Source: a virus. From it: 64,000 bases of DNA. Below the pieces are notes generated by a model, which was not told the DNA's origin, did not search any database, and worked only from the letters and a program-made list of their open reading frames with translations. The number at the start of each line of letters is the position of its first letter. Positions within the stretch are counted from its first letter, which is position 1. The DNA lies in IMG/VR virus record IMGVR_UViG_3300010354_000001, positions 49,975-113,974 of that record; one strand, 5' to 3'. A program made the translations under genes and the position numbers. Below are positions 1-64,000 of this stretch, one piece after another.

Positions 1-439
1 TTTCATTCTACATCTATCATTAGAATTATGTCCAGTAGTGCTTTTCAGCGAATTTAAACTTTAAATGACTGGCCCATTTATTGTCGTGAAAGCCTTTTAT
101 AGACTGGTTTTCAGTGTCTTAAGAGTAGGGAAAGTTCCATGCTTGGGCCGATTTTTTACATCTACAGAGTAGAGACGGAAGCGGTAGCTTTATGCTCTTA
201 ATTAAAGTGTAATACATTGATTATTGGGAATTTAGACAGGGCCAGAAGGCTCTAGGACGAACGAAAATAGGTCTAAAGGTATAAATACTAGGCTATGGTA
301 TTTATTACGCTCCTAGCCGATAAGTAAATTATTTTGTTAATTTGTAAAGCGTAAATATAGATTTTTTACTGGAAAATGGGTATTTTGGGGCCCGAGATTT
401 ATATATTTCATTCTGAAAGCCTTTGCTGGAAAGGGTTTT

Positions 440-630
440 AAGCTGTAAAAAGCCATATAAAAAAGTTTTACCCGCAACATACAAGCCCCCCCAATAAAGC
501 CATAAAAAGCCCCAAAAAAGCCATAAAAAAGAGCTGATAAGCTCTTAAAAGAGCCGTAAAAAAGAGCTGAAATAAAGAGCTGAAAAGCTTTTAAAAAAGA
601 ACTGGAATATAAAGAGCTGGAATAAACTTT
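440..630. repeat. Phased A-tract / AAAGCC-AGAGCTG low-complexity repeat tract
   Basis: A4-6 tracts followed by GCC/GAGCTG recur about every 10-12 bp (e.g. 491-600); no ORF. Confidence 0.7.
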
Positions 631-894
631 TAAAATATCCCTACTACTGGATACTTTTTAAATATCTCCCCTACAAGTACAAGGGCCCATAAAAGGCCCG
701 ATAAATACTTCTAAAATCCTTTATCTAAGCATGTTCTAAGCTATTTTAGGCCCTAAGTAAAATATTAGGCCTTATAGATATTCTTAAAACTCTTTACTGA
801 TGAAGGTTCTAAGCTATTTTGGGCCCGAGAAAGTTATATAAAAAGAGCTGGTATAAAAAGCTAAGTAATTACATTGTTATTACTTTTACAAAAT

Positions 895-933
895 AAAAAA
901 AGAGTTGAGATCTTTTAACTTCTCAACTCTTTT
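895..933. terminator. Bidirectional intrinsic terminator
   Basis: AGAGTTGAGA (901-910) / TCTCAACTCT (921-930) perfect stem flanked by A- and T-runs. Confidence 0.75.
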
Positions 934-1047
934 ATAGTGTATCGGGGGGCCTAAGGCTATATTAAGCTAAGCCCTGTCTTCCTATCTGTTATAGATAGGG
1001 TATTACCTGCGAGGCCGTGAAAATAGACCTCTGCCTGTTTATACCCC

Positions 1048-1167
1048 TTAGCACTCAAAATGCACTAGCGTCTTACCGCTAGCCGTTATATAAACAACTT
1101 GACGGTATCCATCAATGATTATTGAATCGTTCATTTGTACTACTCTATTAATTAATTTATTTTCCAT
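1048..1167 (-). CDS. Small hypothetical protein (39 aa, MENKLINRVV...), probably leaderless
   Basis: Read by eye; ATG 7 nt after TGT-TAAAAT extended -10. Confidence 0.45.
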   Translation of the reverse strand: MENKLINRVVQMNDSIIIDGYRQVVYITASGKTLVHFEC

Positions 1168-1174
1168 ACCTACT

Positions 1175-1243
1175 ATTTTAACATATTTAATTAAGATCTG
1201 CTTAAGAAAGTAATATATTTTTAGTTTATTAACTTTATTTAAT
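1175..1243 (-). promoter_or_regulatory. Early-type promoter: extended -10 plus 11-bp-period TTAA repeats
   Basis: CTTAAGCA-gat-CTTAATTA-aatatgt-TAAAAT; upstream 19-mer identical to 2357-2375. Confidence 0.6.
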
Positions 1244-1380
1244 ACTTGTTAGTGTTATGCGGCCTTATGGGATTGTATTAAAATTGCTTATCGGCTTAGG
1301 GGTTAAAATCTTGCAGTTGCTACATATGTATCTTTTTTAAATTTACTAGCTTATGCCGATAAGCAGAAATATAAGCAATA

Positions 1381-1408
1381 AAAAAGCCTAGCGGGGGGGC
1401 TAGGCTTG
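1381..1408 (-). terminator. Intrinsic terminator after 1426..1611
   Basis: AAGCCTAGC/GCTAGGCTT stem followed by a T-run on the minus strand. Confidence 0.75.
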
Positions 1409-1425
1409 GGGGGGTTTATTGGGGA

Positions 1426-1611
1426 TTAGTTAGACTTAGCTAACCTAATCCAGGTATTTACCTCCGCCATTTCTGCAGAAGTGAACTCTATGAATTTTAT
1501 ACCCATCTGCTCAGCTTCTTGGGTAGTGGCTTTAATTTTAGCTAGTAAAGCTAAATTAGCTTTAGTAGCTTTAGTAGCTCTTATTAAGTTTAGCACTGCA
1601 TTTTTTCCCAT
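1426..1611 (-). CDS. Small hypothetical early protein
   Basis: 61-aa ORF with AAGGAG RBS, own promoter and terminator. Confidence 0.7.
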   Translation of the reverse strand: MGKNAVLNLIRATKATKANLALLAKIKATTQEAEQMGIKFIEFTSAEMAEVNTWIRLAKSN

Positions 1612-1665
1612 AATTTACTTCTTTTAGATTTGTTTTAGCTGTTTACTCAGCTCTCTATACTTCTT

Positions 1666-1719
1666 ATATTAGCATATAAAATTAAGCTATGGTTAAGAAC
1701 ATGCTAATAAATCGTTAAA
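1666..1719 (-). promoter_or_regulatory. Early-type promoter with four 11-bp-period TTAA-like repeats
   Basis: TTTAACGA-ttt-ATTAGCAT-gtt-CTTAACCA-tag-CTTAATTT-tatatgc-TAATAT. Confidence 0.6.
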
Positions 1720-1722
1720 AGA

Positions 1723-2040
1723 TTATAAGGATTTTTTTAAAGAAATTATAGTCTCCTTTAGTTCTAACAGTTTAGATAAAGGTAATTTTACTCGCACATA
1801 GTCTCCTAGATTATTAATAACAACTAGAATATATTTATCTAGGTCTTTAATATCTTCTAGCTCCCTGTCACAAGAGCTAAAATCGGGAGTCCCGTCCCAA
1901 TTATTAACATAGGCCAGATGGTCATCTATTAGATCAAATAACCTATCTTCCTCCGAACCTTCATAATCGCTAATACTAGCGATTCTATCGGGGGAGACTT
2001 GCCGCTCTTTTGTCCCCTTGTATATAGTGTTAAATAACAT
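1723..2040 (-). CDS. Hypothetical early protein
   Basis: 105-aa ORF, AAGGAG RBS. Confidence 0.75.
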   Translation of the reverse strand: MLFNTIYKGTKERQVSPDRIASISDYEGSEEDRLFDLIDDHLAYVNNWDGTPDFSSCDRELEDIKDLDKYILVVINNLGDYVRVKLPLSKLLELKETIISLKKSL

Positions 2041-2112
2041 TTTTTATTCTCCTTTACCTAGTTTTAAGATACTAGGATCTATTTTTAAGGGCCCGAGTTA
2101 GGGCCCCTGCTA

Positions 2113-2280
2113 CTACATCTCTACTGCGATTAAATCGCTGAACCATACTCTCTCAGCAGGAGAATTTCTAACTACTCGGTTAGAATACACGTCATACGGC
2201 CGTATTATAGCAAACGTCCCCGTAAATCCTACTAGTTTATACACTAGGCAACTTCCAGACTTTCTACATAATTTACTCAT
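2113..2280 (-). CDS. Small hypothetical protein (55 aa, MSKLCRKSG...)
   Basis: Read by eye; AAGGAG RBS and promoter at 2307-2340. Confidence 0.55.
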   Translation of the reverse strand: MSKLCRKSGSCLVYKLVGFTGTFAIIRPYDVYSNRVVRNSPAERVWFSDLIAVEM

Positions 2281-2306
2281 AATTTTTCAGCTCCTTTATA
2301 CCTATA

Positions 2307-2375
2307 ATATTAACACATAAAGTTAATAAGTGGTTAAGAATATTTAAAAATATTCTTTTATTAACTTTATTTAAT
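2307..2375 (-). promoter_or_regulatory. Early-type promoter: extended -10 plus 11-bp-period TTAA repeats
   Basis: CTTAACCA-ctt-ATTAACTT-tatgtgt-TAATAT; same spacing as 1175 and 1666. Confidence 0.6.
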
Positions 2376-2722
2376 TTTCAAAAAAATTAGCCTGCTCTTT
2401 TACATGCCGCCTAAATAGTTTTTTGGCTTCTGTTAAACTATAAGCTGCATACCTTTTTTTATAAAATACCCCTTTATAATGGGTAGTTAAAATAATATCC
2501 CCGCTAGGAAATAATTTTTCTATATCTATTTTCATTTTGGCCTTTTACTGTTTGTTGAGTTTACCAGCTCTCTATACTATGCTATATTATTAAAATGGTA
2601 TGCCTGGACTTATACATATACAATATAACCAGTCTGCTGTATGCCACGCTGCTATAGTTAGGGCCATAGCTGCTAAGAATTGTACTAGTGTTATTTTGTT
2701 ATCCATAGTTTTATTATTCCCT

Positions 2723-2905
2723 TTATTTTAATATTATATTTTTGTATAAAGTACGTCCGTGTCCATCTTGAACATTACTCGGGATAGTTACCTGAGTTAT
2801 CACGTAACCTAGCTTGACATGATTTTTAAGCATAGGTAGGTCATGATAACTATTAGTTAGTCCTATAACATGTGTTTCTTTTTTTAACGTATAATATTTT
2901 AGCAT
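2723..2905 (-). CDS. Small hypothetical early protein
   Basis: 60-aa ORF preceded by the repeated TAAAGGGAATAAAAAAACT-ATG RBS cassette. Confidence 0.6.
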   Translation of the reverse strand: MLKYYTLKKETHVIGLTNSYHDLPMLKNHVKLGYVITQVTIPSNVQDGHGRTLYKNIILK

Positions 2906-2944
2906 AGTTTTTTTATTCCCTTTATTTATTGTTTTTAACCTATT

Positions 2945-3694
2945 TTAATCATTATTTTTTATAACGGGCATAATCATAACTGTAATATTATCTTGTTCTA
3001 TGAATACAGGACTCTTAAGGATTCTCTCCCCTTCTGCATGCGTATAAAGTAGAATACCTTCCTGATTAGAAGTTTTAACAAGAGTTAATAAATCCTTAAC
3101 ATAAAAATTAACCTCCTTGGTTGCTTCGTCAAAATCTATAGAATCCTTTGCATTTAAAGTAATTGAATCATTTTTATTTTTAAAAGCATTTAAAGTTTTA
3201 AGCAAAGAACTTTTTTTAAAAATTCCCAATACTTTTTTATCTTCAATTAAGCACCCTAAATAGTTAGGAGCTTTAATGTCCAAGGACTCAGCACTATAGG
3301 TAAGTTTAACTTCTTTATAGCAGTTTAAAACTTTAAAAGTAACTGTATTATCTAGTTTTTCGATAGTTACTTTAAAGCCCTTTTTATCCAACTTGTTGAA
3401 AGCCTTTAAAGCAGTAGTTAATACTGCTACATCCTTACTATCCAGTAATACATAATTATTACTGGTAGAATCAGTAGGGCCTAATTTAGTTAATACCAAT
3501 TTGCTGCTATCGGAAGCTGCTATGTAAGCCCCGGATATGTAAATACTGTTAAGTATACCAATTGATTTGGTATTTACATAATCCAGGCTACTGCTAAGGC
3601 AGTTAACTAAATCTAAACTATTTATTTCTAAGATTGTTTCTGTCATTGTTTTTATTCCCTTTATTTTATTCCCTTTATTTTTAAATATTAACAT
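2945..3694 (-). CDS. DNA polymerase III beta-clamp-like protein (shortened; likely start ATG 3646)
   Basis: ILNSIYI...IAASDSSKL resembles the DnaN 'L.gi....ATDghRL' block; C-terminal VMIMPV matches DnaN 'liMPv'. Confidence 0.55.
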   Translation of the reverse strand: MLIFKNKGNKIKGIKTMTETILEINSLDLVNCLSSSLDYVNTKSIGILNSIYISGAYIAASDSSKLVLTKLGPTDSTSNNYVLLDSKDVAVLTTALKAFNKLDKKGFKVTIEKLDNTVTFKVLNCYKEVKLTYSAESLDIKAPNYLGCLIEDKKVLGIFKKSSLLKTLNAFKNKNDSITLNAKDSIDFDEATKEVNFYVKDLLTLVKTSNQEGILLYTHAEGERILKSPVFIEQDNITVMIMPVIKNND

Positions 3695-3831
3695 ATCTTT
3701 TAAAAAAAATATGGTCTTATAAAAAAATTAAAAATTAAAATAAGCACTGCCCCGATAATTGTCAATACATTTATAAAAACGTATATACTGAAAGCATCTA
3801 AATCGTATTTACTCATTGTTTTTACCTTTTT

Positions 3832-4134
3832 TTAATTATTTGTGTAAATAAATTCTAAATTTTTCTCTATTATTTCTTTCTTATCTAGAATTTCAGCAGT
3901 ATCAGCATTCAATTCGTCAATACCCATTAGGTCTAACATATTATCTAGAGCCTCGTAAATCTGTTCTATATTTTCTGAAAAATCTGGAAGTCTTGGAGCT
4001 GGTACAGATTCGCTAATACATATTCGGTATCTTAACCTGAGCTCATCTTCAACTTTATCTATATCTTGCTCTCTTAATGTTATCTTAATAATATCTTCTA
4101 TCGTCATTTTTACCTCCATTTTTAATATTAACAT
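3832..4134 (-). CDS. Hypothetical acidic protein (likely start 4107)
   Basis: ORF with GGAGG RBS before second Met. Confidence 0.65.
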   Translation of the reverse strand: MLILKMEVKMTIEDIIKITLREQDIDKVEDELRLRYRICISESVPAPRLPDFSENIEQIYEALDNMLDLMGIDELNADTAEILDKKEIIEKNLEFIYTNN

Positions 4135-4404
4135 TTACTCATTTATCTATTAGGGATTTATACAGTTCTGAAAGCCTGTCAGGGATTGGGTTTCAGGGGA
4201 AAATCCTCTACAATCAATTAAAATTAGCATGGATAGATATTCATACAGGCTTGTTAATTTTCGTTGATTCTAGAGGAATGACCTCTACAACCCTGTCACT
4301 GAAAGGGTTTTAAAAACACTAATTCTAGATAATATACATTTAGTAATACTTATTAGTGTTTGCCTACCCTAAACGATAAATGAGAGATTTTTAATGTTGT
4401 TTTC

Positions 4405-5268
4405 CTAATAAGTAAATCCTAGTTTTTCCATATCTGATTTAAAATTTTGCATTAAAGCTGGTAAACGCTCTAGTAACAATTTTTTTAAATCTTCCTTGGG
4501 TAGTGACAGCTGCTCATCTGTGGCCTCGGGCCATACGGCCGAGTTTCTAGCTGCTTTAAAATCTCGGTCTTTGCCTTCCCCCCAAGAAGTTGGCTCCTGC
4601 ACTATTTCCACTTTGCAATTAGTCATAGCCGCTACAAAATTATTAGCTTCTTGTACACTATCAAACGGGGCCCTGTGCCACTCCTCCGTATCCATGCCGT
4701 TAAAAGAATATTTAGGAGAGAATTGATACTCGTTTTTATGTCTGCTGTTTTTATGATGAATTTCAACAATTTTAAAATCTTTCCAATCAGCGGCCACTCC
4801 TACTAAGTCAATAAAATTTAATAATTCTCTACTAGGTTTATATAAAAATGGACTGTTATTAAATTTTAATTTTCTAGTAAAGTTATAAGGCTCTCCCTTC
4901 TTTCTGCCCCAACAGTCAAGATCTCCAACATTATATAATGTATTAGCTAGATAGTGCATAGGACCATCACTGGATACGTTATGCCATTTTATTAGGTAAG
5001 CAAGTTCTGGAGCATATTTAGCTATTTCGTCATGCAGGCAACCGCAACTTATTAAATTTTGCTCACTTGCTGGCTCAACTTTATAACTCCCTTGATATAG
5101 AGACCCTGTTATAGCAAAGGTATTATGTCCATTATTGCATTCGTCATCAAAGCGTAAATTAATAAAGAGAGTATAATTTTTATCATTTTCTCTAAAATGT
5201 TTAACTATTTGCTTTTTCTGTTTTTTAGTTAGTATGCTGATAGGTAGTGTATTTAGTGTATTTTCCAT
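4405..5268 (-). CDS. Phage hypothetical protein
   Basis: 287-aa ORF; motifs DDECNNGHNTFAITG, CGCLHDEI, IKWH..SSDGPMHY typical of a phage early-region family. Confidence 0.8.
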   Translation of the reverse strand: MENTLNTLPISILTKKQKKQIVKHFRENDKNYTLFINLRFDDECNNGHNTFAITGSLYQGSYKVEPASEQNLISCGCLHDEIAKYAPELAYLIKWHNVSSDGPMHYLANTLYNVGDLDCWGRKKGEPYNFTRKLKFNNSPFLYKPSRELLNFIDLVGVAADWKDFKIVEIHHKNSRHKNEYQFSPKYSFNGMDTEEWHRAPFDSVQEANNFVAAMTNCKVEIVQEPTSWGEGKDRDFKAARNSAVWPEATDEQLSLPKEDLKKLLLERLPALMQNFKSDMEKLGFTY

Positions 5269-5291
5269 TTTGTTTATTTTCCTTTTATTTT

Positions 5292-6014
5292 TTAAATTAA
5301 ATCTAATTCCTTAATCATTTCTGAATATTCCTTAAAATCTGCATTTTGCAAACATTCTAGAATATTGTCTAGATCTTCTGTCTCGGTAGCATAGTCAATA
5401 AACCTGTCAATACTGTAATAATAATTATTATGAGATCTCATGTCATTACTTATTTTATCCTCGATTGAGGATCTTATTCTATCGGCTAACTCGAAATACA
5501 AATTAGTTATCTCTTCTGAGTCAGGATCTTTTAACTCGTAATACGTACCATCTACTTCTACGTTAACCCAACAAGTGCCAAGCAATTCTTGGCCTTGCAA
5601 GCCATACCCATTTCTTAAGCATTTCTTAAGAATTTTAAAAGCTCTTGAATCAGTTTTTTTATTTTGAACAAGATAGCAGTATGCAAGATTGTTAAAATCT
5701 TTATTTTCCATATCTAGGTCAAAATTTATTTTGCAGGAATTATAGTTAAAATCCCATTTTTTTAATTCTACATTTTTAACGCTTTTAACTGCGTTACGAG
5801 GTAAGTCTTTAAGATAATAATCTTTAATAATTTCCTCATCATCTAATTCATGCTTTAAATCATAAATAAACAACTCGTAATACTCATCATCTTCTAAAAT
5901 TGCGTAAAAATTATTATCTTTACAGTATTTTAGGACTTTGTTAATTTTCTCTCTATTTAAATTTTTATTAAGAGCTGCTTTGGCCCTGCTTGAGTAAGTT
6001 TTAACTATTGCCAT
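5292..6014 (-). CDS. Hypothetical early protein
   Basis: 240-aa ORF downstream of sigma70 promoter and conserved leader. Confidence 0.8.
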   Translation of the reverse strand: MAIVKTYSSRAKAALNKNLNREKINKVLKYCKDNNFYAILEDDEYYELFIYDLKHELDDEEIIKDYYLKDLPRNAVKSVKNVELKKWDFNYNSCKINFDLDMENKDFNNLAYCYLVQNKKTDSRAFKILKKCLRNGYGLQGQELLGTCWVNVEVDGTYYELKDPDSEEITNLYFELADRIRSSIEDKISNDMRSHNNYYYSIDRFIDYATETEDLDNILECLQNADFKEYSEMIKELDLI

Positions 6015-6075
6015 TATTGGCCCCTTTTACTGTTTTTTAAGAGTTTATCAGCTCTCTATTTATCTTATACCCATA

Positions 6076-6104
6076 ATCTTATCATAGCTAACACGCCTTA
6101 GCAA
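6076..6104 (-). promoter_or_regulatory. sigma70 promoter for early operon
   Basis: TTGCTA-17 bp-TAAGAT with TGn extension. Confidence 0.6.
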
Positions 6105-6881
6105 GATATTTTAAATTAACTTTTATTAATTTTAGTATTAGGGTTAATTCTCATAATTACCTTATATCAGATCAATATTAAGAAATAGTTATGAAAAATA
6201 GCATTTATAGCTTATCGGCGTAACGATTTAAAATATATAAAGGTATAAACACTAGGCTACTGCCTTTTTAATTGCTTATAGGGCATTTTAAAGAGAGAGC
6301 TTAAAAGCCTTTTTGGGATTGTGTTTTTAAGCTTTTTTTTGCTTAAAAATAGATAGTTAGTATCCCAATCTAACTAAAAAGCTAAATAAGATAGTCTTAT
6401 CCTACTGCTCTTTTTTGTTTTTTAGCTCTCAAGAAAAAAAAGTTTAAAAATTATCCTATATAGAATTTTAGCAGGCCTTACTAAGGCCTTTGGGCCTGTG
6501 TCGGGCCTATAATAAATAAACTAGTATAGGTTTGGGCCTGGCCTTGGCCATAAGTTAATAGCGTAACCCTGTCATAGAAAGACTTTCAGAAATATAAAAA
6601 TTAAAAATAAAACTATTGGGCCTGCTACATAAATAACTTATTAAAATATTCTAGTGCTTGGGCCACGGCTTTAATTAGAAAGCTGTCCTAGACGGGGTTT
6701 AAAGAATAAAATTTTATACAGTTCTGGAGTTGTTGGGCCACGTGCTGGCCCTAAAAAATAATTTAAAAAAGCTGTTATAAATTTAAAAATTGTGGCATAG
6801 TAGAAGTATGAGCAACTTAGAGATTTTTAAACATTTAGCTGCTAAAGAGCTTTTTTTTAGAAAAAAAATTTTAAAAAACTC

Positions 6882-6910
6882 TTGACAGCTTAACCAAGCC
6901 TTAGTATAAT
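6882..6910 (+). promoter_or_regulatory. Perfect consensus sigma70 promoter
   Basis: TTGACA (6882-6887), 17-bp spacer, TATAAT (6905-6910), A/T-tract UP region. Confidence 0.85.
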
Positions 6911-6970
6911 TAAGGCATAAAGAGATTAAGAGATAAATCTTCAATCTCTTAGTAAACTGAAAAAAAGAAT

Positions 6971-7080
6971 AGCCCCCAAGCCCAAGCCCCAAGCCCAAGC
7001 CCCAAGCCGAAGCCGAAGCCCAAGCCCCAAGCCGAAGCCGAAGCCCCAAGCCGAAGCCGAAGCCGAAGCCCTAAAAGCCG
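6971..7080. repeat. Tandem AAGCC(C/CC/G) 6-7 bp repeat array
   Basis: About 16 imperfect units AAGCCC/AAGCCCC/AAGCCG in an otherwise very AT-rich region. Confidence 0.9.
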
Positions 7081-7530
7081 CTCTGGGCCTATATTCCACC
7101 AATTATTAAATTTTTATAAAATTTTTTAATCCGAAATACGTATTACACATTAAAAAAACTCCAAAAATCCAACCTTAATAAAAAACATAATTCATTTTAA
7201 AAAATCATGGGAGTTCGGGAGCCTCGAAACTAATTCGTTTTTAAAAATCTTGGGGAGTCTGGCAGGTTTTGTGTCTGCTGTTCCCTTTGCAGTTTTCCCT
7301 ACTCTATAATTAAGTTACTATACTTTATAGCTTTTAAATTTAATATCTTTGCACTAAATACATACATAATGTAGTATATGATAACTTGTAGTTGCTTCTG
7401 CTCTATGCTTGTATAGAGTATCCTACTAGGGTAGGTACGTATGTAGTTTAAAGTATCTTATAATGAGCGTTACCTGCGGTTTATACCTGTTATATAGTAT
7501 CTTATCCTATATATTATGTATATAATACAT

Positions 7531-7591
7531 ACTCCGCAAAAACTCCGCAAAAATTATTTTTGGGCGATACTGTGGCGAAAACTCCGCAAAA
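7531..7591. repeat. Three copies of ACTCCGCAAAA
   Basis: 7531, 7543 and 7581. Confidence 0.7.
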
Positions 7592-7592
7592 T

Positions 7593-8222
7593 CTAAACAC
7601 CACCTTCTTTTGGGCGAAAATGTAGACTTTTCCTGTCGTGCAATTTATACACATAGCAATGTTTTGGAGGTAATGTTATAGGAGTTAGTAATCCTTGTTC
7701 TAACTTCTCTCTGAGTCTTTTAACGAAAGGTTTATACTCCCCTTTGTGTTTAGTTCTTAAAGCTCTTGAATGGTAAGTTTTACCTGTTTCTGGATCTAAA
7801 TATCCTTTGTCTTTACTACCTAAGCCTAAATACTCAAAGTTAGAAGCTTTGTAAATAATTCCTGTATGCCCATATAAGGGATCCGCATAAGATACTATTA
7901 CTTTGATAGTAGGATCTGTTTGTTTAATATGCTTTATACACTGGGCTATAACCCTACTCTCAGAATTTTTTGCAGTCTCGTCTACTAATACTAATCTCCG
8001 CAATTCTAAAACCTCATGCTCGTTCTGGGCGAAGCGTTTCCATGCCGTGGTAGACATAGCCCCAAACAGCACCGCTCCTACAAGATACCCTTCATGCTCT
8101 ACTGCAAAAGAGTAGGATACTTTAACTCCGTTAATACTGTGAGAGTAGTGTTTATTTTCAATAAAAGATTTAATCTCTGAAACCTTACACTCCCTTATGG
8201 TTAAATCTTTAGCTGGGATCAT
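7593..8222 (-). CDS. Mom-like (GNAT-fold) DNA adenine modification enzyme
   Basis: HYSH, ELRRLVL...NSESRVI, VSYADP..GHTG.IYKASNF motifs of Mu Mom family. Confidence 0.8.
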   Translation of the reverse strand: MIPAKDLTIRECKVSEIKSFIENKHYSHSINGVKVSYSFAVEHEGYLVGAVLFGAMSTTAWKRFAQNEHEVLELRRLVLVDETAKNSESRVIAQCIKHIKQTDPTIKVIVSYADPLYGHTGIIYKASNFEYLGLGSKDKGYLDPETGKTYHSRALRTKHKGEYKPFVKRLREKLEQGLLTPITLPPKHCYVYKLHDRKSLHFRPKEGGV

Positions 8223-8448
8223 TCTAATTTACAGAAAAAGGTAACTTAGTGCTATTATGCCCGCACCTAAAGCACCTAATATATAGTGTGTCTGTGAGTA
8301 ATCTCCACCTGCCGCAGCATTTATTATATCAGTTACCATAATCAAAGTAAACATTACTAAAGATACTGTGTTAAAAGTACTCATTTATTTCCTCCCTCTA
8401 TTTCTTCCTTTACTCTCTCGAATCTATCTATTGTGTAATCTATTTCTA

Positions 8449-8937
8449 TCATGTGCCTACCTTCTCCTTACCGCCTAAACTAATCATCCGTATCTCCCAA
8501 GTATCCTGTAACTTCATTACTACTGAACCAAAAGCAGGAGACTTGGCATTAGCCCCTATACCACTTTCAAACTTTATACGCCCATCTGGAATGAACAACT
8601 TGCCCCCTCTAGACATGCCGCAAAACCTTTTAGTGGTTATGAACTCTATAGGAAATAATACATATATTTCATTCTTTGCTTGGTTGTAGGTTTCCCAAGC
8701 TTTTTCCATAAATTTATGTTTGATGGTAAATGGTGGATTTATCCAAATTCTTTTATATGTCGTCCAGTCCTTACTTAAGCCATCAGTGTCTATAGTGTCG
8801 AAGTTTTCAATCCCGAACTCTTTAGCTTTCTCTTTAGTGGTAGCTGGATCATAATCAAATACACCAAACTGATCAACAAACCATTTAGGCGTATACCACT
8901 CATTATTTTTTGTAAACTCTACTAAACCTTTAGCCAT
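8449..8937 (-). CDS. Phage N6-adenine DNA methyltransferase (Dam_phage type)
   Basis: EWYTP, FDYDPA, DGL..DW, IWINPPF, GRIKF. Confidence 0.85.
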   Translation of the reverse strand: MAKGLVEFTKNNEWYTPKWFVDQFGVFDYDPATTKEKAKEFGIENFDTIDTDGLSKDWTTYKRIWINPPFTIKHKFMEKAWETYNQAKNEIYVLFPIEFITTKRFCGMSRGGKLFIPDGRIKFESGIGANAKSPAFGSVVMKLQDTWEIRMISLGGKEKVGT

Positions 8938-9628
8938 AATATTCTGCCTCGTCTGCCAATAAATCTGCCCTTCTTACTGTTATTAGAAAATCATTAATTA
9001 ACTCTAAGTCCGCCTTTTTATCGTTTACATAATCCCTAAAGTCTAATAATAAACCTTCATAGTAATTACATAAATTTACTGCTTCTCCTTGAGTATAGTC
9101 TTTAGCTTTTCTTATGTCAAGTAAATTTTTATAAACTTCTGTACCTTTAAAGTCAATTATATACTCGCCGTGTCTTAAGTAATGCAGTGCTTGGTAAGTT
9201 ACTCTAAGCCATGCAGAGGTATATTTTCTAGCTTTCCTGTCTTTATTTAGATCCCAGTCTCCATGCAATAATTTATTTTTTTGATTCTTAGCGTACCCTA
9301 AATGAGAGTTAAGAAGAAGTTTTGGGTTTATTATGTGTGGTAGCAAGTTTCTTAATACAGTGCCAAAATATGTTTTAACTTCTATTGGGGCGACAAACAC
9401 CTCTAAAATGGTAGGGTTATTTTGTAGGGCCATAGATAAGAAATGTTTTAACTCCCATGCTGTATTATCTTCGTTGCCTTCTATCCAGCTAGTGTTTGCT
9501 GGTTTATTGCCTACGCTTAATAATTCTCTTGTAGGAGTTGTGAATACTGCTCTATAGTCATAGTCACTGTTTTCATCAGCTAACCCATGTGCCCTAGAGC
9601 CTACTAATACTTTTAATATTTCTGTCAT
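8930..9628 (-). CDS. Pol-beta-superfamily nucleotidyltransferase (RlaP/YcgL/NrdC.11-like)
   Basis: VGSRAHGL....SDYDYRAVF, NPTILE. Confidence 0.85.
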   Translation of the reverse strand: MTEILKVLVGSRAHGLADENSDYDYRAVFTTPTRELLSVGNKPANTSWIEGNEDNTAWELKHFLSMALQNNPTILEVFVAPIEVKTYFGTVLRNLLPHIINPKLLLNSHLGYAKNQKNKLLHGDWDLNKDRKARKYTSAWLRVTYQALHYLRHGEYIIDFKGTEVYKNLLDIRKAKDYTQGEAVNLCNYYEGLLLDFRDYVNDKKADLELINDFLITVRRADLLADEAEYYG

Positions 9629-10029
9629 GTGTCGTTCTCTAATGTCTCTGCTAGTATCTGTTTAAGTTCCTCTATCTCTTGTTTGAGCTTTTCGTTTTCC
9701 TTAGCTACTATACTTTCCTTGTAGCTCTTTAGCTTAAAGTCAAATAGATACCTTAATGTCTGCCAAGGGGATATCTCCCACGCTTTTTTAATGTTCTCGA
9801 TTTGTCTTCGGATACGAGTATTTGTTATCTTCTGGCAAGTCACAAGCCACTCAATACCGTCCGAGCCTTCGTGTGTTAACTCGTAAACCTCGCAGTCAAA
9901 GGCTTTGCAAATGCGAATTAATTCTTCACACTCCTCGTTGCCTAAAGTCTTTAATTTTTGTCCTGTTTCTTTTGCGTTTACGCAATTACTTTTATAGTTT
10001 TGTATATCTTCAAATGTTATTTTTTCCAT
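9625..10029 (-). CDS. Hypothetical protein
   Basis: 134-aa ORF coupled to neighbours. Confidence 0.7.
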   Translation of the reverse strand: MEKITFEDIQNYKSNCVNAKETGQKLKTLGNEECEELIRICKAFDCEVYELTHEGSDGIEWLVTCQKITNTRIRRQIENIKKAWEISPWQTLRYLFDFKLKSYKESIVAKENEKLKQEIEELKQILAETLENDT

Positions 10030-10628
10030 ATACTGCCTCCTAAAAACTCAAATAATTTACTCAAGAGACTTTTTTGCTCTTTCTGCTCTGAGGCAGCATT
10101 AACACCGCTAACGTACATACCCACTACATCTTTTATAGTGACTGGAGTCCACCGATACCTGTATGCCCTAATGTTTTCATAAAACTGTTCGTCTGAGATT
10201 TCTTTTGCTCCTTCATAGATTAAGGGACTCTCTACGCCAAAGTGTATAAATAATTCATTACCTCTTTCGACAAGTATGTATCTTACTAAGTAAATCTGGT
10301 TCTTAGTGTACTCAGATAGCTTCAGTAGCGATGTGTGAAAATGTATTTCTTGTCCTGTGGTTAGTGTAACTTCGCTATCTAGAGAGTATGTTGTATACTT
10401 GTTTAACTCCTCTTTATATAAGTAGTCTTTAATTGCTTCAGCTACATAATCAACAGCTCCAAAAACAGCTATAGTATTAACTCCTCTAGGAAATATTAAT
10501 TCTCCCGATAAAGTAATTTTAGTAGGGAACTTATCCTGATTAATATTGCGAACTACTGGGGGAGTTAGTTTGTTTAAGTTTATACTTTTTAATTTTTTAG
10601 TTTTCATGGGGTTCCTCTCTGCTTGCAA
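10017..10628 (-). CDS. Hypothetical protein (likely start 10607)
   Basis: ORF in tightly packed operon. Confidence 0.7.
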   Translation of the reverse strand: MQAERNPMKTKKLKSINLNKLTPPVVRNINQDKFPTKITLSGELIFPRGVNTIAVFGAVDYVAEAIKDYLYKEELNKYTTYSLDSEVTLTTGQEIHFHTSLLKLSEYTKNQIYLVRYILVERGNELFIHFGVESPLIYEGAKEISDEQFYENIRAYRYRWTPVTIKDVVGMYVSGVNAASEQKEQKSLLSKLFEFLGGSIWKK

Positions 10629-10851
10629 GCAACTTGTCTGTAGCTACAGTATTTCTAGAAACCAGATCCCTCAAAGAGAGTATTTCTTTTTTGTTGTTAC
10701 TTAACTCATAATATAAAGTGGATCCGAATCTAGGCACTAGAAAGTTATCTTCCTCTGTTATGTAGATAGGGTTGCCCTCCATTACGAAAGACAGTTCATA
10801 CTCCTTGACCTCTGCTTTATTTAAGAATATTGTTTGTTTAATTTTGTGCAT
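10597..10851 (-). CDS. Hypothetical protein
   Basis: 84-aa ORF with AAGGA RBS. Confidence 0.65.
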   Translation of the reverse strand: MHKIKQTIFLNKAEVKEYELSFVMEGNPIYITEEDNFLVPRFGSTLYYELSNNKKEILSLRDLVSRNTVATDKLLASREEPHEN

Positions 10852-10906
10852 TTGTTTCCTTTTAGTTAAATGTTAGCACACTTTGGATTTTTTTGCTAAA
10901 AAATAC

Positions 10907-10963
10907 AGCAGGCATCAACGTGTTAGATTAAAAGTCTAGTGTTGTTTTTGCTGTGAGCCTGCT
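10907..10963 (-). ncRNA. Y-like RNA 3 displaying a tRNA-Lys(UUU) anticodon stem-loop mimic
   Basis: AGCAGGC-TC-ACAGCA...AT-GCCTGCT closing stem; internal TAGA-CTTTTAA-TCTA hairpin. Confidence 0.7.
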
Positions 10964-10994
10964 TAGTTAATGACGTTAGCTAGACTAACAATAT

Positions 10995-11072
10995 AGCTAC
11001 TGGTAGGATTTGAACCTACGACCTCCTCGCCCATAAAATATGCAAGGTGCTCTACCTCTGAGCTACAGTAAC
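10995..11072 (-). tRNA. tRNA-like gene with aberrant 13-nt anticodon loop (isotype undetermined)
   Basis: GTTACTG/CAGTAGC acceptor, GCTC-AGAGGTA-GAGC D arm, GTAGG-TTCAAAT-CCTAC T arm; CCTTG-CATATTTTATGGG-CGAGG anticodon arm; no CCA. Confidence 0.75.
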
Positions 11073-11080
11073 GTGATTAC

Positions 11081-11198
11081 ACCAGTCATTTTGTCTACAG
11101 ACGCCTTACCTCTTGGCTACCCTTGTTTTACGAAGGAGTTGGATTTGAACCAACGATACTCTGTCCCTAATAGATGTTTTTTGTGCTGTTAGACTGGT
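11081..11198 (-). ncRNA. Y-like RNA 2 with circularly permuted tRNA module (YrlA-like topology)
   Basis: ACCAGTC-TA-ACAGCA...AT-GACTGGT stem; order T arm (GTTGG-TTCAAAT-CCAAC), closed acceptor hairpin, D arm (TA-GCC-AAGAGGTAA-GGC); ACAGA/TCTGT stem. Confidence 0.8.
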
Positions 11199-11208
11199 TG
11201 AGTGAGAC

Positions 11209-11336
11209 TGAAGACATTTTGTTGTTTTTTGATTTGCCTTACCGATCGGCCACCACTCCTTGCGGAATGGGTTGGATTTGAACCAACATACACATCTTGT
11301 TTTTGTTTTTGTTTGTTGTGTTGCTGTCTGTCTTCA
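11209..11336 (-). ncRNA. Y-like RNA 1 with circularly permuted tRNA module (YrlA-like topology)
   Basis: TGAAGAC-AG-ACAGCA...AT-GTCTTCA stem; T arm, CCATTCC-GCAA-GGAGTGG acceptor hairpin, D arm TG-GCC-GATCGGTAA-GGC. Confidence 0.8.
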
Positions 11337-11344
11337 AAGAGAAT

Positions 11345-11459
11345 CGGACTTGACTCTCAGCTTCGCTGAGGGAGATTATCGGCTTCACAGAGTCTGCTTT
11401 TACTCTCGTATGAGTAAGTAGTCTTATTAACTCTCCACCTACGCCCATCCTAGGCGTAT
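11345..11459 (-). ncRNA. Orphan TnpB omegaRNA scaffold, copy C
   Basis: Near-identical to 37429-37544 and homologous to the tnpB 3' end; terminal hairpin replaced by CTCAGC-GAA-GCTGAG but AAGTCCG end kept. Confidence 0.75.
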
Positions 11460-12910
11460 GTTTTAATTATAGCATACTTTTCATCATTTACTATATTTTC
11501 CACTAAAGATTCTGGATTTGCATCAGCTTCTAATACATATTTCATCACTGAAGGTGAGTACCCAGAAATTAACTGAACATTTTTATCTTTACTTAAAGCT
11601 GGCATGTTTCCTGTACGCCCACTGACGTTCCAAAATACTACTTTAGGCATAGCATAGCCTGAAGCTCTAAATAAATCTTGTATATGCTCAAAGTTGGTTT
11701 TGCTTTTATTGGCTACATCAAACTCCATATCAGAGATTATTAATATGCTTTTAGGCATTTCTGATTCTGGAGAATTATGCTGTTTAGCTCTTCCTAGTAA
11801 TAACTCAAATACTTTAGTTAAATCAGTGTTATAGCTCCAATTAGCCTTTCTTAAAGCATCTACTTTTTCAAGTAAAGTGCCTTCAGGAATAGTAAAGAAA
11901 GCTGGATTCTCACTGAAAGTGCAAACTAAGTTTTTAAAGTCTCCTACTAATCTTTCTGCTAAATAGATACCTAGTCCGACAGATACATCCATAGGTTCTC
12001 CTGCCATAGACCCAGATACATCACACACTACCAGAGTAGATGATGCTTTTCCTTGTAGATAGTCTGGTAAAGCTTTCCATTGGGCATCTGCGGTTGCAGG
12101 ATCTTTATCAGTAGCTTTGACTAGATCAGAAGGAAATAATACTGAGCTATTTATCTTCTTTTCTCCTTTAACTACTGCTTCTAAATACCCGTTAAACCTC
12201 TCCTCTGAGTGTTTTCTGAACGCTTTAGAGTAGTTGCTCATGGCCTTGGAAGGAACATGCTCGTATTTTATCTCATCCCACTTCTTAGCTGACATTTGAG
12301 TCTCTACTACTTTAGTATTAGCTGCTAGTTTCTGTCTGTAAGCTTTCGGCCCGCCTGCCTGCTCTGTTAGTTTCTTTCTTAGCTTAGGATATTTTTTAGA
12401 CTTCTCCCTAGGTAGCCACTTGAAAAGTAAACTGTCAGTTGCTTCGCCAAAAGCTTCTTGTATATGTTTAAGAACTACAAGCTTAGTAAAATAGTGAGTA
12501 GTATCGCTCTCGTAGAGATCGAATAGATAATCCCATCTTGTGAAAGAGACTATGTTGTCTACGTTATTGATAATCGCACTATCGCTGACTACTCTTACTA
12601 TATCCTCTGAGTTTATCTGGCATTGGGTAGTTTCGTGTAAAGTAGCTAAGTAGTTAAGGGCCAGTTTAAAAAATCTTCTCTCTCCTAGTCCTCCCCGAAT
12701 AGCTCCTGCCCAAAAAATTAACTTAATAGTCTTTTCTCTGTCGAATTTGTAAGCTTTATCTATTAATGCAGTTATATCTACATCGCTCATCTTCCTAGAG
12801 GCTCCTGCTAGGAACACAAAATCCACTAAGGGGTTGAAAGATGATTTATTTGTTACAGCACCATTGTCTGTGTGGCCTGTGTTAGTTAAATTTTTGATTA
12901 GATTATTCAT
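11450..12910 (-). CDS. Ro60/TROVE-like helical-repeat + vWA protein (DUF2828-type)
   Basis: TDNGA, IRGGLGERRFF, KWLPRE, VVETQMS..KW.EI.YEHVPSKAM; vWA MIDAS CDVSGSM, IISDMEFD, VVFWNV. Confidence 0.85.
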   Translation of the reverse strand: MNNLIKNLTNTGHTDNGAVTNKSSFNPLVDFVFLAGASRKMSDVDITALIDKAYKFDREKTIKLIFWAGAIRGGLGERRFFKLALNYLATLHETTQCQINSEDIVRVVSDSAIINNVDNIVSFTRWDYLFDLYESDTTHYFTKLVVLKHIQEAFGEATDSLLFKWLPREKSKKYPKLRKKLTEQAGGPKAYRQKLAANTKVVETQMSAKKWDEIKYEHVPSKAMSNYSKAFRKHSEERFNGYLEAVVKGEKKINSSVLFPSDLVKATDKDPATADAQWKALPDYLQGKASSTLVVCDVSGSMAGEPMDVSVGLGIYLAERLVGDFKNLVCTFSENPAFFTIPEGTLLEKVDALRKANWSYNTDLTKVFELLLGRAKQHNSPESEMPKSILIISDMEFDVANKSKTNFEHIQDLFRASGYAMPKVVFWNVSGRTGNMPALSKDKNVQLISGYSPSVMKYVLEADANPESLVENIVNDEKYAIIKTYA

Positions 12911-12962
12911 AGGTTTGTTCCCTTTGCTTTTATTATAACAGACGTTCTAGTTTTTTGTGCTA

Positions 12963-13280
12963 TTAAATTTTACATACTTCCCGTCGACTCACTATGAGAA
13001 CTATAGCTCCTGCCCAGAAAGAGAAGAAAAGCATACAGTAATACACGAAATAATCTTCTTTTATTTTTCTTTCTGCATACATCAGGTCTACTAGATGGTT
13101 AATTCCATCCTGCCCCACCTCTAAGCACTCTGTAGCTTCTTTGTAGCATACTAATTTTTCTGTTGGGTGGACGGTTACGTAGTTTAGTGTATAGTAATCG
13201 TGTCCTCCCCCTGACCCATAATACCTTGCTTGTGCAGGGTTAGTTATTAATAATAACAACGCTAAGAGTAGAGTTCGCAT
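12963..13280 (-). CDS. Exported/membrane-anchored hypothetical protein
   Basis: Signal peptide (AQA site) and C-terminal TM helix. Confidence 0.7.
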   Translation of the reverse strand: MRTLLLALLLLITNPAQARYYGSGGGHDYYTLNYVTVHPTEKLVCYKEATECLEVGQDGINHLVDLMYAERKIKEDYFVYYCMLFFSFWAGAIVLIVSRREVCKI

Positions 13281-13726
13281 TAGCTATACTCCTGATATAT
13301 ACAAGTCTTTCTTACTTCAGGCTTAGTAAGCATAGCTACTTCGGCAAGTCTTCTTCTAGTTAACCCTTCTTCTTGTCCTGAACCCTTCTTAACATGCTGC
13401 CTCATAAGCCTAGCTGCTACATCTTTCTTACCTTGAGCTGCTAGTTTAACCACATCTGCGCAGCCTCCTCGGCCCATGTTATAGCAGTAACTAACTAAAG
13501 AGTCATGTTCATGCTGCTTAACATTTTTAAATATTAATTTAACGTGTTGAGAGTCAAGCTCCATGTGACTCTTCATTCGTTTTTTAGCTTCTACCTCATC
13601 TATACATTCCCATCTACTTCTAGCTTTAGTGCCAAAGCCGTTAGACCATTGAGATCCATCAGGGTATGCACAGCTTACGAAGCCTTCAAAACCTATTACG
13701 AAAGTCATTAATGTTTCAGTTATCAT
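13280..13726 (-). CDS. Lysozyme-like protein (GH24-related)
   Basis: FEGF...AYPD...WSNGFG, DSLVSY.YNMG, GLTRRR.AE. Confidence 0.8.
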   Translation of the reverse strand: MITETLMTFVIGFEGFVSCAYPDGSQWSNGFGTKARSRWECIDEVEAKKRMKSHMELDSQHVKLIFKNVKQHEHDSLVSYCYNMGRGGCADVVKLAAQGKKDVAARLMRQHVKKGSGQEEGLTRRRLAEVAMLTKPEVRKTCIYQEYS

Positions 13727-14223
13727 CTCATCGCCTCCTCGAATTTTTTTCTAAGCTTTTCTGGGTAGTTTTTGTGACACCATGCAAAGGCTTCGAATAT
13801 TGATTCAAGTTTACTGCTTCTATTTGGATCTAGGTCGAGAATCATCCAAGTCCTTAGATCGTTTATGAGCCAAGTTGAGCCACTTAGATCAGGTAAGCAC
13901 GCTTCAAGTGCAGCTTTGGGGATTATTGGGATAAGTGGGGTATACTCATCCCCCATCTTGTAATTTTTAAGGTCGGCTAAAGCTTCCTCCAAATCAATGG
14001 TGTAGGTATTTAACAAATCTACCTCATGGTGCGTCAGCATGTCAGTGAGTGTTGGGTTGACTAAATGTTCACCAAGTCTAAACCACTTTACAATTTTACC
14101 TTTGCTGGGATCACCGTTTGGAGGATAAAAATTATGCTGCCATTCAGTACAAATTTCAGTAAAATCATATCCAAGCTCAAGTATTTTTTTAGACTCTTCG
14201 TAAGTACAGTTAAGTTCAATCAT
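13723..14223 (-). CDS. Hypothetical protein, tandem paralogue A
   Basis: Shares three conserved blocks with 14220..14765. Confidence 0.8.
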   Translation of the reverse strand: MIELNCTYEESKKILELGYDFTEICTEWQHNFYPPNGDPSKGKIVKWFRLGEHLVNPTLTDMLTHHEVDLLNTYTIDLEEALADLKNYKMGDEYTPLIPIIPKAALEACLPDLSGSTWLINDLRTWMILDLDPNRSSKLESIFEAFAWCHKNYPEKLRKKFEEAMR

Positions 14224-14765
14224 TTCATCACCTCCTTGAATTTCTTTCTAAGCTCTTCTGGGTGGTGTTCATGACACCATATGAAGGCTTCGTAGGCTGA
14301 ATCAAACTCTTCTAGTAGTAGAGATGTTACTAAATCCCCATCCCTGCACAGTCGATATTCTAGAGGGTTACGAGGGATATACCACGTCAAATCCCCGTGA
14401 TAAGCATCTACGATATCAGGCAAGCACGCTTCAAGTGCAGCTTTGGGGATTATTGGGACGAACCCCTCCTCATTTGGATTGCAGAACATTTCTCCCTGTA
14501 CGAAATATTCGTTGTGTTTGTTATTATAGAGAGAATCTTCATAGTCTATAGATTGCCTCTCTAACGTGAACTTCTCAACATCAGTATTGAAATACTCCTC
14601 TGGGACTCGCATATATTCCTGTGCTTTTACTTTATAGTATTCAACTAAAATGTATTTATCTGAGCAGTCTCTTTTCTTGTATACGTCTCCAAACTTTTTT
14701 CCGAAGTCATATCCTAAGTCTAATATCTTTTTAGACTCTTCATAGCTACAGTTTAACTCTATCAT
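14220..14765 (-). CDS. Hypothetical protein, tandem paralogue B
   Basis: MIELNC.YEESKKIL.LGYDF / PIIPKAALEACLPD / EAF.WCH...PE.LRKKF. Confidence 0.8.
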   Translation of the reverse strand: MIELNCSYEESKKILDLGYDFGKKFGDVYKKRDCSDKYILVEYYKVKAQEYMRVPEEYFNTDVEKFTLERQSIDYEDSLYNNKHNEYFVQGEMFCNPNEEGFVPIIPKAALEACLPDIVDAYHGDLTWYIPRNPLEYRLCRDGDLVTSLLLEEFDSAYEAFIWCHEHHPEELRKKFKEVMK

Positions 14766-15100
14766 CTGCTTACTCCTACATATCTAATTCCAGTACGTGC
14801 TTGTTGAGGCTTGTACTCGAAAGGCTTATTTATGCTTGAATGAAAGTTCATACTGCTTGTTTGAGTAGCAGGGCCTTGCCTGTCAGTTCTTTGCATAGCT
14901 GTCAACTCATCCTCTAAATCGTTTACCATCTTATTGGCATCTCTAAGAGCTTCTTTTGCCCTATCTACTGAATATGATATTTGTCTTCTGTATGCCCTTG
15001 CAGCATCTAGTTCTTGTTGTTTTAAATATGTACTAGGTACATCTGCTGCTAGTGCAGTTTGTCCTGCTAGTATTAATGTTATTAGTATTAGTTTTTTCAC
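14762..15100 (-). CDS. Secreted coiled-coil hypothetical protein (start re-set to GTG 15100)
   Basis: AAGGAG RBS then MKKLILITLILAGQTALA signal peptide. Confidence 0.65.
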   Translation of the reverse strand: MKKLILITLILAGQTALAADVPSTYLKQQELDAARAYRRQISYSVDRAKEALRDANKMVNDLEDELTAMQRTDRQGPATQTSSMNFHSSINKPFEYKPQQARTGIRYVGVSR

Positions 15101-15164
15101 TGATTCTCCTTTTGTTTTTCTATTAAAAATTTGGGGGAAAATTCCCCCTTCCTTGCGGAACGCC

Positions 15165-15707
15165 TCACGCACTACAGTGTGCATTAAAAACTTTTTTCTC
15201 AAATTTGCAGACTGAGTCGTATATCCTCGTCAGGTCTTTTTTTAAATTTGCTAGATTTAGATTCTCTTCCGAAGCTTTACTTAAAATAAATTCCTTGTAA
15301 TTTTTTGTCACATAAATGTGTATGAGTAATTTAAGCATCTCTCTGCCAAAATCATGCTTGTATCTTCCAGTATGGTTAGAGTAGCCCTCGTTAGAAAAAT
15401 CAAAATACTCTAATTTTATTTTTTTGATTTGTTCTTTGATCTCATCTAAACTAATATCTGTCGGATTTGTAGAAGAATCACCACGAAGGAACTTAAATAA
15501 CTCTTTTTTGAAAACATTAATTTTTTTAAAATTTTCTTTTTCGATTTTAGTTATATTAAGTTTTGTGTGGCGGATTAAGTCTAGTAGCCTCTCGTAGTCC
15601 TGAAGCTCGCTAATCTTTATCTTCTTTAATAGGCGATTAGAGTCCATAAAAGTAAAAGTCTTATTGCTTAAGCCTAATATATCCCTAAACATCTTTCTTT
15701 CGTCCAT
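15165..15707 (-). CDS. Hypothetical protein
   Basis: 180-aa ORF with upstream extended -10. Confidence 0.7.
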   Translation of the reverse strand: MDERKMFRDILGLSNKTFTFMDSNRLLKKIKISELQDYERLLDLIRHTKLNITKIEKENFKKINVFKKELFKFLRGDSSTNPTDISLDEIKEQIKKIKLEYFDFSNEGYSNHTGRYKHDFGREMLKLLIHIYVTKNYKEFILSKASEENLNLANLKKDLTRIYDSVCKFEKKVFNAHCSA

Positions 15708-15865
15708 TTAACTTTTTCTCTCCACCCTTTCAATATACCACAAAAAATAAAACTCTAACATTAGAAAATGTTAATTTATGGACTTACACAAGTGGTTTTT
15801 CTTACAGTTGCTTTTTGTTCATGGTTTTGAACCATTTTTTTGTTACTCTCATTTAGACTTACCTT

Positions 15866-18034
15866 TTAAAATATTGATACCGATTGTAAAATTTGGCTCC
15901 AAACCTTCTCTACAAAATTACCTCCTTCTAAACCTTCAAACTGTTCTTGTGTGTAAGTCAGTAAGAAGCTTTTAGTTATTGGTAGATCGTTATACTTAGT
16001 TAATACTTCTTCTCTAGAAATCTTATCCCAGTTGCCTTTTTTATATATCTCTCTAAGCACTCTAATGTCTTTATAGATGGGAAGTTTAACTTTTAGAAAC
16101 TGACCTTCAGAATCTTCTAAGACGAAACCTTCGTCTAGCGAGTCTTTGGATCTCTCTATTAGCTTAGTCAATTCTGTAACAGTATTAGCTGTAAATACTT
16201 TAGTCTTAGGCTTAACTCCTATTGCTTTTGCTATAGATTTTACTTTCTCATAAGGCTCCCTGATAAACTCTAAGGTGTTATGCACTATATCCAGTAATAC
16301 TAGATGAGCTTTGTCGTACTTGACTATATGTGGATCTCGCACTGGGTCTATAACCTCAAACACAAAAGTAGTATTGGTGTCTTTAACATACTTAGTTAAG
16401 AACTCTACATCTAAGGTAGCGTGCAAAATGTCTTTTAAGTATTCTGAAAAATCAGAACTAGGGGAAGTTTTAGAAGTTATAAATAATTTATCTTTTTCAT
16501 GATCGTAACTAACTAAGCCTAAAAAACCATTCTCTTTAGTAAATACTTGTACTGGGTAAGTTAAGCTAGTTAGTTCTAATCCACGCTCTCCTAGATTAAA
16601 GAACTTCTCGTATCCTCTGGCTACTAATTTATTAGTTTTGTTGTTTATGAATAATCCTCTTGTTTTTATAGTTACTGAATCCCAAGATTTATCATAAAAG
16701 GCTTTTCTGGAAAAAGAATAAGAGTCTATATGATCGTATGTTTTCTTATTTATAAGTTTGCGATTTATATAGCTCTCTAAACTTTTTAGGAACTCTGGAA
16801 TATTCTCCTCTTTGCTCATAGGTGCTTTTGGGTTGTGGTATTTGATTATCTCTTGCCTATTTACATCATAAACTGAAAGATATCCTCCATGCTCTACAGA
16901 AGACTCTAAGCATACTGCACCATAATCAGTTATATAGCTATCATTACTCATGTTTCTGTGTCCGAATACTTGAGTAAAGCAAGTAAGTTCAGAACTGTGC
17001 CCATGGGGGTATAATTCCCTACCTAAACGCATATTTATACCTTTAGGGGTATAGTTATAGCCTTTTACCCCAGTCCACAAGTGTGCTGAAGGTTTTAATA
17101 CTATATCGTAGAAATTCTCTAGGTTCTGTTTCGTATCTACCCCAGCGTGAGTCACCAATATATTATTTCCCTCCTCTAACTGGACTACACAAGCATCGTA
17201 TAGTTTCTTTAGGAAATCTCTTATAGATTTTTTAGTTATCCCTGCTATTTTAGGTAGTGTTACGTTATTAAATGTACCTGATCTTGCTTTCTTGCCCATA
17301 CAGTAGTCTCTTAGATGTAGTTCGTGATTCCCCATTAATAGAGTTACGTTAGGCTTATCTGCTAATTCCATCATTCTGCGAAGCACGTAATTCTCATCAT
17401 CGCCACGATCTAAGTAGTCTCCTACAAAAACGTAATGAGTACTATCATCAAATTCACTTAAAAGTTTTTCTAGAGGTTTTCTACATCCCTGTATGTCGCC
17501 TACTATTAAAACCTTAATACTGTGCCTTTCGTACCTTATGCAAGGAATAAACCTGTTGGTCAAAAAATATGTATACAGAGTTTCTTTTAGAGTTTCCCCC
17601 TTAATGTGGTTATGATTATTTACAGCCTCATACCTTTCTTTCTGCCTATTTACCACTGATTCAGGAACGCTGTGTATTCCTCTAGTGGTATTATCTACCA
17701 GTGGAGTATTCCCAAAATCTAATACTAGAGTGTCATATAAATAGTTATCAGCTAATTCTTTAAACGGCTTCATGTCACTTTCTTTAGTGAATGTTGCATC
17801 TAATATAATTAGCTGCCCTTCATGCATTCTATATTCTACAGCTTCTTTAACTATAGCCCAGATAGATTTATCCATTCCCTGAGAGATAGTAGTTCTATCT
17901 AGTTCTACGTTATGTGTTACCCCTGCTACTGCATGTCTTATTTTATCAGGGCTTATTGTGTAGTCCTCATAGCCTTTAACGTAAGTGCTTTTACCTGTGC
18001 CTGAGACACCTCTTAAAAATATTAATAGTCTCAT
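15866..18034 (-). CDS. RNA end-healing/sealing fusion: polynucleotide kinase + metallophosphoesterase + Rnl1-type RNA ligase
   Basis: GVSGTGKST P-loop, LDATF; GDIQG/GDYLDRG/GNHE/THAG; RGLF, RGYEKFFN, KENG, FVFE, EGFVL, LKVK. Confidence 0.9.
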   Translation of the reverse strand: MRLLIFLRGVSGTGKSTYVKGYEDYTISPDKIRHAVAGVTHNVELDRTTISQGMDKSIWAIVKEAVEYRMHEGQLIILDATFTKESDMKPFKELADNYLYDTLVLDFGNTPLVDNTTRGIHSVPESVVNRQKERYEAVNNHNHIKGETLKETLYTYFLTNRFIPCIRYERHSIKVLIVGDIQGCRKPLEKLLSEFDDSTHYVFVGDYLDRGDDENYVLRRMMELADKPNVTLLMGNHELHLRDYCMGKKARSGTFNNVTLPKIAGITKKSIRDFLKKLYDACVVQLEEGNNILVTHAGVDTKQNLENFYDIVLKPSAHLWTGVKGYNYTPKGINMRLGRELYPHGHSSELTCFTQVFGHRNMSNDSYITDYGAVCLESSVEHGGYLSVYDVNRQEIIKYHNPKAPMSKEENIPEFLKSLESYINRKLINKKTYDHIDSYSFSRKAFYDKSWDSVTIKTRGLFINNKTNKLVARGYEKFFNLGERGLELTSLTYPVQVFTKENGFLGLVSYDHEKDKLFITSKTSPSSDFSEYLKDILHATLDVEFLTKYVKDTNTTFVFEVIDPVRDPHIVKYDKAHLVLLDIVHNTLEFIREPYEKVKSIAKAIGVKPKTKVFTANTVTELTKLIERSKDSLDEGFVLEDSEGQFLKVKLPIYKDIRVLREIYKKGNWDKISREEVLTKYNDLPITKSFLLTYTQEQFEGLEGGNFVEKVWSQILQSVSIF

Positions 18035-18045
18035 TTTGTTTCCTT

Positions 18046-18252
18046 TTACGAATTTACTTCACCTAAAGCTACTGAGTAATCATCAATAACCCAGAAGATT
18101 GTTTCTGGTTGCTGTCTCAATAACTCTAAAGATCTTATCACACTTTGTGGGTTTGTAGTTTTTATAATATGCTTAACGTGCACTGCATCCTTATCTGTAG
18201 GTTGTTCTACTGTGAAGTTTTCAAACTCTTTAAGCTCTTGTAAATCTATCAT
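18046..18252 (-). CDS. Small hypothetical protein
   Basis: 68-aa ORF with RBS. Confidence 0.6.
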   Translation of the reverse strand: MIDLQELKEFENFTVEQPTDKDAVHVKHIIKTTNPQSVIRSLELLRQQPETIFWVIDDYSVALGEVNS

Positions 18253-18292
18253 TGTTTTTGGTTTTCCTTTCCTACATAATAATCTACCACGG

Positions 18293-19135
18293 TTAAGAAA
18301 CCTTTATATTAAGTTTTTTTAATTTATAATCTTGATTCTGCCATGGGTATCCTCTAGGATTACAGACACAAGTTAAATTTTTACCTGCTATAGGCTTGTA
18401 AGTTTTTGCACTGTGTGTATGTCCGTAAACCCAGTACTGTGCAGTAGTGCCTTTAAGTAACTCTTCTCCATCAAAATTATAGAAAGATGTAGTTACCTCA
18501 TCCCTAAACTCTTTATCTTGGTGTTTTCTTTTATTACTAGGATTTATATGACTTACCATAATATCTGCTAGCTTATGCACTTGCTCTAGCTTCCTATATT
18601 CTTGTTCTGTTAGCTGATCGAATACTTTCAAGCTGGTGTATGTAGGTTCGTTCATGGTTCGCATCCAGATATCCTGTATACTCTCGTAGGTAATTAGCTG
18701 CTCAGATATATAAGATCCGTCATACCATCCCATGGCTCCTGCGATTACAGCATCGTCTATCAGCACATAACTGCCGTCAAGTAGATAAACTCCGTCTATC
18801 CCTTTTATGCTTTTAGCTAAATCTTTTACCCTATCCCAAGAACTCACATGGGTAGGTGAGTATATAGTCCATAGATCATGATTCCCTGTAACTACACATA
18901 TAGTCTCATAAATTTCTTCTCTGAGCCATTTTAAACAGTTTATAATTTGATAGTTGTGATGTCCTAAATCTCCTGCAACAATTAAATTTTTAGATTTAGG
19001 TTGCCAAGATCTAAATAGCTCCAGAAAAGTTTCTTTATTGTCAATATCTACTCTGTCTAGATTATATCTAGGAAAATTATGATCGAAAAAATCTAAATGT
19101 ATGTCTGAGCATAAATCGAAACTGACTGTCTTCAT
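18293..19135 (-). CDS. Calcineurin-like metallophosphoesterase
   Basis: SDIH, AGD, GNHD, SH, GHTH, NPRGY. Confidence 0.9.
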   Translation of the reverse strand: MKTVSFDLCSDIHLDFFDHNFPRYNLDRVDIDNKETFLELFRSWQPKSKNLIVAGDLGHHNYQIINCLKWLREEIYETICVVTGNHDLWTIYSPTHVSSWDRVKDLAKSIKGIDGVYLLDGSYVLIDDAVIAGAMGWYDGSYISEQLITYESIQDIWMRTMNEPTYTSLKVFDQLTEQEYRKLEQVHKLADIMVSHINPSNKRKHQDKEFRDEVTTSFYNFDGEELLKGTTAQYWVYGHTHSAKTYKPIAGKNLTCVCNPRGYPWQNQDYKLKKLNIKVS

Positions 19136-19164
19136 GTCGTTAATTATAGCATAAAAAGTACAAT

Positions 19165-19650
19165 TTGAGTATGAGATTATCGCCTAAAGGAATTAAATTA
19201 CTGCATGATAGGGAAGGTTGCGTTTTGACAGCTTATAAAGATACTGTAGGTGTCTGGACTATTGGGTACGGTATGACTTTCTATCCTAACAAAACTAGAG
19301 TTAAGCAAGGGGATAAATTAACACAGAAACAAGCAGATGATATGTTTGCCTATGTTCTAGAAAATGATTTTGAGAAACCTATAGAAAAGCTTCTAGTGGG
19401 TGTTACTTTAAACCAAGATCAGTATGATGCTTTGGTTAGTTTTGCGTTTAATGTAGGAGTTTCTGCACTATCTACATCTACATTGTTGAGAAATCTAAAA
19501 GCTGGGAAAATAAAAGATGCTAATAAGCAGTTTGCTAGATGGGTGTTTCCTGTTGAGATAACTTCTCGTAGAAAAGCAGAATCTAGGCAGTTTGCTGGAA
19601 TTGAATTTTCCGACAAGGCTGACCTAGACCCTTTGGTTGGTTGGTTATAA
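19165..19650 (+). CDS. GH24 lysozyme/endolysin (likely start ATG 19171)
   Basis: E-X8-D-X5-T triad (REGCVLTAYKDTVGVWTIGYG), QYDALVSFAFNVG. Confidence 0.9.
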   Translation: MSMRLSPKGIKLLHDREGCVLTAYKDTVGVWTIGYGMTFYPNKTRVKQGDKLTQKQADDMFAYVLENDFEKPIEKLLVGVTLNQDQYDALVSFAFNVGVSALSTSTLLRNLKAGKIKDANKQFARWVFPVEITSRRKAESRQFAGIEFSDKADLDPLVGWL

Positions 19651-19652
19651 AC

Positions 19653-20111
19653 TTACTCTTTAATCATTACGTTATAAAATAACGCTGAAGCTGTTGCCAG
19701 TGTGATTATTACGTATGGGAACCCTGGCATAGTCAGGGTTTCTCCGCCTGTACTCGCAGTGCTTATAGCAGATACCACTATAGATATTACGGCAGCTAAA
19801 GATAACAACACTAAAACTAGAGAGACTGGGTTTTCGTAAGCTCTATTAATCCACTCGATTCCAGCATCTTCCGCTAAAGAGTATTTATATTTTTCTAAGC
19901 TTTCAATAAACTCCTCGTCTTCCGTATTTTTAACTTCTTTAGCTAATCTAGATATCGTAGAAAGGCTCAAGCCTGTAGTTTCACTGATCTCTTTTCTAGA
20001 TACTCCTGCAAGTAACAGAACCCTAGCTGACTCTCTTGCTTCTGGAGTTATTACTGCTCTCTTCTTAGTTACTTTAGTAGCTTTGGCTACTGGTTTTTTC
20101 TTTTGTACCAT
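19653..20111 (-). CDS. HTH protein with two C-terminal TM helices
   Basis: GVSRKEISETTGLSLSTISRL HTH; two hydrophobic segments. Confidence 0.7.
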   Translation of the reverse strand: MVQKKKPVAKATKVTKKRAVITPEARESARVLLLAGVSRKEISETTGLSLSTISRLAKEVKNTEDEEFIESLEKYKYSLAEDAGIEWINRAYENPVSLVLVLLSLAAVISIVVSAISTASTGGETLTMPGFPYVIITLATASALFYNVMIKE

Positions 20112-20410
20112 TTTTCTTCTCCTTGTATCGTTATTTTGGTATATTTTCTTATGAGTTCTTTCAGATCTGCTCTAAATTCACTTATTAATATCTTAGCATC
20201 TTTTCCAGTTATTTTGCTTATTTTTACTAAATGATCTTTACAGCAACAAACTAGTATAGAGTACCCATACTCTACAGCCTTTGCACTCAGCCCATACTCA
20301 TACCTAAAGTCAAATACTTGGATTAGGGATTTAAACATGCGATCTAAAGAATATAGAACTAACTCTATATTTTCTGCTTGCATTTTCCACTTAATTCTAG
20401 GTCTTGCCAC
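20087..20410 (-). CDS. Hypothetical protein
   Basis: 107-aa ORF. Confidence 0.6.
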   Translation of the reverse strand: MARPRIKWKMQAENIELVLYSLDRMFKSLIQVFDFRYEYGLSAKAVEYGYSILVCCCKDHLVKISKITGKDAKILISEFRADLKELIRKYTKITIQGEEKWYKRKNQ

Positions 20411-20560
20411 TGCTCTTTAAACTCTCAAGTATAGAATAAAACTCATCCATAGCTTCTTTATTACCGCTAGGTATAGCTAGCCCACAAAGTAATAATAACA
20501 TTCTTAATATAGCTCTTTGGGTTTCTGCTAAACTATCTAACTTCTCTTCTAGATCTCTGT

Positions 20561-21154
20561 TCACGATTTCAACCCTACAACAAATTGAACTGCTGTGTTT
20601 AATGTTTCTAAATCTCCGCTATTATGAATAGTATAGCTGATTAAACTTCTTCTCTGTACCCACTCAATCTCAGAAATATGCACTCCTTCTGGCTTAGTCC
20701 CCCAAACAATTAGATCATTAAGCCATTGAGGATCGTTTCTGGATACTCGCACTAAAGTCACCCCTGCTTTATAGAGAGCTTCCATCTCATTCACAAACCT
20801 TACATCTGTAATAACTACATTCTCTTCATCTTTAATCCTAGCAAGTAAAGATTCTACCCAAATATCTTCATGGTAATGCTGTCTTACTACCTCTGTACCA
20901 AATACCTGAAGCTCATTCCTTGGGATTATATCTATCCCTAGCCTTTCTGACCAGTAGGAGTCTTTTGTTTCCCTAAATACTCTAGACTCTTCTGTGTCTC
21001 CTTCTAGTAGAGCTCTATCCCAGCCATATATGGCAGATAAAGTATCTTTTAAAGGTTCTGCAAATGAGTGCTTTTTATACCCTAAAGACTTCTCTAATAT
21101 GTCTCCTACAGTATTTTTACCACTGCCTATTAATCCTATTAATCCTATTTTCAT
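20561..21154 (-). CDS. Deoxynucleoside monophosphate kinase
   Basis: GLIGSGKNT, SFAEPLK, LQVFGTEV.R, ITDVRF.NE, HISE. Confidence 0.9.
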   Translation of the reverse strand: MKIGLIGLIGSGKNTVGDILEKSLGYKKHSFAEPLKDTLSAIYGWDRALLEGDTEESRVFRETKDSYWSERLGIDIIPRNELQVFGTEVVRQHYHEDIWVESLLARIKDEENVVITDVRFVNEMEALYKAGVTLVRVSRNDPQWLNDLIVWGTKPEGVHISEIEWVQRRSLISYTIHNSGDLETLNTAVQFVVGLKS

Positions 21155-21163
21155 AATCCCTCC

Positions 21164-21352
21164 TCAATCGTGTGATGTAGTTACTACTGATAAAACTGCT
21201 GATAAAATACCTATTAAAGGAACTGTGTAGTTATCCTCTGGAGGTCTGTGCATTATGGATAGAAACATAAATGTTCCAGTGCAACCTAGCAGGAACGATT
21301 GCATAGCTTGTAATATTATTTTTTCTTGTCTTTTATGATTCTTGTTAGTCAT
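21164..21352 (-). CDS. Small 2-TM membrane protein
   Basis: Two hydrophobic stretches. Confidence 0.6.
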   Translation of the reverse strand: MTNKNHKRQEKIILQAMQSFLLGCTGTFMFLSIMHRPPEDNYTVPLIGILSAVLSVVTTSHD

Positions 21353-21737
21353 TATCTGAAAGTCCTATAGCTTTTTTAGCTTTCTCAATCCTAGCATTTA
21401 AATCTAAACCTTCAAACGCATCTATTTCTTTTTTCAATTTTCTTGCAGATTCTTTAGTGAGCTCAAACTTGAAATAGTGGCTCTTTGGATCTAAAGGTAT
21501 AGGAGTGGTGTATATCTCTAAAGTTATTTTCTTACGCTCCATGTTAGCAGATTCGTGATTTAATATATCGGTAGTCTCTAAAAAAAACGTCTTTCTGCTA
21601 GAGTGAAAATCCACACTTACGATTTTGCCGCTAGAAGAACATTCTAGGGTATGTAGACCCCATCCACGATACTGCCTCAAAAAATTAAAGTTAACCTTCT
21701 TGGTTTCTCTCTTCTTAAATAATTTAAACATTTTCAT
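21345..21737 (-). CDS. Hypothetical protein
   Basis: 130-aa ORF in operon. Confidence 0.65.
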   Translation of the reverse strand: MKMFKLFKKRETKKVNFNFLRQYRGWGLHTLECSSSGKIVSVDFHSSRKTFFLETTDILNHESANMERKKITLEIYTTPIPLDPKSHYFKFELTKESARKLKKEIDAFEGLDLNARIEKAKKAIGLSDND

Positions 21738-22008
21738 TTTCCTTTTTAGCTTCTATTTCTTTTTCTTTCTCTTTTTCATTCTGTGCATTTAGTTCTAAGT
21801 AGGTGATATCGTCCTTTAAAACGCCTATAGAATAGTTTATGGCTTGTTCTAACCTACATATAGAATCCATATCTGGGATAGCCTTAAGCATACTATCTAT
21901 GCTACCTGAAGAGTTTTTCAGAGTCTTTACTAATCTAGTTTTTACTTCTGCTTTCATTAATAAGAGCCTATCTATTGCTTTATCATGTTCCGCGTATAAA
22001 TCTTCCAT
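21724..22008 (-). CDS. Hypothetical protein
   Basis: 94-aa ORF, AGGAG RBS. Confidence 0.7.
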   Translation of the reverse strand: MEDLYAEHDKAIDRLLLMKAEVKTRLVKTLKNSSGSIDSMLKAIPDMDSICRLEQAINYSIGVLKDDITYLELNAQNEKEKEKEIEAKKENENV

Positions 22009-22051
22009 ATTTTCCTCCTAAATAAAAAGTCTAAATGTCCTGTCACTGCTG

Positions 22052-23665
22052 TCACCCTGTCACCCTCCATGTACCATCGACTAGGGTGATTAACTGTAAC
22101 GGGCCTACTGATTTCTTTTCTCCTTTGTACTGAACTGCTAATGTTTGAGTCCAGCTACTTGGGCCTTTATTATACCCCATTCTGAGCTTACTCATAGTAC
22201 CAACCATTGCAGTATTTCTAAGCCTTCCCATACTGTGGGTATGTCCTATTATAGCAGCTCCGTGACACTCTTCAAAATTTCTTAAATTTCCCCTAGATCC
22301 ATTAGACCCCATATCCCCGTGACTTGCAAACTGCCTGCCACTTAAAATAAAGTCCTCATCTCTACTTAAAAATCTTACGTTACTAACTTTCTTACTCTGT
22401 AAAATGCTATTACAGTATTTTTCTAATGGGTTGTATCCGTCTAGCATATCTAGACTTAACTCAAGTCCTGCCCTATAGTTTAAAGGGTCGTAAATAAAAG
22501 CACCAGATTTAAGATACCTATCAAGCCACTCATCGTGGTTAGACCGTACTACTAAAACATTCTTAGCTAGCTTAGAAATTCCTACTAACTCTGAAGCTAC
22601 TGAGCCTATATCGTCATAAATCTTACTCTTCTCAGGTTCTTTGGTATATTTATTTGCTTTGTGTATTAAGTCCTTAGATTCGTGATGATTAACTGCTGCC
22701 CCATCATATAAATCATGCAAGAATAAATAATCAGGCTTTAACAGCTCACACACTTCCTTACCCATAGCAAAAGCTTTCGGACAGGTATTACCAATGTGCA
22801 TGTCCCCAAATACCACTGCTTCTGCATTAACTTGCATTTTAGTCTTTTCTGGAGTATACTTAGTACCCAAATCTATGAAACTGCCATCCTTATAAGCTTC
22901 TATGTGTCTAAAATGAAACTTATCTACAGTCTCGGTTTCTACCACTATAGCTGCCATGACATGATCTGTCTCTGCTAAGTATCCAGTACGCTCTGACATA
23001 TACATTTCGGTGTTATAATCTGGTTTGGTTATGGCTCCAGAAGTCATACATACTTTAGGATATTTGTTGTTGCCCCCTGGAATAGAGTCTAGAATTAACT
23101 TAGTTCCTGCTGAAATAAAAGATTTACTTTTCCCTGCGATTCTCTTAAGTCCTGTGAGTGGATTAATTTGTTTAGCAGAAGTTTTAATGTTACATAGGAA
23201 TAAATTATTATTTAAGTAAGTTTCAGTTGGTACTATGTATTCCTGTAGTCTTTTATCTATGTGCCCTAAGCTAGACCAGTCAGAGTTTCTTTTAGCTGGA
23301 TCTGCACAAGTTAGTATTATCAACCTAGCTTTATTTACTTCACAATAGTATTTAATAGCTTCTAAGAAACCTTCATGCACCATGCAGCCCATTACTGCGG
23401 TTGTTACTACATAGCGGTTGTACTGTTTTATTTCCTTGTTTATCTTTGCAGTATTTGTAGTTCTTAAGGCATCTTCTATAGCTACGTCATGGAAATACTC
23501 TGGGTTGAGCTTTCTTACCTGTGCGTGCAAGTCATGTAGGTTTACAAACTTCTCCCTAAGCATTGCCCTAGTGACTCCTAATTCTTTTAGGGTTTCTAGT
23601 GTTGGTGCTTTATGATTTTTCTTGTAAAACTTTAAATAAACTGAAATTATTTCATTCTTCGTCAT
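22052..23665 (-). CDS. Metallophosphoesterase-fold protein, T5 A1-like
   Basis: GDMH, HDLYDG...NHH, SNHDEW, HGD.G.NG.RG, GHTH, YNKGPSSW. Confidence 0.7.
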   Translation of the reverse strand: MTKNEIISVYLKFYKKNHKAPTLETLKELGVTRAMLREKFVNLHDLHAQVRKLNPEYFHDVAIEDALRTTNTAKINKEIKQYNRYVVTTAVMGCMVHEGFLEAIKYYCEVNKARLIILTCADPAKRNSDWSSLGHIDKRLQEYIVPTETYLNNNLFLCNIKTSAKQINPLTGLKRIAGKSKSFISAGTKLILDSIPGGNNKYPKVCMTSGAITKPDYNTEMYMSERTGYLAETDHVMAAIVVETETVDKFHFRHIEAYKDGSFIDLGTKYTPEKTKMQVNAEAVVFGDMHIGNTCPKAFAMGKEVCELLKPDYLFLHDLYDGAAVNHHESKDLIHKANKYTKEPEKSKIYDDIGSVASELVGISKLAKNVLVVRSNHDEWLDRYLKSGAFIYDPLNYRAGLELSLDMLDGYNPLEKYCNSILQSKKVSNVRFLSRDEDFILSGRQFASHGDMGSNGSRGNLRNFEECHGAAIIGHTHSMGRLRNTAMVGTMSKLRMGYNKGPSSWTQTLAVQYKGEKKSVGPLQLITLVDGTWRVTG

Positions 23666-24329
23666 GCACTAATTCTAGCATAACATCAACAAAAAGTTTG
23701 ATATGTTCCTTGGTAAGTTCAGCTAATTCTTTATTAGTTAAAAGCTTCATCAAGCATACTATCTCGGTTCCTATATCAGTAGATACTATGTCGTTTTGAC
23801 TTTGAGTAAACTCTCTAAACTCTTTTTCGATAAACTTTTCGTTATTACTTTTGTTAGGGTTAGCCTCTGCAAATAGTACTCGGTTGCATGTCGCCCCTTG
23901 ATTAACATAGTTTACTGATCCTGCTGAGTCTTTGTACTTGTAATACTGATACCCCTCAAATATTACCTGCGGAGGTAATAACTCCCATATTATCGGATCT
24001 ATAGAAATATATTTCCCTTGAAAGGCAGGAGGTTCCCCAGCTACCAATACATTTTGGTCGTGCACTTCGTCATAGCTGAGACCTTTTGCGTAATGCTCTA
24101 TGTCTAACTCTTCTACTATATACTGCTCATCGGTCTCGATGTTAGGAGTAGCGTACGCCATAGCTTTTAGTGGCTCTTTGCTGATACTTTCATGTACTAT
24201 CAAATCCCCGATTATCTTGCAGTGGAACGGGTATAGCGATGAGTTGATATCTACTACTTTATAGAATAATTCATCACCTAAGTGCTTCCTAATTTCTTCG
24301 TTTGCTGCGTAGCTGATATCGGTATACAT
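23652..24329 (-). CDS. Hypothetical protein
   Basis: 225-aa ORF, leaderless-type start. Confidence 0.75.
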   Translation of the reverse strand: MYTDISYAANEEIRKHLGDELFYKVVDINSSLYPFHCKIIGDLIVHESISKEPLKAMAYATPNIETDEQYIVEELDIEHYAKGLSYDEVHDQNVLVAGEPPAFQGKYISIDPIIWELLPPQVIFEGYQYYKYKDSAGSVNYVNQGATCNRVLFAEANPNKSNNEKFIEKEFREFTQSQNDIVSTDIGTEIVCLMKLLTNKELAELTKEHIKLFVDVMLELVHDEE

Positions 24330-24346
24330 CTGCCTTAATTATACCA

Positions 24347-26296
24347 TTAAGTTGGGGAATTTCCGTAACGATCTCTTCGTTTTAAGTCTCTTCTGCTAGA
24401 TTCTTTTCTTTGTGGTCTACCGTTCTCGTACACCCTTGCCTGAGTCTTAATACCCCTAGTTGTAGTGAGTAAAAATAGGGAACTAACCATAGAATCTGAT
24501 ATGTCATTATGATGTCCTGGGGCGTGGTCAATTCTACCAGTCTTTTCATCTTTCTGTAAGAATATTAACTCTTCAAACAAATCCTCATTGTCTGGCATTA
24601 TTACCCTTCCTGCATATACTTCGCTCTTAAACATTTCATAAGCTCCTGGCTCGAGTCTTGTACTAAATTCTTTTGTCTTGAATCCTAACCTATTAATTCT
24701 CTGTCTTGCTGCTTTACTCTGCCACTTATCGAAACTAAATAAGACTATGTTAAGTCCATAATATTGTTTGAGCTTTACTATAAAATTAACTACTTCATCT
24801 ATATTTACCTCTATACCTTTGCTAGCTTTAATAGATATGGCAAACTCTACGATAAAGACAGGTCTTTCTTGAGATACTTTTTTACCTTCTTCGTCAAGTA
24901 CTACCTCTATAGATTTACCTAAGATCCTAGACATAGATATACCGCAAGCATCACCGCTGGTAGCTAAGTCAGTAGAAATTACTCTAGCTGCATTTTTATC
25001 CGTAGGTAAATTCTCTTCTATTACTACAGGCATACCTTCTGTGCCTGTATTGTAGTTATAATGATTAAGGAAGTACTTAAAGCCCATATCTGAGTATTTA
25101 AACATAGCCTCCTTAATAGCTTCTGGCTTACGAATAAATACGTCTACTGCTGTACTAGATACTCCTAATATATCTCTCTGGGCTTTAGGAAAATCACGTT
25201 CAAAATCTACAAGCCATGTGGTAGGCACATGCTCTATTCTTGCATTAGCTGGGTACTGTTTAGTTGCTACCTCTTCTGGACTTAGTATCTTACCTGCGTA
25301 ATCCTTGGTCGATACGAGAATAGGAAAGGTTTCTTTAGAATACTTCCACTCTGGCATAACATCCCATGCCCTTTGGTCAAATACTAATTGATTCGGACTT
25401 TTACCTAGCTTTTTTATTTGAGCTTTAACTTTACTTGTGTAATCATTCTCATGGTTTGCCGAAGAGACTACATATACACCTCCAAGTGCTATGTTTTTCT
25501 TTTCTTGTGTAGCGAACCTACTTTTATATCGGTTGAATGCCTCGTGTATAATCTTCTCTGCTTGGTCATAAGTGGCATTATCACCTCCCTCCACAGCTTG
25601 CTTAGATTTCTCTACGATAAGCATGGTGTTAGCCTCCTCTACGGAACAGGCTATCAAGTCATGCCCTAGAAGATTATTTGCATCTGGCCTAAATACTGTA
25701 AAAGTTACATTGAGATCTGTGAGTTTTAGGTCTGCCTCCAAATCCTTATCGTAGTTAACTTTATGTCTCTGGGTATATTTCATACCCAGAAACATACTTC
25801 TCACTGGATTATATACGTTCTCTCTTGCGGTTTTCACCTTGGCGGCAGTACATCCTAGCACTATAGGTTTATCTTTCAATAACCCAAATACTAGATGTGG
25901 GTTAGGAAAACAAGTCAAACAGTATAGCGTGTAACATAAAGCTATATTAGTTCTTAAAGTCTTACCTATACCGATAGCCCCAGTCAGTATTACTTCTGTA
26001 GGTTGAATTTCCCCAGTCCAAATATCGGGACACATTACCTTTAGATCTGCTACTATTTGCGGCCAGTAGGTGTTAGTTCCCAAGTATTCGGGATCTGTCA
26101 GAAACTGTTCGATAGTTACTGGTAACCTAGTCATTAACCTTATAGCTTTTATAAAGTTAGGGTTATTCCTATATATAAGTTCATCTACAGCATTTTCTAA
26201 AACACGCCTAAGTCTAACAGGATCTTCACTAATCCCAGCATCTATAGCTTCTTCTAAACTAGCTAAAGTTTCTGCTCTTATCTGTTCTAACTGCAA
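24347..26296 (-). CDS. terL: Terminase large subunit
   Basis: LTGAIGIGKT Walker A, SVEE Walker B, STDLA..GD nuclease, FDKWQS, IDHAPGHHNDISDS. Confidence 0.85.
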   Translation of the reverse strand: MQLEQIRAETLASLEEAIDAGISEDPVRLRRVLENAVDELIYRNNPNFIKAIRLMTRLPVTIEQFLTDPEYLGTNTYWPQIVADLKVMCPDIWTGEIQPTEVILTGAIGIGKTLRTNIALCYTLYCLTCFPNPHLVFGLLKDKPIVLGCTAAKVKTARENVYNPVRSMFLGMKYTQRHKVNYDKDLEADLKLTDLNVTFTVFRPDANNLLGHDLIACSVEEANTMLIVEKSKQAVEGGDNATYDQAEKIIHEAFNRYKSRFATQEKKNIALGGVYVVSSANHENDYTSKVKAQIKKLGKSPNQLVFDQRAWDVMPEWKYSKETFPILVSTKDYAGKILSPEEVATKQYPANARIEHVPTTWLVDFERDFPKAQRDILGVSSTAVDVFIRKPEAIKEAMFKYSDMGFKYFLNHYNYNTGTEGMPVVIEENLPTDKNAARVISTDLATSGDACGISMSRILGKSIEVVLDEEGKKVSQERPVFIVEFAISIKASKGIEVNIDEVVNFIVKLKQYYGLNIVLFSFDKWQSKAARQRINRLGFKTKEFSTRLEPGAYEMFKSEVYAGRVIMPDNEDLFEELIFLQKDEKTGRIDHAPGHHNDISDSMVSSLFLLTTTRGIKTQARVYENGRPQRKESSRRDLKRRDRYGNSPT

Positions 26297-27115
26297 TTAA
26301 TTCACCTGCATTGTGTCTAGCACTTCTGCTAATTCTATAAGTCCTTCTTGAACTCTACGCTCAAATTCTTTTCTGGTTATCTTTAATTCTGCGGCCATTT
26401 TAGTGTCGGATAAGCCCTCAGCGTAGTATCCAAACTTCCACTTTAGAGATTCTGCTAATTCTGCAGGCAACTCAGCTAGAGCCAAGTTAACTGATCTTCT
26501 TCTATCTAAATCTTCCTCCGCAATTTCCTCTACTGCTTCTAGTGTCTCCACTAACGTAGTGGTACTACTATCCTTAGTAGAAACAAATTCGTCTAGGGAG
26601 TCTATTGTAGTTAAGCCTTCTTTAACTAAATCTAACTTATCTTTATTTATCCCTAACCCTAACATTAGTTCTTGGTCTGTTGGGGTTCTTTCCAGTTGCT
26701 TACTTAAATTAGCATAAAGTTTTTTAAACTTATTCATGGTATCTACCATGTGGTTAGGTATTCTAATAGATCTTGCTTTATCTGTTAAAGCTCTAGATAT
26801 AACTTGCCTAATCCAAAAAGTAGAATATGTGCTAAACTTATTGTTCGTGGAAAGGTCAAACTTATCTAAAGACTTAATCAAACCTGTGGTTCCTTCTTGT
26901 ATTAAATCTAAAAATGAAACTCCCTTGTTTACATGCTTTTTTGCGATAGATACTACCAACCTAAGATTATGTTTTATTAACAAATCCTTATAGTGCATAT
27001 CGCCTGCTTGATACTTTCGCAAATAGTCATACTCAACCTCTTTGCTGAGCACCTTATACTTATTTAATTTTCCTAAAAATATTTTTATTTCTTCATCATT
27101 TACTTCATTCAACAA
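26297..27115 (-). CDS. RNA polymerase sigma-70 family factor (RpoD-like regions 1.2-4)
   Basis: [19 protein letters not shown]...KFD, KFSTY..WIRQ.I.RA, R.IRIP.H. Confidence 0.92.
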
Positions 27116-27118
27116 TAT

Positions 27119-27439
27119 CTACCCCTCGACTATGCTATCCACAGCCAATACCTCTCCTTTTTTAGTCAAACTCCAGACATCTGTAATCCCATCAACATAG
27201 AAAACTACTTTGTTAATTAATCCGCCCTCTATATACTCAGCCCAAAATTCTGATACGTTATCGTCAGAGTTAAGAAACTTTTCCTCTGCAAATACTTTGA
27301 CAGATTTAGATTCGCTTTTATAGACAGCTCTACATCCCATGATTTTTCCTGAGATGATATACTCATCCCCAAAAGATGTTTTAATCTGTCCGTCAATATC
27401 GTCTTTAGTTACAAAGTACAGCTCGTCTCTTAAGTCCAC
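27119..27439 (-). CDS. Hypothetical protein
   Basis: 106-aa ORF, GTG 7 nt after TGTTATAAT. Confidence 0.65.
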   Translation of the reverse strand: MDLRDELYFVTKDDIDGQIKTSFGDEYIISGKIMGCRAVYKSESKSVKVFAEEKFLNSDDNVSEFWAEYIEGGLINKVVFYVDGITDVWSLTKKGEVLAVDSIVEG

Positions 27440-27472
27440 TAAAATATTATAACACGAAATACGTATTTTTGG

Positions 27473-28093
27473 TTAAATTTTTTCGATTATTTTTATAGAA
27501 TCTATGTGCGAGTGCCCGCCTTTGTGGGCTATAGACACAACATTCTCGGCTCTTTTAGCTAGTAATTTATCAGCGTTAGCCATCTCTTTGGAAATAAAAT
27601 CATCAGTTCCGTAAATATTAAATATGTTTACGAAGCTTACGCACTTTCTTCTGAACCATAAATAAGACTTAATATATAGTCTTAATGTCTTAAGCCCTAT
27701 CCCTATGGGGCTGTTTAAGCAATAAAATGTATTCAGTTCCATACTCCTATCCTCAGTACCCAAGCAAAGAGTTATTAGAGTTCCTAAGCTATGTGCTACC
27801 ACATCTACTTTGTAGCCTTGTGTAGTTAAATTAAGAATCTCGTTAGTAATTTCTGCGTTAATCATCCCTGCCACATAACGATTATTTAAGTAGCCCCAAA
27901 TGTCTGCAGCATAATCTTTAATATGGGGAGGAAGCCATTTTAAATAAATAGGTAAATTTTCTTTTACTACTTCAAAATACTTTTCGGACTGTGCATAATA
28001 TACACATTCGTATTTAGCTGCAATGTTAGCTAAATCCTCTAACATATATCTAGGTTTGTCGTTTATGCCTTGAATAATAATTAGAGCTTTCAC
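27473..28093 (-). CDS. Alpha/beta-hydrolase-fold protein
   Basis: IQGI, VAHSLG nucleophile elbow, NSP, D and H triad candidates. Confidence 0.75.
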   Translation of the reverse strand: MKALIIIQGINDKPRYMLEDLANIAAKYECVYYAQSEKYFEVVKENLPIYLKWLPPHIKDYAADIWGYLNNRYVAGMINAEITNEILNLTTQGYKVDVVAHSLGTLITLCLGTEDRSMELNTFYCLNSPIGIGLKTLRLYIKSYLWFRRKCVSFVNIFNIYGTDDFISKEMANADKLLAKRAENVVSIAHKGGHSHIDSIKIIEKI

Positions 28094-28107
28094 ACTCCAA
28101 GTGTACT

Positions 28108-28815
28108 CTAGGATTCTATTTGAGGGGTGTCTGCCCTTTTAATCTCATGAACTCTGGATATTAATAAGTCTATAGAAGAGTCTAAAGCTGCTTTTTGTTT
28201 AGCTCCTGGATCGTCTATGTTATGAGCTTTATTTTTAACTGGATCTAAAAGTCTCAAATCGAAACTCCACTTCATTTTATCATTAACGGTCTGCAAAGCT
28301 AATTTTAAATAAGTAGCACCCTGCGATCCGCCCTTATTTGTGTAATAGTCTTCCATAGCTAACTTAGTTATCATGTCATATTGAGCAAAGGTGTTAGTTA
28401 GTGCAGCAAAAGCATCGTAGCCTTCTAGTTTATGGGAATTAATCTTTCTTATGGATTCTAACCAGCCATTTATTATTTTAGGCGTAACCCCGAAGGCTAG
28501 TGCCATTTCGTCATCTCTAAATCCTTTGAGGAAAAGATCATAAATATAAGGAAATATAAAAGTTTCTAACTCTTCTCTTGTTAGTTTCTTGTGGTAATTT
28601 GCTAAAAGTCTTAACTGTTTTACTCTTTCCTCGGAATACCCTAATGCTGAATCGCTTGGAGTGGCTTCCTTCATAAGTTCCCTTATGTTTGAGGCTAGAG
28701 AATTATCATCTGCTCTAGCTCTAGGGGCTTCTGCTATTGGATTTTCTTGATCTAGTATTGGTTTAACTTCTTCTGGGGTTTTTGGCCCTGAAAGGTCTAT
28801 TCGTTTTTCACGCAT
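28108..28815 (-). CDS. Hypothetical HTH-containing helical protein (possible terminase small subunit)
   Basis: GF.DDEMALAFGVTPKII..W HTH; 2 kb upstream of terL. Confidence 0.45.
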   Translation of the reverse strand: MREKRIDLSGPKTPEEVKPILDQENPIAEAPRARADDNSLASNIRELMKEATPSDSALGYSEERVKQLRLLANYHKKLTREELETFIFPYIYDLFLKGFRDDEMALAFGVTPKIINGWLESIRKINSHKLEGYDAFAALTNTFAQYDMITKLAMEDYYTNKGGSQGATYLKLALQTVNDKMKWSFDLRLLDPVKNKAHNIDDPGAKQKAALDSSIDLLISRVHEIKRADTPQIES

Positions 28816-28817
28816 CT

Positions 28818-29561
28818 TTATTTAGTGTACTGCTGAATGAAGTTCCTTTCATCTATAGTAATACTTGTTAAACTTAAAATCCAAGTTAGATAACTCACTA
28901 ATTCTCTTTCGTTATGTCGCACTAAGTCATCCATAGACTGTCCTTTAAACTTACCCTTGTTGAATACATACTTGCCTAATCCTTCTTGGAAAGTAAACCA
29001 GTCACCTAAAATAAACATCTCACCGAAACCTATCACTTGAGCAGTCTCAGGAATGTTTAACTCTTCGTACATCTCTTGCATCTTTTGGAATATCTGAAGT
29101 GTTGCAATCGCATCTACTTTAGCATCGTGAGCCCCTTCCATAATTTTCCCCGTATAAAGCTTATATAAGCTCTCTAGATTACATCTATTTAACTTTTTAT
29201 GTATTGCGTAAGGATCTATAAGATTTTTGTCTGATAGGGATAATTCAAAACCGCACTCTTTTAACTGCCTAGACAGTATAGAAAAATCAAAAGTAGCGTT
29301 AAACATGATTATGTTCTTATAGGCGTTTAGTATTTTAGATATTCTAGGAGCTACTTCAGAGAAACTTGGAGCATCCTTCAAATCTAATATAGAGATTTTA
29401 TGTATTTCTTCTGCGTCTGGAGATATGGGTACTGTAGGTTTTACATAACTGGAATACGATTTCCCGTCACTAGAAACCAGTGCTATCTGCACTATCTCGT
29501 CCCTCCCTAAATCGAGCCCAGTGGCTTCTATGTCTATAGATAAATACTCGTTTTCTCTCAT
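28818..29561 (-). CDS. DEDDh 3'-5' exonuclease (DnaQ-like)
   Basis: DIEATG, FNATFD, AHDAKVD; C-terminal GKFKG motif. Confidence 0.9.
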   Translation of the reverse strand: MRENEYLSIDIEATGLDLGRDEIVQIALVSSDGKSYSSYVKPTVPISPDAEEIHKISILDLKDAPSFSEVAPRISKILNAYKNIIMFNATFDFSILSRQLKECGFELSLSDKNLIDPYAIHKKLNRCNLESLYKLYTGKIMEGAHDAKVDAIATLQIFQKMQEMYEELNIPETAQVIGFGEMFILGDWFTFQEGLGKYVFNKGKFKGQSMDDLVRHNERELVSYLTWILSLTSITIDERNFIQQYTK

Positions 29562-29572
29562 ACTAATTAGTC

Positions 29573-29691
29573 CGGACTTGTCCCATTAACATACGTTAAG
29601 GGAGATTATCGGCTTCACCGAGTCTGCTTTAATCACCTCGTATAGTGAGTCTAGTCTTACTAACTCTCCACCAGCGGCCATCCTAGCCGCT
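29573..29691 (-). ncRNA. Native TnpB omegaRNA scaffold, copy A (overlaps tnpB 3' end)
   Basis: Canonical position; conserved with covarying stems in copies B and C; putative guide GACTAATTAGTATGAGAG follows. Confidence 0.8.
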
Positions 29692-30761
29692 TCCTTTGCT
29701 ATATTGATAGAAGCGTTCCTGTCTCTGTGGTGCTTTGCACCACATTTACAAGTCCACTCCCTATCAGACAGTTGCAAACTATCATTTATTCTACCACACT
29801 CTGAACAAGTTTTACTAGAAGGAAAAAATCTATTTACCTCTATAACTTGTTTGCCAACAGAGTTGGCTTTATAATTTAAGTAGTTAAGGAATAATCCCCA
29901 ACCAGAGTCAGCTATTGACATAGCTAACTTATGGTTTTTAACTAAACCTTTAATATGTAAATCCTCTACAGCGAATGCTTGATTCTCGCATTCGCTTACT
30001 AGAGAATTAGAAACTTTATGAGAGAAATCTTTTCTCTTATTAGCTATTCTCTCGTGTAGCTTTGCTACACGGATTCTAGCTTGATTTCTCTTTTTAGAAC
30101 CTTTCTGCTTTCTGCAAAAATCTCTTTGAGATTTTTTTAGTTTACTTAAATTTTCTCTTAAAAACTTATTAGGTTTAACTCTAACTCCGTTAGAAGTAAT
30201 TAAAAAATCTTTTAGACCAAGGTCTAAACCTGTTATACCTTCTTTATGTTTAATATTAGATAAATCTAAATCTTCTACTTCAAATAAACAAACTGCATAG
30301 TAACTACCAGAAGCAGATTTTTTAACTGTTACTTTCTTTAACTTGCCTTCAGGCAAGTCACTTCCTCTAAACTTAACTAAGCCTAGCTTCGGTAGTTTTA
30401 TTTTATTACCAATTAAGGAAGTTCCTTGTATTATGGAGTAAGATTTTTTGCAATACTTGTTTTTAAATCTAGGAAATTTACCTACCCCTTTAAAAAATCT
30501 ATTATAAGCTTCTGCTAGATTACCGCAGGTAATCTGTAATTGTGCTGCTGAAGCAGCACTAAGCCATGTATATTGCTTTTTAAGTTTAGGTAAAAGGTTA
30601 TTCATATCATAATTAGATAAAGATTTACCTGTTCTTAAATATTTCTTTTTACAAATCTCTAACATTTTATTATAGATAAATCTAGAACAACCAAACTCAA
30701 TCTCAAGTTGTTTAACTTGTGATTGGTTTGGGTAAAGTTTAATTTCTCTTGATCTAAACAT
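29586..30761 (-). CDS. tnpB: RNA-guided endonuclease TnpB
   Basis: HTH_OrfB N-terminus, FPRFK, RuvC GLDLG / VEDL / DRNAS all intact, CSEC..C.C zinc finger. Confidence 0.95.
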   Translation of the reverse strand: MFRSREIKLYPNQSQVKQLEIEFGCSRFIYNKMLEICKKKYLRTGKSLSNYDMNNLLPKLKKQYTWLSAASAAQLQITCGNLAEAYNRFFKGVGKFPRFKNKYCKKSYSIIQGTSLIGNKIKLPKLGLVKFRGSDLPEGKLKKVTVKKSASGSYYAVCLFEVEDLDLSNIKHKEGITGLDLGLKDFLITSNGVRVKPNKFLRENLSKLKKSQRDFCRKQKGSKKRNQARIRVAKLHERIANKRKDFSHKVSNSLVSECENQAFAVEDLHIKGLVKNHKLAMSIADSGWGLFLNYLNYKANSVGKQVIEVNRFFPSSKTCSECGRINDSLQLSDREWTCKCGAKHHRDRNASINIAKEAARMAAGGELVRLDSLYEVIKADSVKPIISLNVC

Positions 30762-30801
30762 TATAATTGGAGGTGTCTCCTGATTATATTATACTACGTT
30801 C

Positions 30802-31245
30802 TTAACGTATGTTAATGGGATAAGTGTGGATTCTAATAAATCTATCCATGTGCCTAAAAGGAAATTTATTGGCTATATACATGGTTTCCTGCAGTTCTAC
30901 ATTATCTATATAGTAGTGGGGTTTCTCTGGATCAAACTTAATCAACCCTGACTTTATAAGTCCTGAGATTATTTTATCTAACTGTTTGTGTAGATCTGCG
31001 TGAATCTCCCTATCAAGTATTATTAAGTTTCCGTTAAACCCATTCTCTCGATCAAAGTCTATATGGTGTATATCAAATCTGTTGTCGGGGTAAAATCCGT
31101 GTTTAGCTTCAAATTCATCAGCTAAAGCATAGCGATCATCATAATTACGCTTCCTGCTTGCAGTCCATCTTTGGATGTATTTAGGATAAAAAAGTCTCTT
31201 CTTCTTTTTCAAGCGTACTTTAATTGTATCCTCAGAGGTCAGCAT
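30802..31245 (-). CDS. HNH endonuclease-like protein; C-terminus supplied by element end
   Basis: DIHHIDFDRENG...NLIIL...H..LH; ends TYPINIR inside the TIR. Confidence 0.75.
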   Translation of the reverse strand: MLTSEDTIKVRLKKKKRLFYPKYIQRWTASRKRNYDDRYALADEFEAKHGFYPDNRFDIHHIDFDRENGFNGNLIILDREIHADLHKQLDKIISGLIKSGLIKFDPEKPHYYIDNVELQETMYIANKFPFRHMDRFIRIHTYPINIR

Positions 31246-31311
31246 GACAGGATTTGAACCTGCGGTATCGGGGTCACAGCCCGACGCCTTAGACCACTAG
31301 GCGACATGCTG
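31239..31311 (-). tRNA. tRNA-His(GTG), atypical (no G-1, A73, no encoded CCA)
   Basis: CAGCATG/CATGCTG acceptor, TCGGG-CTGTGAC-CCCGA anticodon arm, GCAGG-TTCAAAT-CCTGT T arm. Confidence 0.85.
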
Positions 31312-31346
31312 GCCTCTGAAGATAGTTAAATTATACCATCTTTAAG

Positions 31347-31529
31347 CTACTTCTTTGAAATTAAGGCTATAATTGCTGTAAGTGCCAGTAGCCCCATACC
31401 TACAGCATATGGAATCAGCACTCTATGGGAATAGTCGAAATCAGTACACAAATTTATCCACATGGATACCACTACAGTAAATAGCACTGATATTGCTATG
31501 CCTATCGAACTTACTGACACGCTACACAT
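31347..31529 (-). CDS. Small 2-TM membrane protein (start uncertain)
   Basis: Two hydrophobic helices. Confidence 0.5.
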   Translation of the reverse strand: MCSVSVSSIGIAISVLFTVVVSMWINLCTDFDYSHRVLIPYAVGMGLLALTAIIALISKK

Positions 31530-34423
31530 TCCTCGGTATTTATCTTAGCGGATAATACTGAATCAGATCTCAAGTAATACAAGGTCTTAACTCCAGTTTC
31601 CCAAGCTTGGTAGTGAACTTCGTGTAAGTATTTACCGTCTATGTCACCTTTTTCTGTTCTACCAAAGAATAAATTTAAAGACTGTGCCTGACATATATGT
31701 TTCTGTCTTGCTGCTGCCTGCTTAATTATAAATCTTTGATCTAACTCATAAGCTGTCTTGAATAGTTTCTTTTCTTCCTCTGTTAAAAAGTCTAACTGTT
31801 GAACACTGCCAGCATTTTTAATTATAGACTTCCATACTTTAGCAGTGTTTTGTCCTTTTTCTTTTAGTAGATTTTCTAGGTAAATATTTTTAACTAAGAA
31901 GCTTCCGCTTAAAGTTTTTTGTAAGTATGCGTTACCTGCTATAGGTTCTATGCAAGGAGTACAGTTACCTGCGATTATAGATATATTAGCAGTAGGAGCT
32001 ATAGCTGTTAAATAACTATTCCTGTTACCTGGATTATCCTCACACTCACCTTTAATCTTAGCAAGTTCTATAGATTTAGCTCTAGCTGCATTTTGAATCT
32101 TCTCAGAGATTATTTTAGCTAAGGCTACCGACTGAACTCCCTCAAAAGGAATCTTTTCTCGCATTAGGTATCCATGCCACCCCATCAGTCCTAAGCCTAT
32201 AGATCTTTCTTTAGAGGCTGAGTAAATAGCTCTTTTATAGTCTCTAGGATTTGCAGTTTTAAGGAATAGGGTGAGTACGTTATCTAATGCTTCTGTCGCT
32301 ATAGAGGATACATACTCTAATTGGTCTATTGGGCATTGTTCTAGGTTTATGCTGCCAAGTACGCATATGGCCGTTCTGTCTTTGCTTGTTGGCAAGACTA
32401 TCTCAGAGCAGTTGTGCACTAAAACTCCTGAGCAATTTAAGTATTTGTCATCTTGAGTGGAAGTTATTATGTAGAAATTGTGATTATCTTCTACAGTGAG
32501 ATCGTAAACTTCTTGCTCCTCATCAAGCTCTATAACACTTACTACTTTGTGATTACCTATCACTATGGATTTATAGTTACTCCAACTACCACCAAAACGC
32601 ATCTCGCTAAAAGTGTAAGGTATTTTGATTCCAGTCTCCTCCCTGTGTTTAGCTAACATACTTCGAGTTAAATCCCCATGTTTATTATATAATTTTTTGC
32701 CTATGGCAATTAATTCTTCGTTAGTTATACCGTTATAATTAGGGTTTAGCTCTCCTTTAGCCATCTTATTCTTACTACTTAACCACCTTTCCCTAGAAGA
32801 CTTATCCATGCGGTAAACCCAGTTGTTAGTGCCAGATATCTCACTGCTAGTCTTTTTTCTGTGTTCTTTGGCTGAGAGCATCTGTAAATTAGCTATGCCG
32901 TCATTTCTGATATCGTTATCTATGTGATCGATGTGATACCCTTTTGGAATATCCCCATTATAATAACTCCAGATCAGCCTGTGTTGTTTGGTATGCCCGT
33001 TACTAGATGACCCTATATGCCTGTAGGGTGTCTCTTTATGCAATCTAGTATACGTGTTGAAAGGCTGTAAAGAATCTCCATTCTTTAGGTTTCCTGCTTC
33101 TATATACTCGCCATTTTTTAGAGCTATTAAATGATCTTTAGTGCATTTGAATTGGCTATTATCATCCAATAACACTTGCACTAACTTCTTAACCCCAGTC
33201 TTAAACGCTACTGCTGCTTTGACTTCATTAGTCCAGAACGCCTCCTGCACCCCGCCCCCACGAACTCCCCTGCGTTTTATTTTAGCCTCTCTGGCACAAT
33301 ATACTGGGAATTTTTTTCTACCTTTAGACTCTTCCGCAAGCTGCTTTATAGTAACCCCGTTACGTCCGTCCGCTACAGCTACAACAGTATCCCCTGAAAA
33401 ACATAAATTACTTTGTTTTATCTCTAACCCTTTCTCTGAGTGGCTTTGCAGTATGTCTTTATTAGACGTGTCTATGTAGTGGATGTAAGGTTCTCCAGTT
33501 TCAATCCTACTCTTTAAAATCCCCTTCCATAAAGTTCTGGCATCTACAGTCTTAACTACCTCTTTTGTATGTGGGCATATTAAATTAAATGATTCTTTTT
33601 TATTTACCGCTTCCATAAAGTCATCAGTAATGTTTATCCCGTGATGAATATTTAAGCACTTTCTATTCTCATCCCCTCCAGTAGGTTTGCGAATGTTTAT
33701 ATATTCCTCGCAATCTGGATGACTAACATCTAGGTAGATAGCTGCCGAAGCTCTTCTGGTCGAGCCTTGGGATATGGCTAATGTATTAGAATCCAAGACT
33801 TTCATGAAGGGGATAGTACCTGAAGATTTTAAAGTCTTCCTAATAGGTGCTCCATGACCTCTTATGTCTCCCATAAAAACACCTAGCCCTCCTCCGCCTG
33901 CTCCTAAGTGGGCACACTCCTCTATAGTCTTATAGATGTCTGTGATAGAATCTCCCATGTAATTTAGAAAGCAGGAAACTAAATTTCCTTTGTTAGTGGC
34001 AGTGTTAGTTAAAACTGGAGTAGCTGGCATGAACCATAACTTAGATATAACTTCATAAAGCTCTGTGGCCTTAAGTATTAATCCTTCAGTTACTTCCACC
34101 TCATCTTTATCATACTGATCTGCTAAAGTAATACCTGCTGCTACTCTAGCAAAGAACTGCTGTGGCCCTTCTACTAGCTTTAGGTTATCTGACCTTAAGA
34201 AATATCTATCTCTTAAAGTCTCCAGCCCAAAATAAGTTAATAGCTTATTTCTGCTGTTATCTAACGGTATATGTTTTTGTAGAGTCTTTACTTTCTGTGT
34301 GTAATTAGGGCTGTCCCAAGAATTACTATCTCCTACCTCTTCTATGGTCTGTGCAAGTAATATGTCCCTAGCTCCTTCTATATCACCTTTATCTAAAGCT
34401 GCTAATATGTCTTTCTTCATCAC
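31511..34423 (-). CDS. nrdA: Class Ia ribonucleotide reductase alpha subunit with intein
   Basis: PATP, SCF, NL|C...N|CSEI, AIAPTA, TLYY, C-terminal CVAC. Confidence 0.95.
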   Translation of the reverse strand: MMKKDILAALDKGDIEGARDILLAQTIEEVGDSNSWDSPNYTQKVKTLQKHIPLDNSRNKLLTYFGLETLRDRYFLRSDNLKLVEGPQQFFARVAAGITLADQYDKDEVEVTEGLILKATELYEVISKLWFMPATPVLTNTATNKGNLVSCFLNYMGDSITDIYKTIEECAHLGAGGGGLGVFMGDIRGHGAPIRKTLKSSGTIPFMKVLDSNTLAISQGSTRRASAAIYLDVSHPDCEEYINIRKPTGGDENRKCLNIHHGINITDDFMEAVNKKESFNLICPHTKEVVKTVDARTLWKGILKSRIETGEPYIHYIDTSNKDILQSHSEKGLEIKQSNLCFSGDTVVAVADGRNGVTIKQLAEESKGRKKFPVYCAREAKIKRRGVRGGGVQEAFWTNEVKAAVAFKTGVKKLVQVLLDDNSQFKCTKDHLIALKNGEYIEAGNLKNGDSLQPFNTYTRLHKETPYRHIGSSSNGHTKQHRLIWSYYNGDIPKGYHIDHIDNDIRNDGIANLQMLSAKEHRKKTSSEISGTNNWVYRMDKSSRERWLSSKNKMAKGELNPNYNGITNEELIAIGKKLYNKHGDLTRSMLAKHREETGIKIPYTFSEMRFGGSWSNYKSIVIGNHKVVSVIELDEEQEVYDLTVEDNHNFYIITSTQDDKYLNCSGVLVHNCSEIVLPTSKDRTAICVLGSINLEQCPIDQLEYVSSIATEALDNVLTLFLKTANPRDYKRAIYSASKERSIGLGLMGWHGYLMREKIPFEGVQSVALAKIISEKIQNAARAKSIELAKIKGECEDNPGNRNSYLTAIAPTANISIIAGNCTPCIEPIAGNAYLQKTLSGSFLVKNIYLENLLKEKGQNTAKVWKSIIKNAGSVQQLDFLTEEEKKLFKTAYELDQRFIIKQAAARQKHICQAQSLNLFFGRTEKGDIDGKYLHEVHYQAWETGVKTLYYLRSDSVLSAKINTEECVACQ
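32411..33403 (-). mobile_element. Intein (331 aa) with HNH homing endonuclease in NrdA
   Basis: CFSGDT...VLVHN|C; TKDH block B; HRLIW...HIDHIDNDIRNDGIANL. Confidence 0.9.
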
Positions 34424-34431
34424 TTAACCCC

Positions 34432-34824
34432 TTATTTAGTTTTTGGATGGAAAACTCCATCTTTGTCCTTATGCCCTACTACCTCATAATTTGAGTGAGA
34501 TACAAACTCTTCTTGCGCAGAAAACCAATCATAAAATTTATCGTCGGTATCTAATATGATAGGCACTCCATCTGGGCCTGTGAAGTAATCATTATCCCAT
34601 TCTTCATTATCTATCTGTCCGCAGTCATAGAGCCACCAACCTAATTCTTCGCTTGCATTGTCTCCGAAGGTCTGGTCTATTAAAGTATCAGATATCTTGC
34701 TCGTACTATCGAACATATCGCAGTTAAGTAAGTCTATCCCTTGTGCATATAACACATCTCTTATCTTAGCTGCTTCTCTTGCGTGTTTAAGTACTAAATC
34801 AAATATTTGTCTTTTGTCTTTCAT
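34432..34824 (-). CDS. Hypothetical protein (start re-set to ATG 34824)
   Basis: Lies between nrdB and nrdA; longer call overlaps nrdB. Confidence 0.7.
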   Translation of the reverse strand: MKDKRQIFDLVLKHAREAAKIRDVLYAQGIDLLNCDMFDSTSKISDTLIDQTFGDNASEELGWWLYDCGQIDNEEWDNDYFTGPDGVPIILDTDDKFYDWFSAQEEFVSHSNYEVVGHKDKDGVFHPKTK

Positions 34825-34825
34825 G

Positions 34826-36796
34826 TTAGAAATCTCCCCAATCTGTGTCACCTTTACTGTATTCTGTTGCTCTCGCCTCGAAGAAGTTAGCATGTTCTTT
34901 GCCAGACATCATTAGATCCATCCAATCTAAAGGATTATCCTTAATGCCAAAAATAGCTTTTAATCCTAAGTTTTTAAGTCTGTAGTCTGCGATATATCTT
35001 ATGTAGTGCTTTAACTGTTCTGGGGTTAGCCCATCTACAGCCCCCATCTCGAAACAGGTGTCAATAAAATTATCTTCCAGTCTAACTATCTCTTCACAGG
35101 CATCATAAATTTCTTTTTTAAAGTCTGGATTTCTCAGTAGTTCATACTCTTTGACTAACTCTCTAAATAGGTACGAAACCCCATCAGAGTGGCAGTTCCC
35201 TACTATTGCGTGCTTAAGTCCTCTGCGTACAATTAAAGATCCTTCAGGCATAGTAAAACAGTACACTTTTCCTTTATAATGCTTTCTTTCTTGGTTTACA
35301 GCCTTCCACTTTCCTTCTTTAAGCTTTTTATTTATAGAGACTTTGTAGCTAGTATTGAATTTATCACTCCTATCGCCTGGACGTTCTTGCACAGTACACA
35401 AATACCCTGCTAATATAGCCACAGCTTGGACTTTGTCCCTAGATACTTCGCAAGTAGTTACATAATCTATGAATGAACCGTCCCCATACCTGTCATGCCC
35501 GTCCCAGTGCCCTATTTCTGATATTATGTCTTTGGCTTTTGCTGAACTTAGAGTTTCTAGGTTTATCCAAGATAAAGACTTATCCCTAAATATTATAGGA
35601 ATAATAAAGTGGTAGTTGGCGTACCCTTTCCTATCTAGACTAACTGTATATTTAATACCAGACTCAAGCAATAGCCTTTCTATCCTTTCTTTTTTGCGAT
35701 CTTTTTTTATGTTTAAATTAACACTAGTTCCGCCTGTCCTTTCCCCTAAATTTTTTGGACGTAAGTCCAATGACCCATATGCCTGAACTGCTATTCTTAG
35801 CCTCTCTAGAGGAGTTAACAGACCTTCCCCACCTACCCCACGCCCAGCTAATGGGTATGTGTATCTATTAGAACTTTTAATCTTTGCTAAATCTTTAGCT
35901 TTAATCTTTTGCAGGCTGCTAAATTTGTACCCATCCAGTGAGTCTGAAGGATTGTACTTATAGTTAAATAGTAAATCATGATCTTCGGTGCAGGCTATGT
36001 TTAGCCTAGCTTTACCATCCTTCATGTAAATCAGCTCACCATCAAAATCTTTTTCTATATAATTTATAGGAGTGTCAAACGATATCCCTCTAGTCGTTAA
36101 GTCCATCTGTGCTACTTTTTCCCCAAAAGCGACATCCCTAAATAACTTCCAGCCGTTCTCAGTTAATACCTCGGTTTTATCGTCAAAACAGTTCTCGTCT
36201 TTCACGCTCCAGGTTACTATCTGCCCAACTCCCTTCATTAAGCCCCTTCTAGGAAAGTTCATTAATACTGCGAAAGATGCGAATAAGCTTACCCCTTCTA
36301 TAAATCCGCCAAACACAGCTAAGTTTTTAGCTAGTTGCCTCGGAGTCGGTGCGATGTTAACTCTAGTACCGTCATCTAGAGAGTTTAGGTGCATCATATC
36401 AAATTTATCTCTCATAGCTGCGTAATCTTTAAAAGCCTCATACTCGGAGTCTGGTAAGCCTAAAGTATCATTTAGTTGGCTATATGCCCATGTATGTAAG
36501 ACTTCTGCGTTAGCAAAAGCTGTGAGCATCGCAGCTATTTCAGGCTTAGGAAAGTTCTTTATTAGAGAGGTATTGTAGTTATTCATTACCTCTTGATCTC
36601 CAATTGTAAAAAACCTAAGAATCTGAATTATTAAATTTTTTTCTGGCTCGGTTAACTTCTTATTAAAGTCGTAAATATCATCCGTCATCGGCACTTCAGT
36701 AGGAAGCCAGTGGGCCTTCTGCTGGTTAGTCATGTACTCAAAACAAATCGGATACTCTAAAGGTTTAGGAACCTCTCTCTTAGTTAAAATGCTCAT
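34826..36796 (-). CDS. nrdB: Class Ia ribonucleotide reductase beta subunit with intein
   Basis: WLPTEV, FFT.GD, E.LH..AY, EGVSLFASF, DEN|...|CH, NFFE. Confidence 0.95.
   Translation of the reverse strand: MSILTKREVPKPLEYPICFEYMTNQQKAHWLPTEVPMTDDIYDFNKKLTEPEKNLIIQILRFFTIGDQEVMNNYNTSLIKNFPKPEIAAMLTAFANAEVLHTWAYSQLNDTLGLPDSEYEAFKDYAAMRDKFDMMHLNSLDDGTRVNIAPTPRQLAKNLAVFGGFIEGVSLFASFAVLMNFPRRGLMKGVGQIVTWSVKDENCFDDKTEVLTENGWKLFRDVAFGEKVAQMDLTTRGISFDTPINYIEKDFDGELIYMKDGKARLNIACTEDHDLLFNYKYNPSDSLDGYKFSSLQKIKAKDLAKIKSSNRYTYPLAGRGVGGEGLLTPLERLRIAVQAYGSLDLRPKNLGERTGGTSVNLNIKKDRKKERIERLLLESGIKYTVSLDRKGYANYHFIIPIIFRDKSLSWINLETLSSAKAKDIISEIGHWDGHDRYGDGSFIDYVTTCEVSRDKVQAVAILAGYLCTVQERPGDRSDKFNTSYKVSINKKLKEGKWKAVNQERKHYKGKVYCFTMPEGSLIVRRGLKHAIVGNCHSDGVSYLFRELVKEYELLRNPDFKKEIYDACEEIVRLEDNFIDTCFEMGAVDGLTPEQLKHYIRYIADYRLKNLGLKAIFGIKDNPLDWMDLMMSGKEHANFFEARATEYSKGDTDWGDF
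35195..36190 (-). mobile_element. Intein (332 aa) with degenerate LAGLIDADG-type domain in NrdB
   Basis: CFDDKTEVLT...AIVGN|C; TEDH; IGHWDG. Confidence 0.85.
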
Positions 36797-36799
36797 AAA

Positions 36800-37216
36800 T
36801 TATATCTTTTCCCTTTCTGTTTCAAGTATAGCACCTGCCTTGGCTATATTTCTTGGATATTCTCTACCTCGCATAAAAAATTTACTATCTGTTTTAGTAG
36901 GCTTGTAGTATTTCTCTATAGTAGCTGTTGCAAGCTCTATATCAAAATCTTTGCAGCTAAAAATATCTACTGTTATAAATCCATTTTGGTCTGGAAAAGT
37001 GTGTACTGCTATGTGACTTTCTGCGATTAGCACTACTCCACTAACGCCCCACTCTTCTTCTACTTTGCCTTTATACTTAAAAACATAAGGAGGCATTATC
37101 TTTGTCATCCCTATCTCATCAGGCAACTTATCCAGTATATCTGCGGTTATCTCTACTGATCTTGTAGCTTGCTCATCGCAGCCGTAGAGTTCTAATACTA
37201 AGTGTGGTCCAAACAT
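36800..37216 (-). CDS. speD: S-adenosylmethionine decarboxylase proenzyme (pyruvoyl-dependent)
   Basis: GPHL...LYGC, GVSGVVLIAE|SHIAVHTFP, DIFSC. Confidence 0.9.
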   Translation of the reverse strand: MFGPHLVLELYGCDEQATRSVEITADILDKLPDEIGMTKIMPPYVFKYKGKVEEEWGVSGVVLIAESHIAVHTFPDQNGFITVDIFSCKDFDIELATATIEKYYKPTKTDSKFFMRGREYPRNIAKAGAILETEREKI

Positions 37217-37349
37217 TTGTATAAATATTGTTACTTAACTTTTGTGTTTTAAATATTAAGATTTTTGGTAAAATTTTAAGGCACGGACATAAAAGGAATA
37301 AATGGAAAACAATGAAAACTGCCGTGCCTATACTCCTATTATAGCATAC

Positions 37350-37544
37350 CAAACTTATCCCATTAACATACGTTAAGAATGTAGTATAATATAACTAGGC
37401 ATGATAACCAAGTGTCTATTACGAAAAATACGCCCAGGATGGGCGTAGGTGGAGAGTTAATAAGACTACTTACTCATACGAGAGCAAAAGCAGACTCTGT
37501 GAAGCCGATAATCTCCCTTAACGTATGTTAATGGGATAAGTCCG
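37350..37544 (+). mobile_element. 195-bp non-autonomous mini-element: TIR + promoter + omegaRNA + TIR
   Basis: 28-bp TIRs (26/28), TAGCATAC duplicated at 37342-37349 and 37545-37552, TATAAT at 37385-37390. Confidence 0.85.
37429..37544 (+). ncRNA. TnpB omegaRNA scaffold, copy B
   Basis: Homologous to copies A and C; putative guide TAGCATACTACCGAAAG follows. Confidence 0.75.
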
Positions 37545-37850
37545 TAGCATACTACCGAAAGATCTACTACCATAATAAAAAGGTGAATAATGAACTTGAT
37601 AATCTGTCTTTGGGTCTTGCATTAACTCCACATGACATAAAGAACCAAGACAGGGATAATAATCTCGTGGAAAATACGTTATTATGTTATTTTCTAGATC
37701 CTCTCTATCTAAGATAAACCATTGCACTTCACATTTGTCATCATAATTATAGTAAACCGCATAGTCAGTAGTCTCTACGGACTTACATGATGCATAACCT
37801 AACTCTTCCAATACACTCTTACAATGCTCGAACTTATCTATTGGATTCAT
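37518..37850 (-). CDS. Hypothetical protein; C-terminus extended by mini-element
   Basis: Ends RTYPINIR in the TIR; reconstructed empty site gives ...GSML-stop. Confidence 0.7.
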   Translation of the reverse strand: MNPIDKFEHCKSVLEELGYASCKSVETTDYAVYYNYDDKCEVQWFILDREDLENNIITYFPRDYYPCLGSLCHVELMQDPKTDYQVHYSPFYYGSRSFGSMLRTYPINIR

Positions 37851-38364
37851 TGATTAACTGCTCATGTATTGGCTTTGAGAAGTCTAATTTCTTAGTCTTC
37901 CCTTTCTTGTATTCAGAGATTCCCCTTTCTATAACAGACTCTAAGTCATCCCCAAATAATATCTCTGCTATCTTTGGTTTAAAGTAATCTTTACCTTTAC
38001 CGACTTTCCCATCTTCCCTAAACACAGGTTTACCGTCTTCTAGCTTAGATAGATTAGAGTCTTTAACTTCCTCGAAACATCTTTCTAGTATCTCTACAGC
38101 TTTATCTCCATAGCCAGCATCTTCTAATACTTGCAGACCTATATTAAAAGCTACAAAGGCTACATCACATACACCATCTATGGTCTCTACTAAACATTCT
38201 TTGTTGTAGGCAGTGTCTACCACAGACCAAAGATAAGAATTAAGCCCTTGGCTCAGTTCTCCTACTTCCTCATCTAAATACCTTAGATGATCTTGTGCTG
38301 ATTTTAAAGGATCTGGATTACCTACTCTTACTATCTTATCTATAAACTGTTTAATTTTTTTCAT
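37834..38364 (-). CDS. MazG-like NTP pyrophosphohydrolase (PRA-PH/dUTPase-like)
   Basis: EEVGE, DGVCD, EV.DSNLSK..DGKP.FREDGKV.KG..YF.P. Confidence 0.85.
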   Translation of the reverse strand: MKKIKQFIDKIVRVGNPDPLKSAQDHLRYLDEEVGELSQGLNSYLWSVVDTAYNKECLVETIDGVCDVAFVAFNIGLQVLEDAGYGDKAVEILERCFEEVKDSNLSKLEDGKPVFREDGKVGKGKDYFKPKIAEILFGDDLESVIERGISEYKKGKTKKLDFSKPIHEQLINESNR

Positions 38365-38372
38365 GTAATCGC

Positions 38373-38711
38373 CTATCCTCTCATGTCTTTAATCTCATAA
38401 TCCTTAGAGTTCCAACCACGCTCTCTTTGTCGGTTAGCATAATCGTGAAGATAATCATAAATATATATGTCTTCTGTAATGTCTCCTGTTGTTACATCTA
38501 TAACTAGACACCCTGCGTACACATCTGATATAACAAAGCAGTTATCTCTTCTATGTACGAACTGGCACAAATGATTCTTTAGGTAATTTAAACCGCCCCA
38601 AATCTTAGGTCTTTTACCCCAGCTAAAATTGCTACCAGTTCTACCTCTAGAGAATAGTCCAGTCTTTGGATTGAGTATTGCGTAGCCTTTTAGTGTTATT
38701 GGAAATTGCAT
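38373..38711 (-). CDS. Hypothetical protein
   Basis: 112-aa ORF. Confidence 0.7.
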   Translation of the reverse strand: MQFPITLKGYAILNPKTGLFSRGRTGSNFSWGKRPKIWGGLNYLKNHLCQFVHRRDNCFVISDVYAGCLVIDVTTGDITEDIYIYDYLHDYANRQRERGWNSKDYEIKDMRG

Positions 38712-38713
38712 TG

Positions 38714-38932
38714 CTAATCATCCATCTTTTCTATGAGTTGAGCTATAAATAAAAACACTCCACCGCATACTAACATCACTAATCCTATAAACGCTGTAAC
38801 CAAGAAGATTACTAAACCTATAGCTAATTTAAGAAGTGCAATTCCTATAGCTATTCCTATTAAAAGTAATATTATATCTGCCCATAAAGGAAATATAGTT
38901 AGACTGTCTATTAAAGTTATTAAGTTATCCAC
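38714..38932 (-). CDS. Small membrane protein
   Basis: Highly hydrophobic 72-aa ORF. Confidence 0.65.
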   Translation of the reverse strand: MDNLITLIDSLTIFPLWADIILLLIGIAIGIALLKLAIGLVIFLVTAFIGLVMLVCGGVFLFIAQLIEKMDD

Positions 38933-39912
38933 TATTTCTTACCTTTCTTCTCTACACTTGCCCTAGCTTCTTGAGGAGTGAAGTTAGTGCCATAAATAGC
39001 ATTTATGTGCTCCAGCACTCTCTCTAGAGGCTGTTTAACACTATTCATCATGCAGTATTGCCCTATGATATGCATTAATGCTTTGTTTTGATTGTTCTCT
39101 ATGGTCTGCATTGGCATTACTGTCGCTATAGTATCTAGTACATGCTGATAGTCAGCAGGACTTAATCTGAAACTTAGATCTACGTGAGTTTTGTTTTTAG
39201 TCTTAACCTCTTCCTCTTCTTCCTCTACGAACTCTTCAGGAGTCATATACTTGGCCACAAAAGCTCTAATCTCCCTAACTGAATGAGTAGCTATGTAGTC
39301 TAGTATCTCATCCTTATTATCATTTCTTATGATGTCGGCTACAAGCACACACTTCATGTAAGATTTAACCCTAAGCATATCTTTTCTAGTTACGCCTGCT
39401 GCTGAGAACTTTCTATAGATCGTTATGTAGTGATAAGCTTTCTTGTGTTCTAACTCCCCCATAATATCTATGATATATGCTTTAAAGGCATTAGCTCCAG
39501 TACCCACATACTTGCCTTCATATCTGGAGTTTTCGTAAAGTTTGTTTTCTTGAACTAAGGATAACATACCCCCCACGTCAAAGTAAGTCTGGTAAAGAGT
39601 CTCTATTTGATTTTCTAAACTATCTAATAAATCATCCTCTGAAATAGAATCTAGCTCTTGATCTAAGAACTTATCTACTTCTTTAGGTAGTATAGAATCT
39701 TCGGTTGTGGGTTGTGTGATTACGAACTGCCCAGTAGTTTCTACTTCTTCAAAAAGAACCCATCCTGGTTCTCCATCATCATTCCTTACTTCTATTTGAT
39801 CTTCTGCGATAGAGACAACTGTCAAGATATCCCCTTTAGTATAGATCATATCTTTCTCTTCTACGCCTTCTGCGTATCCTTTGAATTTTAGTATTTCGCC
39901 TTTAGCTACCAT
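38932..39912 (-). CDS. Hypothetical protein (SH3-like N-terminus)
   Basis: YTKGDILTV....GEPGWV pattern; acidic linkers. Confidence 0.7.
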   Translation of the reverse strand: MVAKGEILKFKGYAEGVEEKDMIYTKGDILTVVSIAEDQIEVRNDDGEPGWVLFEEVETTGQFVITQPTTEDSILPKEVDKFLDQELDSISEDDLLDSLENQIETLYQTYFDVGGMLSLVQENKLYENSRYEGKYVGTGANAFKAYIIDIMGELEHKKAYHYITIYRKFSAAGVTRKDMLRVKSYMKCVLVADIIRNDNKDEILDYIATHSVREIRAFVAKYMTPEEFVEEEEEEVKTKNKTHVDLSFRLSPADYQHVLDTIATVMPMQTIENNQNKALMHIIGQYCMMNSVKQPLERVLEHINAIYGTNFTPQEARASVEKKGKK

Positions 39913-40309
39913 GTTTCTTTCTCCCTGAAATCAATTCTAATAAGTATTTTGCATCTATTACAGCTAGTGGTTGCCTTCTATTCTTCTTCATTATTAATAG
40001 AGGCTCCATTGGGCTAGATGTCTTTTTATTTACCTTTGTACAGTTTACTACTGCTTGCTCAAAGGCTGCCCAAACATTTAACTTCTCTACATTTTTGCAC
40101 TCAAATGAGAAAGGTATTAGCTTTCTAGCAGCAGGAGAGAGTTTTATGTCCTCCCCTGACTCCCCCATTATAGCACAGGTAACATCGTCTGGTTCTAGGG
40201 AAGGGAATATCTCCCTTAGGGTATCCCTAACCCAGTCCTGTAAGGCTCTGCCTTTTGCTTTTCGTGAACTTGGAGTCATACTGAAAAACACCTCGCCACA
40301 TAAGGGCAT
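39902..40309 (-). CDS. PD-(D/E)XK nuclease, Holliday-junction-resolvase-like (likely start 40279)
   Basis: KAKGR.LQ.WV, GESGEDI.LSPAAR, FECKNVEKLN.W. Confidence 0.75.
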   Translation of the reverse strand: MPLCGEVFFSMTPSSRKAKGRALQDWVRDTLREIFPSLEPDDVTCAIMGESGEDIKLSPAARKLIPFSFECKNVEKLNVWAAFEQAVVNCTKVNKKTSSPMEPLLIMKKNRRQPLAVIDAKYLLELISGRKKHGS

Positions 40310-41181
40310 GTCTTAGCTTTAGAGCAAGAATCTGTTAAGCAGTGAGTTCTTGGCGGAATAGTCTTTGCTTGTATAGACTCTATAGCTAATTTTGACTCTT
40401 CTAGTAAACCTCTAACCTCTGTCTCATAGTCTAGCATAGGTGTTACAAATTCACGATACATGGAATCGTAATTATATTGCTTTTCTTTATCGTGCTTTGA
40501 TCTCCAGTCTTTACAGACATACACTATCTGCCCATACTGGTTTATGTCTAATTTGTTTTCTTTAATAAAAGGTAAAGTTCCTAGCCTATAAACATAAGGT
40601 AAAACTTGTTCTTTATGTTCTTTTAGTGCGTGGATTTTATTAGGAGCTTTCAGAAAATGTAACTCCCAGTTTTTAGAGGATATGGATTTAATCTCTACTA
40701 CTGTAAGCTTTCCATTCTTATCTAGGAATACCCAGTCTGGATGTCCTTTGATTTTATTTTCTTTATCCCATAGGTCTATCTCTCGGAAATTAACTAGCTT
40801 GTCAGACTCTTCCCCAAACCTTAACTCTAAAGTCTCCATTATGTTCAAATCTTTATTAAATACTTCATAGGTATGCTTGCCATACAAAACTCTATTCCAC
40901 ATACCTAGAACTTTGGTTATAGACATTTGCGTTAATAACTGCTCTCTCACATGCTCTTCTATAGCTCTGCCCATTTTAAAAGTAACTCTAGTGTTAGAGG
41001 CTACGTACTGAGCTGATCTGATTTTATTTTTATGCTGGTTAGTAAAATAGTATTCTCTTGCACATAACTTAGATAGTGCAGAAACATTAACAAACTCTGG
41101 GTTTGCTCTAGACTGAGATAATGCAATCTCTTTGTCTGCGTTTTTTAAGATGTCTACTATGCTTGTGAGTGGCTTATCCAT
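40276..41181 (-). CDS. Cas4-like PD-(D/E)XK exonuclease
   Basis: C.R, GHPD, VVEIKS, H..Q...Y, C-terminal Cys cluster. Confidence 0.75.
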   Translation of the reverse strand: MDKPLTSIVDILKNADKEIALSQSRANPEFVNVSALSKLCAREYYFTNQHKNKIRSAQYVASNTRVTFKMGRAIEEHVREQLLTQMSITKVLGMWNRVLYGKHTYEVFNKDLNIMETLELRFGEESDKLVNFREIDLWDKENKIKGHPDWVFLDKNGKLTVVEIKSISSKNWELHFLKAPNKIHALKEHKEQVLPYVYRLGTLPFIKENKLDINQYGQIVYVCKDWRSKHDKEKQYNYDSMYREFVTPMLDYETEVRGLLEESKLAIESIQAKTIPPRTHCLTDSCSKAKTCPYVARCFSV

Positions 41182-41663
41182 GGTAATACTTCAGACAAAA
41201 ATATACTTTCCTCGAAAAAGAAAAATATACGTCCGTTCATATTAAATAATAGCACATCTGGAAAATTTTTATTAATTAATATAGACTTTTTATTTGCAGT
41301 TATTAGGGGTGTGTTAAGTTGGAATTTAGTGATTACTTCTTCAGGTAAAGTAAACATCTCTAAAACATAAACTTTCCTTATACTTTCCCCTAGAAAATCT
41401 ATCTGCATACAAGGCAGCTCTGCACACGTTAAAGCTTGCTCTTTTATCTTATCTATTACTTTATGTGTTAGGACATACTCGGGCTTCTCTGTAGCTTTGC
41501 ACTCTATCCTAAGTAAGCCTTTGAGCCTTATGTCGCCCTTGATCTCCTTAGCTCCTGAAGCTGGGGTGTTCTTGCCCCCTACTAGATTAGCTACTCTGCG
41601 TTCTTGCTTTGGAGAGTAGTTCGCTGCCTTATGTTTCCTGTTCTGTCCCTTTGGATACTTCAC
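41157..41663 (-). CDS. Holliday junction resolvase-like nuclease (start near 41634-41663)
   Basis: QERRVA...GG..TPASGA...KGD....IECKAT. Confidence 0.75.
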   Translation of the reverse strand: MKYPKGQNRKHKAANYSPKQERRVANLVGGKNTPASGAKEIKGDIRLKGLLRIECKATEKPEYVLTHKVIDKIKEQALTCAELPCMQIDFLGESIRKVYVLEMFTLPEEVITKFQLNTPLITANKKSILINKNFPDVLLFNMNGRIFFFFEESIFLSEVLPWISHSQA

Positions 41664-42855
41664 TCTGTCTCAACCCCCCTAGTAGATCAACTCCCACATA
41701 CTCTAGCATGAAGTCTGGCTCTGCTTCATTATATGCAGACTTACCTATTCTTTCTCTATGTTTAGAGATTATTAGTGCTTTAAGTCTGGCGTACACATCT
41801 TGATTATTAAAGAGATATTTTTCTATCTCATCCATAGTCTTAAATGTGACATCATCTATGCCTATACCTAGAAGCTTTTGCTTATTAGCTCCGCCAGAAT
41901 GTATCCCAGCTTCCTTAGCTCTTCCAATAACACCTCTGAAATCATTTACCGTACCTCTAGTAAAAGGATCTTGATTACTCACATACATAGACCATTCTAT
42001 GCGTGACGGTTCCCCAAGTCCTAGTTTATTCTTTTCAAACCCTACACTAAAGTTCTTTAACTCTACAGCTTCGAGTCCTTCCCCACGTTCTCTTTTTAGT
42101 TTCCCTGTCTTTAAAACTAAATAAGAAAAATCTAATATTTTTTCTCCTCCAGCGATTCTATATGGATCACCTTTGAAACCTTTATCGAAATTAGCCCTTA
42201 AGTGATTAATCATTAATAATGTAGGCTTGTCTAGTCCTTTCTCATTTAATCCCCTAATTACAGCTTCATACTGTTGGCAGAAGGTAGTCATTACTTTTGC
42301 TGTAGAAGCTATAGTCCTGTCTTCTACACTCTTATCTAAAAGAGCTGCATCTGTCATTGCTGTTACTGAATCTATAATAATTAAAGATATTCTACCTGGA
42401 AATTCTTTTGCGTAGTCTACGATCAAATCCCCAGCCTGCTGCCCTGTCTCAGGCATTAGCACGACAAATGCGTTAGGATCCATATTAATGCCGTGTTCTA
42501 TAGCCTGATCTGGTATTAGATGACCCTCCATGTCAAAATAAATTATTATTTTATCTGGATACTTTTTTTGAGCTTCTGCTGCTAGTTTTTGGCATAGGGT
42601 AGATTTCCCAGATTCCCTTAAGCCTACTAACATAGTAGGAACATGCTCTGGTATTCCCCCACCTGTGTAATAGTCAAGCTCAAACACTCCTGTAGGTATT
42701 CTCTTTCTTTCCATTACTAAGTCTCTGTTACTTAAGTCTTTTTTGTAACCGCAACGCTTATTATAGGTTGCGTTCATCGCAGCTAACATATCTGCATTTT
42801 TATGTACTTTTACGTTGAGTACATCTATAGATTTTTCAGGTTCTTTCTTGGTCAT
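41629..42855 (-). CDS. recA: RecA/UvsX-like recombinase (start ATG 42855)
   Basis: IPTG..ELD...GGGIP, GLRESGKST, D.E, IIIDSV, INH.R, GG. Confidence 0.85.
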   Translation of the reverse strand: MTKKEPEKSIDVLNVKVHKNADMLAAMNATYNKRCGYKKDLSNRDLVMERKRIPTGVFELDYYTGGGIPEHVPTMLVGLRESGKSTLCQKLAAEAQKKYPDKIIIYFDMEGHLIPDQAIEHGINMDPNAFVVLMPETGQQAGDLIVDYAKEFPGRISLIIIDSVTAMTDAALLDKSVEDRTIASTAKVMTTFCQQYEAVIRGLNEKGLDKPTLLMINHLRANFDKGFKGDPYRIAGGEKILDFSYLVLKTGKLKRERGEGLEAVELKNFSVGFEKNKLGLGEPSRIEWSMYVSNQDPFTRGTVNDFRGVIGRAKEAGIHSGGANKQKLLGIGIDDVTFKTMDEIEKYLFNNQDVYARLKALIISKHRERIGKSAYNEAEPDFMLEYVGVDLLGGLRQSEVSKGTEQET

Positions 42856-42861
42856 ACACCT
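42832..42861. repeat. 30-bp direct repeat, left copy (recA 5' end)
   Basis: TTTTTCAGGTTCTTTCTTGGTCATACACCT identical to 46995-47024. Confidence 0.9.
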
Positions 42862-42958
42862 TTTATTATAACACAAATGTATTAGCTATTTACAAGTTGT
42901 GAAATTGCTAAAAATAAATGGTAAGTACCCCTTAGAGTATAGTATAATAAATCTCTAT

Positions 42959-43087
42959 ATGGGATATACGATTCAAGATTTCAATAAAGAATTTCCAGAT
43001 AACGATTCTTGTTTACAGTATTTGTTTAATCGAGGAAGTCTGAGAGTCCTTTGTTTTTGGGATTGGTTGAGAAGCTTTTTTAAGTAG
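42959..43087 (+). pseudogene. Truncated IS1595-family transposase N-terminus
   Basis: MGYTIQDFNKEFPDNDSCLQYL matches the 'F...FP....C..YL' start of IS1595 transposases; truncated before the zinc ribbon. Confidence 0.65.
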
Positions 43088-43129
43088 TTGGTGAAAAGTT
43101 GGCATGTAGGACATTGTATAATATAGTTA

Positions 43130-44197
43130 GTGCCTATGAGCTTTATAAACTATATACATAACGGGGATACTTTAGAGCATCTAAAATCTTTGCCTAATGA
43201 GTGCGTTGATCTTGTAGTGTCCTCTCCTCCATATAATATTGGTAAGGAATACGAGAGCAGAGTAGCTTTAGGTAAATACTTAGCCCAACAAGAAGAGGTT
43301 CTAAAAGAGTGCGTGCGAGTATTAAAGAGTTCTGGATCTATTTTTTGGCAAATAGGGGCTTTCGTTGATAATGGTGCTTTTTATCCTTTAGATGTAAAGT
43401 TTTTTAATATACTAGAATCACTAGACTTAAACCCTGTAAACAGAATAATATGGGCTAAGCAGCACGGGCTTCATGCGAGAAATAAATTTTCTTGCAGGCA
43501 TGAAACTATACTCTGGTTTTCAAAAACTAAAGAGTATAGATTCTACTTAGATAACATAAGAGTGCCCCAGAAATATCAAAACAAAAAACATTTTAGAGGG
43601 GATAATAAAGGTACATTATCCTGTAACCCAGAAGGAAAAAACCCTGGAGATATATGGGTATTCAGGAATGTAAAACACAATCACGAAGAGCAGACTATAC
43701 ACCCTTGTCAGTTTCCAGAAGATATGATTACACGCATAATACTCTCTACCACTGAGCCTAATGATTTAGTCTTAGACCCTTACATGGGGACTGCCACCAC
43801 TGCTGTAGTAGCTAAAGACCTTGGGCGTTTATACACTGGTGCGGAGTTAAATGCTGACTATTTCGAGGTGTCTTTAAGAAGATTATCTGGACTTCCTGAT
43901 AAAGATGGACGGTTCGCTAATCTTAAATGCCTACGAAAACATGTAACTGAGACTGGCGAAGACGTAACAAAATACTCATTTGATCAACAAACCACAAAAA
44001 CCCCCTCTATGTCCTCTAAAATATTTGGTGAAGAGTACCATCTAGAAGAATTATACGAGAGGTTATCTTATGAAAATGACTGTTTTGTTAATAAGCTAAA
44101 CGGGATGCCCCCTCCTGAGAACCTTAGATACGACAAGCTGAAACCTAGACCTGAAGATATTTATGAAAGACCCTTATTTAAAAAGCTTTCTCGATAG
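43130..44197 (+). CDS. Beta-class amino (N4-C) DNA methyltransferase
   Basis: SSPPYN, HETILWF, HPCQFP, VLDPYMG...T. Confidence 0.9.
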   Translation: MPMSFINYIHNGDTLEHLKSLPNECVDLVVSSPPYNIGKEYESRVALGKYLAQQEEVLKECVRVLKSSGSIFWQIGAFVDNGAFYPLDVKFFNILESLDLNPVNRIIWAKQHGLHARNKFSCRHETILWFSKTKEYRFYLDNIRVPQKYQNKKHFRGDNKGTLSCNPEGKNPGDIWVFRNVKHNHEEQTIHPCQFPEDMITRIILSTTEPNDLVLDPYMGTATTAVVAKDLGRLYTGAELNADYFEVSLRRLSGLPDKDGRFANLKCLRKHVTETGEDVTKYSFDQQTTKTPSMSSKIFGEEYHLEELYERLSYENDCFVNKLNGMPPPENLRYDKLKPRPEDIYERPLFKKLSR

Positions 44198-44861
44198 TAA
44201 CCTTCCCGATACTGTCCTCATTGCGGCAATCCATCACATACTTACTTAAAGACCTACTGCTTACATCCCTAGAGTAGCGCTCAGATTTATAATCAGTCCA
44301 ATAGCACGGAATTTCAACCCCTACCGCACTGTCTATCCCAATAAGAGCGATAGGGCACTCAAATACGCTGTATTGGCTTAAGAAATTTACTTGCCTACAC
44401 GCTTGCTCATAGTACAAGGTGCTATTTGATGATGGGAACTTTTTCGCTTTGGTTATTATGCAGACTGCCATGACTTTATGCCCACAAAATAAGGTTTTCG
44501 ACTTGAAGAATAGCTCCGATCTTACTAGATTATTCAATAGGAAGGGGTAATTAGAGAATTGAACCTCTACAAGCAGCCCATTTTTAAAAAAATCTACATC
44601 TTTCCCTAGAAAATTATACTGCTCTGGGATTTTAGTATTACAAGACCAGCCTTTAGCTTGTAAATACTCTTTGATTGCAGCGTTGGTTCCTACTGTATCA
44701 AATATAGGCGAACCAACCTTGCCCCTCTGGTCGGATGCTTTAAAGTAAATGCTTAATTCTTGTGTGCAAGAGTAAACCTCTAACCAAGCCGCATTTAACT
44801 CGCCGATACTTTCTATTACGTACATGTAATCGTTATAGCTAGAAATAGATAGTATAGGCAC
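44178..44861 (-). CDS. Type II restriction endonuclease, BstYI/BglII family
   Basis: DVDF.K.GLLVEVQFSNYPFLLNN..RSELF (D...ExQ active site), SNSTLYYEQ. Confidence 0.85.
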   Translation of the reverse strand: MPILSISSYNDYMYVIESIGELNAAWLEVYSCTQELSIYFKASDQRGKVGSPIFDTVGTNAAIKEYLQAKGWSCNTKIPEQYNFLGKDVDFFKNGLLVEVQFSNYPFLLNNLVRSELFFKSKTLFCGHKVMAVCIITKAKKFPSSNSTLYYEQACRQVNFLSQYSVFECPIALIGIDSAVGVEIPCYWTDYKSERYSRDVSSRSLSKYVMDCRNEDSIGKVTIEKAF

Positions 44862-45071
44862 TTACAGTAAATCCACAGGCTGGAGACCAAGTGCCTTAGC
44901 AATCTTCTCAATGTTTAAAAGAGTAATATTCTTTTCTGCACGTTCAATCATGCCAATATAAGTACGATGAAGACCTGCACGCTCAGCTAACTCTTCTTGG
45001 GAGATGCCGAGTTTTAAACGCTCTTCTTTTACTCTATTGCCAAAAGCTTCTAGTATCTTCGACTTAGACAC
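44862..45071 (-). CDS. R-M controller (C) protein, XRE HTH
   Basis: SQEELA..AGLHRTYIG.IER.EKNITL.NI; directly upstream of REase; leaderless start. Confidence 0.9.
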   Translation of the reverse strand: MSKSKILEAFGNRVKEERLKLGISQEELAERAGLHRTYIGMIERAEKNITLLNIEKIAKALGLQPVDLL

Positions 45072-45094
45072 GAGTAAAAGTATAAAGTGTAGAT

Positions 45095-45120
45095 GACTAT
45101 GATTCTACATACTACGATTA
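45095..45120 (-). promoter_or_regulatory. C-box operator pair
   Basis: TAAT-CGT-AGTA-TGTA-GAAT-CAT-AGTC follows the GACT-N3-AGTC-TGTA-GACT-N3-AGTC architecture of PvuII-type C-boxes. Confidence 0.65.
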
Positions 45121-45138
45121 GCTACAAATGTATATGTT

Positions 45139-45603
45139 TTATAGTAAAGTTAAAATCCTGCTAGTTCCAGTAATAGTAGACCATTTTGCGTGTTCAGTGG
45201 ATACCAAAGACTCGACCCTCTCAGATAACATTACCCACGGCTCTAAAGAGCCAGTGTAAGCCCCTGCTTTACTGTTATATAGCTCTTTCTCGTGCCTTAA
45301 AGCCTCACAAGTTGAACGGTAGGTCATCCAGTTGTTCTGGTACTGATTTAAGTGTGATACAGATTCCAGTGTAGTAATAACTATCCCTAAGATGCTTAAT
45401 ACCGATATTATATATGCTGGGTCTATACTCAATCGTAATGCCCCTATGATTCCAATAGATGCTGAAATTAGTAATTGGGCAAATTTTATCTGTTTATAGC
45501 GTTTTTGGTTAAAAACGCTTTTACTGTCATACCAAGAAATTTGATTTTCTAGCCTTTCATAGGCTATTTGTTCAGGAAGTCTTGTATTGTCTGAATATTC
45601 CAT
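45139..45603 (-). CDS. SLATT/DUF4231 two-TM effector
   Basis: RLE.QI.WYD.KS, two TM helices, W..YRSTCE.LR.E..LY, ERVE.L.S.EH..W. Confidence 0.85.
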   Translation of the reverse strand: MEYSDNTRLPEQIAYERLENQISWYDSKSVFNQKRYKQIKFAQLLISASIGIIGALRLSIDPAYIISVLSILGIVITTLESVSHLNQYQNNWMTYRSTCEALRHEKELYNSKAGAYTGSLEPWVMLSERVESLVSTEHAKWSTITGTSRILTLL

Positions 45604-45956
45604 TTATAAATTGTACCCCCTAGCTCTTTGACAATACTCGGATGTACCACGCTTCCAACGGTGTCTTTCGTGGCTATGAATAGTATCGCATTGCCTTGTC
45701 TATGGGATTCCCTAACTTCCCACTCTACCCAATGACTACTTGCCGTAAACGAACTTACCAAGCATACAGTTTTAGATGATCTAGTTATTTTTTCCTTTAC
45801 CTTACTCTTAATATATGGTGCATTATCGCTATTAAAAGGGGTTTTAACAGACTCATCATAAAAATCAATATCTACGTTTGGATTAAGACCCAACAATCTA
45901 AAACCTCTTGCGTGGTCAATATCTTCATAAGTAAAACTCAAAAAAACTCTCTTCAT
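45564..45956 (-). CDS. TIR-domain protein (MTH538/ThsB-like)
   Basis: RVFLSF, YIK..I..S..TVCLV, S.WV.WEV catalytic Glu. Confidence 0.85.
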   Translation of the reverse strand: MKRVFLSFTYEDIDHARGFRLLGLNPNVDIDFYDESVKTPFNSDNAPYIKSKVKEKITRSSKTVCLVSSFTASSHWVEWEVRESHRQGNAILFIATKDTVGSVVHPSIVKELGGTIYKWNIQTIQDFLNK

Positions 45957-46090
45957 CGAAAGTATATTTTAGCTGAGTTGTTGGAGGTTTTGTCTATAAT
46001 AAAACCTAGTGGGTTAGTTTATCCATGTTGCTTCAAGGTCTGTTTTGTGACACCTTAATAGACCGCTCTTTTAAGAGCAAGGAGGTATTC

Positions 46091-46162
46091 ATGAGAACTG
46101 AATTAATTCACCTAGTGGTTAGTTTAATTTCTTTGATAAAAGCTATCATTGAGTTATTCTAA
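46091..46162 (+). CDS. 23-aa hydrophobic peptide, candidate type I toxin
   Basis: MRTELIHLVVSLISLIKAIIELF; AAGGAGGT RBS; TATAAT near 45995-46000; long hairpin 46169-46207. Confidence 0.5.
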   Translation: MRTELIHLVVSLISLIKAIIELF

Positions 46163-46293
46163 CCCCTACACAAGCTAACATATACAAAGGAATTTATGTT
46201 AGCTTGTATATTTATTGTAATACTGGTTAAAAACTATATTTCAGGGGTACTTACCTTAACTAATCCACCAAAAACTTTGTAACCTAGAATACT

Positions 46294-46881
46294 TTATGAC
46301 ATTCCCCAAGTTTTTAAGCGAAGCTTATCATTCTGTTCTTTTTGATGCTGAATCTCTTTTTTGATAAACAGGTCAAAAGTTTTACTACTAATCCAAGTCT
46401 TAGAGGCATAAAATTCTCTTATACGCTCCCGTATAATTTCTTGTACTTTACTTATCTGAACTTTTTCTCTCTCCTCAAGTTCGTAAGGCGTGGGGTCTGG
46501 AATATATATTTCTAATAATAAACCGTTAGCCGCATCCCTCTCATCCCTAACTTTATTATAATCTTCTACTATTTTAAGACTTTCTTCTACTAGGTTAAAC
46601 AGCTCTGTGTTCTTTAAAGTCAAATCTATAGCCTGAACCTTTTCCAAACCTTGCTCTTTTATATCGGATATACACCTAGTAAGCCAAAAGTTTATAAGAT
46701 AAAAATCTATAGCGAAGCATATAAAGAAGAAACACCAATTTATATTAATCGCTGCTTTTATAAATTGGTGAAAAAATGCTAATAGCGTTGTTAATATGAC
46801 ACTTAAAAACATCTTAAACCCCGCCAAATTTACTAACCAGTCTACTGTCTTCTCTATTAATTTCTCGAATAAAACCTTCAC
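46294..46881 (-). CDS. Hypothetical 2-TM membrane protein (island cargo)
   Basis: Between inner and outer right TIRs. Confidence 0.65.
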   Translation of the reverse strand: MKVLFEKLIEKTVDWLVNLAGFKMFLSVILTTLLAFFHQFIKAAININWCFFFICFAIDFYLINFWLTRCISDIKEQGLEKVQAIDLTLKNTELFNLVEESLKIVEDYNKVRDERDAANGLLLEIYIPDPTPYELEEREKVQISKVQEIIRERIREFYASKTWISSKTFDLFIKKEIQHQKEQNDKLRLKTWGMS

Positions 46882-46994
46882 AGATAATCATTATAAACCT
46901 CTCTAGCTAAACTATACTCAAAGGGATACTTACCTTAAAGTTTTCTTTTTCTGAATCACCCCTTATAGGGCATTGCGATAGCTTCCTTTACAGC

Positions 46995-47024
46995 TTTTTC
47001 AGGTTCTTTCTTGGTCATACACCT
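46995..47024. repeat. 30-bp direct repeat, right copy
   Basis: Identical to 42832-42861; opens a short MTKKEPEK... ORF. Confidence 0.9.
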
Positions 47025-47044
47025 GTAATTATAGCATGTTTGTG

Positions 47045-47434
47045 CTATCCTATTCTATCAATTATAGCAAACAATTTAGTGTTAAAACCTATATCCTCTG
47101 ATGGTAGATCGTCATCCCCAAACTCCTCGTTTAGTTGGGTGTCGTGTATCTTGGCGTAGTATGAATATGTACCAGTACCATAGAATCCTAAGTCTAAAAC
47201 CCCCCTTTCAGTTCTCCACAAAAAATTAACTTCCCCATCATTAGCTAGTGATATGTGCGGAATAGTCTGACCTAATAGTTTATGCCTAGAAGCTAACCAA
47301 TATACAAAATCCTTAGCTTCCTCTATAGCTTTAGCTGTGGCTGGTTTAGCATCTTCGCCATCCCAGCCTTCTTGGTACTTCGCTATTGCTTGTATGGTAT
47401 CCAGTAACTTATCTTTTATTGTAGGCATAGTCAT
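47045..47434 (-). CDS. Hypothetical protein
   Basis: GWDG..A.P and DGEV.F.W motifs. Confidence 0.7.
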   Translation of the reverse strand: MTMPTIKDKLLDTIQAIAKYQEGWDGEDAKPATAKAIEEAKDFVYWLASRHKLLGQTIPHISLANDGEVNFLWRTERGVLDLGFYGTGTYSYYAKIHDTQLNEEFGDDDLPSEDIGFNTKLFAIIDRIG

Positions 47435-47437
47435 AAT

Positions 47438-47926
47438 TTACTCCTTTACTAATTCATCTCGCATAGCAGGAACTAACCTAAATCCCCCAACACTATTCTT
47501 TATGAAAGTTCTTTTGTGCCAAGGGTTATTAGATAGGAATACTTTAAAATATTCTATAAATCTCTTAACTTCTCGTTCATCATAAGCTAGATGCCCGTAA
47601 AGTCCTTCTTTGGTTTTAGTTTTAGGTAGTAGTTTAGGGCTACTTTTTATGAACTCTGCAAACACTATATCACTAATACCAAAATGTGCCTTAAGATCCA
47701 TTCTAGTAACACTCTTAACTTTACCTCCATGAACTCTGCGATCTCTATAGGGTATTTTATTTTCTAGCAGTAGTACATCGGGGTCTTGTCTATATACTTC
47801 TTTAGAGACTTTATCAGAAAAGGCCTTGACATTAGATACTCTAGCTATACATTCATTAAAAGTTAATTTCCGTTTTTTGTTCATCCAATAAATTCTACAT
47901 CGAAGCCTTTCTTCTTGTACTCCCAA
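47438..47926 (-). CDS. Hypothetical protein (likely start ATG 47884)
   Basis: Basic ORF coupled to helicase stop. Confidence 0.65.
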   Translation of the reverse strand: MGVQEERLRCRIYWMNKKRKLTFNECIARVSNVKAFSDKVSKEVYRQDPDVLLLENKIPYRDRRVHGGKVKSVTRMDLKAHFGISDIVFAEFIKSSPKLLPKTKTKEGLYGHLAYDEREVKRFIEYFKVFLSNNPWHKRTFIKNSVGGFRLVPAMRDELVKE

Positions 47927-49767
47927 ACTCGACTATTGCACATACCGCAGAAAGCTGAGTATTCCTCATCTCTGATGGTGTGCCATTCAGGTAGTGGTTT
48001 ACCCTTCATTAATCTTCTCACCCTACCTGTTACCTGAACACCTTTGCCTCTTGGAGTTATATCTATTCCCCAATCCAATCTTGGCACGTTTAACCCTTTC
48101 TCGGCCTTCTTGTACGTAGCTAGAACTATGCGGCAGTCTTTAAGTATGCTTTTTACATCTTTTTCTTTTAGGATTTTTCTTTTTCCATTAGCTTGAGTGG
48201 CCGATCCTGTATATAATCCTACATCCTTGCCAGAAACCCCTAAGTTTATAAGCCTTTCTTTAATGTCTTCTAGCTGAGGTATCCTATCCCCTATAACCAA
48301 GATGTGCCTACCTCTGTTGTAAGCCTCCAATACTAGCCCAGTTATAAATTTGTTTCTGTTCTTGTCTTTGGATAAATGACTAATATGTATACTTAGATTG
48401 TTACCAAATGGATACTTGCCGCCGTTGGAGTAGTTATGCACAAAGGCTTTTAGATCCATTGACTTGCCTTCGGCCTTAACTCTAGGTTGCCCCAAAAACC
48501 ACTTATATACTTTATCTGATCCGTCTTTTCGCTCATCAGTAGCAGTTAATCCTAGTCTGAAAGCCCCATAACAATATTTAAAAGCTTCTGAGAAGGTAGC
48601 AGCTCCCATAATGTGAACCTCATCGAAAATCCAAAACCCAAAAGACTCATAGAATTTTTTAGGGTAGAGAGCTGTGCCTTTTCTTATAGATTGAATTGTG
48701 GCTATGCAAATAGGAGCAGTCATATTAAAACCCCCTTTACCTTGCACTATAGCCACGTGATTAGGATTCATTCCTAGTAGATTTATAGCTTCCTGTTTCC
48801 ATTGATCTGCTAAGTTTATTTGATCTACTACTATTAATGTTCTCAAACCTATTCTAGAAGCTACTGCTAATCCTACTGGGCTTTTACCTGAGTTGTGGGT
48901 AACAGTGAAATCCTCTAACAGATACAGACTATCTTCTACAGTAAAGCCATAGAAGTTATCATCCTCTACTCTAGTTACAGTAAAACTGGAAGTCTCTATA
49001 CCTAACCCGTCAGGCAGTACTTTATAGAGCAGTCCATAGTAAGGCCTAAATATGCACTTTAGAGAATTAGCTACATGAAGGACTAGCAAGTATTCACTAA
49101 TAGTTATATTTACATACTCTATCCTATTAGATCCATCCCCGAGATAGTCTGAAGTATTTAGCTGTAGCCTAAGCACGTGATCTGAATTGCATCTAAAGGA
49201 TTGCCCTTTGCTAGGCTTAACCTCATATATCTCCCCATACCCCCTATATAACTTAGTGACTAATTTAGGTTGAGAGTCTTCCCCCATTAAATAATCACCG
49301 ACCCTAACATCCTCTACATTCACTAAGGTTCCGTCATGTCTTATTATTTTAGTGCCTTTTGTATGGCATCCTGTATCCGCAGTAGCTAAACATGAAATTC
49401 TCTCCTCAAGCACCTTTAGGATACCTTGAATAAACTCTGCTTGGCCCTCTGGGGCTTGTTCGTGATAAGGATCTATTTCTTTCTTGGCTTTGAGCCTCAT
49501 AGTACCCATGCAAGTTTTATCTTCCCACGGCAGATGGTCATACCTACCAGGCTTCAAAGCCCACTCAAGAGGAACTCCTAAGTGGGTTGAGTAGCTTGTG
49601 TCATCGTAAGCAGTTATTCTAGTATCTTTACCATCTTCCATAAATTTAGTAGGTACGTGAGTTAATGCATTTTTAATGTTTACTCGTGTATCACTACTAA
49701 ATCTAGATTTGTGCTCCCCTAGCATGTCGTAGGGAATGTAGGCATAGCTGCTTATGAATGGTTTCAT
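47881..49767 (-). CDS. Superfamily 2 DEXH helicase with intein
   Basis: ADTG|...|SGKS Walker A, DEVH, GLTAT, GLNVP.LD, Q..GRV.R. Confidence 0.9.
   Translation of the reverse strand: MKPFISSYAYIPYDMLGEHKSRFSSDTRVNIKNALTHVPTKFMEDGKDTRITAYDDTSYSTHLGVPLEWALKPGRYDHLPWEDKTCMGTMRLKAKKEIDPYHEQAPEGQAEFIQGILKVLEERISCLATADTGCHTKGTKIIRHDGTLVNVEDVRVGDYLMGEDSQPKLVTKLYRGYGEIYEVKPSKGQSFRCNSDHVLRLQLNTSDYLGDGSNRIEYVNITISEYLLVLHVANSLKCIFRPYYGLLYKVLPDGLGIETSSFTVTRVEDDNFYGFTVEDSLYLLEDFTVTHNSGKSPVGLAVASRIGLRTLIVVDQINLADQWKQEAINLLGMNPNHVAIVQGKGGFNMTAPICIATIQSIRKGTALYPKKFYESFGFWIFDEVHIMGAATFSEAFKYCYGAFRLGLTATDERKDGSDKVYKWFLGQPRVKAEGKSMDLKAFVHNYSNGGKYPFGNNLSIHISHLSKDKNRNKFITGLVLEAYNRGRHILVIGDRIPQLEDIKERLINLGVSGKDVGLYTGSATQANGKRKILKEKDVKSILKDCRIVLATYKKAEKGLNVPRLDWGIDITPRGKGVQVTGRVRRLMKGKPLPEWHTIRDEEYSAFCGMCNSRVWEYKKKGFDVEFIG
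48892..49368 (-). mobile_element. Mini-intein (159 aa) in helicase Walker A
   Basis: CHTKGT...NSDH...VTHN|S. Confidence 0.88.
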
Positions 49768-50018
49768 TTTTTAGTTTGTTGGTTGGGAGTTACTTGAATG
49801 TACGTTCCGTCAGAATTGTAGTAGAAATTTCCTCTTTGAGTAGTATGGCTACCATCGGAGCTAAAGTAAGTATTTCCTATTTTTTTAGTTACATTGCCGT
49901 CAGAACTAAAATAGGTATTGCCTATCTTAGTTCCGTCAGCAGAGTAGACTACTGCTACTATAGTAAGAATTACAGGAAGTACTCCTCTAGAGATCGAAAT
50001 CATCAAACCCATCATCAT
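49764..50018 (-). CDS. Small exported protein with KIGNTYFSSDG repeats (start uncertain)
   Basis: Hydrophobic N-terminus and three 14-15 aa repeats. Confidence 0.6.
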   Translation of the reverse strand: MMMGLMISISRGVLPVILTIVAVVYSADGTKIGNTYFSSDGNVTKKIGNTYFSSDGSHTTQRGNFYYNSDGTYIQVTPNQQTKK

Positions 50019-51186
50019 CCTCTATTACTATTTTTTTCTTTTTAGCTACTGGAGCTTGTGGTTCTTCTTCCTCTACCTCTTCTACTTCTTCAAGATCATC
50101 AAACTCATCAACTTCAGTTTCTACTACTAAAGGTTTAGTTAAGTTTAATTTCTTACCTCTGCCACCTGCAGTTCTAGTAGTTACTAGAGTAATTTCCTCC
50201 TCTGCTAGTTCCTCAGTCGCAGTTACATCTAAGCTAACTTCTTCCTCGTCTGAGAAGAAATCATCTACTGAAGACTCATCTAACTTCTCAACATAGTCTG
50301 GATCAAATAGCTTAGTAGCTTCTTCTAGGGATAGCTTTCCAGTCATAACATCGTAACAGTTTAGGGGTTCTGATGCCCATTTGTAATCGTGCACTGGCAC
50401 TAACTCACTACTAAGTAGTTTACCTTCTTTATTAGTAATAGGCGTTGGCTGGATTTGTTTAGCAAGCTTTTCGATGATAGCTTCAGCATTAGCTCCATAG
50501 AAATGGTAAGTCTTAGCGATCCCATTCTTGCCCTTGATAGTGCCTAATGCCCCATGCCCTGCACTGATCTCTGCGGCTGACCTAGTGACTGGAATATACA
50601 AACCTCTGATGGTCTTATGCTCTGCATACACCTCTTTAAGGATGTCGATTAGCCCTTGTCTTGCAGTTGCATTAAATACTGCCCACAGCTGCTTTCCATA
50701 GACTGCTTTACCTTTGCTAACGTAGTTAGGTACTGGAACAAACTCAATCTTTCCGTCTACTGCCTTTCTGTCTACTGCCTTTCTGTCTACTGCCTTTCTG
50801 TCTACTAGCAACACAGTTAACCCTAAAACAAATCTAGCCTGCTCTACATCATTAACCTTTCTACTGCTAGCTTTGCACAACGGGCAGTTTTGCCCCACTC
50901 CTGGATCTGTACTAAAACAACCAGCATAGAAAGTTTCCTTAAAATCTCCTCCAGGAATTACTGGGTGTTCCTTGTAACGTAAAACTTTTTCTATGTCTCT
51001 GTCTAGGATGATAACGCCTAAATCTGCACCCTTCTCTAGCCTAACTCTAGACTTAGTAAAAATTTGTACGTCTTTGCCGTACTTTTTAACTATATTGGAT
51101 TTTTGATCACTTAGGGCTTTAGTCTTCTCCCTATTGATTTGATCTTGTTTTGATTTCTCCTCGAAATCACTGAAACTGAATGTCAT
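49987..51186 (-). CDS. Putative single-stranded DNA-binding/annealing protein
   Basis: H...C...CPLC zinc motif, long acidic tail, position beside primase. Confidence 0.6.
   Translation of the reverse strand: MTFSFSDFEEKSKQDQINREKTKALSDQKSNIVKKYGKDVQIFTKSRVRLEKGADLGVIILDRDIEKVLRYKEHPVIPGGDFKETFYAGCFSTDPGVGQNCPLCKASSRKVNDVEQARFVLGLTVLLVDRKAVDRKAVDRKAVDGKIEFVPVPNYVSKGKAVYGKQLWAVFNATARQGLIDILKEVYAEHKTIRGLYIPVTRSAAEISAGHGALGTIKGKNGIAKTYHFYGANAEAIIEKLAKQIQPTPITNKEGKLLSSELVPVHDYKWASEPLNCYDVMTGKLSLEEATKLFDPDYVEKLDESSVDDFFSDEEEVSLDVTATEELAEEEITLVTTRTAGGRGKKLNLTKPLVVETEVDEFDDLEEVEEVEEEEPQAPVAKKKKIVIEDDDGFDDFDL
50755..50806. repeat. In-frame 15-bp tandem repeat (VDRKA x3.5)
   Basis: GTCTACTGCCTTTCT x3 plus partial. 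Confidence 0.9.
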
Positions 51187-52172
51187 TTTACTTTTCTCCT
51201 TTTTGGTTTGTTTGCGATAACATCTGCATTACTAAGCATACCATAGATTTGATCTTTTGTCAGATCATCTGGATCTTTTATACCTTCTGGGTATGTTACT
51301 TTATATACTACCATATGTTCACACATGTCTTTTAGAGGGGGTAGCTTATTTGTACCTAAGAACATTGCTTTGTTTCCTGAGTCGTCATTGTCTAACATCA
51401 TGTAAGTAGGTAAACTTAAAGAGATTAGAAGCTCTCTTTGTATTTTAGTTACTCCTGTACCCATAGTTGCTAAGATATTATATTTTTCGTCAAGTCCGAA
51501 CTCGTGCAATCTAGCATACATGAATAATCCTTCCACTAGTATTACTGGTTTAGAATTATCTACCTTGTGTATTCCCAGTAAGGTTTTCTTAACTCCTGAT
51601 AATGCAGTAGTTAGTATCTTTGGAACTTTATCTTTGTATTCGCCTGTGATTTTGAAGATGAATCTCCCAGTATGCCCTAGCAGCTTACCTCTGTAATTAT
51701 AAATATTAAATACTATTCTTTTCTTTTCTGGATGATACCCTAAATTTAATCTATCACAAGTCTCTGGGCTTATGCCTCTAGCCGCACAGTAATCCATAGC
51801 CACTTTGTAGTCTGTGACTGGCGGAATTATGTCATAAAGCTCTTCTGTTAATTCTATTATCTTTGCTTCAGGCAGTATCTCTAATTCGTCTGAAGCTTCT
51901 AACTTGGCCATTTCAGGCATTAAATAAATATACTTAGAGTCTTTTGTATATCCGTATAAATCTACTAATAGATCATCTATAGTACCAGTATGATTGCAAG
52001 CCCTACAACCATACCAGTATTTACCTTTGTGTGCGTTGATGGTGAAGGAAGGTCTTGAGTCAGTGCCATTGCCATGAGTCCACGGAGCTAAAGGACAGCT
52101 TGCTTTAACTCCTACCTCTGTAGCTACGGCATTAGTTAATTCTAAGGCTTTGGCTATAGCTGAATAACTCAC
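51183..52172 (-). CDS. DNA primase (zinc finger + Toprim)
   Basis: CP...H...D..PSF...C.AC, GR, LVEG, LDNDDSG, KDPD. Confidence 0.88.
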   Translation of the reverse strand: MSYSAIAKALELTNAVATEVGVKASCPLAPWTHGNGTDSRPSFTINAHKGKYWYGCRACNHTGTIDDLLVDLYGYTKDSKYIYLMPEMAKLEASDELEILPEAKIIELTEELYDIIPPVTDYKVAMDYCAARGISPETCDRLNLGYHPEKKRIVFNIYNYRGKLLGHTGRFIFKITGEYKDKVPKILTTALSGVKKTLLGIHKVDNSKPVILVEGLFMYARLHEFGLDEKYNILATMGTGVTKIQRELLISLSLPTYMMLDNDDSGNKAMFLGTNKLPPLKDMCEHMVVYKVTYPEGIKDPDDLTKDQIYGMLSNADVIANKPKRRKVK

Positions 52173-52666
52173 TTTGCTTTTATTTCCAGTTTTTTACCTA
52201 ACTTATTTACTACGGTCATATCATTTACTTCTTGTTTAGTGAAAGCGTTTTCTACCTTGCCTTTGCCTACGCTAATGTATTGCTGTATTTCTTGTATGTC
52301 TTTAGCCGTAAGAGTTATATCCCCTTTTTTAATCTCGGTAATAGTTCTTAACAGTTTCTCAAAAGATATAACGACTTCTTCATTATCTACAGAAGCTACA
52401 CTAACTCCTGAATGAGAAAATCTAGGCTTTCCAAGACTAGGGAAAAGTTCTGCAATCTCATTCTTGGTAGCAGTCTCTTCTTTTCCTATTTCCTTAGCTT
52501 CCCTTTCTTTATCTAAACGCTTAACTCGTAAGTCGTTATATGTAGCCGATAATGTTTTTAGTTTTTCCTCAACCTCTACATCTACTTTCTCTGCTACTAC
52601 TTCATCAAATTCATCAAATTCATCAAATTCTATTTCTTGCATTTTTGTCTCCTCTAGATAGTACAA
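52169..52666 (-). CDS. Hypothetical coiled-coil protein (likely start 52642)
   Basis: GGAG RBS before second Met. Confidence 0.7.
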   Translation of the reverse strand: MYYLEETKMQEIEFDEFDEFDEVVAEKVDVEVEEKLKTLSATYNDLRVKRLDKEREAKEIGKEETATKNEIAELFPSLGKPRFSHSGVSVASVDNEEVVISFEKLLRTITEIKKGDITLTAKDIQEIQQYISVGKGKVENAFTKQEVNDMTVVNKLGKKLEIKAK

Positions 52667-55600
52667 AAGTCTGGTCTTGTTGCTATCATTTGTATGTTAT
52701 TCCCATCATAGCAGAAATATTTACTTGCTTGCTCTTTAGTTACATTAAATTCTTTACAGAATAGTCTAAAGTCTTTAGCTCTTTCTTTTTTGGGATCGTC
52801 TATTTCAAACTGCAATTCTGCTAACGTGAATACGTCAGCCCAGTTAACCCCTAAGTCTGGATCTGCTACAAAAGGTATAGGTGAGATTATGCCAAAATCT
52901 CTAGCTATGGGCACATTCTCCATATACCATTTTATGTAACTCGCATATTCTACAGCTAATTCTTTTCTCACTTCAAAATATAAAGCATCATGGATGAAAT
53001 TTATGGGTCTAATATTATTTCGATCCATATCTTTCATAATGTAATAGAAAGCCATTAAGCCCATATCACTACCAAATTCTTGTATACACGAATTTATGGA
53101 GTAGCGTTCTGCTTCTAACTTAACCCATTTATCGTGTGAGTGTATGGCTGGTAAATGCCTAGTGCTGCCGTGAAGAGCCTTGACATACCCGTGTTTATGT
53201 GCAAACTCTTTAGTATCTGTATGCCATTGTTCCAATCCAGGGTAAGTCTGAGTCAGTAAAGTCTCTCTGATTATCTCGGCCTCTTCTAAAGTAAAGTCCG
53301 CATTATATAGAAGTTTAGCGTAAACCACAAACCCTTTAGGCAATAACCCATACATAAATCCAAATATAATAGCTTTAGCTTTATTTCTTAACTCTTTTCT
53401 TAATTTGGAGTCTATCTTCCTAAATTCTTCTATAGTTATCTTCAGTAGTATCTCTGCTGCGGTTTTAGCGTGTATGTCTAATCCTTCATTGTAGATCTGT
53501 TGCATTACCTTCTCTTTTGCAGCGATGGCAATACACCTAAGCTCCATCTGAGAATAATCTGCTGCTAGTAAAACAAAACCATCTGATGTTATAATGCTTT
53601 TCTTAAACTGCACGGCTAGATCCCCTTTTGACGGAGGGTTCTGCATGTTAGGTCTTTTGCAGTTTGAGTTATGTGATACTATACCATTAGCTATGTAACT
53701 GTGATCTTCCTCTACTTCTATATCGAATGTCTCTACTAGATCATTCTTTTTGTAATAGAATGAATTAACTTTAGATCCTTTAAACTCGCCATTGGAATAG
53801 GTCATTAACTTATCTGTATAGTCTAAATGTTGAATTTGTTTAAAGTCTCCCGACTCTAACATGAGCTTATGTTTTAAAGTTCCTCTAATTACAAAGCCGT
53901 TATCTAAGCAAACTCCATAAACTTCTTTCTTGCCGTTCTTGAAAATCTTAGCTACTGGCATGTGGCGTTGCTTATGCGTTAAAACTAAATCCCCAACAAC
54001 TATTTGATCTATTCTCTTAGTGATAGTTTTTCTGCCCTGTTTAACTGTAACTAAAGTATCCCCTGTTAAGCATCTACCAGTGTTAGTGTGGATATCGTAG
54101 GTAGGGTGGATTCTGTACTCTCCTGTTTCCTCGTTAAACTTTATATGCTGCCATAGCCCTGTAAGCTTCTCTCTATCACCTGTGTAGGTATCACTCATCT
54201 TGGATATCTTGGAGTAGTCGCAGTACCTATCTATTAGTTCGTAGCCTTGCTCTTTAAAGAATTTTAAATGCGTGTTGACCGCTATAGAAGGAATTTTTAC
54301 TTCTTTGGTTTTACTAGAAGGTTCATAGCCTTTATCTGGAATAGGAATAATCCCTAAACCGTCCTCGGAAAATATCGCATCTCTCATCATCTCTTTATTC
54401 CCTAATCTTAAAGGCTCTTTGGTTTCAGCTTTTTTACCAAACATATACTTACGTCTTATTTTAGGAGGGATGAGTTTAATTATTTCTACACTTTCCTCTT
54501 TTAAATGTTTTAAGTATTCCTTAGATATACTGTCAAAATAGTTAACGTCTACTCTAATTCCAGTACGTTCCATGTCAAAAAATGTCTCTATAGCTCTCAT
54601 CTTAACTTTACTGAATACCTTTAGATTACTTGGATCTTCTTTAGCGATCTTTATTAGAGTCTTGCATAATCTAAAAGTGGCATCTGTATCTCCTCCTGCA
54701 TAGTCTATCATATCTGTAGGATGTACGGCTATCATTTGCCCTTTATCCGTCTCTCTATTAAAATTATCTGCATAGCCAGCAAGCTCAGGCACAAATATTT
54801 TAACCGCATTATCTAGACCTTTCGATGGCATATTCTCGTCTATAGACCATAACATTTGCAATGTGTCTACGTATAAACCTTTAAGTCTGTGTCCTAGATT
54901 AAGTGCCATGTGCATATCAAATTTTATATTATGCCCTATCTTCTTAATGTTAGGATCTTCTATTAACTCTTTCCACTGGTCTCTTAAAGTATCATAACTA
55001 AACTCGCCAAAAGTCTCTCTAAAGTACTCAGGAAAATAATCTTCTGCTACTGGACTTAAAATAGAATGTCCTTCTTTAAAAGTCATCTGATAAACTATCG
55101 GTTTGTTTATCTTCCAGTCAAGTCCAGTAGTCTCCGTATCAAAAGCTATGGCAGTCGGCCTATTCTCTAGTATGTCTGAAATATCGACTCTCCACTCATA
55201 ATTATTCTCAAACTTAAATAAATTATCATTATACTCAAAGTTATTCTGTATTAGCTTTTTAAGCATCATTATTTGAGCTTTAACTAAAGATATAGAATCT
55301 TTATACATAGCTGCATTTCTAATGCTTATACAGCCTATTATAGGGTATGGATGACTTTCAACTTTCCTAATGATGCCTTCAAAGTCTCCAGCTACCACGG
55401 ATCTCCCAAAAACTTGCAGCGCAGCATATTTGGCCACATATAATAGAGCTTTAGGCTTAAAAGTGTTAAAGATTTTTAAGAAGTCAGCTCTACAAGCTAG
55501 TACAAATTCTTTGGCTGCTTTTTCTATTTTCTTGATTTCTCTAGGTATTTCTGGGGCTGGAATTATAAAGGAAACTTTAGATAAATCTACACCAGCTTCT

Positions 55601-55716
55601 TTTAGGGTGGAGGTAAGTATCTTGCCAGACTCGCTAACTATAAATTCCGACATCGATTGATTTGACGGCTCTAATATAACTAAAACATCACATATTCTAT
55701 TTCCTGCTACTTTCAC
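52654..55716 (-). CDS. polA: Family A DNA polymerase with N-terminal UDG-like domain, 3'-5' exonuclease and intein
   Basis: FDTETTG, HNIKFD, YAGGD; TGR|..|SN..PNMQN, ADYSQMELR, R..AKAI.FG..YG, IHDA. Confidence 0.92.
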   Translation of the reverse strand: MKVAGNRICDVLVILEPSNQSMSEFIVSESGKILTSTLKEAGVDLSKVSFIIPAPEIPREIKKIEKAAKEFVLACRADFLKIFNTFKPKALLYVAKYAALQVFGRSVVAGDFEGIIRKVESHPYPIIGCISIRNAAMYKDSISLVKAQIMMLKKLIQNNFEYNDNLFKFENNYEWRVDISDILENRPTAIAFDTETTGLDWKINKPIVYQMTFKEGHSILSPVAEDYFPEYFRETFGEFSYDTLRDQWKELIEDPNIKKIGHNIKFDMHMALNLGHRLKGLYVDTLQMLWSIDENMPSKGLDNAVKIFVPELAGYADNFNRETDKGQMIAVHPTDMIDYAGGDTDATFRLCKTLIKIAKEDPSNLKVFSKVKMRAIETFFDMERTGIRVDVNYFDSISKEYLKHLKEESVEIIKLIPPKIRRKYMFGKKAETKEPLRLGNKEMMRDAIFSEDGLGIIPIPDKGYEPSSKTKEVKIPSIAVNTHLKFFKEQGYELIDRYCDYSKISKMSDTYTGDREKLTGLWQHIKFNEETGEYRIHPTYDIHTNTGRCLTGDTLVTVKQGRKTITKRIDQIVVGDLVLTHKQRHMPVAKIFKNGKKEVYGVCLDNGFVIRGTLKHKLMLESGDFKQIQHLDYTDKLMTYSNGEFKGSKVNSFYYKKNDLVETFDIEVEEDHSYIANGIVSHNSNCKRPNMQNPPSKGDLAVQFKKSIITSDGFVLLAADYSQMELRCIAIAAKEKVMQQIYNEGLDIHAKTAAEILLKITIEEFRKIDSKLRKELRNKAKAIIFGFMYGLLPKGFVVYAKLLYNADFTLEEAEIIRETLLTQTYPGLEQWHTDTKEFAHKHGYVKALHGSTRHLPAIHSHDKWVKLEAERYSINSCIQEFGSDMGLMAFYYIMKDMDRNNIRPINFIHDALYFEVRKELAVEYASYIKWYMENVPIARDFGIISPIPFVADPDLGVNWADVFTLAELQFEIDDPKKERAKDFRLFCKEFNVTKEQASKYFCYDGNNIQMIATRPDFCTI
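53668..54072 (-). mobile_element. Mini-intein (135 aa) in PolA
   Basis: CLTGDT...TLKH...IVSHN|S. Confidence 0.9.
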
Positions 55717-56987
55717 ATCAACTCCTTTAAATCTATGTCTTCATAAGTGAAGCTATTACTAAGGTTACCACCTTCCGTGATAAATCCTGCAAATTCAAAT
55801 TTATGTATGCTCATATCTCTTCGCATTAGCCACTTTCTTTTCTCTTCGGGCGCGTTTCTTCGCACTTTAACTATAGTCATCTCGTAGAAATCGTTATCAC
55901 TTTCATACGTTCTTACCTCAATTACCACAGAGGAGGCATTTATGATGTCTGCCCCTCCTGATATATTAGCTTTACTAGCTTCTTTTCTCTGCATCTTAGC
56001 AGACACGTTCTGCGTAGACATCATAATTGGAATCTTGTATTTTTTGTTTGCTTGTTTAAGTTTCTCTATAACTGCTTTTTGCTTCTCATATATAGAGCCG
56101 TTCCATCCAGTAGTACCATCATTCATAAGATATACCCCGTCTATGAAAATAACATCAGGTTTATAGAAATGAATAGCTGCAAGTAAATCATTTATACTAT
56201 AACTTAGATTACCGTCCACGAATATCATAGCTGGTTTCTCTTTTGCCTTCTCTACTGCCTCCCTAATAGCTTCCAATCCTTTGGGGTTTATCTCCCCAGT
56301 CATAATATAATCTGCATTAATTTGAGTAAGCATAGCTAACATTCTATCAGAGGATTCGTCATCATCCATCTCCATGTTAATATACATGGTTTTATATCCT
56401 GCGTTTTGTGCAGTCAGTAAACAATGCAAAATCATCCAAGATTTACCTTCCCCTGAAGGGGCAGACAGCGTTACTAGATCAGTCTTTCTTAGCCCTAAAA
56501 GCATGGTATCTACTTCGCCAAACCCCATAGGTACACCCATAGACACACCATCTCTGTTCTCATATATCCTGCGTTCAGCTTTGGCTAGATTCTCTGCCAT
56601 ATCGGAATAATAGTTCTTATCACTTAGGGTGGTTAATTCAGAGTAAACTCCAAAAATTAAATCTGCCATATCTGAGCAAGATTTAGTTAATAGAGTATCT
56701 TTTCTTTCTAATAAAGTTGCTATAGCATCTCTAGCGAATCTATCTCGCAGTTTCTCTACGTAGTACTCACAAGGTTGCGTGCAGATAGCCTCTTGAGCTA
56801 ACACTATCCTGTACTCGGTTCTTAAAAACTCTTCATCGGGAATTACTCTGTAACGATTAAAGTAATCCCTAATAGGTTCAAATACTTTTAATTCTTCTTC
56901 CCATAGAAGCTTTGTGTTTATGCTAGTTAAGATCGAGATGTCTTTCTCTCTTACTACTTTGCTTATTAGTATTAACCCTAAACTCAA
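55713..56987 (-). CDS. dnaB: DnaB-like replicative helicase
   Basis: APSGEGKS, INMEM, IFIDGVYL, STQ. Confidence 0.85.
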   Translation of the reverse strand: MSLGLILISKVVREKDISILTSINTKLLWEEELKVFEPIRDYFNRYRVIPDEEFLRTEYRIVLAQEAICTQPCEYYVEKLRDRFARDAIATLLERKDTLLTKSCSDMADLIFGVYSELTTLSDKNYYSDMAENLAKAERRIYENRDGVSMGVPMGFGEVDTMLLGLRKTDLVTLSAPSGEGKSWMILHCLLTAQNAGYKTMYINMEMDDDESSDRMLAMLTQINADYIMTGEINPKGLEAIREAVEKAKEKPAMIFVDGNLSYSINDLLAAIHFYKPDVIFIDGVYLMNDGTTGWNGSIYEKQKAVIEKLKQANKKYKIPIMMSTQNVSAKMQRKEASKANISGGADIINASSVVIEVRTYESDNDFYEMTIVKVRRNAPEEKRKWLMRRDMSIHKFEFAGFITEGGNLSNSFTYEDIDLKELM

Positions 56988-57529
56988 ATTAAACCTCCTA
57001 TGAGATTAGATTTTAACACAGATTGAAACCACTTGTAATATGGGCTTGCCTCTATCTCTAATCTTGGGTTTTTATCAGTTAGTAGAACCAAGCTCTTACC
57101 CTCAGTTAACCACTTAGAAAAGAAATTCTGTATCCTAGAGATATACTCTATATTTTCTTTAGCTGCATCAAACATATCCATAACACCTAGTACATGGTTT
57201 TTACCTAACTCTTCCCTAACGGTAATAGAGCTAATATTATATTCCCCTGAAACTATATCATTTATAGATATTATTTTACAGTAATCTATGCGATTTACCT
57301 TATTTAATATTTGTGCTATAAAAAATAAAGCTTTTTGGTATAGTTCTACTTCCTCAGTCTGCACAACATAAACTTTACCTGGAAATAGTATATCTGGATT
57401 CTCCATGAACTGTCTTAGAAAAATACGAACCTTCTCTCCTTCTGATCCGTAGTCAGCAAAGTTTCTAGAGATGTTTACATTGATACCTATACTCTTTTTG
57501 AGTCGGTGCTGCTGTTTGTCTAATGTCAT
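56984..57529 (-). CDS. Hypothetical protein (possible degenerate helicase loader)
   Basis: Alpha/beta pattern, directly upstream of dnaB; no intact P-loop. Confidence 0.5.
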   Translation of the reverse strand: MTLDKQQHRLKKSIGINVNISRNFADYGSEGEKVRIFLRQFMENPDILFPGKVYVVQTEEVELYQKALFFIAQILNKVNRIDYCKIISINDIVSGEYNISSITVREELGKNHVLGVMDMFDAAKENIEYISRIQNFFSKWLTEGKSLVLLTDKNPRLEIEASPYYKWFQSVLKSNLIGGLI

Positions 57530-57540
57530 TCATTTTCCTT

Positions 57541-58437
57541 TTAGTTAGATGGTTCTTTCTTGGAATCTAGCAAGCTCCAAAACTCTTCATACATCTCATG
57601 CTGAGTAATATACTGCCTAGTCTTTCGGATCTCTTCTCTTCTGGTTTCGTCTGCTTCGTGCCAGTTACTAAATATATCTGTAGATTCTTTGGTCTTCTTC
57701 AAGGTTGCTATAAGTTTATCGGTAATTTTATTTAAGTCTGGAAACATATTTTGCCCTACTTGAAAAGGTCTATCCCCAACTTGCGGTACGCAGTAATTTA
57801 CTTTTGTGGAGTTAGGCTGTAACTGCCCAGTTCTATATTTCTGCACTACATCCTTAAGTTCTCGGATCTCCATATTTAGTCTATCTATTTCTTCTTTATT
57901 CTTAGTTTGTCTGTTCTTCATAGAAGATAGTAAATTACTCATCTGCTCTTTCAATTTAGCATTTTCTCTAATTAATTTTTCTACCTCTACTGGATTAGCT
58001 TTAGGTTTCTCTATATTATATTTAGCTTCTATTTTTCTTTCGGCATCTTCTTTACTCAGTCCTTTGCGAACTAGATCTACTATTTCGTTATGTCTAAAGT
58101 CGCCTGGTATATAGCCTATTAAATCTTTTCGGTCGGCATATATAATTAAGAACTGTTCTATGGCCGCTGCAAAGTAACCTATATGAAATGTCTTCATACA
58201 TTCCTGCTCTCTAGTAGAAGGAGCTGCTATTTTACTCATTATGACTACCCAGTTCTCCATAGTGAATTTAATAAAATCCGCCATGTCTATATTAGTAGCT
58301 TTGCTTAAAAAGTTATAAGTATTTTTAATATGCTCAAAGTTTATACCTGGTGAAATTTTAATAGGTATTTTATAAACTTCTAAATAAGTTTTATCAATTA
58401 TATCTTTTAAGATTAAATATTTAGATCGTTTTGGCAT
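57541..58437 (-). CDS. Hypothetical coiled-coil protein
   Basis: 298-aa ORF, AAGGAG RBS. Confidence 0.75.
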   Translation of the reverse strand: MPKRSKYLILKDIIDKTYLEVYKIPIKISPGINFEHIKNTYNFLSKATNIDMADFIKFTMENWVVIMSKIAAPSTREQECMKTFHIGYFAAAIEQFLIIYADRKDLIGYIPGDFRHNEIVDLVRKGLSKEDAERKIEAKYNIEKPKANPVEVEKLIRENAKLKEQMSNLLSSMKNRQTKNKEEIDRLNMEIRELKDVVQKYRTGQLQPNSTKVNYCVPQVGDRPFQVGQNMFPDLNKITDKLIATLKKTKESTDIFSNWHEADETRREEIRKTRQYITQHEMYEEFWSLLDSKKEPSN

Positions 58438-58468
58438 GTTTTCTCCTTTTCAGCTAGTATACCACAAC

Positions 58469-60097
58469 TCAACCAAATAATACTGCTAGTGCTTCTGGGG
58501 TAAGTTCTTCATACTGCCATTCGGTAGGTAAATCCTCAGGAGGTTTTCGCCTTCGTCTTTTTCTGCCCTTAGATTCTACAGTAATTTTCTTAGTGGTGTT
58601 AACTATTTCAGGAGTTTTTATTTCTTTAACTACAGGTACTTGATGAAACTCTTTACCCTCTACAAAGTTTTTCTTCTCTAGTTCTGCATATTTAAGTCCT
58701 GATAGTTCGGAAGCCTCTTTAGTCGCCTCTGCTGGTATCTCCCCTATAGTGACTACCCCATCGTGCTGATTGGATATCACCGTAAACCCATATTTTTTAC
58801 TTAGTATAGTTAAGTGGTGAATAAAACAGGCTTCCTGCCCTTGCAAATAAAATGCTGCTAATTGTCTCTTTAACTCTGACTTACTGACTATTTTGCCTTT
58901 CTTGTTTATATACTCCCCTAGATGAAAATTTATACCGCATTTATTAAGTACATAATTTCTGCAATTCTTATCTCTAAAAGCTTTCTCTAGTAAGACGTTA
59001 TGCCATTTATCTATGTCTTTTTTTAGCGGTTGTAGCCAGTCGTATACTTTTTTGTACACTTCTGTACTATCCCCTATAGCTCCTAGCATTATGTCATCAT
59101 AGAAAGAGTTATTATGCTTGCACTTGCCAGCTTTCTCAAAGACTGGTAAATCTGCCCCTAATATTACCTCTATTAAAACTTTTTTAAAGGAGTCTAAAGT
59201 AAGCGATAAGTCGGCAGCCGTTTTAGCTTTATCTAATTTTAATATATTATTTATAGCCTCGGTACTTACCCCTGCCTCCTCGAAGAGTTGCATTACCCCT
59301 AATATTTGGGAAGACTTAAGATCGTAGTTATTTATATCCTTCATTCCGAAAAATGCAGCGTGCTTCATAAGTCTGGAACAGGATTGAAACCCTCCCCCAA
59401 GTTCGCTAACCCTTCCAGACATTTGAGTAGCATAGTCCGAATGGTATTCAGCCTCAGCCATATTAACCCACGTAGATCCAGACATAATGTAATTATAGGC
59501 ATGTAAATCAGCTATATATCTAAACTTTTCTGTTTTTGAGTTATGGGATTTACGTCTCATATACTCTATGTGTTCTTGTGTACTCTTAGCGTTAAACCTG
59601 AAAGCTTGCATCGCATTTATAGACTTGGATACTAAGGAACTAGGCATAACCCCTCTAGATCCTAGCGTATCTTTGCTGTTAGTTATTATTTTTCTAGGTC
59701 TTCCGTTAAAGATATTAACAAACTCTTTAGAGTTTCTGTTGTTATCTAAGGAGTCTGTAAATGTTGCCCAGACAGTATCAGAAACCTCATACTCTCTACA
59801 TAGGTGTCCGAATCTGCTATAGGTTTTCCCGAAATCGTTGAGAGGCTTAATTCGTATCAGCCCAATCTCTTCTAAGTTTTTAACTCTTACACTTTGACCT
59901 AACTCTTTACTTATAGCGGTAGACGGTATAGGAATCCAAGTTTTATGTTCCTTATCGTACTCTTTTAGTGTGGAGTTTATTATGTGATAAATTAAATGCC
60001 TGACGGCTACTGTATAATCTTTTAAATATTCTTCCATGTCTAAGTAGGTCTGCTTAGGAACGTAGGAATATTTGTTTATGAATGCTTTTTTTATCAA
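58469..60097 (-). CDS. Divergent family-A-polymerase-fold protein
   Basis: SGRV.....FQ, YDLKSSQ (motif A-like), LQGQE, QHDGV (motif C-like). Confidence 0.55.
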   Translation of the reverse strand: MIKKAFINKYSYVPKQTYLDMEEYLKDYTVAVRHLIYHIINSTLKEYDKEHKTWIPIPSTAISKELGQSVRVKNLEEIGLIRIKPLNDFGKTYSRFGHLCREYEVSDTVWATFTDSLDNNRNSKEFVNIFNGRPRKIITNSKDTLGSRGVMPSSLVSKSINAMQAFRFNAKSTQEHIEYMRRKSHNSKTEKFRYIADLHAYNYIMSGSTWVNMAEAEYHSDYATQMSGRVSELGGGFQSCSRLMKHAAFFGMKDINNYDLKSSQILGVMQLFEEAGVSTEAINNILKLDKAKTAADLSLTLDSFKKVLIEVILGADLPVFEKAGKCKHNNSFYDDIMLGAIGDSTEVYKKVYDWLQPLKKDIDKWHNVLLEKAFRDKNCRNYVLNKCGINFHLGEYINKKGKIVSKSELKRQLAAFYLQGQEACFIHHLTILSKKYGFTVISNQHDGVVTIGEIPAEATKEASELSGLKYAELEKKNFVEGKEFHQVPVVKEIKTPEIVNTTKKITVESKGRKRRRRKPPEDLPTEWQYEELTPEALAVLFG

Positions 60098-60165
60098 TTG
60101 AGTGGACTGCCTATCATAGGATGTTAACCTACTTAAACATTATACTACATTTTCGTATAGACGTA

Positions 60166-60192
60166 AAAAAAGAGGGTTTCCCCTCTTCTCTT
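60166..60192. terminator. Intrinsic terminator
   Basis: AAGAGGG-TTTC-CCCTCTT with A-run. Confidence 0.6.
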
Positions 60193-60281
60193 ACAACATT
60201 TTTTTCTAAAGCAATCTAGAAATTGAAAAACCTCGTATGGCATTCACTCTCTAATTATACCATGCCCAAAGAATAATTTGC

Positions 60282-60539
60282 CTAACTATCTACAGATAAT
60301 TCTATAATATTGTTTGCGTATTGTCCTGCTAATATATCTGTGTAATTATAAGAGGACATTTTCTTAGTTTTATTAGCGTAAGCTTTAAGTTTATCTACAT
60401 CGTAAGTAATAGTTAATACGTCATCAATAATGCTTTTATTTATTATAGACTCAGAAGTTTCTAATAACGGAAGATAAGATATTCTTTCTACGCTAGCTAA
60501 ATAATTAGTAAATGTAATTTTCTTTATGTTTTGTGCCAT
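60282..60539 (-). CDS. Hypothetical protein
   Basis: 85-aa ORF, ATG 6 nt after TGTTATAAT. Confidence 0.6.
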   Translation of the reverse strand: MAQNIKKITFTNYLASVERISYLPLLETSESIINKSIIDDVLTITYDVDKLKAYANKTKKMSSYNYTDILAGQYANNIIELSVDS

Positions 60540-60587
60540 AGCTCAATTATAACACAAATGACTAAATTTTAGCATTCCCCTACCCTC

Positions 60588-60822
60588 CCCCCGCACCCCC
60601 CCACCCAGGATAATAAATCCCTAATATTTCTTCACTTCTCATAACTCCAAAGAGAAGAGAAAGAGAGAGAAATCCTAGTAAGCTAACTTCCTCCATAGTT
60701 TAATATAATTCATATATTTCCTTACCTAGTCTAACTATTCAAGGATACTGAACTCACTTTTATTTATCTTAATTTCTTAGTATTTATTGACGAGTGAAAC
60801 GAGTAGATAGGGGGTGCGGGGG
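60588..60822. repeat. 13-bp GC-rich inverted repeat in divergent intergenic region
   Basis: CCCCCGCACCCCC (60588-60600) / GGGGGTGCGGGGG (60810-60822). Confidence 0.75.
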
Positions 60823-61007
60823 AAAGATTGGACATTGGTAAAATCGCAGAGAAATCAAATCAAACACATCTACGTTCGCCCACAAGAAACAAAAACTTGC
60901 TAAACCTAATACTTTTACCCTTACTTATTTTTCGTAGTTTCTAGGGCTTTCTAGCCCTCTCAAATTTGATAAGTACATAAACTTTGATACATGGTATCAT
61001 TTAATGT

Positions 61008-62282
61008 GTGGATAACGACTTAGAAAATCTATTTAAAATTAAAAGAGGTAAAGTTCTAGTTTTTGCTACTCCCTATGCCAAACAAGCACAATCAGAATTT
61101 TTAAGTAAAGCTAAGAATTTTTTAACTAGAAGTGTAATTTTAACTCCTGAAAAATCTATCCTAGAAATAAGTAAAGGAACAAAGACTGTTTCTCCTAGTA
61201 ATATTAACAACACTTACGAAACTGCACTTGAGGCATATCTACTAAAACCTAATCAAAGAAATGCTGGGGTTACTCCATTTGTGATTATGGTTCCTGAGAT
61301 AACTAAAAGTATCTCTGTTCTCAATAAAGCTTTACAGTCTTTCGTTGAAAAAGATTATCAAGCTAAGGCAGTATTAGTAATCTGCACTGAGCAGGATGCT
61401 TTAGATTTTAAGTTTAAATTTGAGCGAGTAAATCTTACAGATTACTTGGAAGGTTTCTTGGAGGATCTGTGTAAAAGAAATCCTCTAGTTAGGGTACTTA
61501 CCACCTCTACAGAAATAGTAGGAATGAATGGGTTAACTACTTGGCTTAAGAGAAGAGCTATCTGCTTTGATAATAATACAGGAATTAAATTAAAAGGTAT
61601 TTCTATTTTTGGAGTTCCAGGTACTGGGAAAACTATGTCTGCTTTTAAATGTGCTGAAATATTAAACTGCCCAGTCTATCTATTCGATGTTCATTCTGCC
61701 CTAGATAGCTTTCAAGGTAATAGTGAAAAAGCTATAGATCAAGCTTTATCCTATATTGCTACGATAGGCAGAGCTGTAATTCTCATAGATGAAGTAGATA
61801 AGATGTTCTCAAACACCCTTAGCGATCACTCAGGAACTACACAAAGAATACTTAAGAAGTTGTTAGATTTTATGCAGAATAATGGGACATTGTTTTTTGT
61901 TTTAACTGGAAATTCAATTAGCTCTGTACCGCCTGAATTAATAAGACGTGGCAGACTTAATGAATACTTCTATGCAGATTTACCTACAGAAGACAGCATT
62001 GCACTTTTCGTAAAGAGTAAGTCTACTAAATATATCTCAGTACCTCCTGAGTTTTATGCTAAGGTATTTAGTAGTGAAGTAACAGCTAAACTCAAGGAAC
62101 TAAATTACGGATTAACAGATGTGGAATTTTTACTTGAGGAGTGTGTGCTTGACTTTTTAAATGGCGAAGAGATAAAAATAGGAGAACACATGAAAAATAT
62201 AATACCGTCATTTAAACGAAATGAGGAAAGTTATTTAGCTACTAGATTATGGAGTGAACGTAATGCCAGAAATATCAACTAA
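61008..62282 (+). CDS. AAA+ ATPase (Ycf46-like)
   Basis: GVPGTGKT, G.SE, LIDEVDK, T.N....PPELIRRGR..E.FY.DLP, LR.WS..NAR-like end. Confidence 0.85.
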   Translation: MDNDLENLFKIKRGKVLVFATPYAKQAQSEFLSKAKNFLTRSVILTPEKSILEISKGTKTVSPSNINNTYETALEAYLLKPNQRNAGVTPFVIMVPEITKSISVLNKALQSFVEKDYQAKAVLVICTEQDALDFKFKFERVNLTDYLEGFLEDLCKRNPLVRVLTTSTEIVGMNGLTTWLKRRAICFDNNTGIKLKGISIFGVPGTGKTMSAFKCAEILNCPVYLFDVHSALDSFQGNSEKAIDQALSYIATIGRAVILIDEVDKMFSNTLSDHSGTTQRILKKLLDFMQNNGTLFFVLTGNSISSVPPELIRRGRLNEYFYADLPTEDSIALFVKSKSTKYISVPPEFYAKVFSSEVTAKLKELNYGLTDVEFLLEECVLDFLNGEEIKIGEHMKNIIPSFKRNEESYLATRLWSERNARNIN

Positions 62283-62649
62283 TTTAATAGAAATTATAGA
62301 AGGTGCAGTAGGAAAGTATAAAATATCTACTAGTGTTACTCATGCAGGCGAGCCTATAGATAAGGCTGAATACTACCATGCTAAACACTTTTTGGGTAAG
62401 TCTTGGCTATACATACTTAAAGATTTACCAGATAAGAGTTTATTAAAATTTACTATAGAAGATCAAACAGCTAGAGATTTCAACAATATATTACAGACTA
62501 TAGTAGTGCAGTATTCTCCAAGCAACCCGTTCATTGAGATTTTAAATAGAGTGGATGATGGTATAGGTTTTTATGGCAACTTTAAAGTAGGCCCTAAATC
62601 TTCTAAATATATTTTAGAGGAGTGGAAGATTGGAGTTTATGGTGGGTAG
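62254..62649 (+). CDS. Hypothetical protein
   Basis: ORF coupled to ATPase. Confidence 0.65.
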   Translation: MNVMPEISTNLIEIIEGAVGKYKISTSVTHAGEPIDKAEYYHAKHFLGKSWLYILKDLPDKSLLKFTIEDQTARDFNNILQTIVVQYSPSNPFIEILNRVDDGIGFYGNFKVGPKSSKYILEEWKIGVYGG

Positions 62650-63214
62650 TAGTTGGGATTTAGAGAAAGCATTAAGCATAGCAGCTAGCTACCCTGTCAG
62701 GAATGCTGTTAGTGTCATAGTATCTGCTGCTGAGGATCTTTGTTGCTATAATAATGTAAGTAATTTGATTGTTTTAAGATATGCGGAGAGCGTGTTGCGT
62801 ACTAACTATGAATATGCAGCCATAGTTAACGAAGATTACAAAACTAACGGAGCTCATTTTTATATCCTGTTTGATGTTTATAATGATTATTGCAAACAGA
62901 TTAAGTATATGTTATCTCAACGTGGAATAAGCACATCACGTTGCACAGATAGTTTAGTGACAGCAGTTGTTCAGTTACTATCGGACAACCTAGCTTTGTT
63001 GGTAAGTGAGGCTGAGACGGTTAGTGCCGTAGAGAATAAAAAATGGGCATTATATAGACATAATAATGTTACAAGATACTATGCAAACAGTGTTTATTTA
63101 AAGGATAGTATAGAAAAACAAATTAAGTATTTAATACGGGATCTATGGAAACTTGCCCCAGATGAGGTTATTAAGTACCTTAAGGCTTATAATCCCAAAG
63201 ATGCTAGCACTTAG
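62630..63214 (+). CDS. Hypothetical protein
   Basis: 194-aa ORF in operon. Confidence 0.65.
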   Translation: MEFMVGSSWDLEKALSIAASYPVRNAVSVIVSAAEDLCCYNNVSNLIVLRYAESVLRTNYEYAAIVNEDYKTNGAHFYILFDVYNDYCKQIKYMLSQRGISTSRCTDSLVTAVVQLLSDNLALLVSEAETVSAVENKKWALYRHNNVTRYYANSVYLKDSIEKQIKYLIRDLWKLAPDEVIKYLKAYNPKDAST

Positions 63215-63233
63215 ATTTAATGAGGGATGAAGC

Positions 63234-63938
63234 ATGAAATATGTAGGATCTAAAAATAGAATAGCTAAAGATATTTTAGAAATTATGATTCCGTTAAGAG
63301 GAGATCGTACATGGGTAGAACCTTTTGTAGGCGGGGCTAACTTAATAGACAAGGTGTCAGGTGACAGAATAGGTGCTGATGCTAATGCGAACGTGATTAA
63401 GGCTTTAAAGTTTATAAGGGATAATTTAAAAGACATTCCTAAGAGTAGGCTTGAGTTCACAGAGGATATGTATAAAGCTTTGCGATCATCGCCAGACACA
63501 GAGTTGAAGGCATTTGCTGGTTTTACTTATAGTTTTGGTGCTAAATGGCTAGGTGGTTGGAGTAGGAGTGGAAACAGAGATTATGTTAATGAAGCATACA
63601 AAAACGCTGTTAAACAAAGCCCTAAACTGCAAGGTATAAAACTAATCCATAGTGACTACACTGAGTTACAGATTCCACCTAACAGTTTAATCTATTGCGA
63701 CCCCCCATACGCAAGCACTACAAAGTATGCTACTGGAGCATTTGACCATGATAAGTTTTTTGATTGGTGTAGAAGTATGGAACAAAAGGGGCATATAGTG
63801 TTTGTGTCAGAGTATCAAGCACCTGATGATTTTGAGTGTGTTTATGAGAAGAGGATCGTAAGCAGTTTAGATAAGAACACTGGGGGTAGGACTGGGTTGG
63901 AGAAATTATTCCGAGTTAAGGGATTCAAAGCTCTGTAG
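63234..63938 (+). CDS. D12-class (Dam-like) N6-adenine DNA methyltransferase
   Basis: YVGSK, VEPFVGG, IYCDPPY, FVSEY. Confidence 0.9.
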   Translation: MKYVGSKNRIAKDILEIMIPLRGDRTWVEPFVGGANLIDKVSGDRIGADANANVIKALKFIRDNLKDIPKSRLEFTEDMYKALRSSPDTELKAFAGFTYSFGAKWLGGWSRSGNRDYVNEAYKNAVKQSPKLQGIKLIHSDYTELQIPPNSLIYCDPPYASTTKYATGAFDHDKFFDWCRSMEQKGHIVFVSEYQAPDDFECVYEKRIVSSLDKNTGGRTGLEKLFRVKGFKAL

Positions 63939-64000
63939 GGATAAGTCCTGGTAGAATGTCATCTCCGTCACCTTCAGGATCTACGTCATTATCTAACGCA

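What the first reader, a model, noticed from the sequence alone, without database searches (positions are those of the whole stretch)
10907..12910. Ro-like vWA protein followed by an array of Y-like RNAs that each display a different part of a tRNA
Seen: downstream of the DUF2828/TROVE-like gene are three minus-strand elements with one frame: 7-bp closing stem, NN, ACAGCA, A/C-rich linker, cargo, AT, stem. The stems differ completely yet all pair (TGAAGAC/GTCTTCA, ACCAGTC/GACTGGT, AGCAGGC/GCCTGCT). Two carry a circularly permuted tRNA (T arm, closed acceptor hairpin, D arm; no anticodon loop or 3' CCA end), the third only an anticodon hairpin. Known: bacterial Ro60 binds YrlA RNAs with this permuted topology, but via a GNCGAA-type motif that is absent here. 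Inference: a separate Ro-like RNP family where the protein grips the stem-ACAGCA handle and presents interchangeable tRNA-mimic modules, e.g. as decoys for or adaptors to tRNA-targeting defence or repair enzymes.
Basis: partly seen in the sequence, partly recalled or inferred. Interest (0 to 1): 0.92.

Follow-up and report, generated by a model that had tools for sequence, protein, structure and literature searches.

The report
Phage Ro60-like protein with handle-tagged tRNA-mimic RNAs
A phage gene for a ring-shaped, Ro60-like RNA-binding protein is followed by three small RNA genes that share one conserved "handle" and each display a different piece of a tRNA; the same protein-RNA pairing recurs in very many phages and seems to be an undescribed cousin of the Ro/Y-RNA particle, probably used in the fight over tRNAs between phage and host.

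Summary
Observation confirmed; interpretation largely supported.

- **The RNAs.** Three co-oriented elements lie downstream of the DUF2828/DUF7788 gene (11450-12910, minus strand). Each has a 7-bp terminal stem, 2 nt, ACAGCA, a G-poor linker, a cargo, the 3' stem strand and an unpaired G.
- **The cargoes.** Two carry a circularly permuted tRNA top half. The third carries a CUUUUAA (Lys-type) anticodon hairpin.
- **The protein.** It is predicted to fold like Ro60: Z 18.6 to 1YVR, and all top hits are Ro60.
- **The family.** The handle matches no Rfam family, YrlA included.
  - In 92 loci fetched around homologous genes, 127 handles lie on the gene's strand and 6 on the other.
  - In five whole phage genomes and two Mb-sized MAGs, every model hit lies beside the gene.
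  - T4, T5 and Bxz1 (a phage with a true TROVE Ro) have neither the gene nor the handle.
- **A 71%-identical relative.** It keeps the array but swaps one cargo. It shows compensatory changes in the tRNA-like stems. Its third RNA differs almost only at the anticodon (UUU to GCU).

Best reading: a second, Ro/Y-like RNP whose handle binds the ring and whose modules mimic tRNA parts, as decoys or adaptors in tRNA cleavage and repair conflicts. Binding and expression are not shown. This scan found the same family earlier in other genomes. I found no paper describing the RNAs.

The parts
11450..12910 (-). Gene for a 486-aa Ro60-like protein (Pfam DUF2828 + DUF7788/vWA; PHROG 850 'RNA-binding protein')
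   Evidence: Pfam DUF7788 1.4e-47 and DUF2828 1.4e-36, no TROVE hit. PHROG 850 at 7.7e-123. AF2 model built on 20 homologues, pLDDT 80.7. The Foldseek top 13 hits are all Ro60. VIA-align Z 18.6, 405 residues, rmsd 4.0 to 1YVR. MIDAS D297-x-S299-x-S301 is invariant.
12932..12940 (-). TGTTATAAT, an extended -10-like box about 20 nt upstream of the gene's ribosome-binding site (possible promoter of a gene+RNA unit)
   Evidence: Read from the sequence. The consensus scan did not call it because no -35 box is present. Inference only.
11337..11449 (-). 113-nt ORF-free leader between the stop codon and RNA 1, with a hairpin CTCAGC-GAA-GCTGAG at 11356-11370
   Evidence: Its fold is not better than shuffles, z -0.09. 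Weak sub-threshold RAGATH-18 match, 21.8 bits against a cut-off of 44.9. Absent from the 71% relative, where the first handle starts 8 nt after the stop codon. Probably not an essential part.
11209..11336 (-). Handle RNA 1 (128 nt). 5' stem 11330-11336; ACAGCA 11322-11327; T arm 11271-11287; closed acceptor hairpin with GCAA loop 11253-11270; D arm 11236-11250; 3' stem 11209-11215. The next base (11208) is the unpaired G.
   Evidence: Fold z -4.07. The rotated sequence is called tRNA-like by ARAGORN at -ps90 with correct acceptor, D and T arms and no true anticodon arm.
11081..11198 (-). Handle RNA 2 (118 nt). 5' stem 11192-11198; ACAGCA 11184-11189; linking helix ACAGA/TCTGT 11160-11164 with 11097-11101; T arm 11138-11154; closed acceptor hairpin 11120-11137; D arm 11103-11117; 3' stem 11081-11087.
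   Evidence: The homologue in L080 (5530-5645) has the identical handle stem. Its acceptor hairpin changed from UCCUU:AAGGG to CCGCU:AGCGG, with pairing kept through changes on both sides.
10995..11072 (-). Handle-less tRNA-like gene with canonical acceptor, D and T arms but a 13-nt anticodon loop (CAUAUUUUAUGGG) that can zip up to a UUU triloop
   Evidence: Rfam tRNA 53.6 bits, with 13 nt where the model has 7. ARAGORN calls it 'Ile(tat)'. The homologue L080 5653-5726 has compensatory changes in the acceptor and T stems and a different, also aberrant, anticodon arm.
10907..10963 (-). Handle RNA 3 (57 nt). 5' stem 10957-10963; ACAGCA 10949-10954; anticodon-type hairpin TAGA-CTTTTAA-TCTA 10924-10938; 3' stem 10907-10913; then GTATTTTTT.
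   Evidence: Covariance model R1 scores it 44.3 bits, E 2e-7. The homologue L080 5816-5872 is identical except for one linker base and the two anticodon positions (CUUUUAA to CUGCUAA).
15866..18034 (-). Context: fused polynucleotide kinase - metallophosphoesterase - Rnl1-type RNA ligase (722 aa), a tRNA end-healing and sealing enzyme
   Evidence: Pfam AAA_33 2.7e-13, Metallophos 3.2e-15, RNA_lig_T4_1 2.7e-35.
8930..9628 (-). Context: RlaP-family nucleotidyltransferase ('RNA repair pathway DNA polymerase beta family')
   Evidence: Pfam PF10127 at 5.5e-22.

Best explanation
The locus encodes a ribonucleoprotein of the Ro60/Y-RNA type, built from a different protein family and a different RNA family.

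Protein. It is DUF2828 + DUF7788, a HEAT-repeat ring closed by a vWA domain with an intact MIDAS site.

RNAs. Three small RNAs are made from the co-oriented array just downstream. Each has a common handle:
- the RNA's two ends pair in a 7-bp stem;
- 3 variable nt and single-stranded CAGCAA follow on the 5' side;
- an A-rich run precedes the 3' strand, and an unpaired G follows it.

Inferred steps.
1. The ring binds this handle, as Ro60 binds the terminal stem and conserved 5'-strand motif of Y RNAs.
2. The variable middle of each RNA is then displayed. Here that is two tRNA 'top halves' (T arm, closed acceptor stem, D arm) and one tRNA-Lys-type anticodon stem-loop.
3. The displayed modules engage proteins that recognise those parts of tRNA. 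They either soak up host tRNA-cleaving defence nucleases (decoy) or bring tRNA-processing and repair enzymes to RNAs held by the ring (adaptor). The neighbouring kinase-phosphoesterase-Rnl1 ligase and RlaP are candidate repair partners.
4. A handle-less tRNA-like RNA with a disabled anticodon loop in the same array probably belongs to the same toolkit.

Shown here: the anatomy, the predicted fold, the conservation, and the tight two-way genomic coupling of handle and gene.
Inferred: transcription and processing, physical binding, and the biological role.
For: Anatomy: three elements with one frame.

Protein fold:
- AF2 pLDDT 80.7.
- Foldseek top 13 hits are all Ro60, including phage phiLo Ro60 9L5Y/9KOP (E 1.7e-7, TM 0.56-0.58).
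- VIA-align Z 18.6, 405 aligned residues, to 1YVR; the best non-Ro rows reach Z 9 and cover only the vWA domain.

Coupling of handle and gene:
- Non-circular test on 28 loci: 45 of 94 ACAGCA on the gene strand have a 7-bp stem at spacing 2, against 1 of 65 on the other strand and 4.5 in simulations.
- Model R1: 50 of 50 hits and, on an independent set of 40 genome contigs, 39 of 39 hits on the gene strand.
- Whole phage genomes wV8, A511, Gardann, 6ec and Tsamsa: 13 hits, all within about 3 kb of the gene, none elsewhere in 565 kb.
- In a 9.2-Mb and a 3.6-Mb MAG the only hits lie beside the gene.
- T4, T5 and Bxz1 lack both gene and handle.

Features I did not select for are conserved: the 3' G in 43 of 45 elements, A after the motif in 40 of 45, and a linker almost free of G.

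tRNA mimicry:
- The Rfam tRNA model aligns positions 7-64 and 8-63 inside two handles.
- 12 of 40 short cargoes have CU-NNN-AA loops against a 1.2% background, p 4e-14.

Close relative L080: compensatory changes in the acceptor hairpin, cargo 1 replaced, and the anticodon triplet changed in RNA 3.

Context: RlaP and a Pnk-phosphoesterase-Rnl1 fusion lie nearby. RtcB lies 1.3 kb from the A511 gene.

Literature:
- Bas63 gp130 is described as Ro60-like, sits just upstream of the tRNA genes and counters the ppl defence (PMC11482910).
- In the paper on Listeria phage CKA15, gene CKA15_055 matches Rsr by HHpred, its product is found in virions, and it lies downstream of highly transcribed non-coding regions (PMC12282133).
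Against: - No binding, expression or end-mapping data exist for these RNAs.
- In CKA15 the only abundant non-coding region with published coordinates (26,236-26,727) is not the handle array, which lies at 25,201-25,621.
- The Ro60 relationship rests on a predicted structure. Sequence searches against PDB give only E 0.11, at the MIDAS site.
- Model R1 does not find RNAs 1 and 2 because of their long cargo. Their membership rests on the pattern.
- 34 of 92 loci have no strict-pattern handle within the flanks fetched, though many of these have variant handles found by R1.
- A host protein, or another phage protein of the same gene island, could be the real handle binder.
- Nothing here separates decoy from adaptor.
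Confidence: 0.72

Rival explanations
1. The handle RNAs are real small RNAs but do not work with the DUF2828 protein. They act alone, or with a host factor, as tRNA-part decoys or processing substrates, and they sit near the gene only because both belong to the phage's tRNA/RNA-repair island.
For: Elements often lie inside tRNA gene arrays. The 7-bp stem plus an unpaired 3' base resembles an acceptor stem with a discriminator base, which host RNase P, RNase Z or the CCA-adding enzyme could recognise on their own (comparison from general tRNA knowledge). No binding data exist.
Against: tRNA-rich phages without the gene (T4, T5, Bxz1) have no handle. Staphylococcus phage 6ec has one tRNA gene in the 9.4-kb stretch read, yet three handles directly after the gene. 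In Mb-sized genomes the only hits abut the gene. The strand is always shared.
Confidence: 0.13
2. The handles are cis-acting operators in the untranslated parts of the DUF2828 mRNA. The protein binds them to regulate its own synthesis, and the tRNA-like cargoes are only structural filler.
For: In many loci the last handle ends 10-35 nt before the start codon, as in L003, A511, Campylobacter NCTC12673 and Synechococcus B3. Here the array follows the gene with no obvious terminator between them.
Against: Arrays hold up to 7 handles. Handles lie upstream, downstream or up to 3 kb away among tRNA genes. Cargoes are under selection as tRNA mimics, shown by compensatory changes, CU-NNN-AA loops and tRNA-model hits. 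In A511-type phages the array has its own TTGACA-17-TATCAT box.
Confidence: 0.07
3. RNAs 1 and 2 are circularly permuted tRNA genes, as in Cyanidioschyzon merolae. They would be cut and re-joined, for example by the neighbouring Rnl1 ligase, into working tRNAs, with the handle as the processing signal.
For: The order T arm, acceptor, D arm is a true circular permutation. An RNA ligase with end-healing domains lies 4.5 kb away. The genome has only four tRNA-type genes.
Against: RNA 1 has no anticodon arm at all. ARAGORN can build one only from the A-rich linker, and only below its default threshold. The acceptor end is closed by a loop and lacks CCA. RNA 3 and most family members carry only a hairpin. 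The T loop of the L080 homologue has G where tRNAs have the invariant residue 55.
Confidence: 0.04
4. The elements are decayed tRNA genes and chance inverted repeats without function.
For: About 5 stem+ACAGCA matches per 114 kb arise by chance. The fold energy of RNA 2 is not exceptional, z -1.05.
Against: The family is conserved across phages of Proteobacteria, Firmicutes, Actinobacteria and Cyanobacteria, and in MAG contigs. There is complete strand bias, covariation, and conserved flanking bases that were not used in the search.
Confidence: 0.01

Closest known systems
Ro60/Rsr with Y RNAs, especially the tRNA-like YrlA of bacteria and mycobacteriophages (Chen et al. 2014, PMC4201824; Rfam RF02553)
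   Same: - A ring protein of HEAT repeats plus a vWA domain.
- Partner RNA genes next to the protein gene on the same strand.
- RNA ends paired in a terminal stem, with a conserved motif on the 5' side.
- A variable module that in YrlA is likewise a permuted tRNA mimic (T arm, closed acceptor, D arm).
- Neighbourhood of RNA-repair genes, as in the Salmonella rsr-yrlBA-rtcBA operon.
   Different: - The protein matches Pfam DUF2828/DUF7788, not TROVE.
- There is no GNCGAAN0-1G motif and no RF02553 hit over the cut-off.
- The conserved motif is stem-N3-CAGCAA plus a 3' G.
- There are several RNAs per locus with different cargoes, including bare anticodon hairpins and acceptor-less tRNA bodies.
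- Bxz1, which has a true TROVE Ro, has no handle.
Thermus phage phiLo Ro60 with Yrl1/Yrl2 (PMC12135203; PDB 9KOP, 9L5Y)
   Same: - A phage-encoded Ro60-type ring with partner RNA genes adjacent to it.
- It is the best Foldseek match of the model (E 1.7e-7, TM 0.56-0.58).
- It forms complexes with host PNPase, a precedent for a phage RNP that engages host RNA enzymes.
   Different: - phiLo Ro60 is a TROVE-domain protein.
- Its RNAs were picked by a CGAA motif in a large internal bulge and are not described as tRNA-part mimics.
- Sequence similarity to the present family is marginal (E 0.11).
Published notes on members of this protein family: Bas63 gp130 (PMC11482910), Listeria phage CKA15_055 (PMC12282133), 'Ro-like RNA binding protein' of cluster L mycobacteriophages (PMC13148394)
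   Same: - They appear to be the same protein family. wV8 (same genus as Bas63), the Listeria A511/P100 group and cluster L phage Gardann all match the window's protein at E 1e-60 to 1e-70.
- The authors already call the proteins Ro60/Rsr-like and guess that nearby tRNA-like or abundant non-coding RNAs are Y RNAs.
- gp130 counters the ppl defence.
- LeBron gp53 is toxic when overproduced.
   Different: - None of these papers defines the RNAs, the handle motif or the cargo classes.
- The identity of Bas63 gp130 with this family is inferred from genus and gene position. It was not checked on the Bas63 record.
Phage tRNA-based counter-defence (T4 Pnkp/Rnl1 repair of PrrC-cut tRNA-Lys; phage tRNAs that resist or replace cleaved host tRNAs)
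   Same: - Same battlefield: anticodon loops of Lys(UUU)-type tRNAs.
- A kinase-phosphoesterase-Rnl1 enzyme is encoded nearby.
- The cargo anticodons seen in the family (UUU, UUC, GUU, GAU and others) include those I recall, from my own knowledge, as targets of anticodon nucleases.
   Different: Here the RNAs cannot decode. They are fragments or disabled mimics tied to a protein handle, so they would act as decoys or adaptors rather than as replacement tRNAs. This is inference.

Membership tests
Ro60 / TROVE protein family (Pfam PF05731) | Significant match to the TROVE domain profile | tested here: not met
   Pfam scan at E<=0.1 gives only DUF7788, DUF2828 and a weak VWA_2 match. A profile of 20 homologues against PDB sequences gives phiLo Ro60 at E 0.11, over the MIDAS stretch only.
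Ro60 / TROVE protein family (Pfam PF05731) | Fold: N-terminal HEAT-repeat ring closed by a C-terminal vWA domain | tested here: met
   On a predicted model (pLDDT 80.7), the Foldseek top 13 hits are all Ro60 over 516-586 columns. VIA-align gives Z 18.6, 16.3 and 11.9 to 1YVR, 9KOP and 2NVO, spanning residues 8-464.
Ro60 / TROVE protein family (Pfam PF05731) | MIDAS motif (DxSxS) in the vWA domain | tested here: met
   D297, S299 and S301 are invariant in 20 homologues.
Ro60 / TROVE protein family (Pfam PF05731) | Binds Y RNA on the outer ring surface and single-stranded RNA ends in the central hole | not testable with these tools
   Needs EMSA, CLIP or a solved complex.
YrlA Y RNA (Rfam RF02553; Chen et al. 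2014) | Score at or above the family's gathering cut-off (69 bits) | tested here: not met
   No hit on 10000-13500 even at E<=10. The best hit in the whole genome is 15.7 bits, on the tandem tRNA-Trp/Gly genes. Caveat: the model also stays below its cut-off on Bxz1 (32.5 bits), so it is a narrow test.
YrlA Y RNA (Rfam RF02553; Chen et al. 2014) | GNCGAAN0-1G motif near the 5' end | tested here: not met
   No match in 10880-11449 on the minus strand. The only CGAA lies in a leader hairpin loop at 11362-11365.
YrlA Y RNA (Rfam RF02553; Chen et al. 2014) | tRNA-like domain in permuted order (T arm, closed acceptor stem, D arm) | tested here: met
   Met for RNAs 1 and 2, with compensatory support from L080. 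Not met for RNA 3, which carries only a hairpin.
YrlA Y RNA (Rfam RF02553; Chen et al. 2014) | Encoded within about 4 kb of, and on the same strand as, a Ro60 orthologue | tested here: inconclusive
   The RNAs lie 114-2000 nt downstream on the same strand. However, the neighbour is a Ro60-like DUF2828 protein, not a TROVE orthologue.
Handle RNAs of DUF2828 loci (undescribed family; this scan's working definition) | 7-bp stem formed by the RNA's two ends, different in sequence in every copy | tested here: met
   3 of 3 here. Across 19 aligned members all 7 pairs change on both sides and 100% of cells pair, against 32-40% when partners are slid (that set was chosen for pairing).
Handle RNAs of DUF2828 loci (undescribed family; this scan's working definition) | CAGCAA three nt after the 5' strand, and an unpaired G right after the 3' strand | tested here: met
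   3 of 3 here for both the 3-nt spacing and the 3' G; the full CAGCAA is present in RNAs 1 and 3, while RNA 2 reads CAGCAC. Family-wide, the A after ACAGCA (the last base of CAGCAA) is present in 40 of 45 elements and the 3' G in 43 of 45. Variants of the first motif base are listed.
Handle RNAs of DUF2828 loci (undescribed family; this scan's working definition) | Same strand as, and close to, a DUF2828 gene | tested here: met
   negative controls.
Decoding tRNA (for 10995-11072) | Cloverleaf with a 7-nt anticodon loop | tested here: not met
   Acceptor, D and T arms fit the model (53.6 bits), but the anticodon loop has 13 nt. The L080 homologue also has an aberrant anticodon arm.
Circularly permuted tRNA genes that mature into working tRNAs (Cyanidioschyzon type) | All four arms present, including a normal anticodon arm, once the ends are re-joined | tested here: not met
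   Rotated RNAs 1 and 2 are not called at ARAGORN's default threshold. At 90% of it, the 'anticodon arm' is built from linker sequence.

The most novel reading that the evidence does not exclude
The handle is a universal docking tag that loads interchangeable RNA 'baits' onto a Ro-like ring. The baits are copies of exactly those tRNA parts that host immune nucleases or tRNA enzymes recognise. In the anticodon-hairpin baits the three anticodon bases set which enemy is neutralised, so phages retarget the system by point changes (UUU to GCU between this phage and its 71% relative) or by swapping modules. That would be a programmable, RNA-based anti-defence system and a new functional class of Y-like RNPs.
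Probability: 0.3. Interest if true: 0.93.

Novelty: new variant of a known kind. Interest (0 to 1): 0.85.

Why it matters
Ro60/Y-RNA particles are known from animals, some bacteria and a few phages, but what their tRNA-like modules are for is still open.

This locus belongs to a much larger, separate family. There are 2,462 protein clusters at 50% identity with E<=1e-30 and 710 phage records. They include well-studied phages: FelixO1-like coliphages, Listeria A511/P100, cluster L mycobacteriophages, Campylobacter phages and staphylococcal phages.

The partner RNAs of this family have, as far as the searchable literature shows, never been defined. They are easy to recognise, come several per genome, and display clean sub-parts of tRNA. 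That makes the old question directly testable in laboratory phage-host pairs: delete or mutate single RNAs, then ask which host factor or defence system each bait meets.

The finding also means that many 'pseudo-tRNA' or unannotated gaps in phage tRNA regions are genes of this family. It gives a candidate mechanism for the reported anti-defence phenotype of Bas63 gp130.

Tried and rejected
- **Single-sequence AF2.** The model was useless (pLDDT 41). The alignment-based model was used instead.
- **blastn of the RNA region against phages.** No match; this phage has no close relative there. Its DNA polymerase is at most 33% identical to any record.
- **Promoter and terminator scan.** Nothing convincing on the minus strand.
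  - The only support is a RAGATH-18 match at 21.8 bits against a cut-off of 44.9.
  - The fold is no better than shuffles.
  - The stretch is missing in the 71% relative.
  - Rejected.
- **Model R1 on the window.** It finds only RNA 3. The long cargoes of RNAs 1 and 2 defeat a 60-position model, so they rest on the pattern scan.
- **ARAGORN at its default threshold.** It does not call the rotated RNAs 1 and 2.
- **CKA15 RNA-seq as proof of expression.**
  - The one abundant region with coordinates (26,236-26,727) lies about 600 nt upstream of the handle array.
  - It matches no Rfam family.
  - Expression of the handles is therefore still unshown.
- **Pairing of CAGC with GUUG in RNA 3.** It is conserved in L080, but the 3' run is A-rich in most members. 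I treat the motif as single-stranded.
- **The look-up of encoding contigs was closed.** The relative of P0001 was reached through the metagenome scan instead.
- **Guessing the Bas63 accession failed.** The link to gp130 stays inferred.
- **My regex sorting of cargo classes was crude.** The classes given in this report come from reading the folds.

Full report
**1. What is in the window**

The genome is a complete 113,974-bp virus record with terminal repeats, 36% G+C, and no close relative among deposited phages.

On the minus strand, ORF 11450-12910 encodes a 486-aa protein. It matches Pfam DUF7788 (1.4e-47) and DUF2828 (1.4e-36) and PHROG 850 'RNA-binding protein', but not TROVE.

From 11449 down to 10907 there is no credible ORF. 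That stretch holds, in order:
- a 113-nt leader;
- three elements of one design;
- one tRNA-like gene, lying between the second and third elements.

*The three elements*

| Element | Coordinates | Closing stem | Spacer |
|---|---|---|---|
| 1 | 11209-11336 | TGAAGAC / GTCTTCA | AG |
| 2 | 11081-11198 | ACCAGTC / GACTGGT | TA |
| 3 | 10907-10963 | AGCAGGC / GCCTGCT | TC |

In each, the spacer is followed by ACAGCA, an A/C-rich linker, the cargo, AT, the 3' strand and then G.

*The cargoes*
- Cargoes 1 and 2 are a canonical T arm, an acceptor-like stem closed by a loop (a GCAA tetraloop in RNA 1), and a 3-bp D arm with the GG dinucleotide. This is a circular permutation of the upper half of a tRNA.
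- When the sequences are rotated to open at the acceptor loop, ARAGORN recognises acceptor, D and T arms at 90% of its threshold. It can find no real anticodon arm. It finds nothing in the natural order.
- Cargo 3 is a 4-bp hairpin with the loop CUUUUAA, the loop of a tRNA-Lys(UUU) anticodon arm.

**2. Is it more than chance?**

A single 'stem + ACAGCA' match is not rare. Markov simulations of this genome give about five per genome. The case rests on clustering and, above all, on comparison.

I fetched DNA around homologues of the protein from four sources:
- IMG/VR (27 loci);
- eight annotated phages;
- GTDB genomes (40 loci);
- metagenomes (17 loci).

*Non-circular count over 28 non-redundant loci (203 kb)*

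| Where | ACAGCA occurrences | With a perfect 7-bp partner at spacing 2 |
|---|---|---|
| Gene strand | 94 | 45 |
| Opposite strand | 65 | 1 |
| Simulations | 52 | 4.5 |

*Other counts*
- Over all 92 loci the strict pattern gives 127 elements on the gene strand and 6 on the other.
- A covariance model built from 19 short members (R1) gave 50 hits at E<=1 in the first set. In the independent GTDB set, which played no part in training, it gave 39. Every hit was on the gene's strand.

*Features I did not select for are conserved*
- An unpaired G follows the 3' strand in 43 of 45 elements.
- An A follows the motif in 40 of 45.
- The linker is almost free of G.
- The outer three base pairs prefer A-G-R / Y-C-U.

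R1 hits that fail the strict pattern show that the first A is variable, so the invariant core is CAGCAA.

**3. From the RNA back to the gene**

*Genomes with the gene*
- Five complete phage genomes were searched with R1: Escherichia wV8, Listeria A511, Mycobacterium Gardann, Staphylococcus 6ec and Bacillus Tsamsa, 565 kb in all.
- This gave 13 hits at E<=0.1. All lie within about 3 kb of the DUF2828 gene on its strand, and none lie elsewhere.
- In a 9.2-Mb and a 3.6-Mb MAG the only hits lie beside the gene.

*Genomes without the gene*
- T4, T5 and mycobacteriophage Bxz1 all have tRNA gene clusters.
- Bxz1 is one of the phages with a canonical Ro.
- They have no DUF2828 homologue and no hit better than E 0.06.

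The coupling is specific and two-way.

**4. The protein**

- With an alignment of 20 homologues, AlphaFold2 gives a confident model: pLDDT 80.7, pTM 0.79.
- The top 13 Foldseek matches in the PDB are all Ro60. They are the Thermus phage phiLo protein, Xenopus and human Ro60, and Deinococcus Rsr, each aligned over the whole length.
- The second aligner gives Z 18.6 (405 residues, rmsd 4.0) to 1YVR. Unrelated vWA domains stop at Z 9.
- The MIDAS residues are invariant. So is an N-terminal W-x4-R-G-G-x-G-E-R block, along with several basic and aromatic residues.
- Sequence-level similarity to solved Ro60 is marginal (E 0.11).

So the protein works like Ro60 in shape, but it is not a member of the TROVE family as Pfam defines it. 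The family is very large: 2,462 clusters at 50% identity with E<=1e-30.

**5. The RNAs are not a known family**

- No Rfam model matches the elements, even at E<=10.
- YrlA (RF02553) scores 15.7 bits at best in this genome, and that hit lies on tandem tRNA genes.
- In 143 kb of related loci only tRNA and tmRNA models pass their cut-offs.
- The YrlA signature GNCGAAN0-1G is absent.

The same Rfam run was informative in another way. The tRNA model aligns positions 7-64 and 8-63 to the insides of two handles (L009 1459-1517 and L005 2140-2193). Those cargoes are whole tRNA bodies whose acceptor stem is replaced by the handle.

**6. Cargo classes across the family**

- Permuted tRNA top halves, some with an extra anticodon-type arm.
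- Acceptor-less tRNA bodies.
- Short hairpins; about half of all elements are 75 nt or shorter.
- A recurrent GUGAGUUUCGA...AAAAAGUAG module.
- A few larger structured inserts.

Among the short cargoes, 40 have a hairpin closing a 7-nt loop. Twelve of these loops read CU-NNN-AA, the anticodon-loop signature. The background among all such hairpins in the same DNA is 1.2%, giving p = 4e-14. The 'anticodons' seen are GAU, GCU, GUU, UAC, UGA, UUC and UUU, with further UGU, CUU and GUA among the variant handles.

**7. A close relative sharpens the picture**

Metagenome contig JACCDP010127002.1 (L080) encodes a protein 71% identical to this one and carries a homologous array.

| Position in the array | Window | L080 |
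|---|---|---|
| First RNA | Permuted tRNA top half | Short hairpin RNA with loop UUGUAAU, starting 8 nt after the stop codon; the window's 113-nt leader is not conserved |
| Second RNA | Handle stem ACCAGTC / GACTGGT; acceptor hairpin UCCUU:AAGGG; link helix | Same handle stem; acceptor hairpin CCGCU:AGCGG (two pairs changed on both sides, one on one side); one compensated change in the link helix |
| tRNA-like gene | 13-nt anticodon loop | Compensatory changes in acceptor and T stems; a quite different but equally abnormal anticodon arm |
| Third RNA | Loop CUUUUAA | Identical over 59 nt except one linker base and the first two anticodon positions: CUGCUAA |

Modules are thus swapped, structures are kept, and the anticodon triplet is what changes. 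This rests on a single pair of genomes, so it is suggestive only.

**8. Context**

- Within 5 kb on the same strand lie an RlaP-family nucleotidyltransferase (8930-9628), a fused kinase-phosphoesterase-Rnl1 RNA ligase (15866-18034) and a second phosphoesterase (18293-19135).
- In A511 an RtcB ligase lies 1.3 kb from the gene.
- This parallels the bacterial rsr-yrlA-rtcBA arrangement (PMC7790460, PMC4201824).

**9. Literature**

- Chen et al. 2014 described YrlA next to TROVE genes in 254 bacteria and 22 phages.
- phiLo Ro60 with two CGAA-type RNAs has been solved.
- For the present protein family there are three remarks in passing.
  - Bas63 gp130 is 'structurally similar to Ro60', lies just upstream of the tRNA genes and counters the ppl defence. 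The authors guess that some tRNA genes may be Y RNAs.
  - Listeria phage CKA15_055 matches Rsr by HHpred, is found in purified virions, and lies downstream of three very abundant non-coding transcripts.
- None of these defines the RNAs. Searches for DUF2828, or for the motif together with Y RNA, found nothing relevant.
- I checked the CKA15 case.
  - Its handle array is at 25,201-25,621.
  - The one abundant region given with coordinates is 26,236-26,727.
  - That region is a different, about 490-nt non-coding stretch with its own strong promoter.
  - The handle array of the A511/cka14 type does have a TTGACA-17-TATCAT box 20 nt upstream.
  - Expression is therefore plausible but not shown.
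- This scan has met the same family before in at least six other genomes, with the same reading. My tests here were made independently of those notes.

**10. How it most likely works**

*Shown*
- A Ro60-shaped protein gene and a family of stem-closed RNAs with a fixed handle travel together, on one strand, across very distant phages.
- The RNAs carry tRNA parts that are kept by selection.

*Inferred*
- The ring binds the handle.
- The RNA is cut out of a longer transcript near the stem ends.
- The displayed tRNA part engages a tRNA-recognising protein.

I favour a role in tRNA conflicts, either as a decoy for tRNA-cleaving defences or as an adaptor for repair. Four observations point that way:
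- the anticodon-loop baits;
- the neighbouring healing and sealing enzymes;
- the Bas63 anti-defence phenotype;
- the anticodon change between close relatives.

I put about 0.7 on the partnership and about 0.3-0.4 on the decoy/adaptor role.

The rivals are less well supported, for the reasons listed under each: RNAs independent of the protein, cis-regulatory operators, permuted genes that mature into real tRNAs, or decay products.

**11. Verdict**

It is a new variant of a known kind (Ro/Y RNP): a distinct protein family, a distinct RNA handle and modular cargo. It is widespread, apparently undescribed at the RNA level, and directly testable.

Noticed in passing
window 10995-11072 (-); L080 5653-5726: A tRNA-like gene inside the array has normal acceptor, D and T arms but a 13-nt anticodon loop that can zip up to a UUU triloop. 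Its homologue in the 71% relative keeps the arms through compensatory changes yet has a different, equally abnormal anticodon arm. It looks like a maintained non-decoding tRNA mimic without a handle.
   Followed up: partly
window 11337-11449 (-): The 113-nt leader between the stop codon and RNA 1 has a hairpin whose loop holds the only CGAA of the region (11356-11370) and a sub-threshold RAGATH-18 match. It is absent from the close relative, so it is probably not part of the system.
   Followed up: partly
window 15866-18034 (-): A single 722-aa chain joins a P-loop kinase, a calcineurin-like phosphoesterase and an Rnl1-type RNA ligase. This is the T4 Pnkp and Rnl1 activities fused into one protein.
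   Followed up: partly
window 31511-34423 (-) and 34826-36796 (-): Both ribonucleotide reductase subunit genes are over-long. The large subunit has an HNH-endonuclease-like insert at residues 466-547. The small subunit has an insert of about 330 residues (202-536). These are likely inteins or in-frame homing elements.
   Followed up: no
window 7593-8222 (-) and 8449-8937 (-): Mom-family (9e-42) and Dam-family (2.5e-14) genes lie just downstream of the RlaP gene. They are DNA-modification functions next to the RNA module.
   Followed up: no
L029 2440-3003 (Listeria phage A511; equals CKA15 26,236-26,727): An ORF-free stretch of about 540 nt, downstream of tRNA-Pro and behind a consensus TTGACA promoter, corresponds to the most abundant transcript reported for phage CKA15. 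It matches no Rfam family and carries no handle. It may be a separate large non-coding RNA.
   Followed up: partly
L010 2604-2767, L018 2820-2914, L021 454-575: Three unrelated contigs carry handle RNAs with a shared cargo module (GUGAGUUUCGA-n-CUCAC followed by AAAAAGUAG) that is not obviously tRNA-like.
   Followed up: no
window 10907-10963 (-); L080 5816-5872: In RNA 3 and its homologue, CAGC of the handle motif can pair with GUUG just before the 3' strand. This is not seen in most family members, where that run is A-rich.
   Followed up: partly

What the first reader, a model, noticed from the sequence alone, without database searches (positions are those of the whole stretch)
10907..10963. 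57-nt RNA presenting an isolated tRNA-Lys(UUU) anticodon stem-loop: candidate anticodon-nuclease decoy
Seen: inside the ACAGCA frame is UAGA-CUUUUAA-UCUA on a CAAC/GUUG stem; CUUUUAA is the exact 7-nt anticodon loop of tRNA-Lys(UUU). Known: that tRNA is the target of PrrC and PARIS AriB. Inference: a non-translating substrate decoy, possibly recycled by the phage Pnkp/ligase.
Basis: partly seen in the sequence, partly recalled or inferred. Interest (0 to 1): 0.85.

Follow-up and report, generated by a model that had tools for sequence, protein, structure and literature searches.

The report
Phage Y-like RNA mimicking tRNA-Lys anticodon
This 58-base stretch is a real small-RNA gene of a phage: a conserved "handle", probably gripped by the Ro60-shaped protein encoded just upstream, displays a copy of the lysine-tRNA anticodon arm, most likely as bait for a protein that binds or cuts that tRNA, although this role has not been tested.

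Summary
On the minus strand, 10963..10906 reads: 7-bp closing stem, UC, ACAGCAA box, 4-bp stem CAAC/GUUG, anticodon-like stem, loop CUUUUAA, then a 3' G.

A covariance model built only from 48 such RNAs of other phages finds this stretch over its full length (51.8 bits, E 2e-11). It is the only significant match in the window. The three helices covary across 134 relatives.

The RNA is the third unit of an array that lies directly downstream of a DUF2828 gene. The predicted fold of that protein matches Ro60. Of 17 near-complete phage genomes carrying a Lys-type RNA, 16 encode DUF2828.

In relatives the loop is nearly always a proper anticodon loop (U33, purine 37). UUU is commonest, followed by GUU, UGA and UGU. 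Some otherwise identical scaffolds differ only in the anticodon.

So mimicry of a tRNA anticodon arm is well supported. The nuclease-decoy role is plausible, because the anticodon spectrum overlaps the published targets of PARIS AriB and PrrC, but it is untested.

Recycling by the phage ligase is not a general feature of the family. I found no publication or Rfam model for it. This scan has found the same RNA class before in other phage genomes.

The parts
10957..10963 (-). P1, 5' strand of the closing stem (AGCAGGC)
   Evidence: Pairs perfectly with 10907-10913. This helix is 99.9% paired across 134 relatives, and all 7 pairs change on both sides.
10948..10956 (-). Two-base spacer (UC) plus the ACAGCAA box, the conserved single-stranded part of the handle
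   Evidence: ACAGCA is invariant in the alignments, but every sequence in them was found with a search that required ACAGCA. The following A was required by no search for the loci, and it is present in 185 of 198 minimal relatives.
10941..10944 (-). P2, 5' strand (CAAC)
   Evidence: Pairs with GUUG at 10916-10919. The geometry of 1 unpaired base on the 5' side and 3 on the 3' side is seen in 23 of 58 Lys-type relatives, against about 2 expected from shuffles. P2 is 82.5% paired, and all pairs covary.
10923..10940 (-). Anticodon-arm mimic: A('26'), CUAGA, loop CUUUUAA (10928-10934), UCUAA
   Evidence: The loop is identical to that of 20 of 20 real phage tRNA-Lys(UUU) genes. The stem covaries in relatives: 29:41 is AU 38, UA 15, CG 3; 28:42 is UA 44, AU 8, CG 4. 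It is 94.1% paired.
10916..10922 (-). Three unpaired bases (CAC) and the P2 3' strand (GUUG)
10906..10915 (-). AU, the P1 3' strand (GCCUGCU) and the conserved 3' G; the end reads CUGU
   Evidence: G follows the stem in 179 of 198 minimal relatives, and CUGU is the commonest ending at 65 of 198. The model alignment covers this G.
10898..10905 (-). UAUUUUUU tail: a possible intrinsic terminator for the array together with P1
   Evidence: Read directly from the sequence. About a third of relatives have a T-run at this place, 60 of 179. The simple terminator scan did not call it.
11081..11336 (-). Sister RNAs 1 and 2 of the array (11336..11210 and 11197..11081): same handle, with a circularly permuted tRNA elbow as cargo
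   Evidence: These are the only other copies of the architecture in the genome. T arm, closed acceptor hairpin and D arm can be read.
11450..12910 (-). DUF2828/DUF7788 gene, the presumed protein partner (Ro60 fold)
   Evidence: Pfam E 1e-47 and 1e-37. AlphaFold model pLDDT 88.9. The twelve best Foldseek matches are all Ro60/TROVE structures, including Ro60 of Thermus phage phiLo, E 1e-8 to 2e-4.

Best explanation
10963..10906 (minus strand) is the gene of a roughly 58-nt non-coding RNA. It is a minimal member of a widespread phage RNA family built as handle plus cargo.

The handle is a 7-bp closing stem, two bases, the single-stranded box ACAGCAA, and a 3' G. It is the part shared by all members, and it most likely binds the Ro60-shaped DUF2828 protein encoded 0.5 kb upstream, as Y RNAs bind Ro60.

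The cargo here is an imitation of the tRNA-Lys(UUU) anticodon arm, held on a short spacer helix. The particle would present this arm to a factor that recognises the anticodon arm of tRNA-Lys. The most likely such factor is a host tRNA-cutting defence nuclease (PrrC- or PARIS-AriB-like, or another nuclease that cuts U-rich anticodon loops). The RNA would compete with, or trap, that nuclease and so spare the tRNA pool.

Shown: the family membership, the structure, the anticodon-loop character of the cargo, and the genomic coupling to DUF2828.

Inferred: binding to DUF2828 (my odds about 0.65) and the nuclease-bait role (about 0.3).
For: - Architecture: it occurs three times in the genome, only in this array.
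- Membership: an independent model from 48 other phages matches at 51.8 bits, E 1.9e-11.
- Structure: all three helices covary in 134 relatives, covariation score 0.772 against at most 0.12 when the partners are slid.
- Cargo: 97 of the 100 seven-base loops carry U33 and a purine at 37.
- Cargo frequency, sampled without regard to cargo: among RNAs found by one handle sequence alone, 16 of 57 minimal RNAs have CUUUUAA. Identical scaffolds carry UUU, UGU or UCU. L174 and L160 also differ in the loop only at U35/G35.
- Not a pseudogene: 20 of 52 loci with the mimic also hold an intact tRNA-Lys(UUU) gene.
- Coupling to DUF2828: it is present in 16 of 17 near-complete genomes with a Lys-type RNA and 40 of 50 records overall, against 710 of 50,697 phage records in general. 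The same handle lies beside DUF2828 homologues of 32-38% identity.
- Protein fold: the DUF2828 model matches Ro60.
- Precedent for the bait idea: AriB cleaves Lys(UUU), Thr(UGU) and Asn(GUU) tRNAs at U36AAUC|A41 and needs no modifications (PMC12409363). This RNA reads U36-A-A-U-C-U41.
Against: - No expression, binding or cleavage data exist. The tools for close relatives and for sequencing runs were unavailable.
- AriB also needs contacts in the D loop and elsewhere in the tRNA. This RNA lacks them.
- Most of my Lys-type sample was fetched with patterns that fixed the loop or GA...UC, so conservation of those letters is partly circular. A pattern that left the stem free gave only 3 usable RNAs, 2 of them with AA/UU instead of GA/UC.
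- Directly beside DUF2828 genes the commonest small cargo is Thr(UGU), not Lys.
- The set of anticodons also fits other explanations: tRNAs that read ANN codons and receive t6A37 (textbook knowledge, not checked here), and tRNAs with U34.
Confidence: 0.55

Rival explanations
1. The anticodon-arm mimic recruits or titrates a housekeeping tRNA-binding protein rather than a defence nuclease. Candidates are lysyl-tRNA synthetase, the U34 (MnmA/MnmEG) or t6A37 (TsaBDE) modification enzymes, or the ribosome. This would retune host translation or tRNA modification during infection, with DUF2828 as the scaffold.
For: Most cargo anticodons end in U36 with A37-A38 (UUU, GUU, UGU, GCU, GAU, CAU, CGU, GGU). 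From textbook knowledge, this is the signature of tRNAs that receive t6A37. UUU, UUC and UUG are the thiolated-U34 set. Known YrlA Y RNAs are substrates of tRNA modification enzymes (PMC4201824).
Against: Anticodon switching within one scaffold fits retargeting in an arms race better than titration of a shared enzyme. Nothing tested here shows that any of these enzymes accepts an isolated anticodon arm.
Confidence: 0.15
2. The RNA is a sentinel rather than a sink. Cleavage of its anticodon-like loop by a host nuclease changes the DUF2828 particle and signals RNA damage, switching on or guiding the neighbouring RNA-repair enzymes (RlaP, the kinase-phosphatase-Rnl1 ligase).
For: In this phage the array sits among RlaP (8930-9628) and a kinase/phosphoesterase/Rnl1 fusion (15866-18034). 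In bacteria the Ro60/Y RNA genes share an operon with RtcB that responds to damaged tRNA (PMC7790460, listed; content from my own knowledge).
Against: Linkage to repair genes is not general: Rnl1 in 2 of 17 and RtcB in 1 of 17 near-complete genomes with a Lys-type RNA. Most family members lie in tRNA arrays, not repair clusters.
Confidence: 0.1
3. It is only the intrinsic terminator of the DUF2828/RNA array operon, and the tRNA-Lys-like loop is a chance feature of an AT-rich hairpin.
For: The closing stem is followed by GUAUUUUUU. The hairpin alone folds no better than shuffles (z = -0.69). Four other CTTTTAA hairpins exist in the genome.
Against: The model from other phages matches at E 2e-11. 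Relatives sit inside tRNA arrays with further genes downstream, and only about a third have a T-run. It may serve as a terminator in addition to its other role.
Confidence: 0.03
4. It is a decayed remnant of a tRNA-Lys gene with no function of its own.
For: A larger relative (L009:1436-1533) holds the D arm, the Lys anticodon arm and the T arm inside a handle. This suggests descent from a tRNA-Lys.
Against: The structure is conserved with compensatory changes across many unrelated phages. It co-occurs with intact tRNA-Lys genes. Its length and geometry are uniform.
Confidence: 0.02

Closest known systems
Y RNAs with Ro60/Rsr, especially tRNA-like YrlA of bacteria and mycobacteriophages, and Yrl1/Yrl2 of Thermus phage phiLo (PMC4201824; PMC12135203)
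   Same: A small RNA whose paired ends form a protein-binding stem next to a conserved motif. It is encoded on the same strand beside a Ro60-fold protein made of a HEAT ring and a vWA domain. Its variable module imitates part of a tRNA. A tethering or bait role has been proposed; phiLo Ro60/Yrl is suggested to hijack host PNPase.
   Different: - The protein belongs to Pfam DUF2828/DUF7788, not TROVE, and resembles Ro60 only in fold (12-17% identity).
- The RNA motif is ACAGCAA, not GNCGAAN0-1G/CGAA.
- No Rfam Y RNA model matches.
- The cargo is an isolated anticodon arm, whereas YrlA imitates the elbow (T, D and acceptor) and lacks an anticodon.
Class I RNAs of dictyostelid social amoebae (PMC7919456)
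   Same: About 60 nt long. A short covarying stem joins the 5' and 3' ends. An 11-nt motif lies next to the 5' strand; all five of its near-invariant positions (T3, C6, C9, A10, A11) are present here in GCUCACAGCAA. The middle is variable, and the 3' end reads CUGU.
   Different: Reported as unique to Dictyostelia, with a different protein partner (the RRM protein Rnp1A/CIBP) and a role in development. No tRNA mimicry is described. Shared ancestry is untested.
Phage-encoded tRNAs that overcome tRNA-cutting defences (T5 tRNA-Lys/Thr/Asn against PARIS; PMC11464382, PMC12409363, PMC10264068)
   Same: The same tRNA identities are at stake (Lys UUU, Thr UGU, Asn GUU). The RNAs are encoded in phage tRNA clusters. 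The context is an arms race with anticodon-arm nucleases.
   Different: Those are complete, decoding tRNAs that escape cleavage through substitutions (U39A and A41C in T5 tRNA-Lys) and replace the lost host tRNA. This RNA cannot decode, and it keeps U39 and C40 of AriB's recognition site.
Phage T4 Pnkp plus Rnl1 repair of PrrC-cut tRNA-Lys (textbook knowledge)
   Same: A kinase-phosphatase-Rnl1 ligase gene lies 5 kb away in this phage, and tRNA-Lys(UUU) is the classic substrate.
   Different: Repair acts on the real tRNA. Ligase genes of the Rnl1 or RtcB type are rare in other phages that carry the Lys-type RNA.

Membership tests
ACAGCAA-handle RNAs of DUF2828 phages (not in Rfam or the searched literature; defined by this scan) | Closing stem of about 7 bp whose sequence differs between copies but always pairs | tested here: met
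   AGCAGGC/GCCUGCU pairs perfectly. The sister RNAs have UGAAGAC/GUCUUCA and ACCAGUC/GACUGGU. The helix is 99.9% paired with changes on both sides at all 7 pairs in 134 relatives.
ACAGCAA-handle RNAs of DUF2828 phages (not in Rfam or the searched literature; defined by this scan) | Two bases, then the ACAGCA(A) box directly 3' of the 5' strand, and a G directly after the 3' strand | tested here: met
   UC-ACAGCAA, and G at 10906. A after ACAGCA in 185 of 198 and a 3' G in 179 of 198 relatives.
ACAGCAA-handle RNAs of DUF2828 phages (not in Rfam or the searched literature; defined by this scan) | Match to a covariance model built without this sequence | tested here: met
   Model R1, built from 48 other phages: 51.8 bits, E 1.9e-11, model positions 1-63 of 63.
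ACAGCAA-handle RNAs of DUF2828 phages (not in Rfam or the searched literature; defined by this scan) | Occurs in genomes that encode a DUF2828 (Ro60-fold) protein | tested here: met
   The gene lies 0.5 kb upstream on the same strand. DUF2828 is present in 16 of 17 near-complete genomes with a Lys-type RNA.
Y RNA / YrlA (Ro60-bound RNAs) | Conserved Ro60-binding motif GNCGAAN0-1G in the terminal stem region (PMC4201824) | tested here: not met
   No such motif in 10906-10963. The box here is ACAGCAA.
Y RNA / YrlA (Ro60-bound RNAs) | Match to an Rfam Y RNA family | tested here: not met
   No Y RNA family among the matches up to E = 10.
Y RNA / YrlA (Ro60-bound RNAs) | Encoded beside, and bound by, a Ro60 (TROVE) protein | tested here: inconclusive
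   The neighbour has the Ro60 fold but belongs to Pfam DUF2828, not TROVE. Binding cannot be tested here.
tRNA-Lys(UUU) | Anticodon loop CUUUUAA on a 5-bp stem | tested here: met
   The loop is identical to 20 of 20 real phage tRNA-Lys genes. The stem has 4 pairs plus C.A at 27:43.
tRNA-Lys(UUU) | Cloverleaf with acceptor stem, D arm and T arm | tested here: not met
   ARAGORN and the Rfam tRNA model find nothing at 10906-10963. The sequence has room for one hairpin only.
Class I RNA of Dictyostelia | Terminal stem, 11-nt motif with T3, C6, C9, A10, A11, and 3' CUGU (PMC7919456) | tested here: met
   GCUCACAGCAA carries all five positions, and the 3' end reads CUGU.
Class I RNA of Dictyostelia | Match to the Rfam Class I RNA model; dictyostelid origin | tested here: not met
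   The family is not among the matches up to E = 10. This is a phage genome with direct terminal repeats.
Anticodon-nuclease substrate or decoy (PrrC, AriB) | Is bound or cleaved by the nuclease and competes with tRNA-Lys | not testable with these tools
   Only sequence-level agreement with AriB's site U36AAUC. The D-loop contacts that AriB also needs are absent.
AgvB (anti-GcvB sRNA, RF02702) | Rfam gathering score | tested here: not met
   22.7 bits against a threshold of 56. The match rests on the C/A-rich linker and the U tail.

The most novel reading that the evidence does not exclude
Phages use a Ro60-like ring (DUF2828) loaded with interchangeable handle RNAs as a programmable bait. Each RNA displays the anticodon arm of one tRNA (here Lys UUU; elsewhere Thr, Asn, Arg, Glu, Gln, Ser). 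The particle captures or saturates the host's tRNA-cutting immune nucleases, and a one-base change in the anticodon retargets it. This would be an RNA-based anti-defence system of a kind not yet described. It might also explain the related, functionally unexplained Class I RNAs of social amoebae.
Probability: 0.27. Interest if true: 0.9.

Novelty: new variant of a known kind. Interest (0 to 1): 0.75.

Why it matters
tRNA cleavage is emerging as a major bacterial defence (PrrC, PARIS, retron effectors, Cas13, Schlafens). The known phage answers are repair of the cut tRNA and resistant replacement tRNAs. A third answer would be new: a ribonucleoprotein bait that displays just the targeted anticodon arm.

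It would also give a function to the widespread phage DUF2828 proteins (710 phage records) and to many unannotated small genes inside phage tRNA clusters.

Even if the decoy idea is wrong, the family is a large, well-structured and apparently unpublished class of viral non-coding RNA. Its protein partner is clear and its handle-plus-cargo design is easy to manipulate, so it can be tested directly by pull-down, EMSA and phage rescue assays.

Tried and rejected
- **Close relatives.** I wanted them to look for compensatory changes in this very RNA. The metagenome and viral scans returned nothing above 41%. Relatives cannot be drawn for a virus record.
- **DNA similarity to known phages.** None for the array.
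- **Rfam.** Only the two tRNAs reach threshold in the window. Relaxed searches gave only weak matches: RAGATH-18 on the upstream repeat and AgvB on the C/A-rich linker.
- **Sequence search of PDB** with the DUF2828 protein: nothing. The fold search was needed.
- **Stem-free pattern** TACAGCAA-N9-24-CTTTTAA, meant to measure without bias how often the Lys mimic keeps GA...UC. Chance matches swamped it and it yielded only 3 real RNAs, so the result is inconclusive.
- **Conserved pairing with an odd tRNA-Ile(UAU)-like gene.** Rejected: the roughly 92-nt genes next to some relatives are a different kind of tRNA from the one at 10995-11072.
- **Ligase co-occurrence.** Rnl1 and RtcB are rare. PF09414 is frequent, but there is no baseline.
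- **Literature.** Searches for DUF2828, Ro60/Y RNA in phages, anticodon-nuclease decoys, anticodon-arm mimics and the ACAGCAA motif found no description of this family.

Full report
**What is there**

The finding lies on the minus strand. Read 5'->3' from 10963 to 10907, the sequence is AGCAGGC-UC-ACAGCA-AAAA-CAAC-A-CUAGA-CUUUUAA-UCUAA-CAC-GUUG-AU-GCCUGCU. It is followed by G (10906) and UAUUUUUU.

Taken alone, the hairpin would not be remarkable:
- RNAfold gives z = -0.69 against shuffles.
- CTTTTAA occurs 87 times in the 113,974-bp genome (36% G+C), five times flanked by 4 or more pairs.

The frame around it sets it apart. The layout of 7-bp stem, two bases, ACAGCA, cargo, AU, complementary 7-mer occurs exactly three times in the whole phage genome on either strand. 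All three copies lie in this one intergenic array, each with a different stem sequence. Shuffled genomes give 0.5 copies on average.

**Context**

The window is part of a complete phage record with direct terminal repeats. The array follows, on the same strand, a 486-aa DUF2828/DUF7788 gene at 12910..11450. Downstream of that gene, in order:
- A structured element that recurs four times in the genome.
- RNA1 (11336..11210) and RNA2 (11197..11081), whose cargoes are circularly permuted tRNA elbows.
- A tRNA-like gene with a 13-nt anticodon loop at 11072..10995.
- The RNA in question.

Nearby genes include RlaP (8930-9628) and a kinase/phosphoesterase/Rnl1-ligase fusion (15866-18034). That fusion is most like those of Brochothrix and Staphylococcus myoviruses. 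The phage has four tRNA-type genes and no tRNA-Lys. No minus-strand promoter was predicted inside the array, so co-transcription with DUF2828 followed by processing is the simplest reading. The closing stem plus GUAUUUUUU may also terminate the array.

**It belongs to a large family**

The same handle lies beside DUF2828 homologues of only 32-38% identity in unrelated viral contigs.

About 60 of the matches are 56-76-nt RNAs with a perfect closing stem and the same overall plan.

I built a covariance model from 48 of these, leaving the window out. It finds 10963..10906 over its full length at 51.8 bits, E 1.9e-11. The next match in the 64 kb has E = 1.

After 134 relatives were realigned to the model:

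| Helix | Cells paired |
|---|---|
| Closing stem (P1) | 99.9% |
| Spacer helix (P2) | 82.5% |
| Anticodon-like stem | 94.1% |

Every pair shows changes on both sides. The covariation score is 0.772, against at most 0.12 when the partners are slid by 1-3 columns. One caveat: an alignment fitted to a model leans towards that model's structure.

Features that no search required are also conserved:
- G follows the stem in 179 of 198 minimal relatives, and the commonest ending is CUGU.
- A follows ACAGCA in 185 of 198.
- One unpaired base, nearly always A, lies before the anticodon-like stem. Three unpaired bases lie after it in 23 of 58 Lys-type RNAs, against about 2 expected from shuffles. The window's RNA has this geometry exactly.

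**Is the cargo really an anticodon-arm mimic?**

- All 20 genuine tRNA-Lys(UUU) genes found in the same loci have the loop CUUUUAA.
- Of the 134 relatives, 100 have 7-nt loops, and 97 of those have U at position 33 and a purine at 37.
- The triplets in the anticodon position are nearly all real anticodons: UUU 60, GUU 8, UGA 7, then GAU, GCU and UUC at 3 each, plus others.

That sample is biased towards Lys by the way I fetched it, so I drew two less biased samples.

1. With the anticodon left free in the pattern, the newly fetched closed-handle loci carried GUU 8, GCU 3, UGU 3 and others. About 19 of the 112 stretches returned were loci already fetched through the Lys pattern; by my estimate from that overlap nearly all of these are UUU, and two of them carry an additional UGA RNA. 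The triplet spectrum differs from that of the chance matches without a closed handle.
2. With only a handle sequence given (AGGATGNTAACAGCAA), 57 minimal RNAs carried CUUUUAA 16 times, CUUGUAA 3-4 times and CUUCUAA 3 times.

In the second sample, otherwise identical scaffolds differ only in the middle anticodon base (UUU, UGU, UCU). L174 and L160 likewise differ in the loop only at U35/G35. This switching argues that the triplet itself determines specificity.

The mimic is not a decayed tRNA. It coexists with an intact tRNA-Lys(UUU) gene in at least 20 of 52 loci. A larger relative, L009:1436-1533, carries the D arm, the Lys anticodon arm and the T arm inside a handle, which suggests how the minimal form arose.

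**The protein partner**

DUF2828 has no sequence match in PDB. Its AlphaFold model (pLDDT 88.9, pTM 0.87) has Ro60/TROVE structures as its twelve best Foldseek matches (E 1e-8 to 2e-4): frog, human and Deinococcus Ro60 and the Ro60 of Thermus phage phiLo. Unrelated vWA domains follow further down the list.

Of 50 viral records holding a Lys-type RNA, 40 encode DUF2828. Among those at least 90% complete, 16 of 17 do. Among phage records in general the figure is 710 of 50,697.

The coupling is therefore strong. Physical binding remains an inference by analogy with Ro60 and Y RNAs.

**How it most likely works**

The handle docks on the DUF2828 ring, and the cargo is displayed to a protein that recognises the tRNA-Lys anticodon arm.

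The leading candidate is a tRNA-cutting defence nuclease. Published work on PARIS AriB (PMC12409363) shows that:
- It cuts between positions 40 and 41, reading U36-A-A-U-C|A41.
- It needs no base modifications.
- Phage T5's resistant tRNA-Lys escapes through U39A and A41C.

The RNA here reads U36-A-A-U-C-U41, so it keeps U39 and C40 of the recognition site. The family's commonest cargoes overlap AriB's target list.

Several points count against the decoy reading:
- The same paper shows AriB also needs the D loop and other parts of the tRNA, which this RNA lacks.
- Conservation of GA...UC in my sample is partly forced by the search patterns. The one stem-free test was too small (3 RNAs, 2 of them with AA/UU).
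- Other readers of anticodon arms fit the anticodon spectrum about as well, for example t6A37 or U34 modification enzymes and LysRS.

My odds are roughly:

| Claim | Odds |
|---|---|
| Family member and anticodon-arm mimic | 0.9 |
| Forms a particle with DUF2828 | 0.65 |
| Acts as nuclease bait | 0.3 |

**Recycling by the ligase**

In 17 near-complete genomes with a Lys-type RNA, Rnl1 is present in 2 and RtcB in 1. PF09414 ligase-family genes are present in 12, but I have no baseline for comparison.

**Comparison with what is known**

The nearest system is Ro60 with Y RNAs, in particular the tRNA-like YrlA (PMC4201824) and the Yrl RNAs of Thermus phage phiLo (PMC12135203). It differs in four ways:
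- The protein family: DUF2828, not TROVE.
- The RNA motif: ACAGCAA, not GNCGAAN0-1G/CGAA.
- No Rfam Y RNA family matches.
- The cargo: an isolated anticodon arm instead of the tRNA elbow.

The handle strikingly resembles the Class I RNAs of dictyostelid amoebae. These are about 60 nt long, with a short covarying terminal stem, an adjacent 11-nt motif and a 3' CUGU. All five near-invariant positions of that motif are present here (PMC7919456). However, that family is not among the Rfam matches, and it is described as restricted to Dictyostelia.

I found no paper or Rfam family describing the phage RNAs.

Earlier notes of this scan report the same handle family in at least 29 other genomes, several with a tRNA-Lys anticodon cargo. 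I re-derived the main claims independently here.

**Limits**

The host is unknown. E-values from the shortened model calibration are rough.

Noticed in passing
window 11340-11458 (minus strand): A structured element of about 80-110 nt starts in the last codons of the DUF2828 gene. It recurs at three other places in the genome (84-99% identity) with compensatory changes in its first hairpin. It has a weak, sub-threshold resemblance to RAGATH-18 (21.8 bits). Its function is unknown.
   Followed up: partly
window 11081-11336 (minus strand): The two sister RNAs of the array carry circularly permuted tRNA elbows as cargo: T arm, acceptor-like hairpin closed by a loop (GCAA in RNA1), then D arm. They have no anticodon and no CCA, as in YrlA. 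Long A/C-rich linkers flank the cargo.
   Followed up: partly
window 10995-11072 (minus strand): A tRNA-like gene with normal acceptor, D and T arms (53.6 bits to the Rfam tRNA model) but a 13-nt anticodon loop and no encoded CCA. ARAGORN calls it Ile(UAU). It sits between RNA2 and the Lys-type RNA.
   Followed up: partly
window 31308-31388 (minus strand): CUGGCAC-UU-ACAGCAA lies just upstream of tRNA-His, with a possible partner strand GCCAG that overlaps the start of the tRNA. It is a weak match to the family model (12.7 bits, E = 1) and may be a degenerate or atypical fourth handle RNA.
   Followed up: no
window 10945-10956 and 11290-11327 (minus strand): The C/A-rich linkers after the ACAGCA box (for example CAACACAACAAACAAAAACAAAAACAAG in RNA1) give a weak match to the anti-GcvB sponge AgvB (22.7 bits, threshold 56). 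By my own reading they also form runs of A-A-N triplets. I did not examine whether they bind another factor such as Hfq.
   Followed up: no
L074:580-641 and relatives from the AGGATGNTAACAGCAA scan; L174:272-330 versus L160:2682-2739: Anticodon switching on one scaffold. Near-identical handle RNAs differ only in the anticodon triplet: UUU, UGU or UCU in the first group, and UUU versus UGU in the second pair.
   Followed up: partly
L161:311-372, L007:2848-2909, L185:1785-1846, L016:10-71, L019:2920-2980: Directly beside DUF2828 genes of other phages, the minimal RNAs use a handle variant (UCAGCAA instead of ACAGCAA) and display CUUGUAA, the tRNA-Thr(UGU) loop. Other neighbours show Glu(UUC), Gln(UUG) and Ser(UGA) loops and further box variants (ACUGCAA, UCGGCAA).
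   Followed up: partly
L009:1436-1533 (also in L011, L012, L013, L158): A handle RNA whose cargo is a nearly whole tRNA-Lys(UUU) body: D arm, anticodon arm and T arm, with the acceptor stem replaced by the ACAGCAA handle. A similar RNA with a Thr(UGU) arm is at L005:2116-2208.
   Followed up: no
L144:517-608, L107:650-745, L040:12174-12265, L072:8248-8339, L083:6852-6943: Several phage tRNA clusters hold an unusual gene of about 92 nt that ARAGORN calls tRNA-Ile(UAU). It has a long insert containing CAGAUAA/CAGAUUA and an encoded CCA end. It is unrelated to the tRNA-like gene of this window.
   Followed up: partly

Follow-up and report, generated by a model that had tools for sequence, protein, structure and literature searches.

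A solo tnpB element and guide-bearing miniatures in a freshwater phage: possible use of omegaRNA-type scaffolds in trans

Results

A tnpB-only element and dispersed copies of its scaffold

The window analyzed here is a whole stretch of 64,000 nt, positions 49,975 to 113,974 of the virus record IMGVR_UViG_3300010354_000001. It belongs to a lytic-type freshwater phage of ~114 kb (complete genome, 113,974 bp). The window contains one full-length tnpB element, which we refer to as E1, with the following features:

29573..30829, minus strand: the entire E1 mobile element, full-length at ~1,257 bp, with tnpB as its only gene
29586..30761, minus strand: tnpB ORF, 391 aa, catalytic triad intact (Pfam, structure matches, residue reading)
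30779..30829, minus strand: E1 left end with a palindrome and the promoter TTAACA-16-TATAAT (30815->30788; 11/12 sigma-70 match), 92% identical to the left end of copy B
29573..29700, minus strand: E1 omegaRNA scaffold, which covers the 3' end of the tnpB gene and extends up to the right end of the element, ..AAGTCCG (136.8 bits in the covariance model; H1, H2, H3 and terminal hairpin present)
29553..29572, minus strand: E1 guide region GACTAATTAGTATGAGAGAA, read directly; it spans the ribosome-binding site and start codon of an RNase T-like gene

The TnpB protein of E1 matches three Pfam families, HTH_OrfB_IS605, OrfB_IS605 (RuvC) and the Cas12f1-like_TNB zinc ribbon (E 2e-11, 5e-19 and 4e-23, respectively). 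The preliminary description of this DNA held that all three RuvC acidic residues are intact, and indeed D180, E266 and D347 are present (GLD180LG, AVE266DL and HHRD347RNA), as are the zinc-finger cysteines. The triad aligns to GVDLG, AVEDL and HDRDENA of the best structure match, an AI-designed nuclease whose length and aligned range are those found for ISDra2 TnpB; among natural proteins with solved structures, ISDra2 TnpB is the nearest relative (E 2e-69). E1 has 30-nt inverted repeats at its ends (90% identity), and its right boundary is set by empty alleles in other phages. It is a mobile element of the IS1341 'solo TnpB' type, with no gene other than tnpB, and its scaffold ends exactly at the right end ..TCCG. 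The insertion took the place of an extended -10 box that belongs to the RNase T-like gene.

The final ~125 nt of tnpB (29573-29700, minus strand) are repeated at 37420-37544 (plus strand, copy B) and 11345-11467 (minus strand, copy C), as had been noticed earlier for ~115 nt. Three approaches agree on this: a BLASTN comparison of the tnpB region with the window (87% identity across 113 nt at 37436-37544, with E 5e-31, and 84% across 92 nt at 11369-11456, with E 1e-19), a repeat search that pairs 100-nt arms at 11364-11463 and 37424-37523 with 95% identity, and a covariance model with full-length matches to all three scaffolds at 134-145 bits. Direct reading confirms that the three share the 3' end AAGTCCG and then diverge, into GACTAATTAGTATGAG, TAGCATACTACCGAAA and ATTCTCTTTGAAGACA. 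The preliminary description counted one TnpB and three scaffolds, which is correct for the window. However, the complete genome adds a fourth E1-type scaffold, copy D (genome 12697-12895), and another intact element with tnpB, E2 (genome 7422-8677), whose TnpB matches the same three Pfam families and is 58% identical to that of E1. The E2 scaffold is divergent, scoring 51.6 bits in a covariance model built without it.

Anatomy of the miniature copies

The copies within the window and their surroundings are as follows:

37350..37544, plus strand: copy B, protein-less miniature of 195 nt, found by BLASTN, repeat search and covariance model
37342..37349, plus strand: left copy of an 8-bp direct repeat, TAGCATAC, flanking copy B; relative L147 has the homologous 8-mer once
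37545..37564, plus strand: guide region of copy B, TAGCATACTACCGAAAGATC, which opens with the 8 nt of the right repeat copy; its own flank is the only full genome match
11345..11467, minus strand: copy C, 5'-truncated and scaffold only; the DUF2828 stop codon (11450-11452) lies inside hairpin 1
11466..11474, minus strand: motif TGCTATAAT, resembling an extended -10 promoter, ~8 nt ahead of the scaffold of copy C
11325..11344, minus strand: copy C guide region ATTCTCTTTGAAGACAGACA, which extends into a structured-RNA array downstream of DUF2828

Copy B is not the bare 3' end it was initially taken for: it also has a left end with a promoter, 92-96% identical to the E1 left end. Its layout runs from this left end (37350-37399, with the promoter at 37363-37390) through a 5' hairpin (~37396-37418) to the scaffold (37420-37544), and its inverted arms of 25 nt are perfect, although the left-end terminus is degenerate (CAAACTT vs CGGACTT). 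The neighboring ORF gains eight unrelated codons from the insertion, and in-silico removal of copy B with one repeat restores its end, ..GSML followed by a stop. Copies B and D are both ~195 nt long and are built alike: the left end, with its 11/12 sigma-70 promoter, is followed by a 5' hairpin, a scaffold and a right end; they are internal-deletion miniatures of a sister element. Copy C consists of the right part and an 18-nt promoter piece, whereas B and D have both ends. This 18-nt string, AGTATGCTATAATTAAAA, is found without change in the promoter region at the left end of the L001 element. Copy C is the same miniature minus its left end and lies where the DUF2828 gene ends, with the extended -10 promoter-like motif ahead of it; its terminal hairpin differs in sequence (CTCAGC-GAA-GCTGAG). 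The DUF2828 gene is joined to the start of the copy C scaffold in contigs of X2, X3 and X4, and the end of the copy varies among strains. The motif TGCTATAAT occurs nine times on the gene strand and twice on the opposite strand.

Copies B, C and D are 83-88% identical to one another and only 75-83% identical to E1; the miniatures belong to a sub-lineage distinct from E1's own scaffold. Their anatomy supports reading them as putative omegaRNA-type scaffolds that stand alone, and each has an upstream promoter-like site and a guide taken from its flank.

Conservation of the scaffold structure

The scaffold has a conserved structure with covariation, as seen across 5-6 sequences: H1 and H3 each contain three compensatory pairs between the E1/L001 and B/C/D groups, which bears out the covariation first described for hairpin 1, and H2 is wholly exchanged in E2. 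For the terminal stem, E1, B and L001 share TTAAC/GTTAA, C has TCAGC/GCTGA, and D has TCTAG/CTAGA. Copies B and D form the 5' hairpin around the same loop with TAGGCAT/GTGTCTA and CAGGTGC/GCACCTG, respectively. As in known omegaRNAs, the scaffold runs over the 3' end of tnpB up to the right boundary of the element, which the vacant alleles of D, E1 and B place directly after TCCG. A search of Rfam with the scaffold gave no match above threshold.

Vacant alleles in wild phages

Element-free alleles in relatives had been postulated for all three loci of the window. For E1, B and D we found such alleles in related phages from the wild; for copy C, none was found among related phages. The E1 site is empty in contigs of X3, X4 and X6, which come from three separate studies and represent strains of 95-99% identity (contigs mostly 90-99%), and E1 is also missing at its site in relatives L175 and L176. 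The contigs of X3, X4 and X6 join position 29571 to 30830, skipping 1,258 nt with 8 other letters between, and their vacant allele reads TATGCTA followed by TACTAATTAGTATGAG, which matches the E1 guide at 15/16 positions. Copy D is missing in relative G001, where the flush junction is ..CTAGATA followed by ACCACATGG (guide match, 15/16). Copy B is missing in relative L147, but there the vacant allele matches the guide at only 10/16 positions. The polymorphism is also seen in the other direction: E1-like elements are present at other loci in G001 and L044, and our genome is vacant there (21854/21862). The E1-like element of X3 has its right-end junction at window position 15992, and the window has a 20/20 match to its guide, preceded by AAGTA.

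The dinucleotide TA lies directly 5' of the guide match in 4/4 vacant alleles (GATA, GCTA, ATTA and AGTA). With a TA frequency of 0.11, this would occur by chance with a probability of ~1.5e-4, a figure to be read with the fact that the E1 register was picked after the other three sites had been seen. We take ..TA as the candidate TAM. Within the genome itself, no guide has a second match with fewer than three mismatches.

The strains with an empty E1 site, X3, X4 and X6, do have the miniatures; thus, miniatures often persist without a cognate tnpB at the E1 locus. The contigs with tnpB have lower depth in all three (24.7 vs ~65, 15 vs ~28, and 5 vs ~30, respectively).

Ends, junctions and mode of mobility

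The left junctions of the copies are unequal, with +8 at B, 0 at D and -7/8 at E1, and no single known transposition chemistry accounts for these differences. It is possible, although we doubt it, that the family is an IS1595-like DDE transposon with inverted repeats and TnpB as its cargo, and that the miniatures are MITEs moved by cut-and-paste with a transposase supplied in trans. The ends fit this: there are true terminal inverted repeats in E1 and B (25-30 nt, loop and bulge orientation included) and in E2 (arms of 34 nt, 88%), and the polymorphic left ends of the L001 and X3 copies (CGGACTT and CGAACTT, respectively) mirror the right end. Inverted terminal repeats are also reported for all DDE-associated TnpB branches, and solo TnpBs whose ends match are reported as well (Altae-Tran et al. 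2023, PMC10691335). The 8-bp duplication expected of a MITE at each insertion, however, is confined to B, where the single copy of the 8-mer in L147 confirms it; D is inserted flush, E1 has no duplication and lost 7-8 nt of its target, and the L001 flanks show no clean duplication. Moreover, the phage encodes no IS1595 DDE (PF12762) or serine transposase, its complete genome has no match to the Y1 transposase (PF01797), and no partner element with these ends was found in IMG/VR, where the end pattern occurs only in relative G001. The TnpB itself is nearest to that of ISDra2, which is Y1-associated. The DDE/MITE reading is about how the elements move, and use of the guides in trans could hold alongside it.

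Palindrome-associated transposable elements (PATEs) offer another comparison. Like PATEs, B and D are fused from both ends and are too short to encode a protein. PATEs lack inverted repeats and duplications; D is flush and without a duplication, whereas B has perfect arms and an 8-bp duplication. A cognate Y1 TnpA was not found within the complete phage genome. Finally, tnpB elements and miniatures may spread in this phage population without any transposase, by RNA-guided cutting at TA-flanked sites and subsequent recombination or end-joining with the carrier genome. We regard this as improbable, but it would account for the exact right junction (..TCCG directly followed by the guide) as opposed to the ragged left junction, and for the clustering of insertions on the phage's TGCTATAAT-type promoters, which resemble the left-end promoter of the element.

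Discussion

Possible use of the guides in trans

We lean, with slightly better than even confidence, toward a reading in which E1 is a solo-TnpB element and copies B, C and D are guide-bearing miniatures used in trans by E1-type TnpB. Each copy would be transcribed across its right end, giving an RNA with 16-20 nt of neighboring phage DNA as its guide, and E1-type TnpB from the same cell would take up these RNAs in trans. The nuclease would then cut co-infecting relatives that have the insertion-free allele, with a short 5' motif (probably ..TA) abutting the guide match. The occupied locus reads ..CCG at the motif position, and we propose that the carrier genome is spared for this reason. Recombination with the carrier genome could then copy the element in or exclude the rival allele. 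Such use of the guides by TnpB for homing is plausible. The compatibility of the miniature scaffolds with E1 TnpB is assumed, because these scaffolds are only 75-83% identical to that of E1 and none of the four closest TnpB relatives read (87-94% identical) has a full-length gene with the miniature tail ..PRMGVGGELIRLLTHTR...

That same result would be expected if the miniatures were inert deletion by-products, carried along by transposition or recombination and never loaded on TnpB, with the scaffold kept solely for its overlap with the right end and the young age of the miniatures. Their presence in strains with an empty E1 site and tnpB at lower depth, the truncation and strain-variable end of copy C, and the degenerate left terminus of B also point this way. 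On the other hand, H1 and H3 are distant from the end and yet have each been preserved by three compensatory pairs; the 5' hairpin specific to the miniatures also covaries between B and D. In all three copies the scaffold is kept from hairpin 1 to the end, with a promoter-like site before each, and a right end serving transposition only would not need ~120 nt. We consider inert relics unlikely. Very improbable, in our view, is co-option of the copies as regulatory parts of the phage (promoters, terminators, 3'-end structures, or guides for binding without cutting). Some features would suit such roles: on the gene strand, copy B presents hairpin 1 followed by TTTTT, which resembles an intrinsic terminator, downstream of the preceding ORF; the DUF2828 gene has copy C as its 3' end, ahead of the structured-RNA array; and E1 took the place of a promoter box. 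However, TnpB has kept all its catalytic residues, the insertions are polymorphic rather than fixed between close strains, and the ORF next to B was lengthened by unrelated codons.

Relation to known systems

Neither the idea of guides acting in trans nor the element type is new. PATEs often encode omegaRNAs that require TnpB in trans (Meers et al. 2023, bioRxiv 10.1101/2023.03.14.532601); they are known from haloarchaea (Dyall-Smith et al. 2011, PMC3119063), and minimal IS200/IS605 elements that encode omegaRNAs are known from Geobacillus stearothermophilus (Meers et al. 2023). Like the copies described here, PATEs are protein-less fusions of left and right ends by internal deletion, with subterminal palindromes and a retained omegaRNA; the terminal sequence ahead of the palindrome is variable, and TnpB would likewise be needed in trans. 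Unlike PATEs, our copies reside in a lytic-type freshwater phage whose genome has no Y1 TnpA, and they have inverted-repeat ends, with an 8-bp duplication at B and, in copy C, fusion to the stop codon of a gene in place of a left end. Standalone omegaRNAs work in trans, according to the summary of 2021 work in Altae-Tran et al. 2023 (PMC10691335). Those loci, too, are mobilized, lack an effector and a transposase, occur in genomes that also have an effector locus, and add targets without a second nuclease; however, the scaffolds here have diverged from that of the resident effector (75-83% identity), and their function in trans is putative.

E1 resembles the IS1341 solo TnpB and DDE-associated TnpB branches (PMC10691335) in having tnpB only, an omegaRNA that ends <=250 bp from the element end, symmetrical ends and presumed mobilization in trans, but no matching transposase was found for it, and a duplication is present at one examined insertion only. 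With ISDra2 TnpB-omegaRNA (PDB 8EXA, 8H1J, 8BF8), it shares the domain order, the D-E-D triad, the zinc finger and a guide 3' of the scaffold. ISDra2, however, is a Y1 TnpA element with the TAM TTGAT, whereas the vacant alleles here suggest ..TA and the scaffold has no Rfam match above threshold. The proposed cutting of a co-infecting element-free allele, followed by copy-in or marker exclusion, parallels the free-standing homing endonucleases of T-even phages and the class termed 'transposon non-restorative homing' (PMC13565253). Transposon homing into co-infecting phages is also a listed category in a 2026 review. In contrast to T-even homing endonucleases, recognition would be guided by RNA rather than protein, and one nuclease could serve several loci.

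Because the concept and the element type have been published, the value of this family lies not in a new principle but in a well-documented population polymorphism and in the unexplained behavior of the left junctions. Carrier and vacant alleles co-circulate in freshwater samples of several studies, and some guides match 15-20 of 16-20 positions. If the proposed mechanism is true, these phages would provide a natural, testable setting for RNA-guided homing among co-infecting phages, in which one nuclease gene is combined with several guide-only loci.

The tnpB element E1 and the recurrence of its 3' end

The phage record spans 113,974 bp with direct terminal repeats and has an IMG/VR completeness rating of 100%; the window covers its positions 49975-113974. 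The following features are considered here, in window coordinates unless the genome (the whole record) is named:

29586-30761, minus strand: tnpB ORF, 391 aa, with Pfam domains HTH_OrfB_IS605, OrfB_IS605 and Cas12f1-like_TNB
29573-30829, minus strand: element E1, ~1,257 bp, enclosing tnpB
37350-37544, plus strand: copy B, a 195-nt internal-deletion miniature
genome 12697-12895, outside the window: miniature D, sister of B
genome 7422-8677 (L141:923-2178), outside the window: E2, a second intact tnpB-only element

The RuvC acidic residues of the E1 TnpB (D180, E266 and D347) are all intact, in agreement with the preliminary description, as are the zinc-finger cysteines, and the top natural solved relative of this protein is ISDra2 TnpB (E 2e-69). 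The left end of E1 contains a palindrome and a predicted sigma-70 promoter, TTAACA-16-TATAAT (11/12 match). In the 5' leader (30745-30800, minus strand), the tnpB Shine-Dalgarno sequence AGGAG is followed by ACA-CCTCC, which is able to pair with it and may thereby act as a translational brake on tnpB. The RNase T-like gene lost its upstream extended -10 box through the E1 insertion and therefore may now rely on read-through from tnpB.

The 3' end of tnpB had been described as recurring twice, and a BLASTN search of the window with the tnpB region recovered both recurrences: the last ~115 nt are found again at 37436-37544 (plus strand, 87%, E 5e-31) in copy B and at 11369-11456 (minus strand, 84%, E 1e-19) in copy C. 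Direct reading bears out that all three window copies share the AAGTCCG terminus and then diverge. A covariance model trained on scaffold copies, with E2 left out, placed the full-length matches in the window at 37420-37544, 29573-29700 and 11345-11467, recovered the E2 scaffold at 51.6 bits, and found no more copies in the whole genome. Thus, the earlier picture of one TnpB and three scaffolds holds within the window, but the whole phage adds the tnpB element E2 and the scaffold of D. The E2 TnpB (about 390 aa) has 58% amino acid identity to the E1 protein; the ends of E2 are inverted, starting CGGAATAATCCC.., its right end closes ..TTCCG, its scaffold is divergent, and no miniature derivative of it was found in the genome.

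Protein-less copies and scaffold structure

Copy B starts with a left end of E1 type (92-96% identity) that includes the same promoter; a hairpin of 7 bp and a linker rich in A lead from there to the scaffold and its right end. On the gene strand (minus), positions 37429-37447 read as the reverse complement of B hairpin 1 followed by TTTTT, with an intrinsic-terminator-like score, directly after a 110-aa ORF that B has lengthened by eight codons (RTYPINIR). Copy C is missing the left-end palindrome, and its scaffold begins ~8 nt downstream of the extended -10 motif TGCTATAAT; upstream of C, 18 nt (AGTATGCTATAATTAAAA) agree at every position with the left-end promoter region in the E1-like element of the relative L001. 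Hairpin 1 of copy C contains the stop codon of a DUF2828/DUF7788 gene (486 aa).

Folding and alignment give a scaffold with helix H1, a small H2, and H3, whose loop ATACGA is conserved; a terminal hairpin directly precedes ..AAGTCCG. When E1 and L001 are compared with B, C and D, three compensatory pairs are seen in H1 and three in H3, and in E2 the whole of H2 is swapped from AGTT/GACT to GGGC/GCCC. E1, B and L001 share the terminal stem TTAAC/GTTAA, for which C has TCAGC/GCTGA and D has TCTAG/CTAGA. A 5' hairpin with the loop GATAACCAA is confined to the miniatures, where B pairs TAGGCAT with GTGTCTA and D pairs CAGGTGC with GCACCTG. Identity is 83-88% among copies B, C and D and 75-83% between them and E1; all three stay open in the frame of the TnpB tail (..PRMGVGGELIRLLTHTR..), a tail lacking from the four closest TnpB relatives inspected (87-94% identical). 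This mutual likeness and the absence of the tail from those relatives indicate that, by sequence, the miniatures are a distinct sub-lineage within the E1-type scaffolds.

Vacant alleles and population polymorphism

Sites without the insertion were found for E1, B and D. Miniature D is absent from G001, a 15-kb IMG/VR contig of about 85% nucleotide identity: the vacant site there reads ..CTAACTAGATA|ACCACATGGTAAACTT and the occupied one ..CTAACTAGATA|GTTCCCC....AAATCCG|ACCAAATGGTAAACTT, so that the insertion is flush, without duplication; agreement between the vacant site and the D guide is 15/16. G001 and the metagenome contig L044 have an E1-like element (TnpB 90% aa) at another locus, which is vacant in this phage (genome 21854/21862). 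E1 itself is missing from two relatives (L175 and L176). B is missing from the relative L147, where the 8-mer flanking B twice in the window is single; deleting B and one repeat in silico gives back the neighbouring ORF end ..GSML*. In the relative L146 the gene order is rearranged, and it is uninformative on the B site.

We also aligned contigs from four freshwater metagenome runs (X2, X3, X4 and X6, from four studies) to window positions 11001-31000. In the main strain of X3, X4 and X6 (contigs mostly 90-99% identical), 29571 is joined to 30830 with ATAGCATA between; this joint defines a vacant E1 allele, ..TTAGAATTATGCTA|TACTAATTAGTATGAG on the minus strand, which matches the E1 guide at 15/16 positions. 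The same three runs also have tnpB contigs, at lower depth and other locations, and B-type and D-type internal sequences. An element in X3 has its right-end junction at window position 15992, and the window carries an uninterrupted 20/20 target of its guide, with AAGTA just 5'.

A sub-population in run X3 has tnpB-element junctions at 15992 for the right end and 16925 for the left end; the element may have replaced about 932 nt of the ligase region there. The gene concerned (15866-18034, minus strand) encodes a 722-aa protein in which polynucleotide kinase (AAA_33), phosphatase (Metallophos) and T4 Rnl1-type RNA ligase are fused, likely a tRNA-repair enzyme.

DUF2828 is joined to the start of the C scaffold in X2, X3 and X4; its IMG/VR relatives reach no more than 38% identity, too distant to supply a vacant allele for copy C. 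At the copy C locus (11345-11376, minus strand), the X3/X4 contigs read a canonical TTAAC hairpin..AAGTCCG, then ATT, TCCCTCAGCGAAGCTGAGAGTCAAGTCCG and ATTCTC, which implies two tandem right-end termini there versus one in the window. The window form lacks 33 nt, which recombination at the repeat TCCCT may have removed.

A candidate adjacent motif

The dinucleotide TA stands directly 5' of the guide match in all four vacant alleles, GATA (D), GCTA (E1), ATTA (B) and AGTA (X3 element), with the E1 register picked once the other three sites had been seen; at a TA frequency of 0.11, four of four would arise by chance at ~1.5e-4. We regard ..TA as a candidate adjacent motif. Every occupied locus reads ..CCG at this position, and none of the guides has a second genomic site with fewer than three mismatches. 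Deriving one motif from left-flank sequences failed because left-end termini vary among copies; a consistent motif emerged only when the vacant alleles were read 5' of the guide match.

The extended -10 motif TGCTATAAT/TGCTATACT occurs at the sites of E1 (29571/30830 vacant allele), B (37342-37352) and C (11466-11474). The 7-mer TATGCTA, common to the E1 and B sites, was considered as a transposase target mark. A simpler reading is that it belongs to the extended -10 promoter consensus of the phage, since TGCTATAAT is present nine times on the gene strand of the genome (and twice on the other).

Neighbouring features

Downstream of the DUF2828/DUF7788 gene (ORF 11450-12910), positions 10900-11340 (minus strand) hold repeated tRNA-like pieces; those at 11103-11154 and 11236-11287 have the T-arm GGTTCAAATCC, an acceptor-like hairpin and a D-arm, in that order. 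The copy C guide extends into the first piece. The sole ARAGORN and Rfam call in this region is tRNA-Ile(TAT) at 10995-11072. The ribonucleotide reductase small-subunit gene (34826-36796, minus strand, 656 aa) shows weak mid-protein similarity to the Hint module, probably an intein, and adjoins an S-adenosylmethionine decarboxylase gene (36800-37216). At 6962-7075, tandem CCCAAG/CCGAAG-type units of 6-7 nt form a G+C-rich tract of ~110 nt in surroundings of 33% G+C.

Mobility, mechanism and known systems

True inverted-repeat ends and the 8-bp duplication at B point to a possible DDE-type transposon, by analogy with DDE-associated TnpB branches, which were described with inverted terminal repeats (Altae-Tran et al. 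2023, PMC10691335). D is flush, E1 is short of 7-8 bases of its target, and the flanks of L001 do not form a clean duplication. A gene for a Y1, serine or IS1595 transposase is absent from the phage genome, and no partner transposase element with CGGACTTAT..-type ends was found in IMG/VR. The right junction is exact in all copies and the left one varies; IS605-type elements have been described earlier with variation in the terminal sequence ahead of the palindrome.

The anatomy is observed; as to mechanism, we infer that the copies most likely work by trans-guided cutting and copying-in. Transcription of each copy would start at its own promoter and run across the right end, its RNA would be loaded in trans by an E1-type TnpB, the complexes would cut TA-flanked vacant alleles of co-infecting relatives, and recombination with the carrier genome would copy the insertion into the cut allele. 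On the one hand, element-free alleles, the trans targets proposed in the preliminary description, do exist for E1, B and D. On the other hand, the miniatures are also present in strains with an empty E1 site, which counts against simple dependence on E1. The preliminary observation is thus confirmed, and its interpretation has support in part.

Above the gathering score, Rfam returned two tRNAs only and no scaffold family, and a relaxed scan gave only RAGATH-18, sub-threshold at 18.7 bits against a cut-off of 44.9. INPHARED phages gave no megablast match. The scaffold pattern was found in IMG/VR only in G001 and in metagenomes as one true match (L044) among 46; its 74 matches in genomes, including several Nostoc loci, were chance matches with no tnpB close by. 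For the ~40%-identical TnpB genes L002-L015, a search of the 3' ends with the covariance model detected no scaffold. The closest named cellular TnpBs are about 42-46% identical and mostly cyanobacterial, a weak hint at the host.

Protein-less end-fusions of IS605-type elements (PATEs) are already known, and they often encode omegaRNAs dependent on TnpB in trans (Meers et al. 2023, bioRxiv 10.1101/2023.03.14.532601); homing into co-infecting phages is a listed category in a 2026 review. E1 and its miniatures belong to an already known kind of element; their moderate interest lies in the fact that alleles with and without the insertions circulate together in nature.
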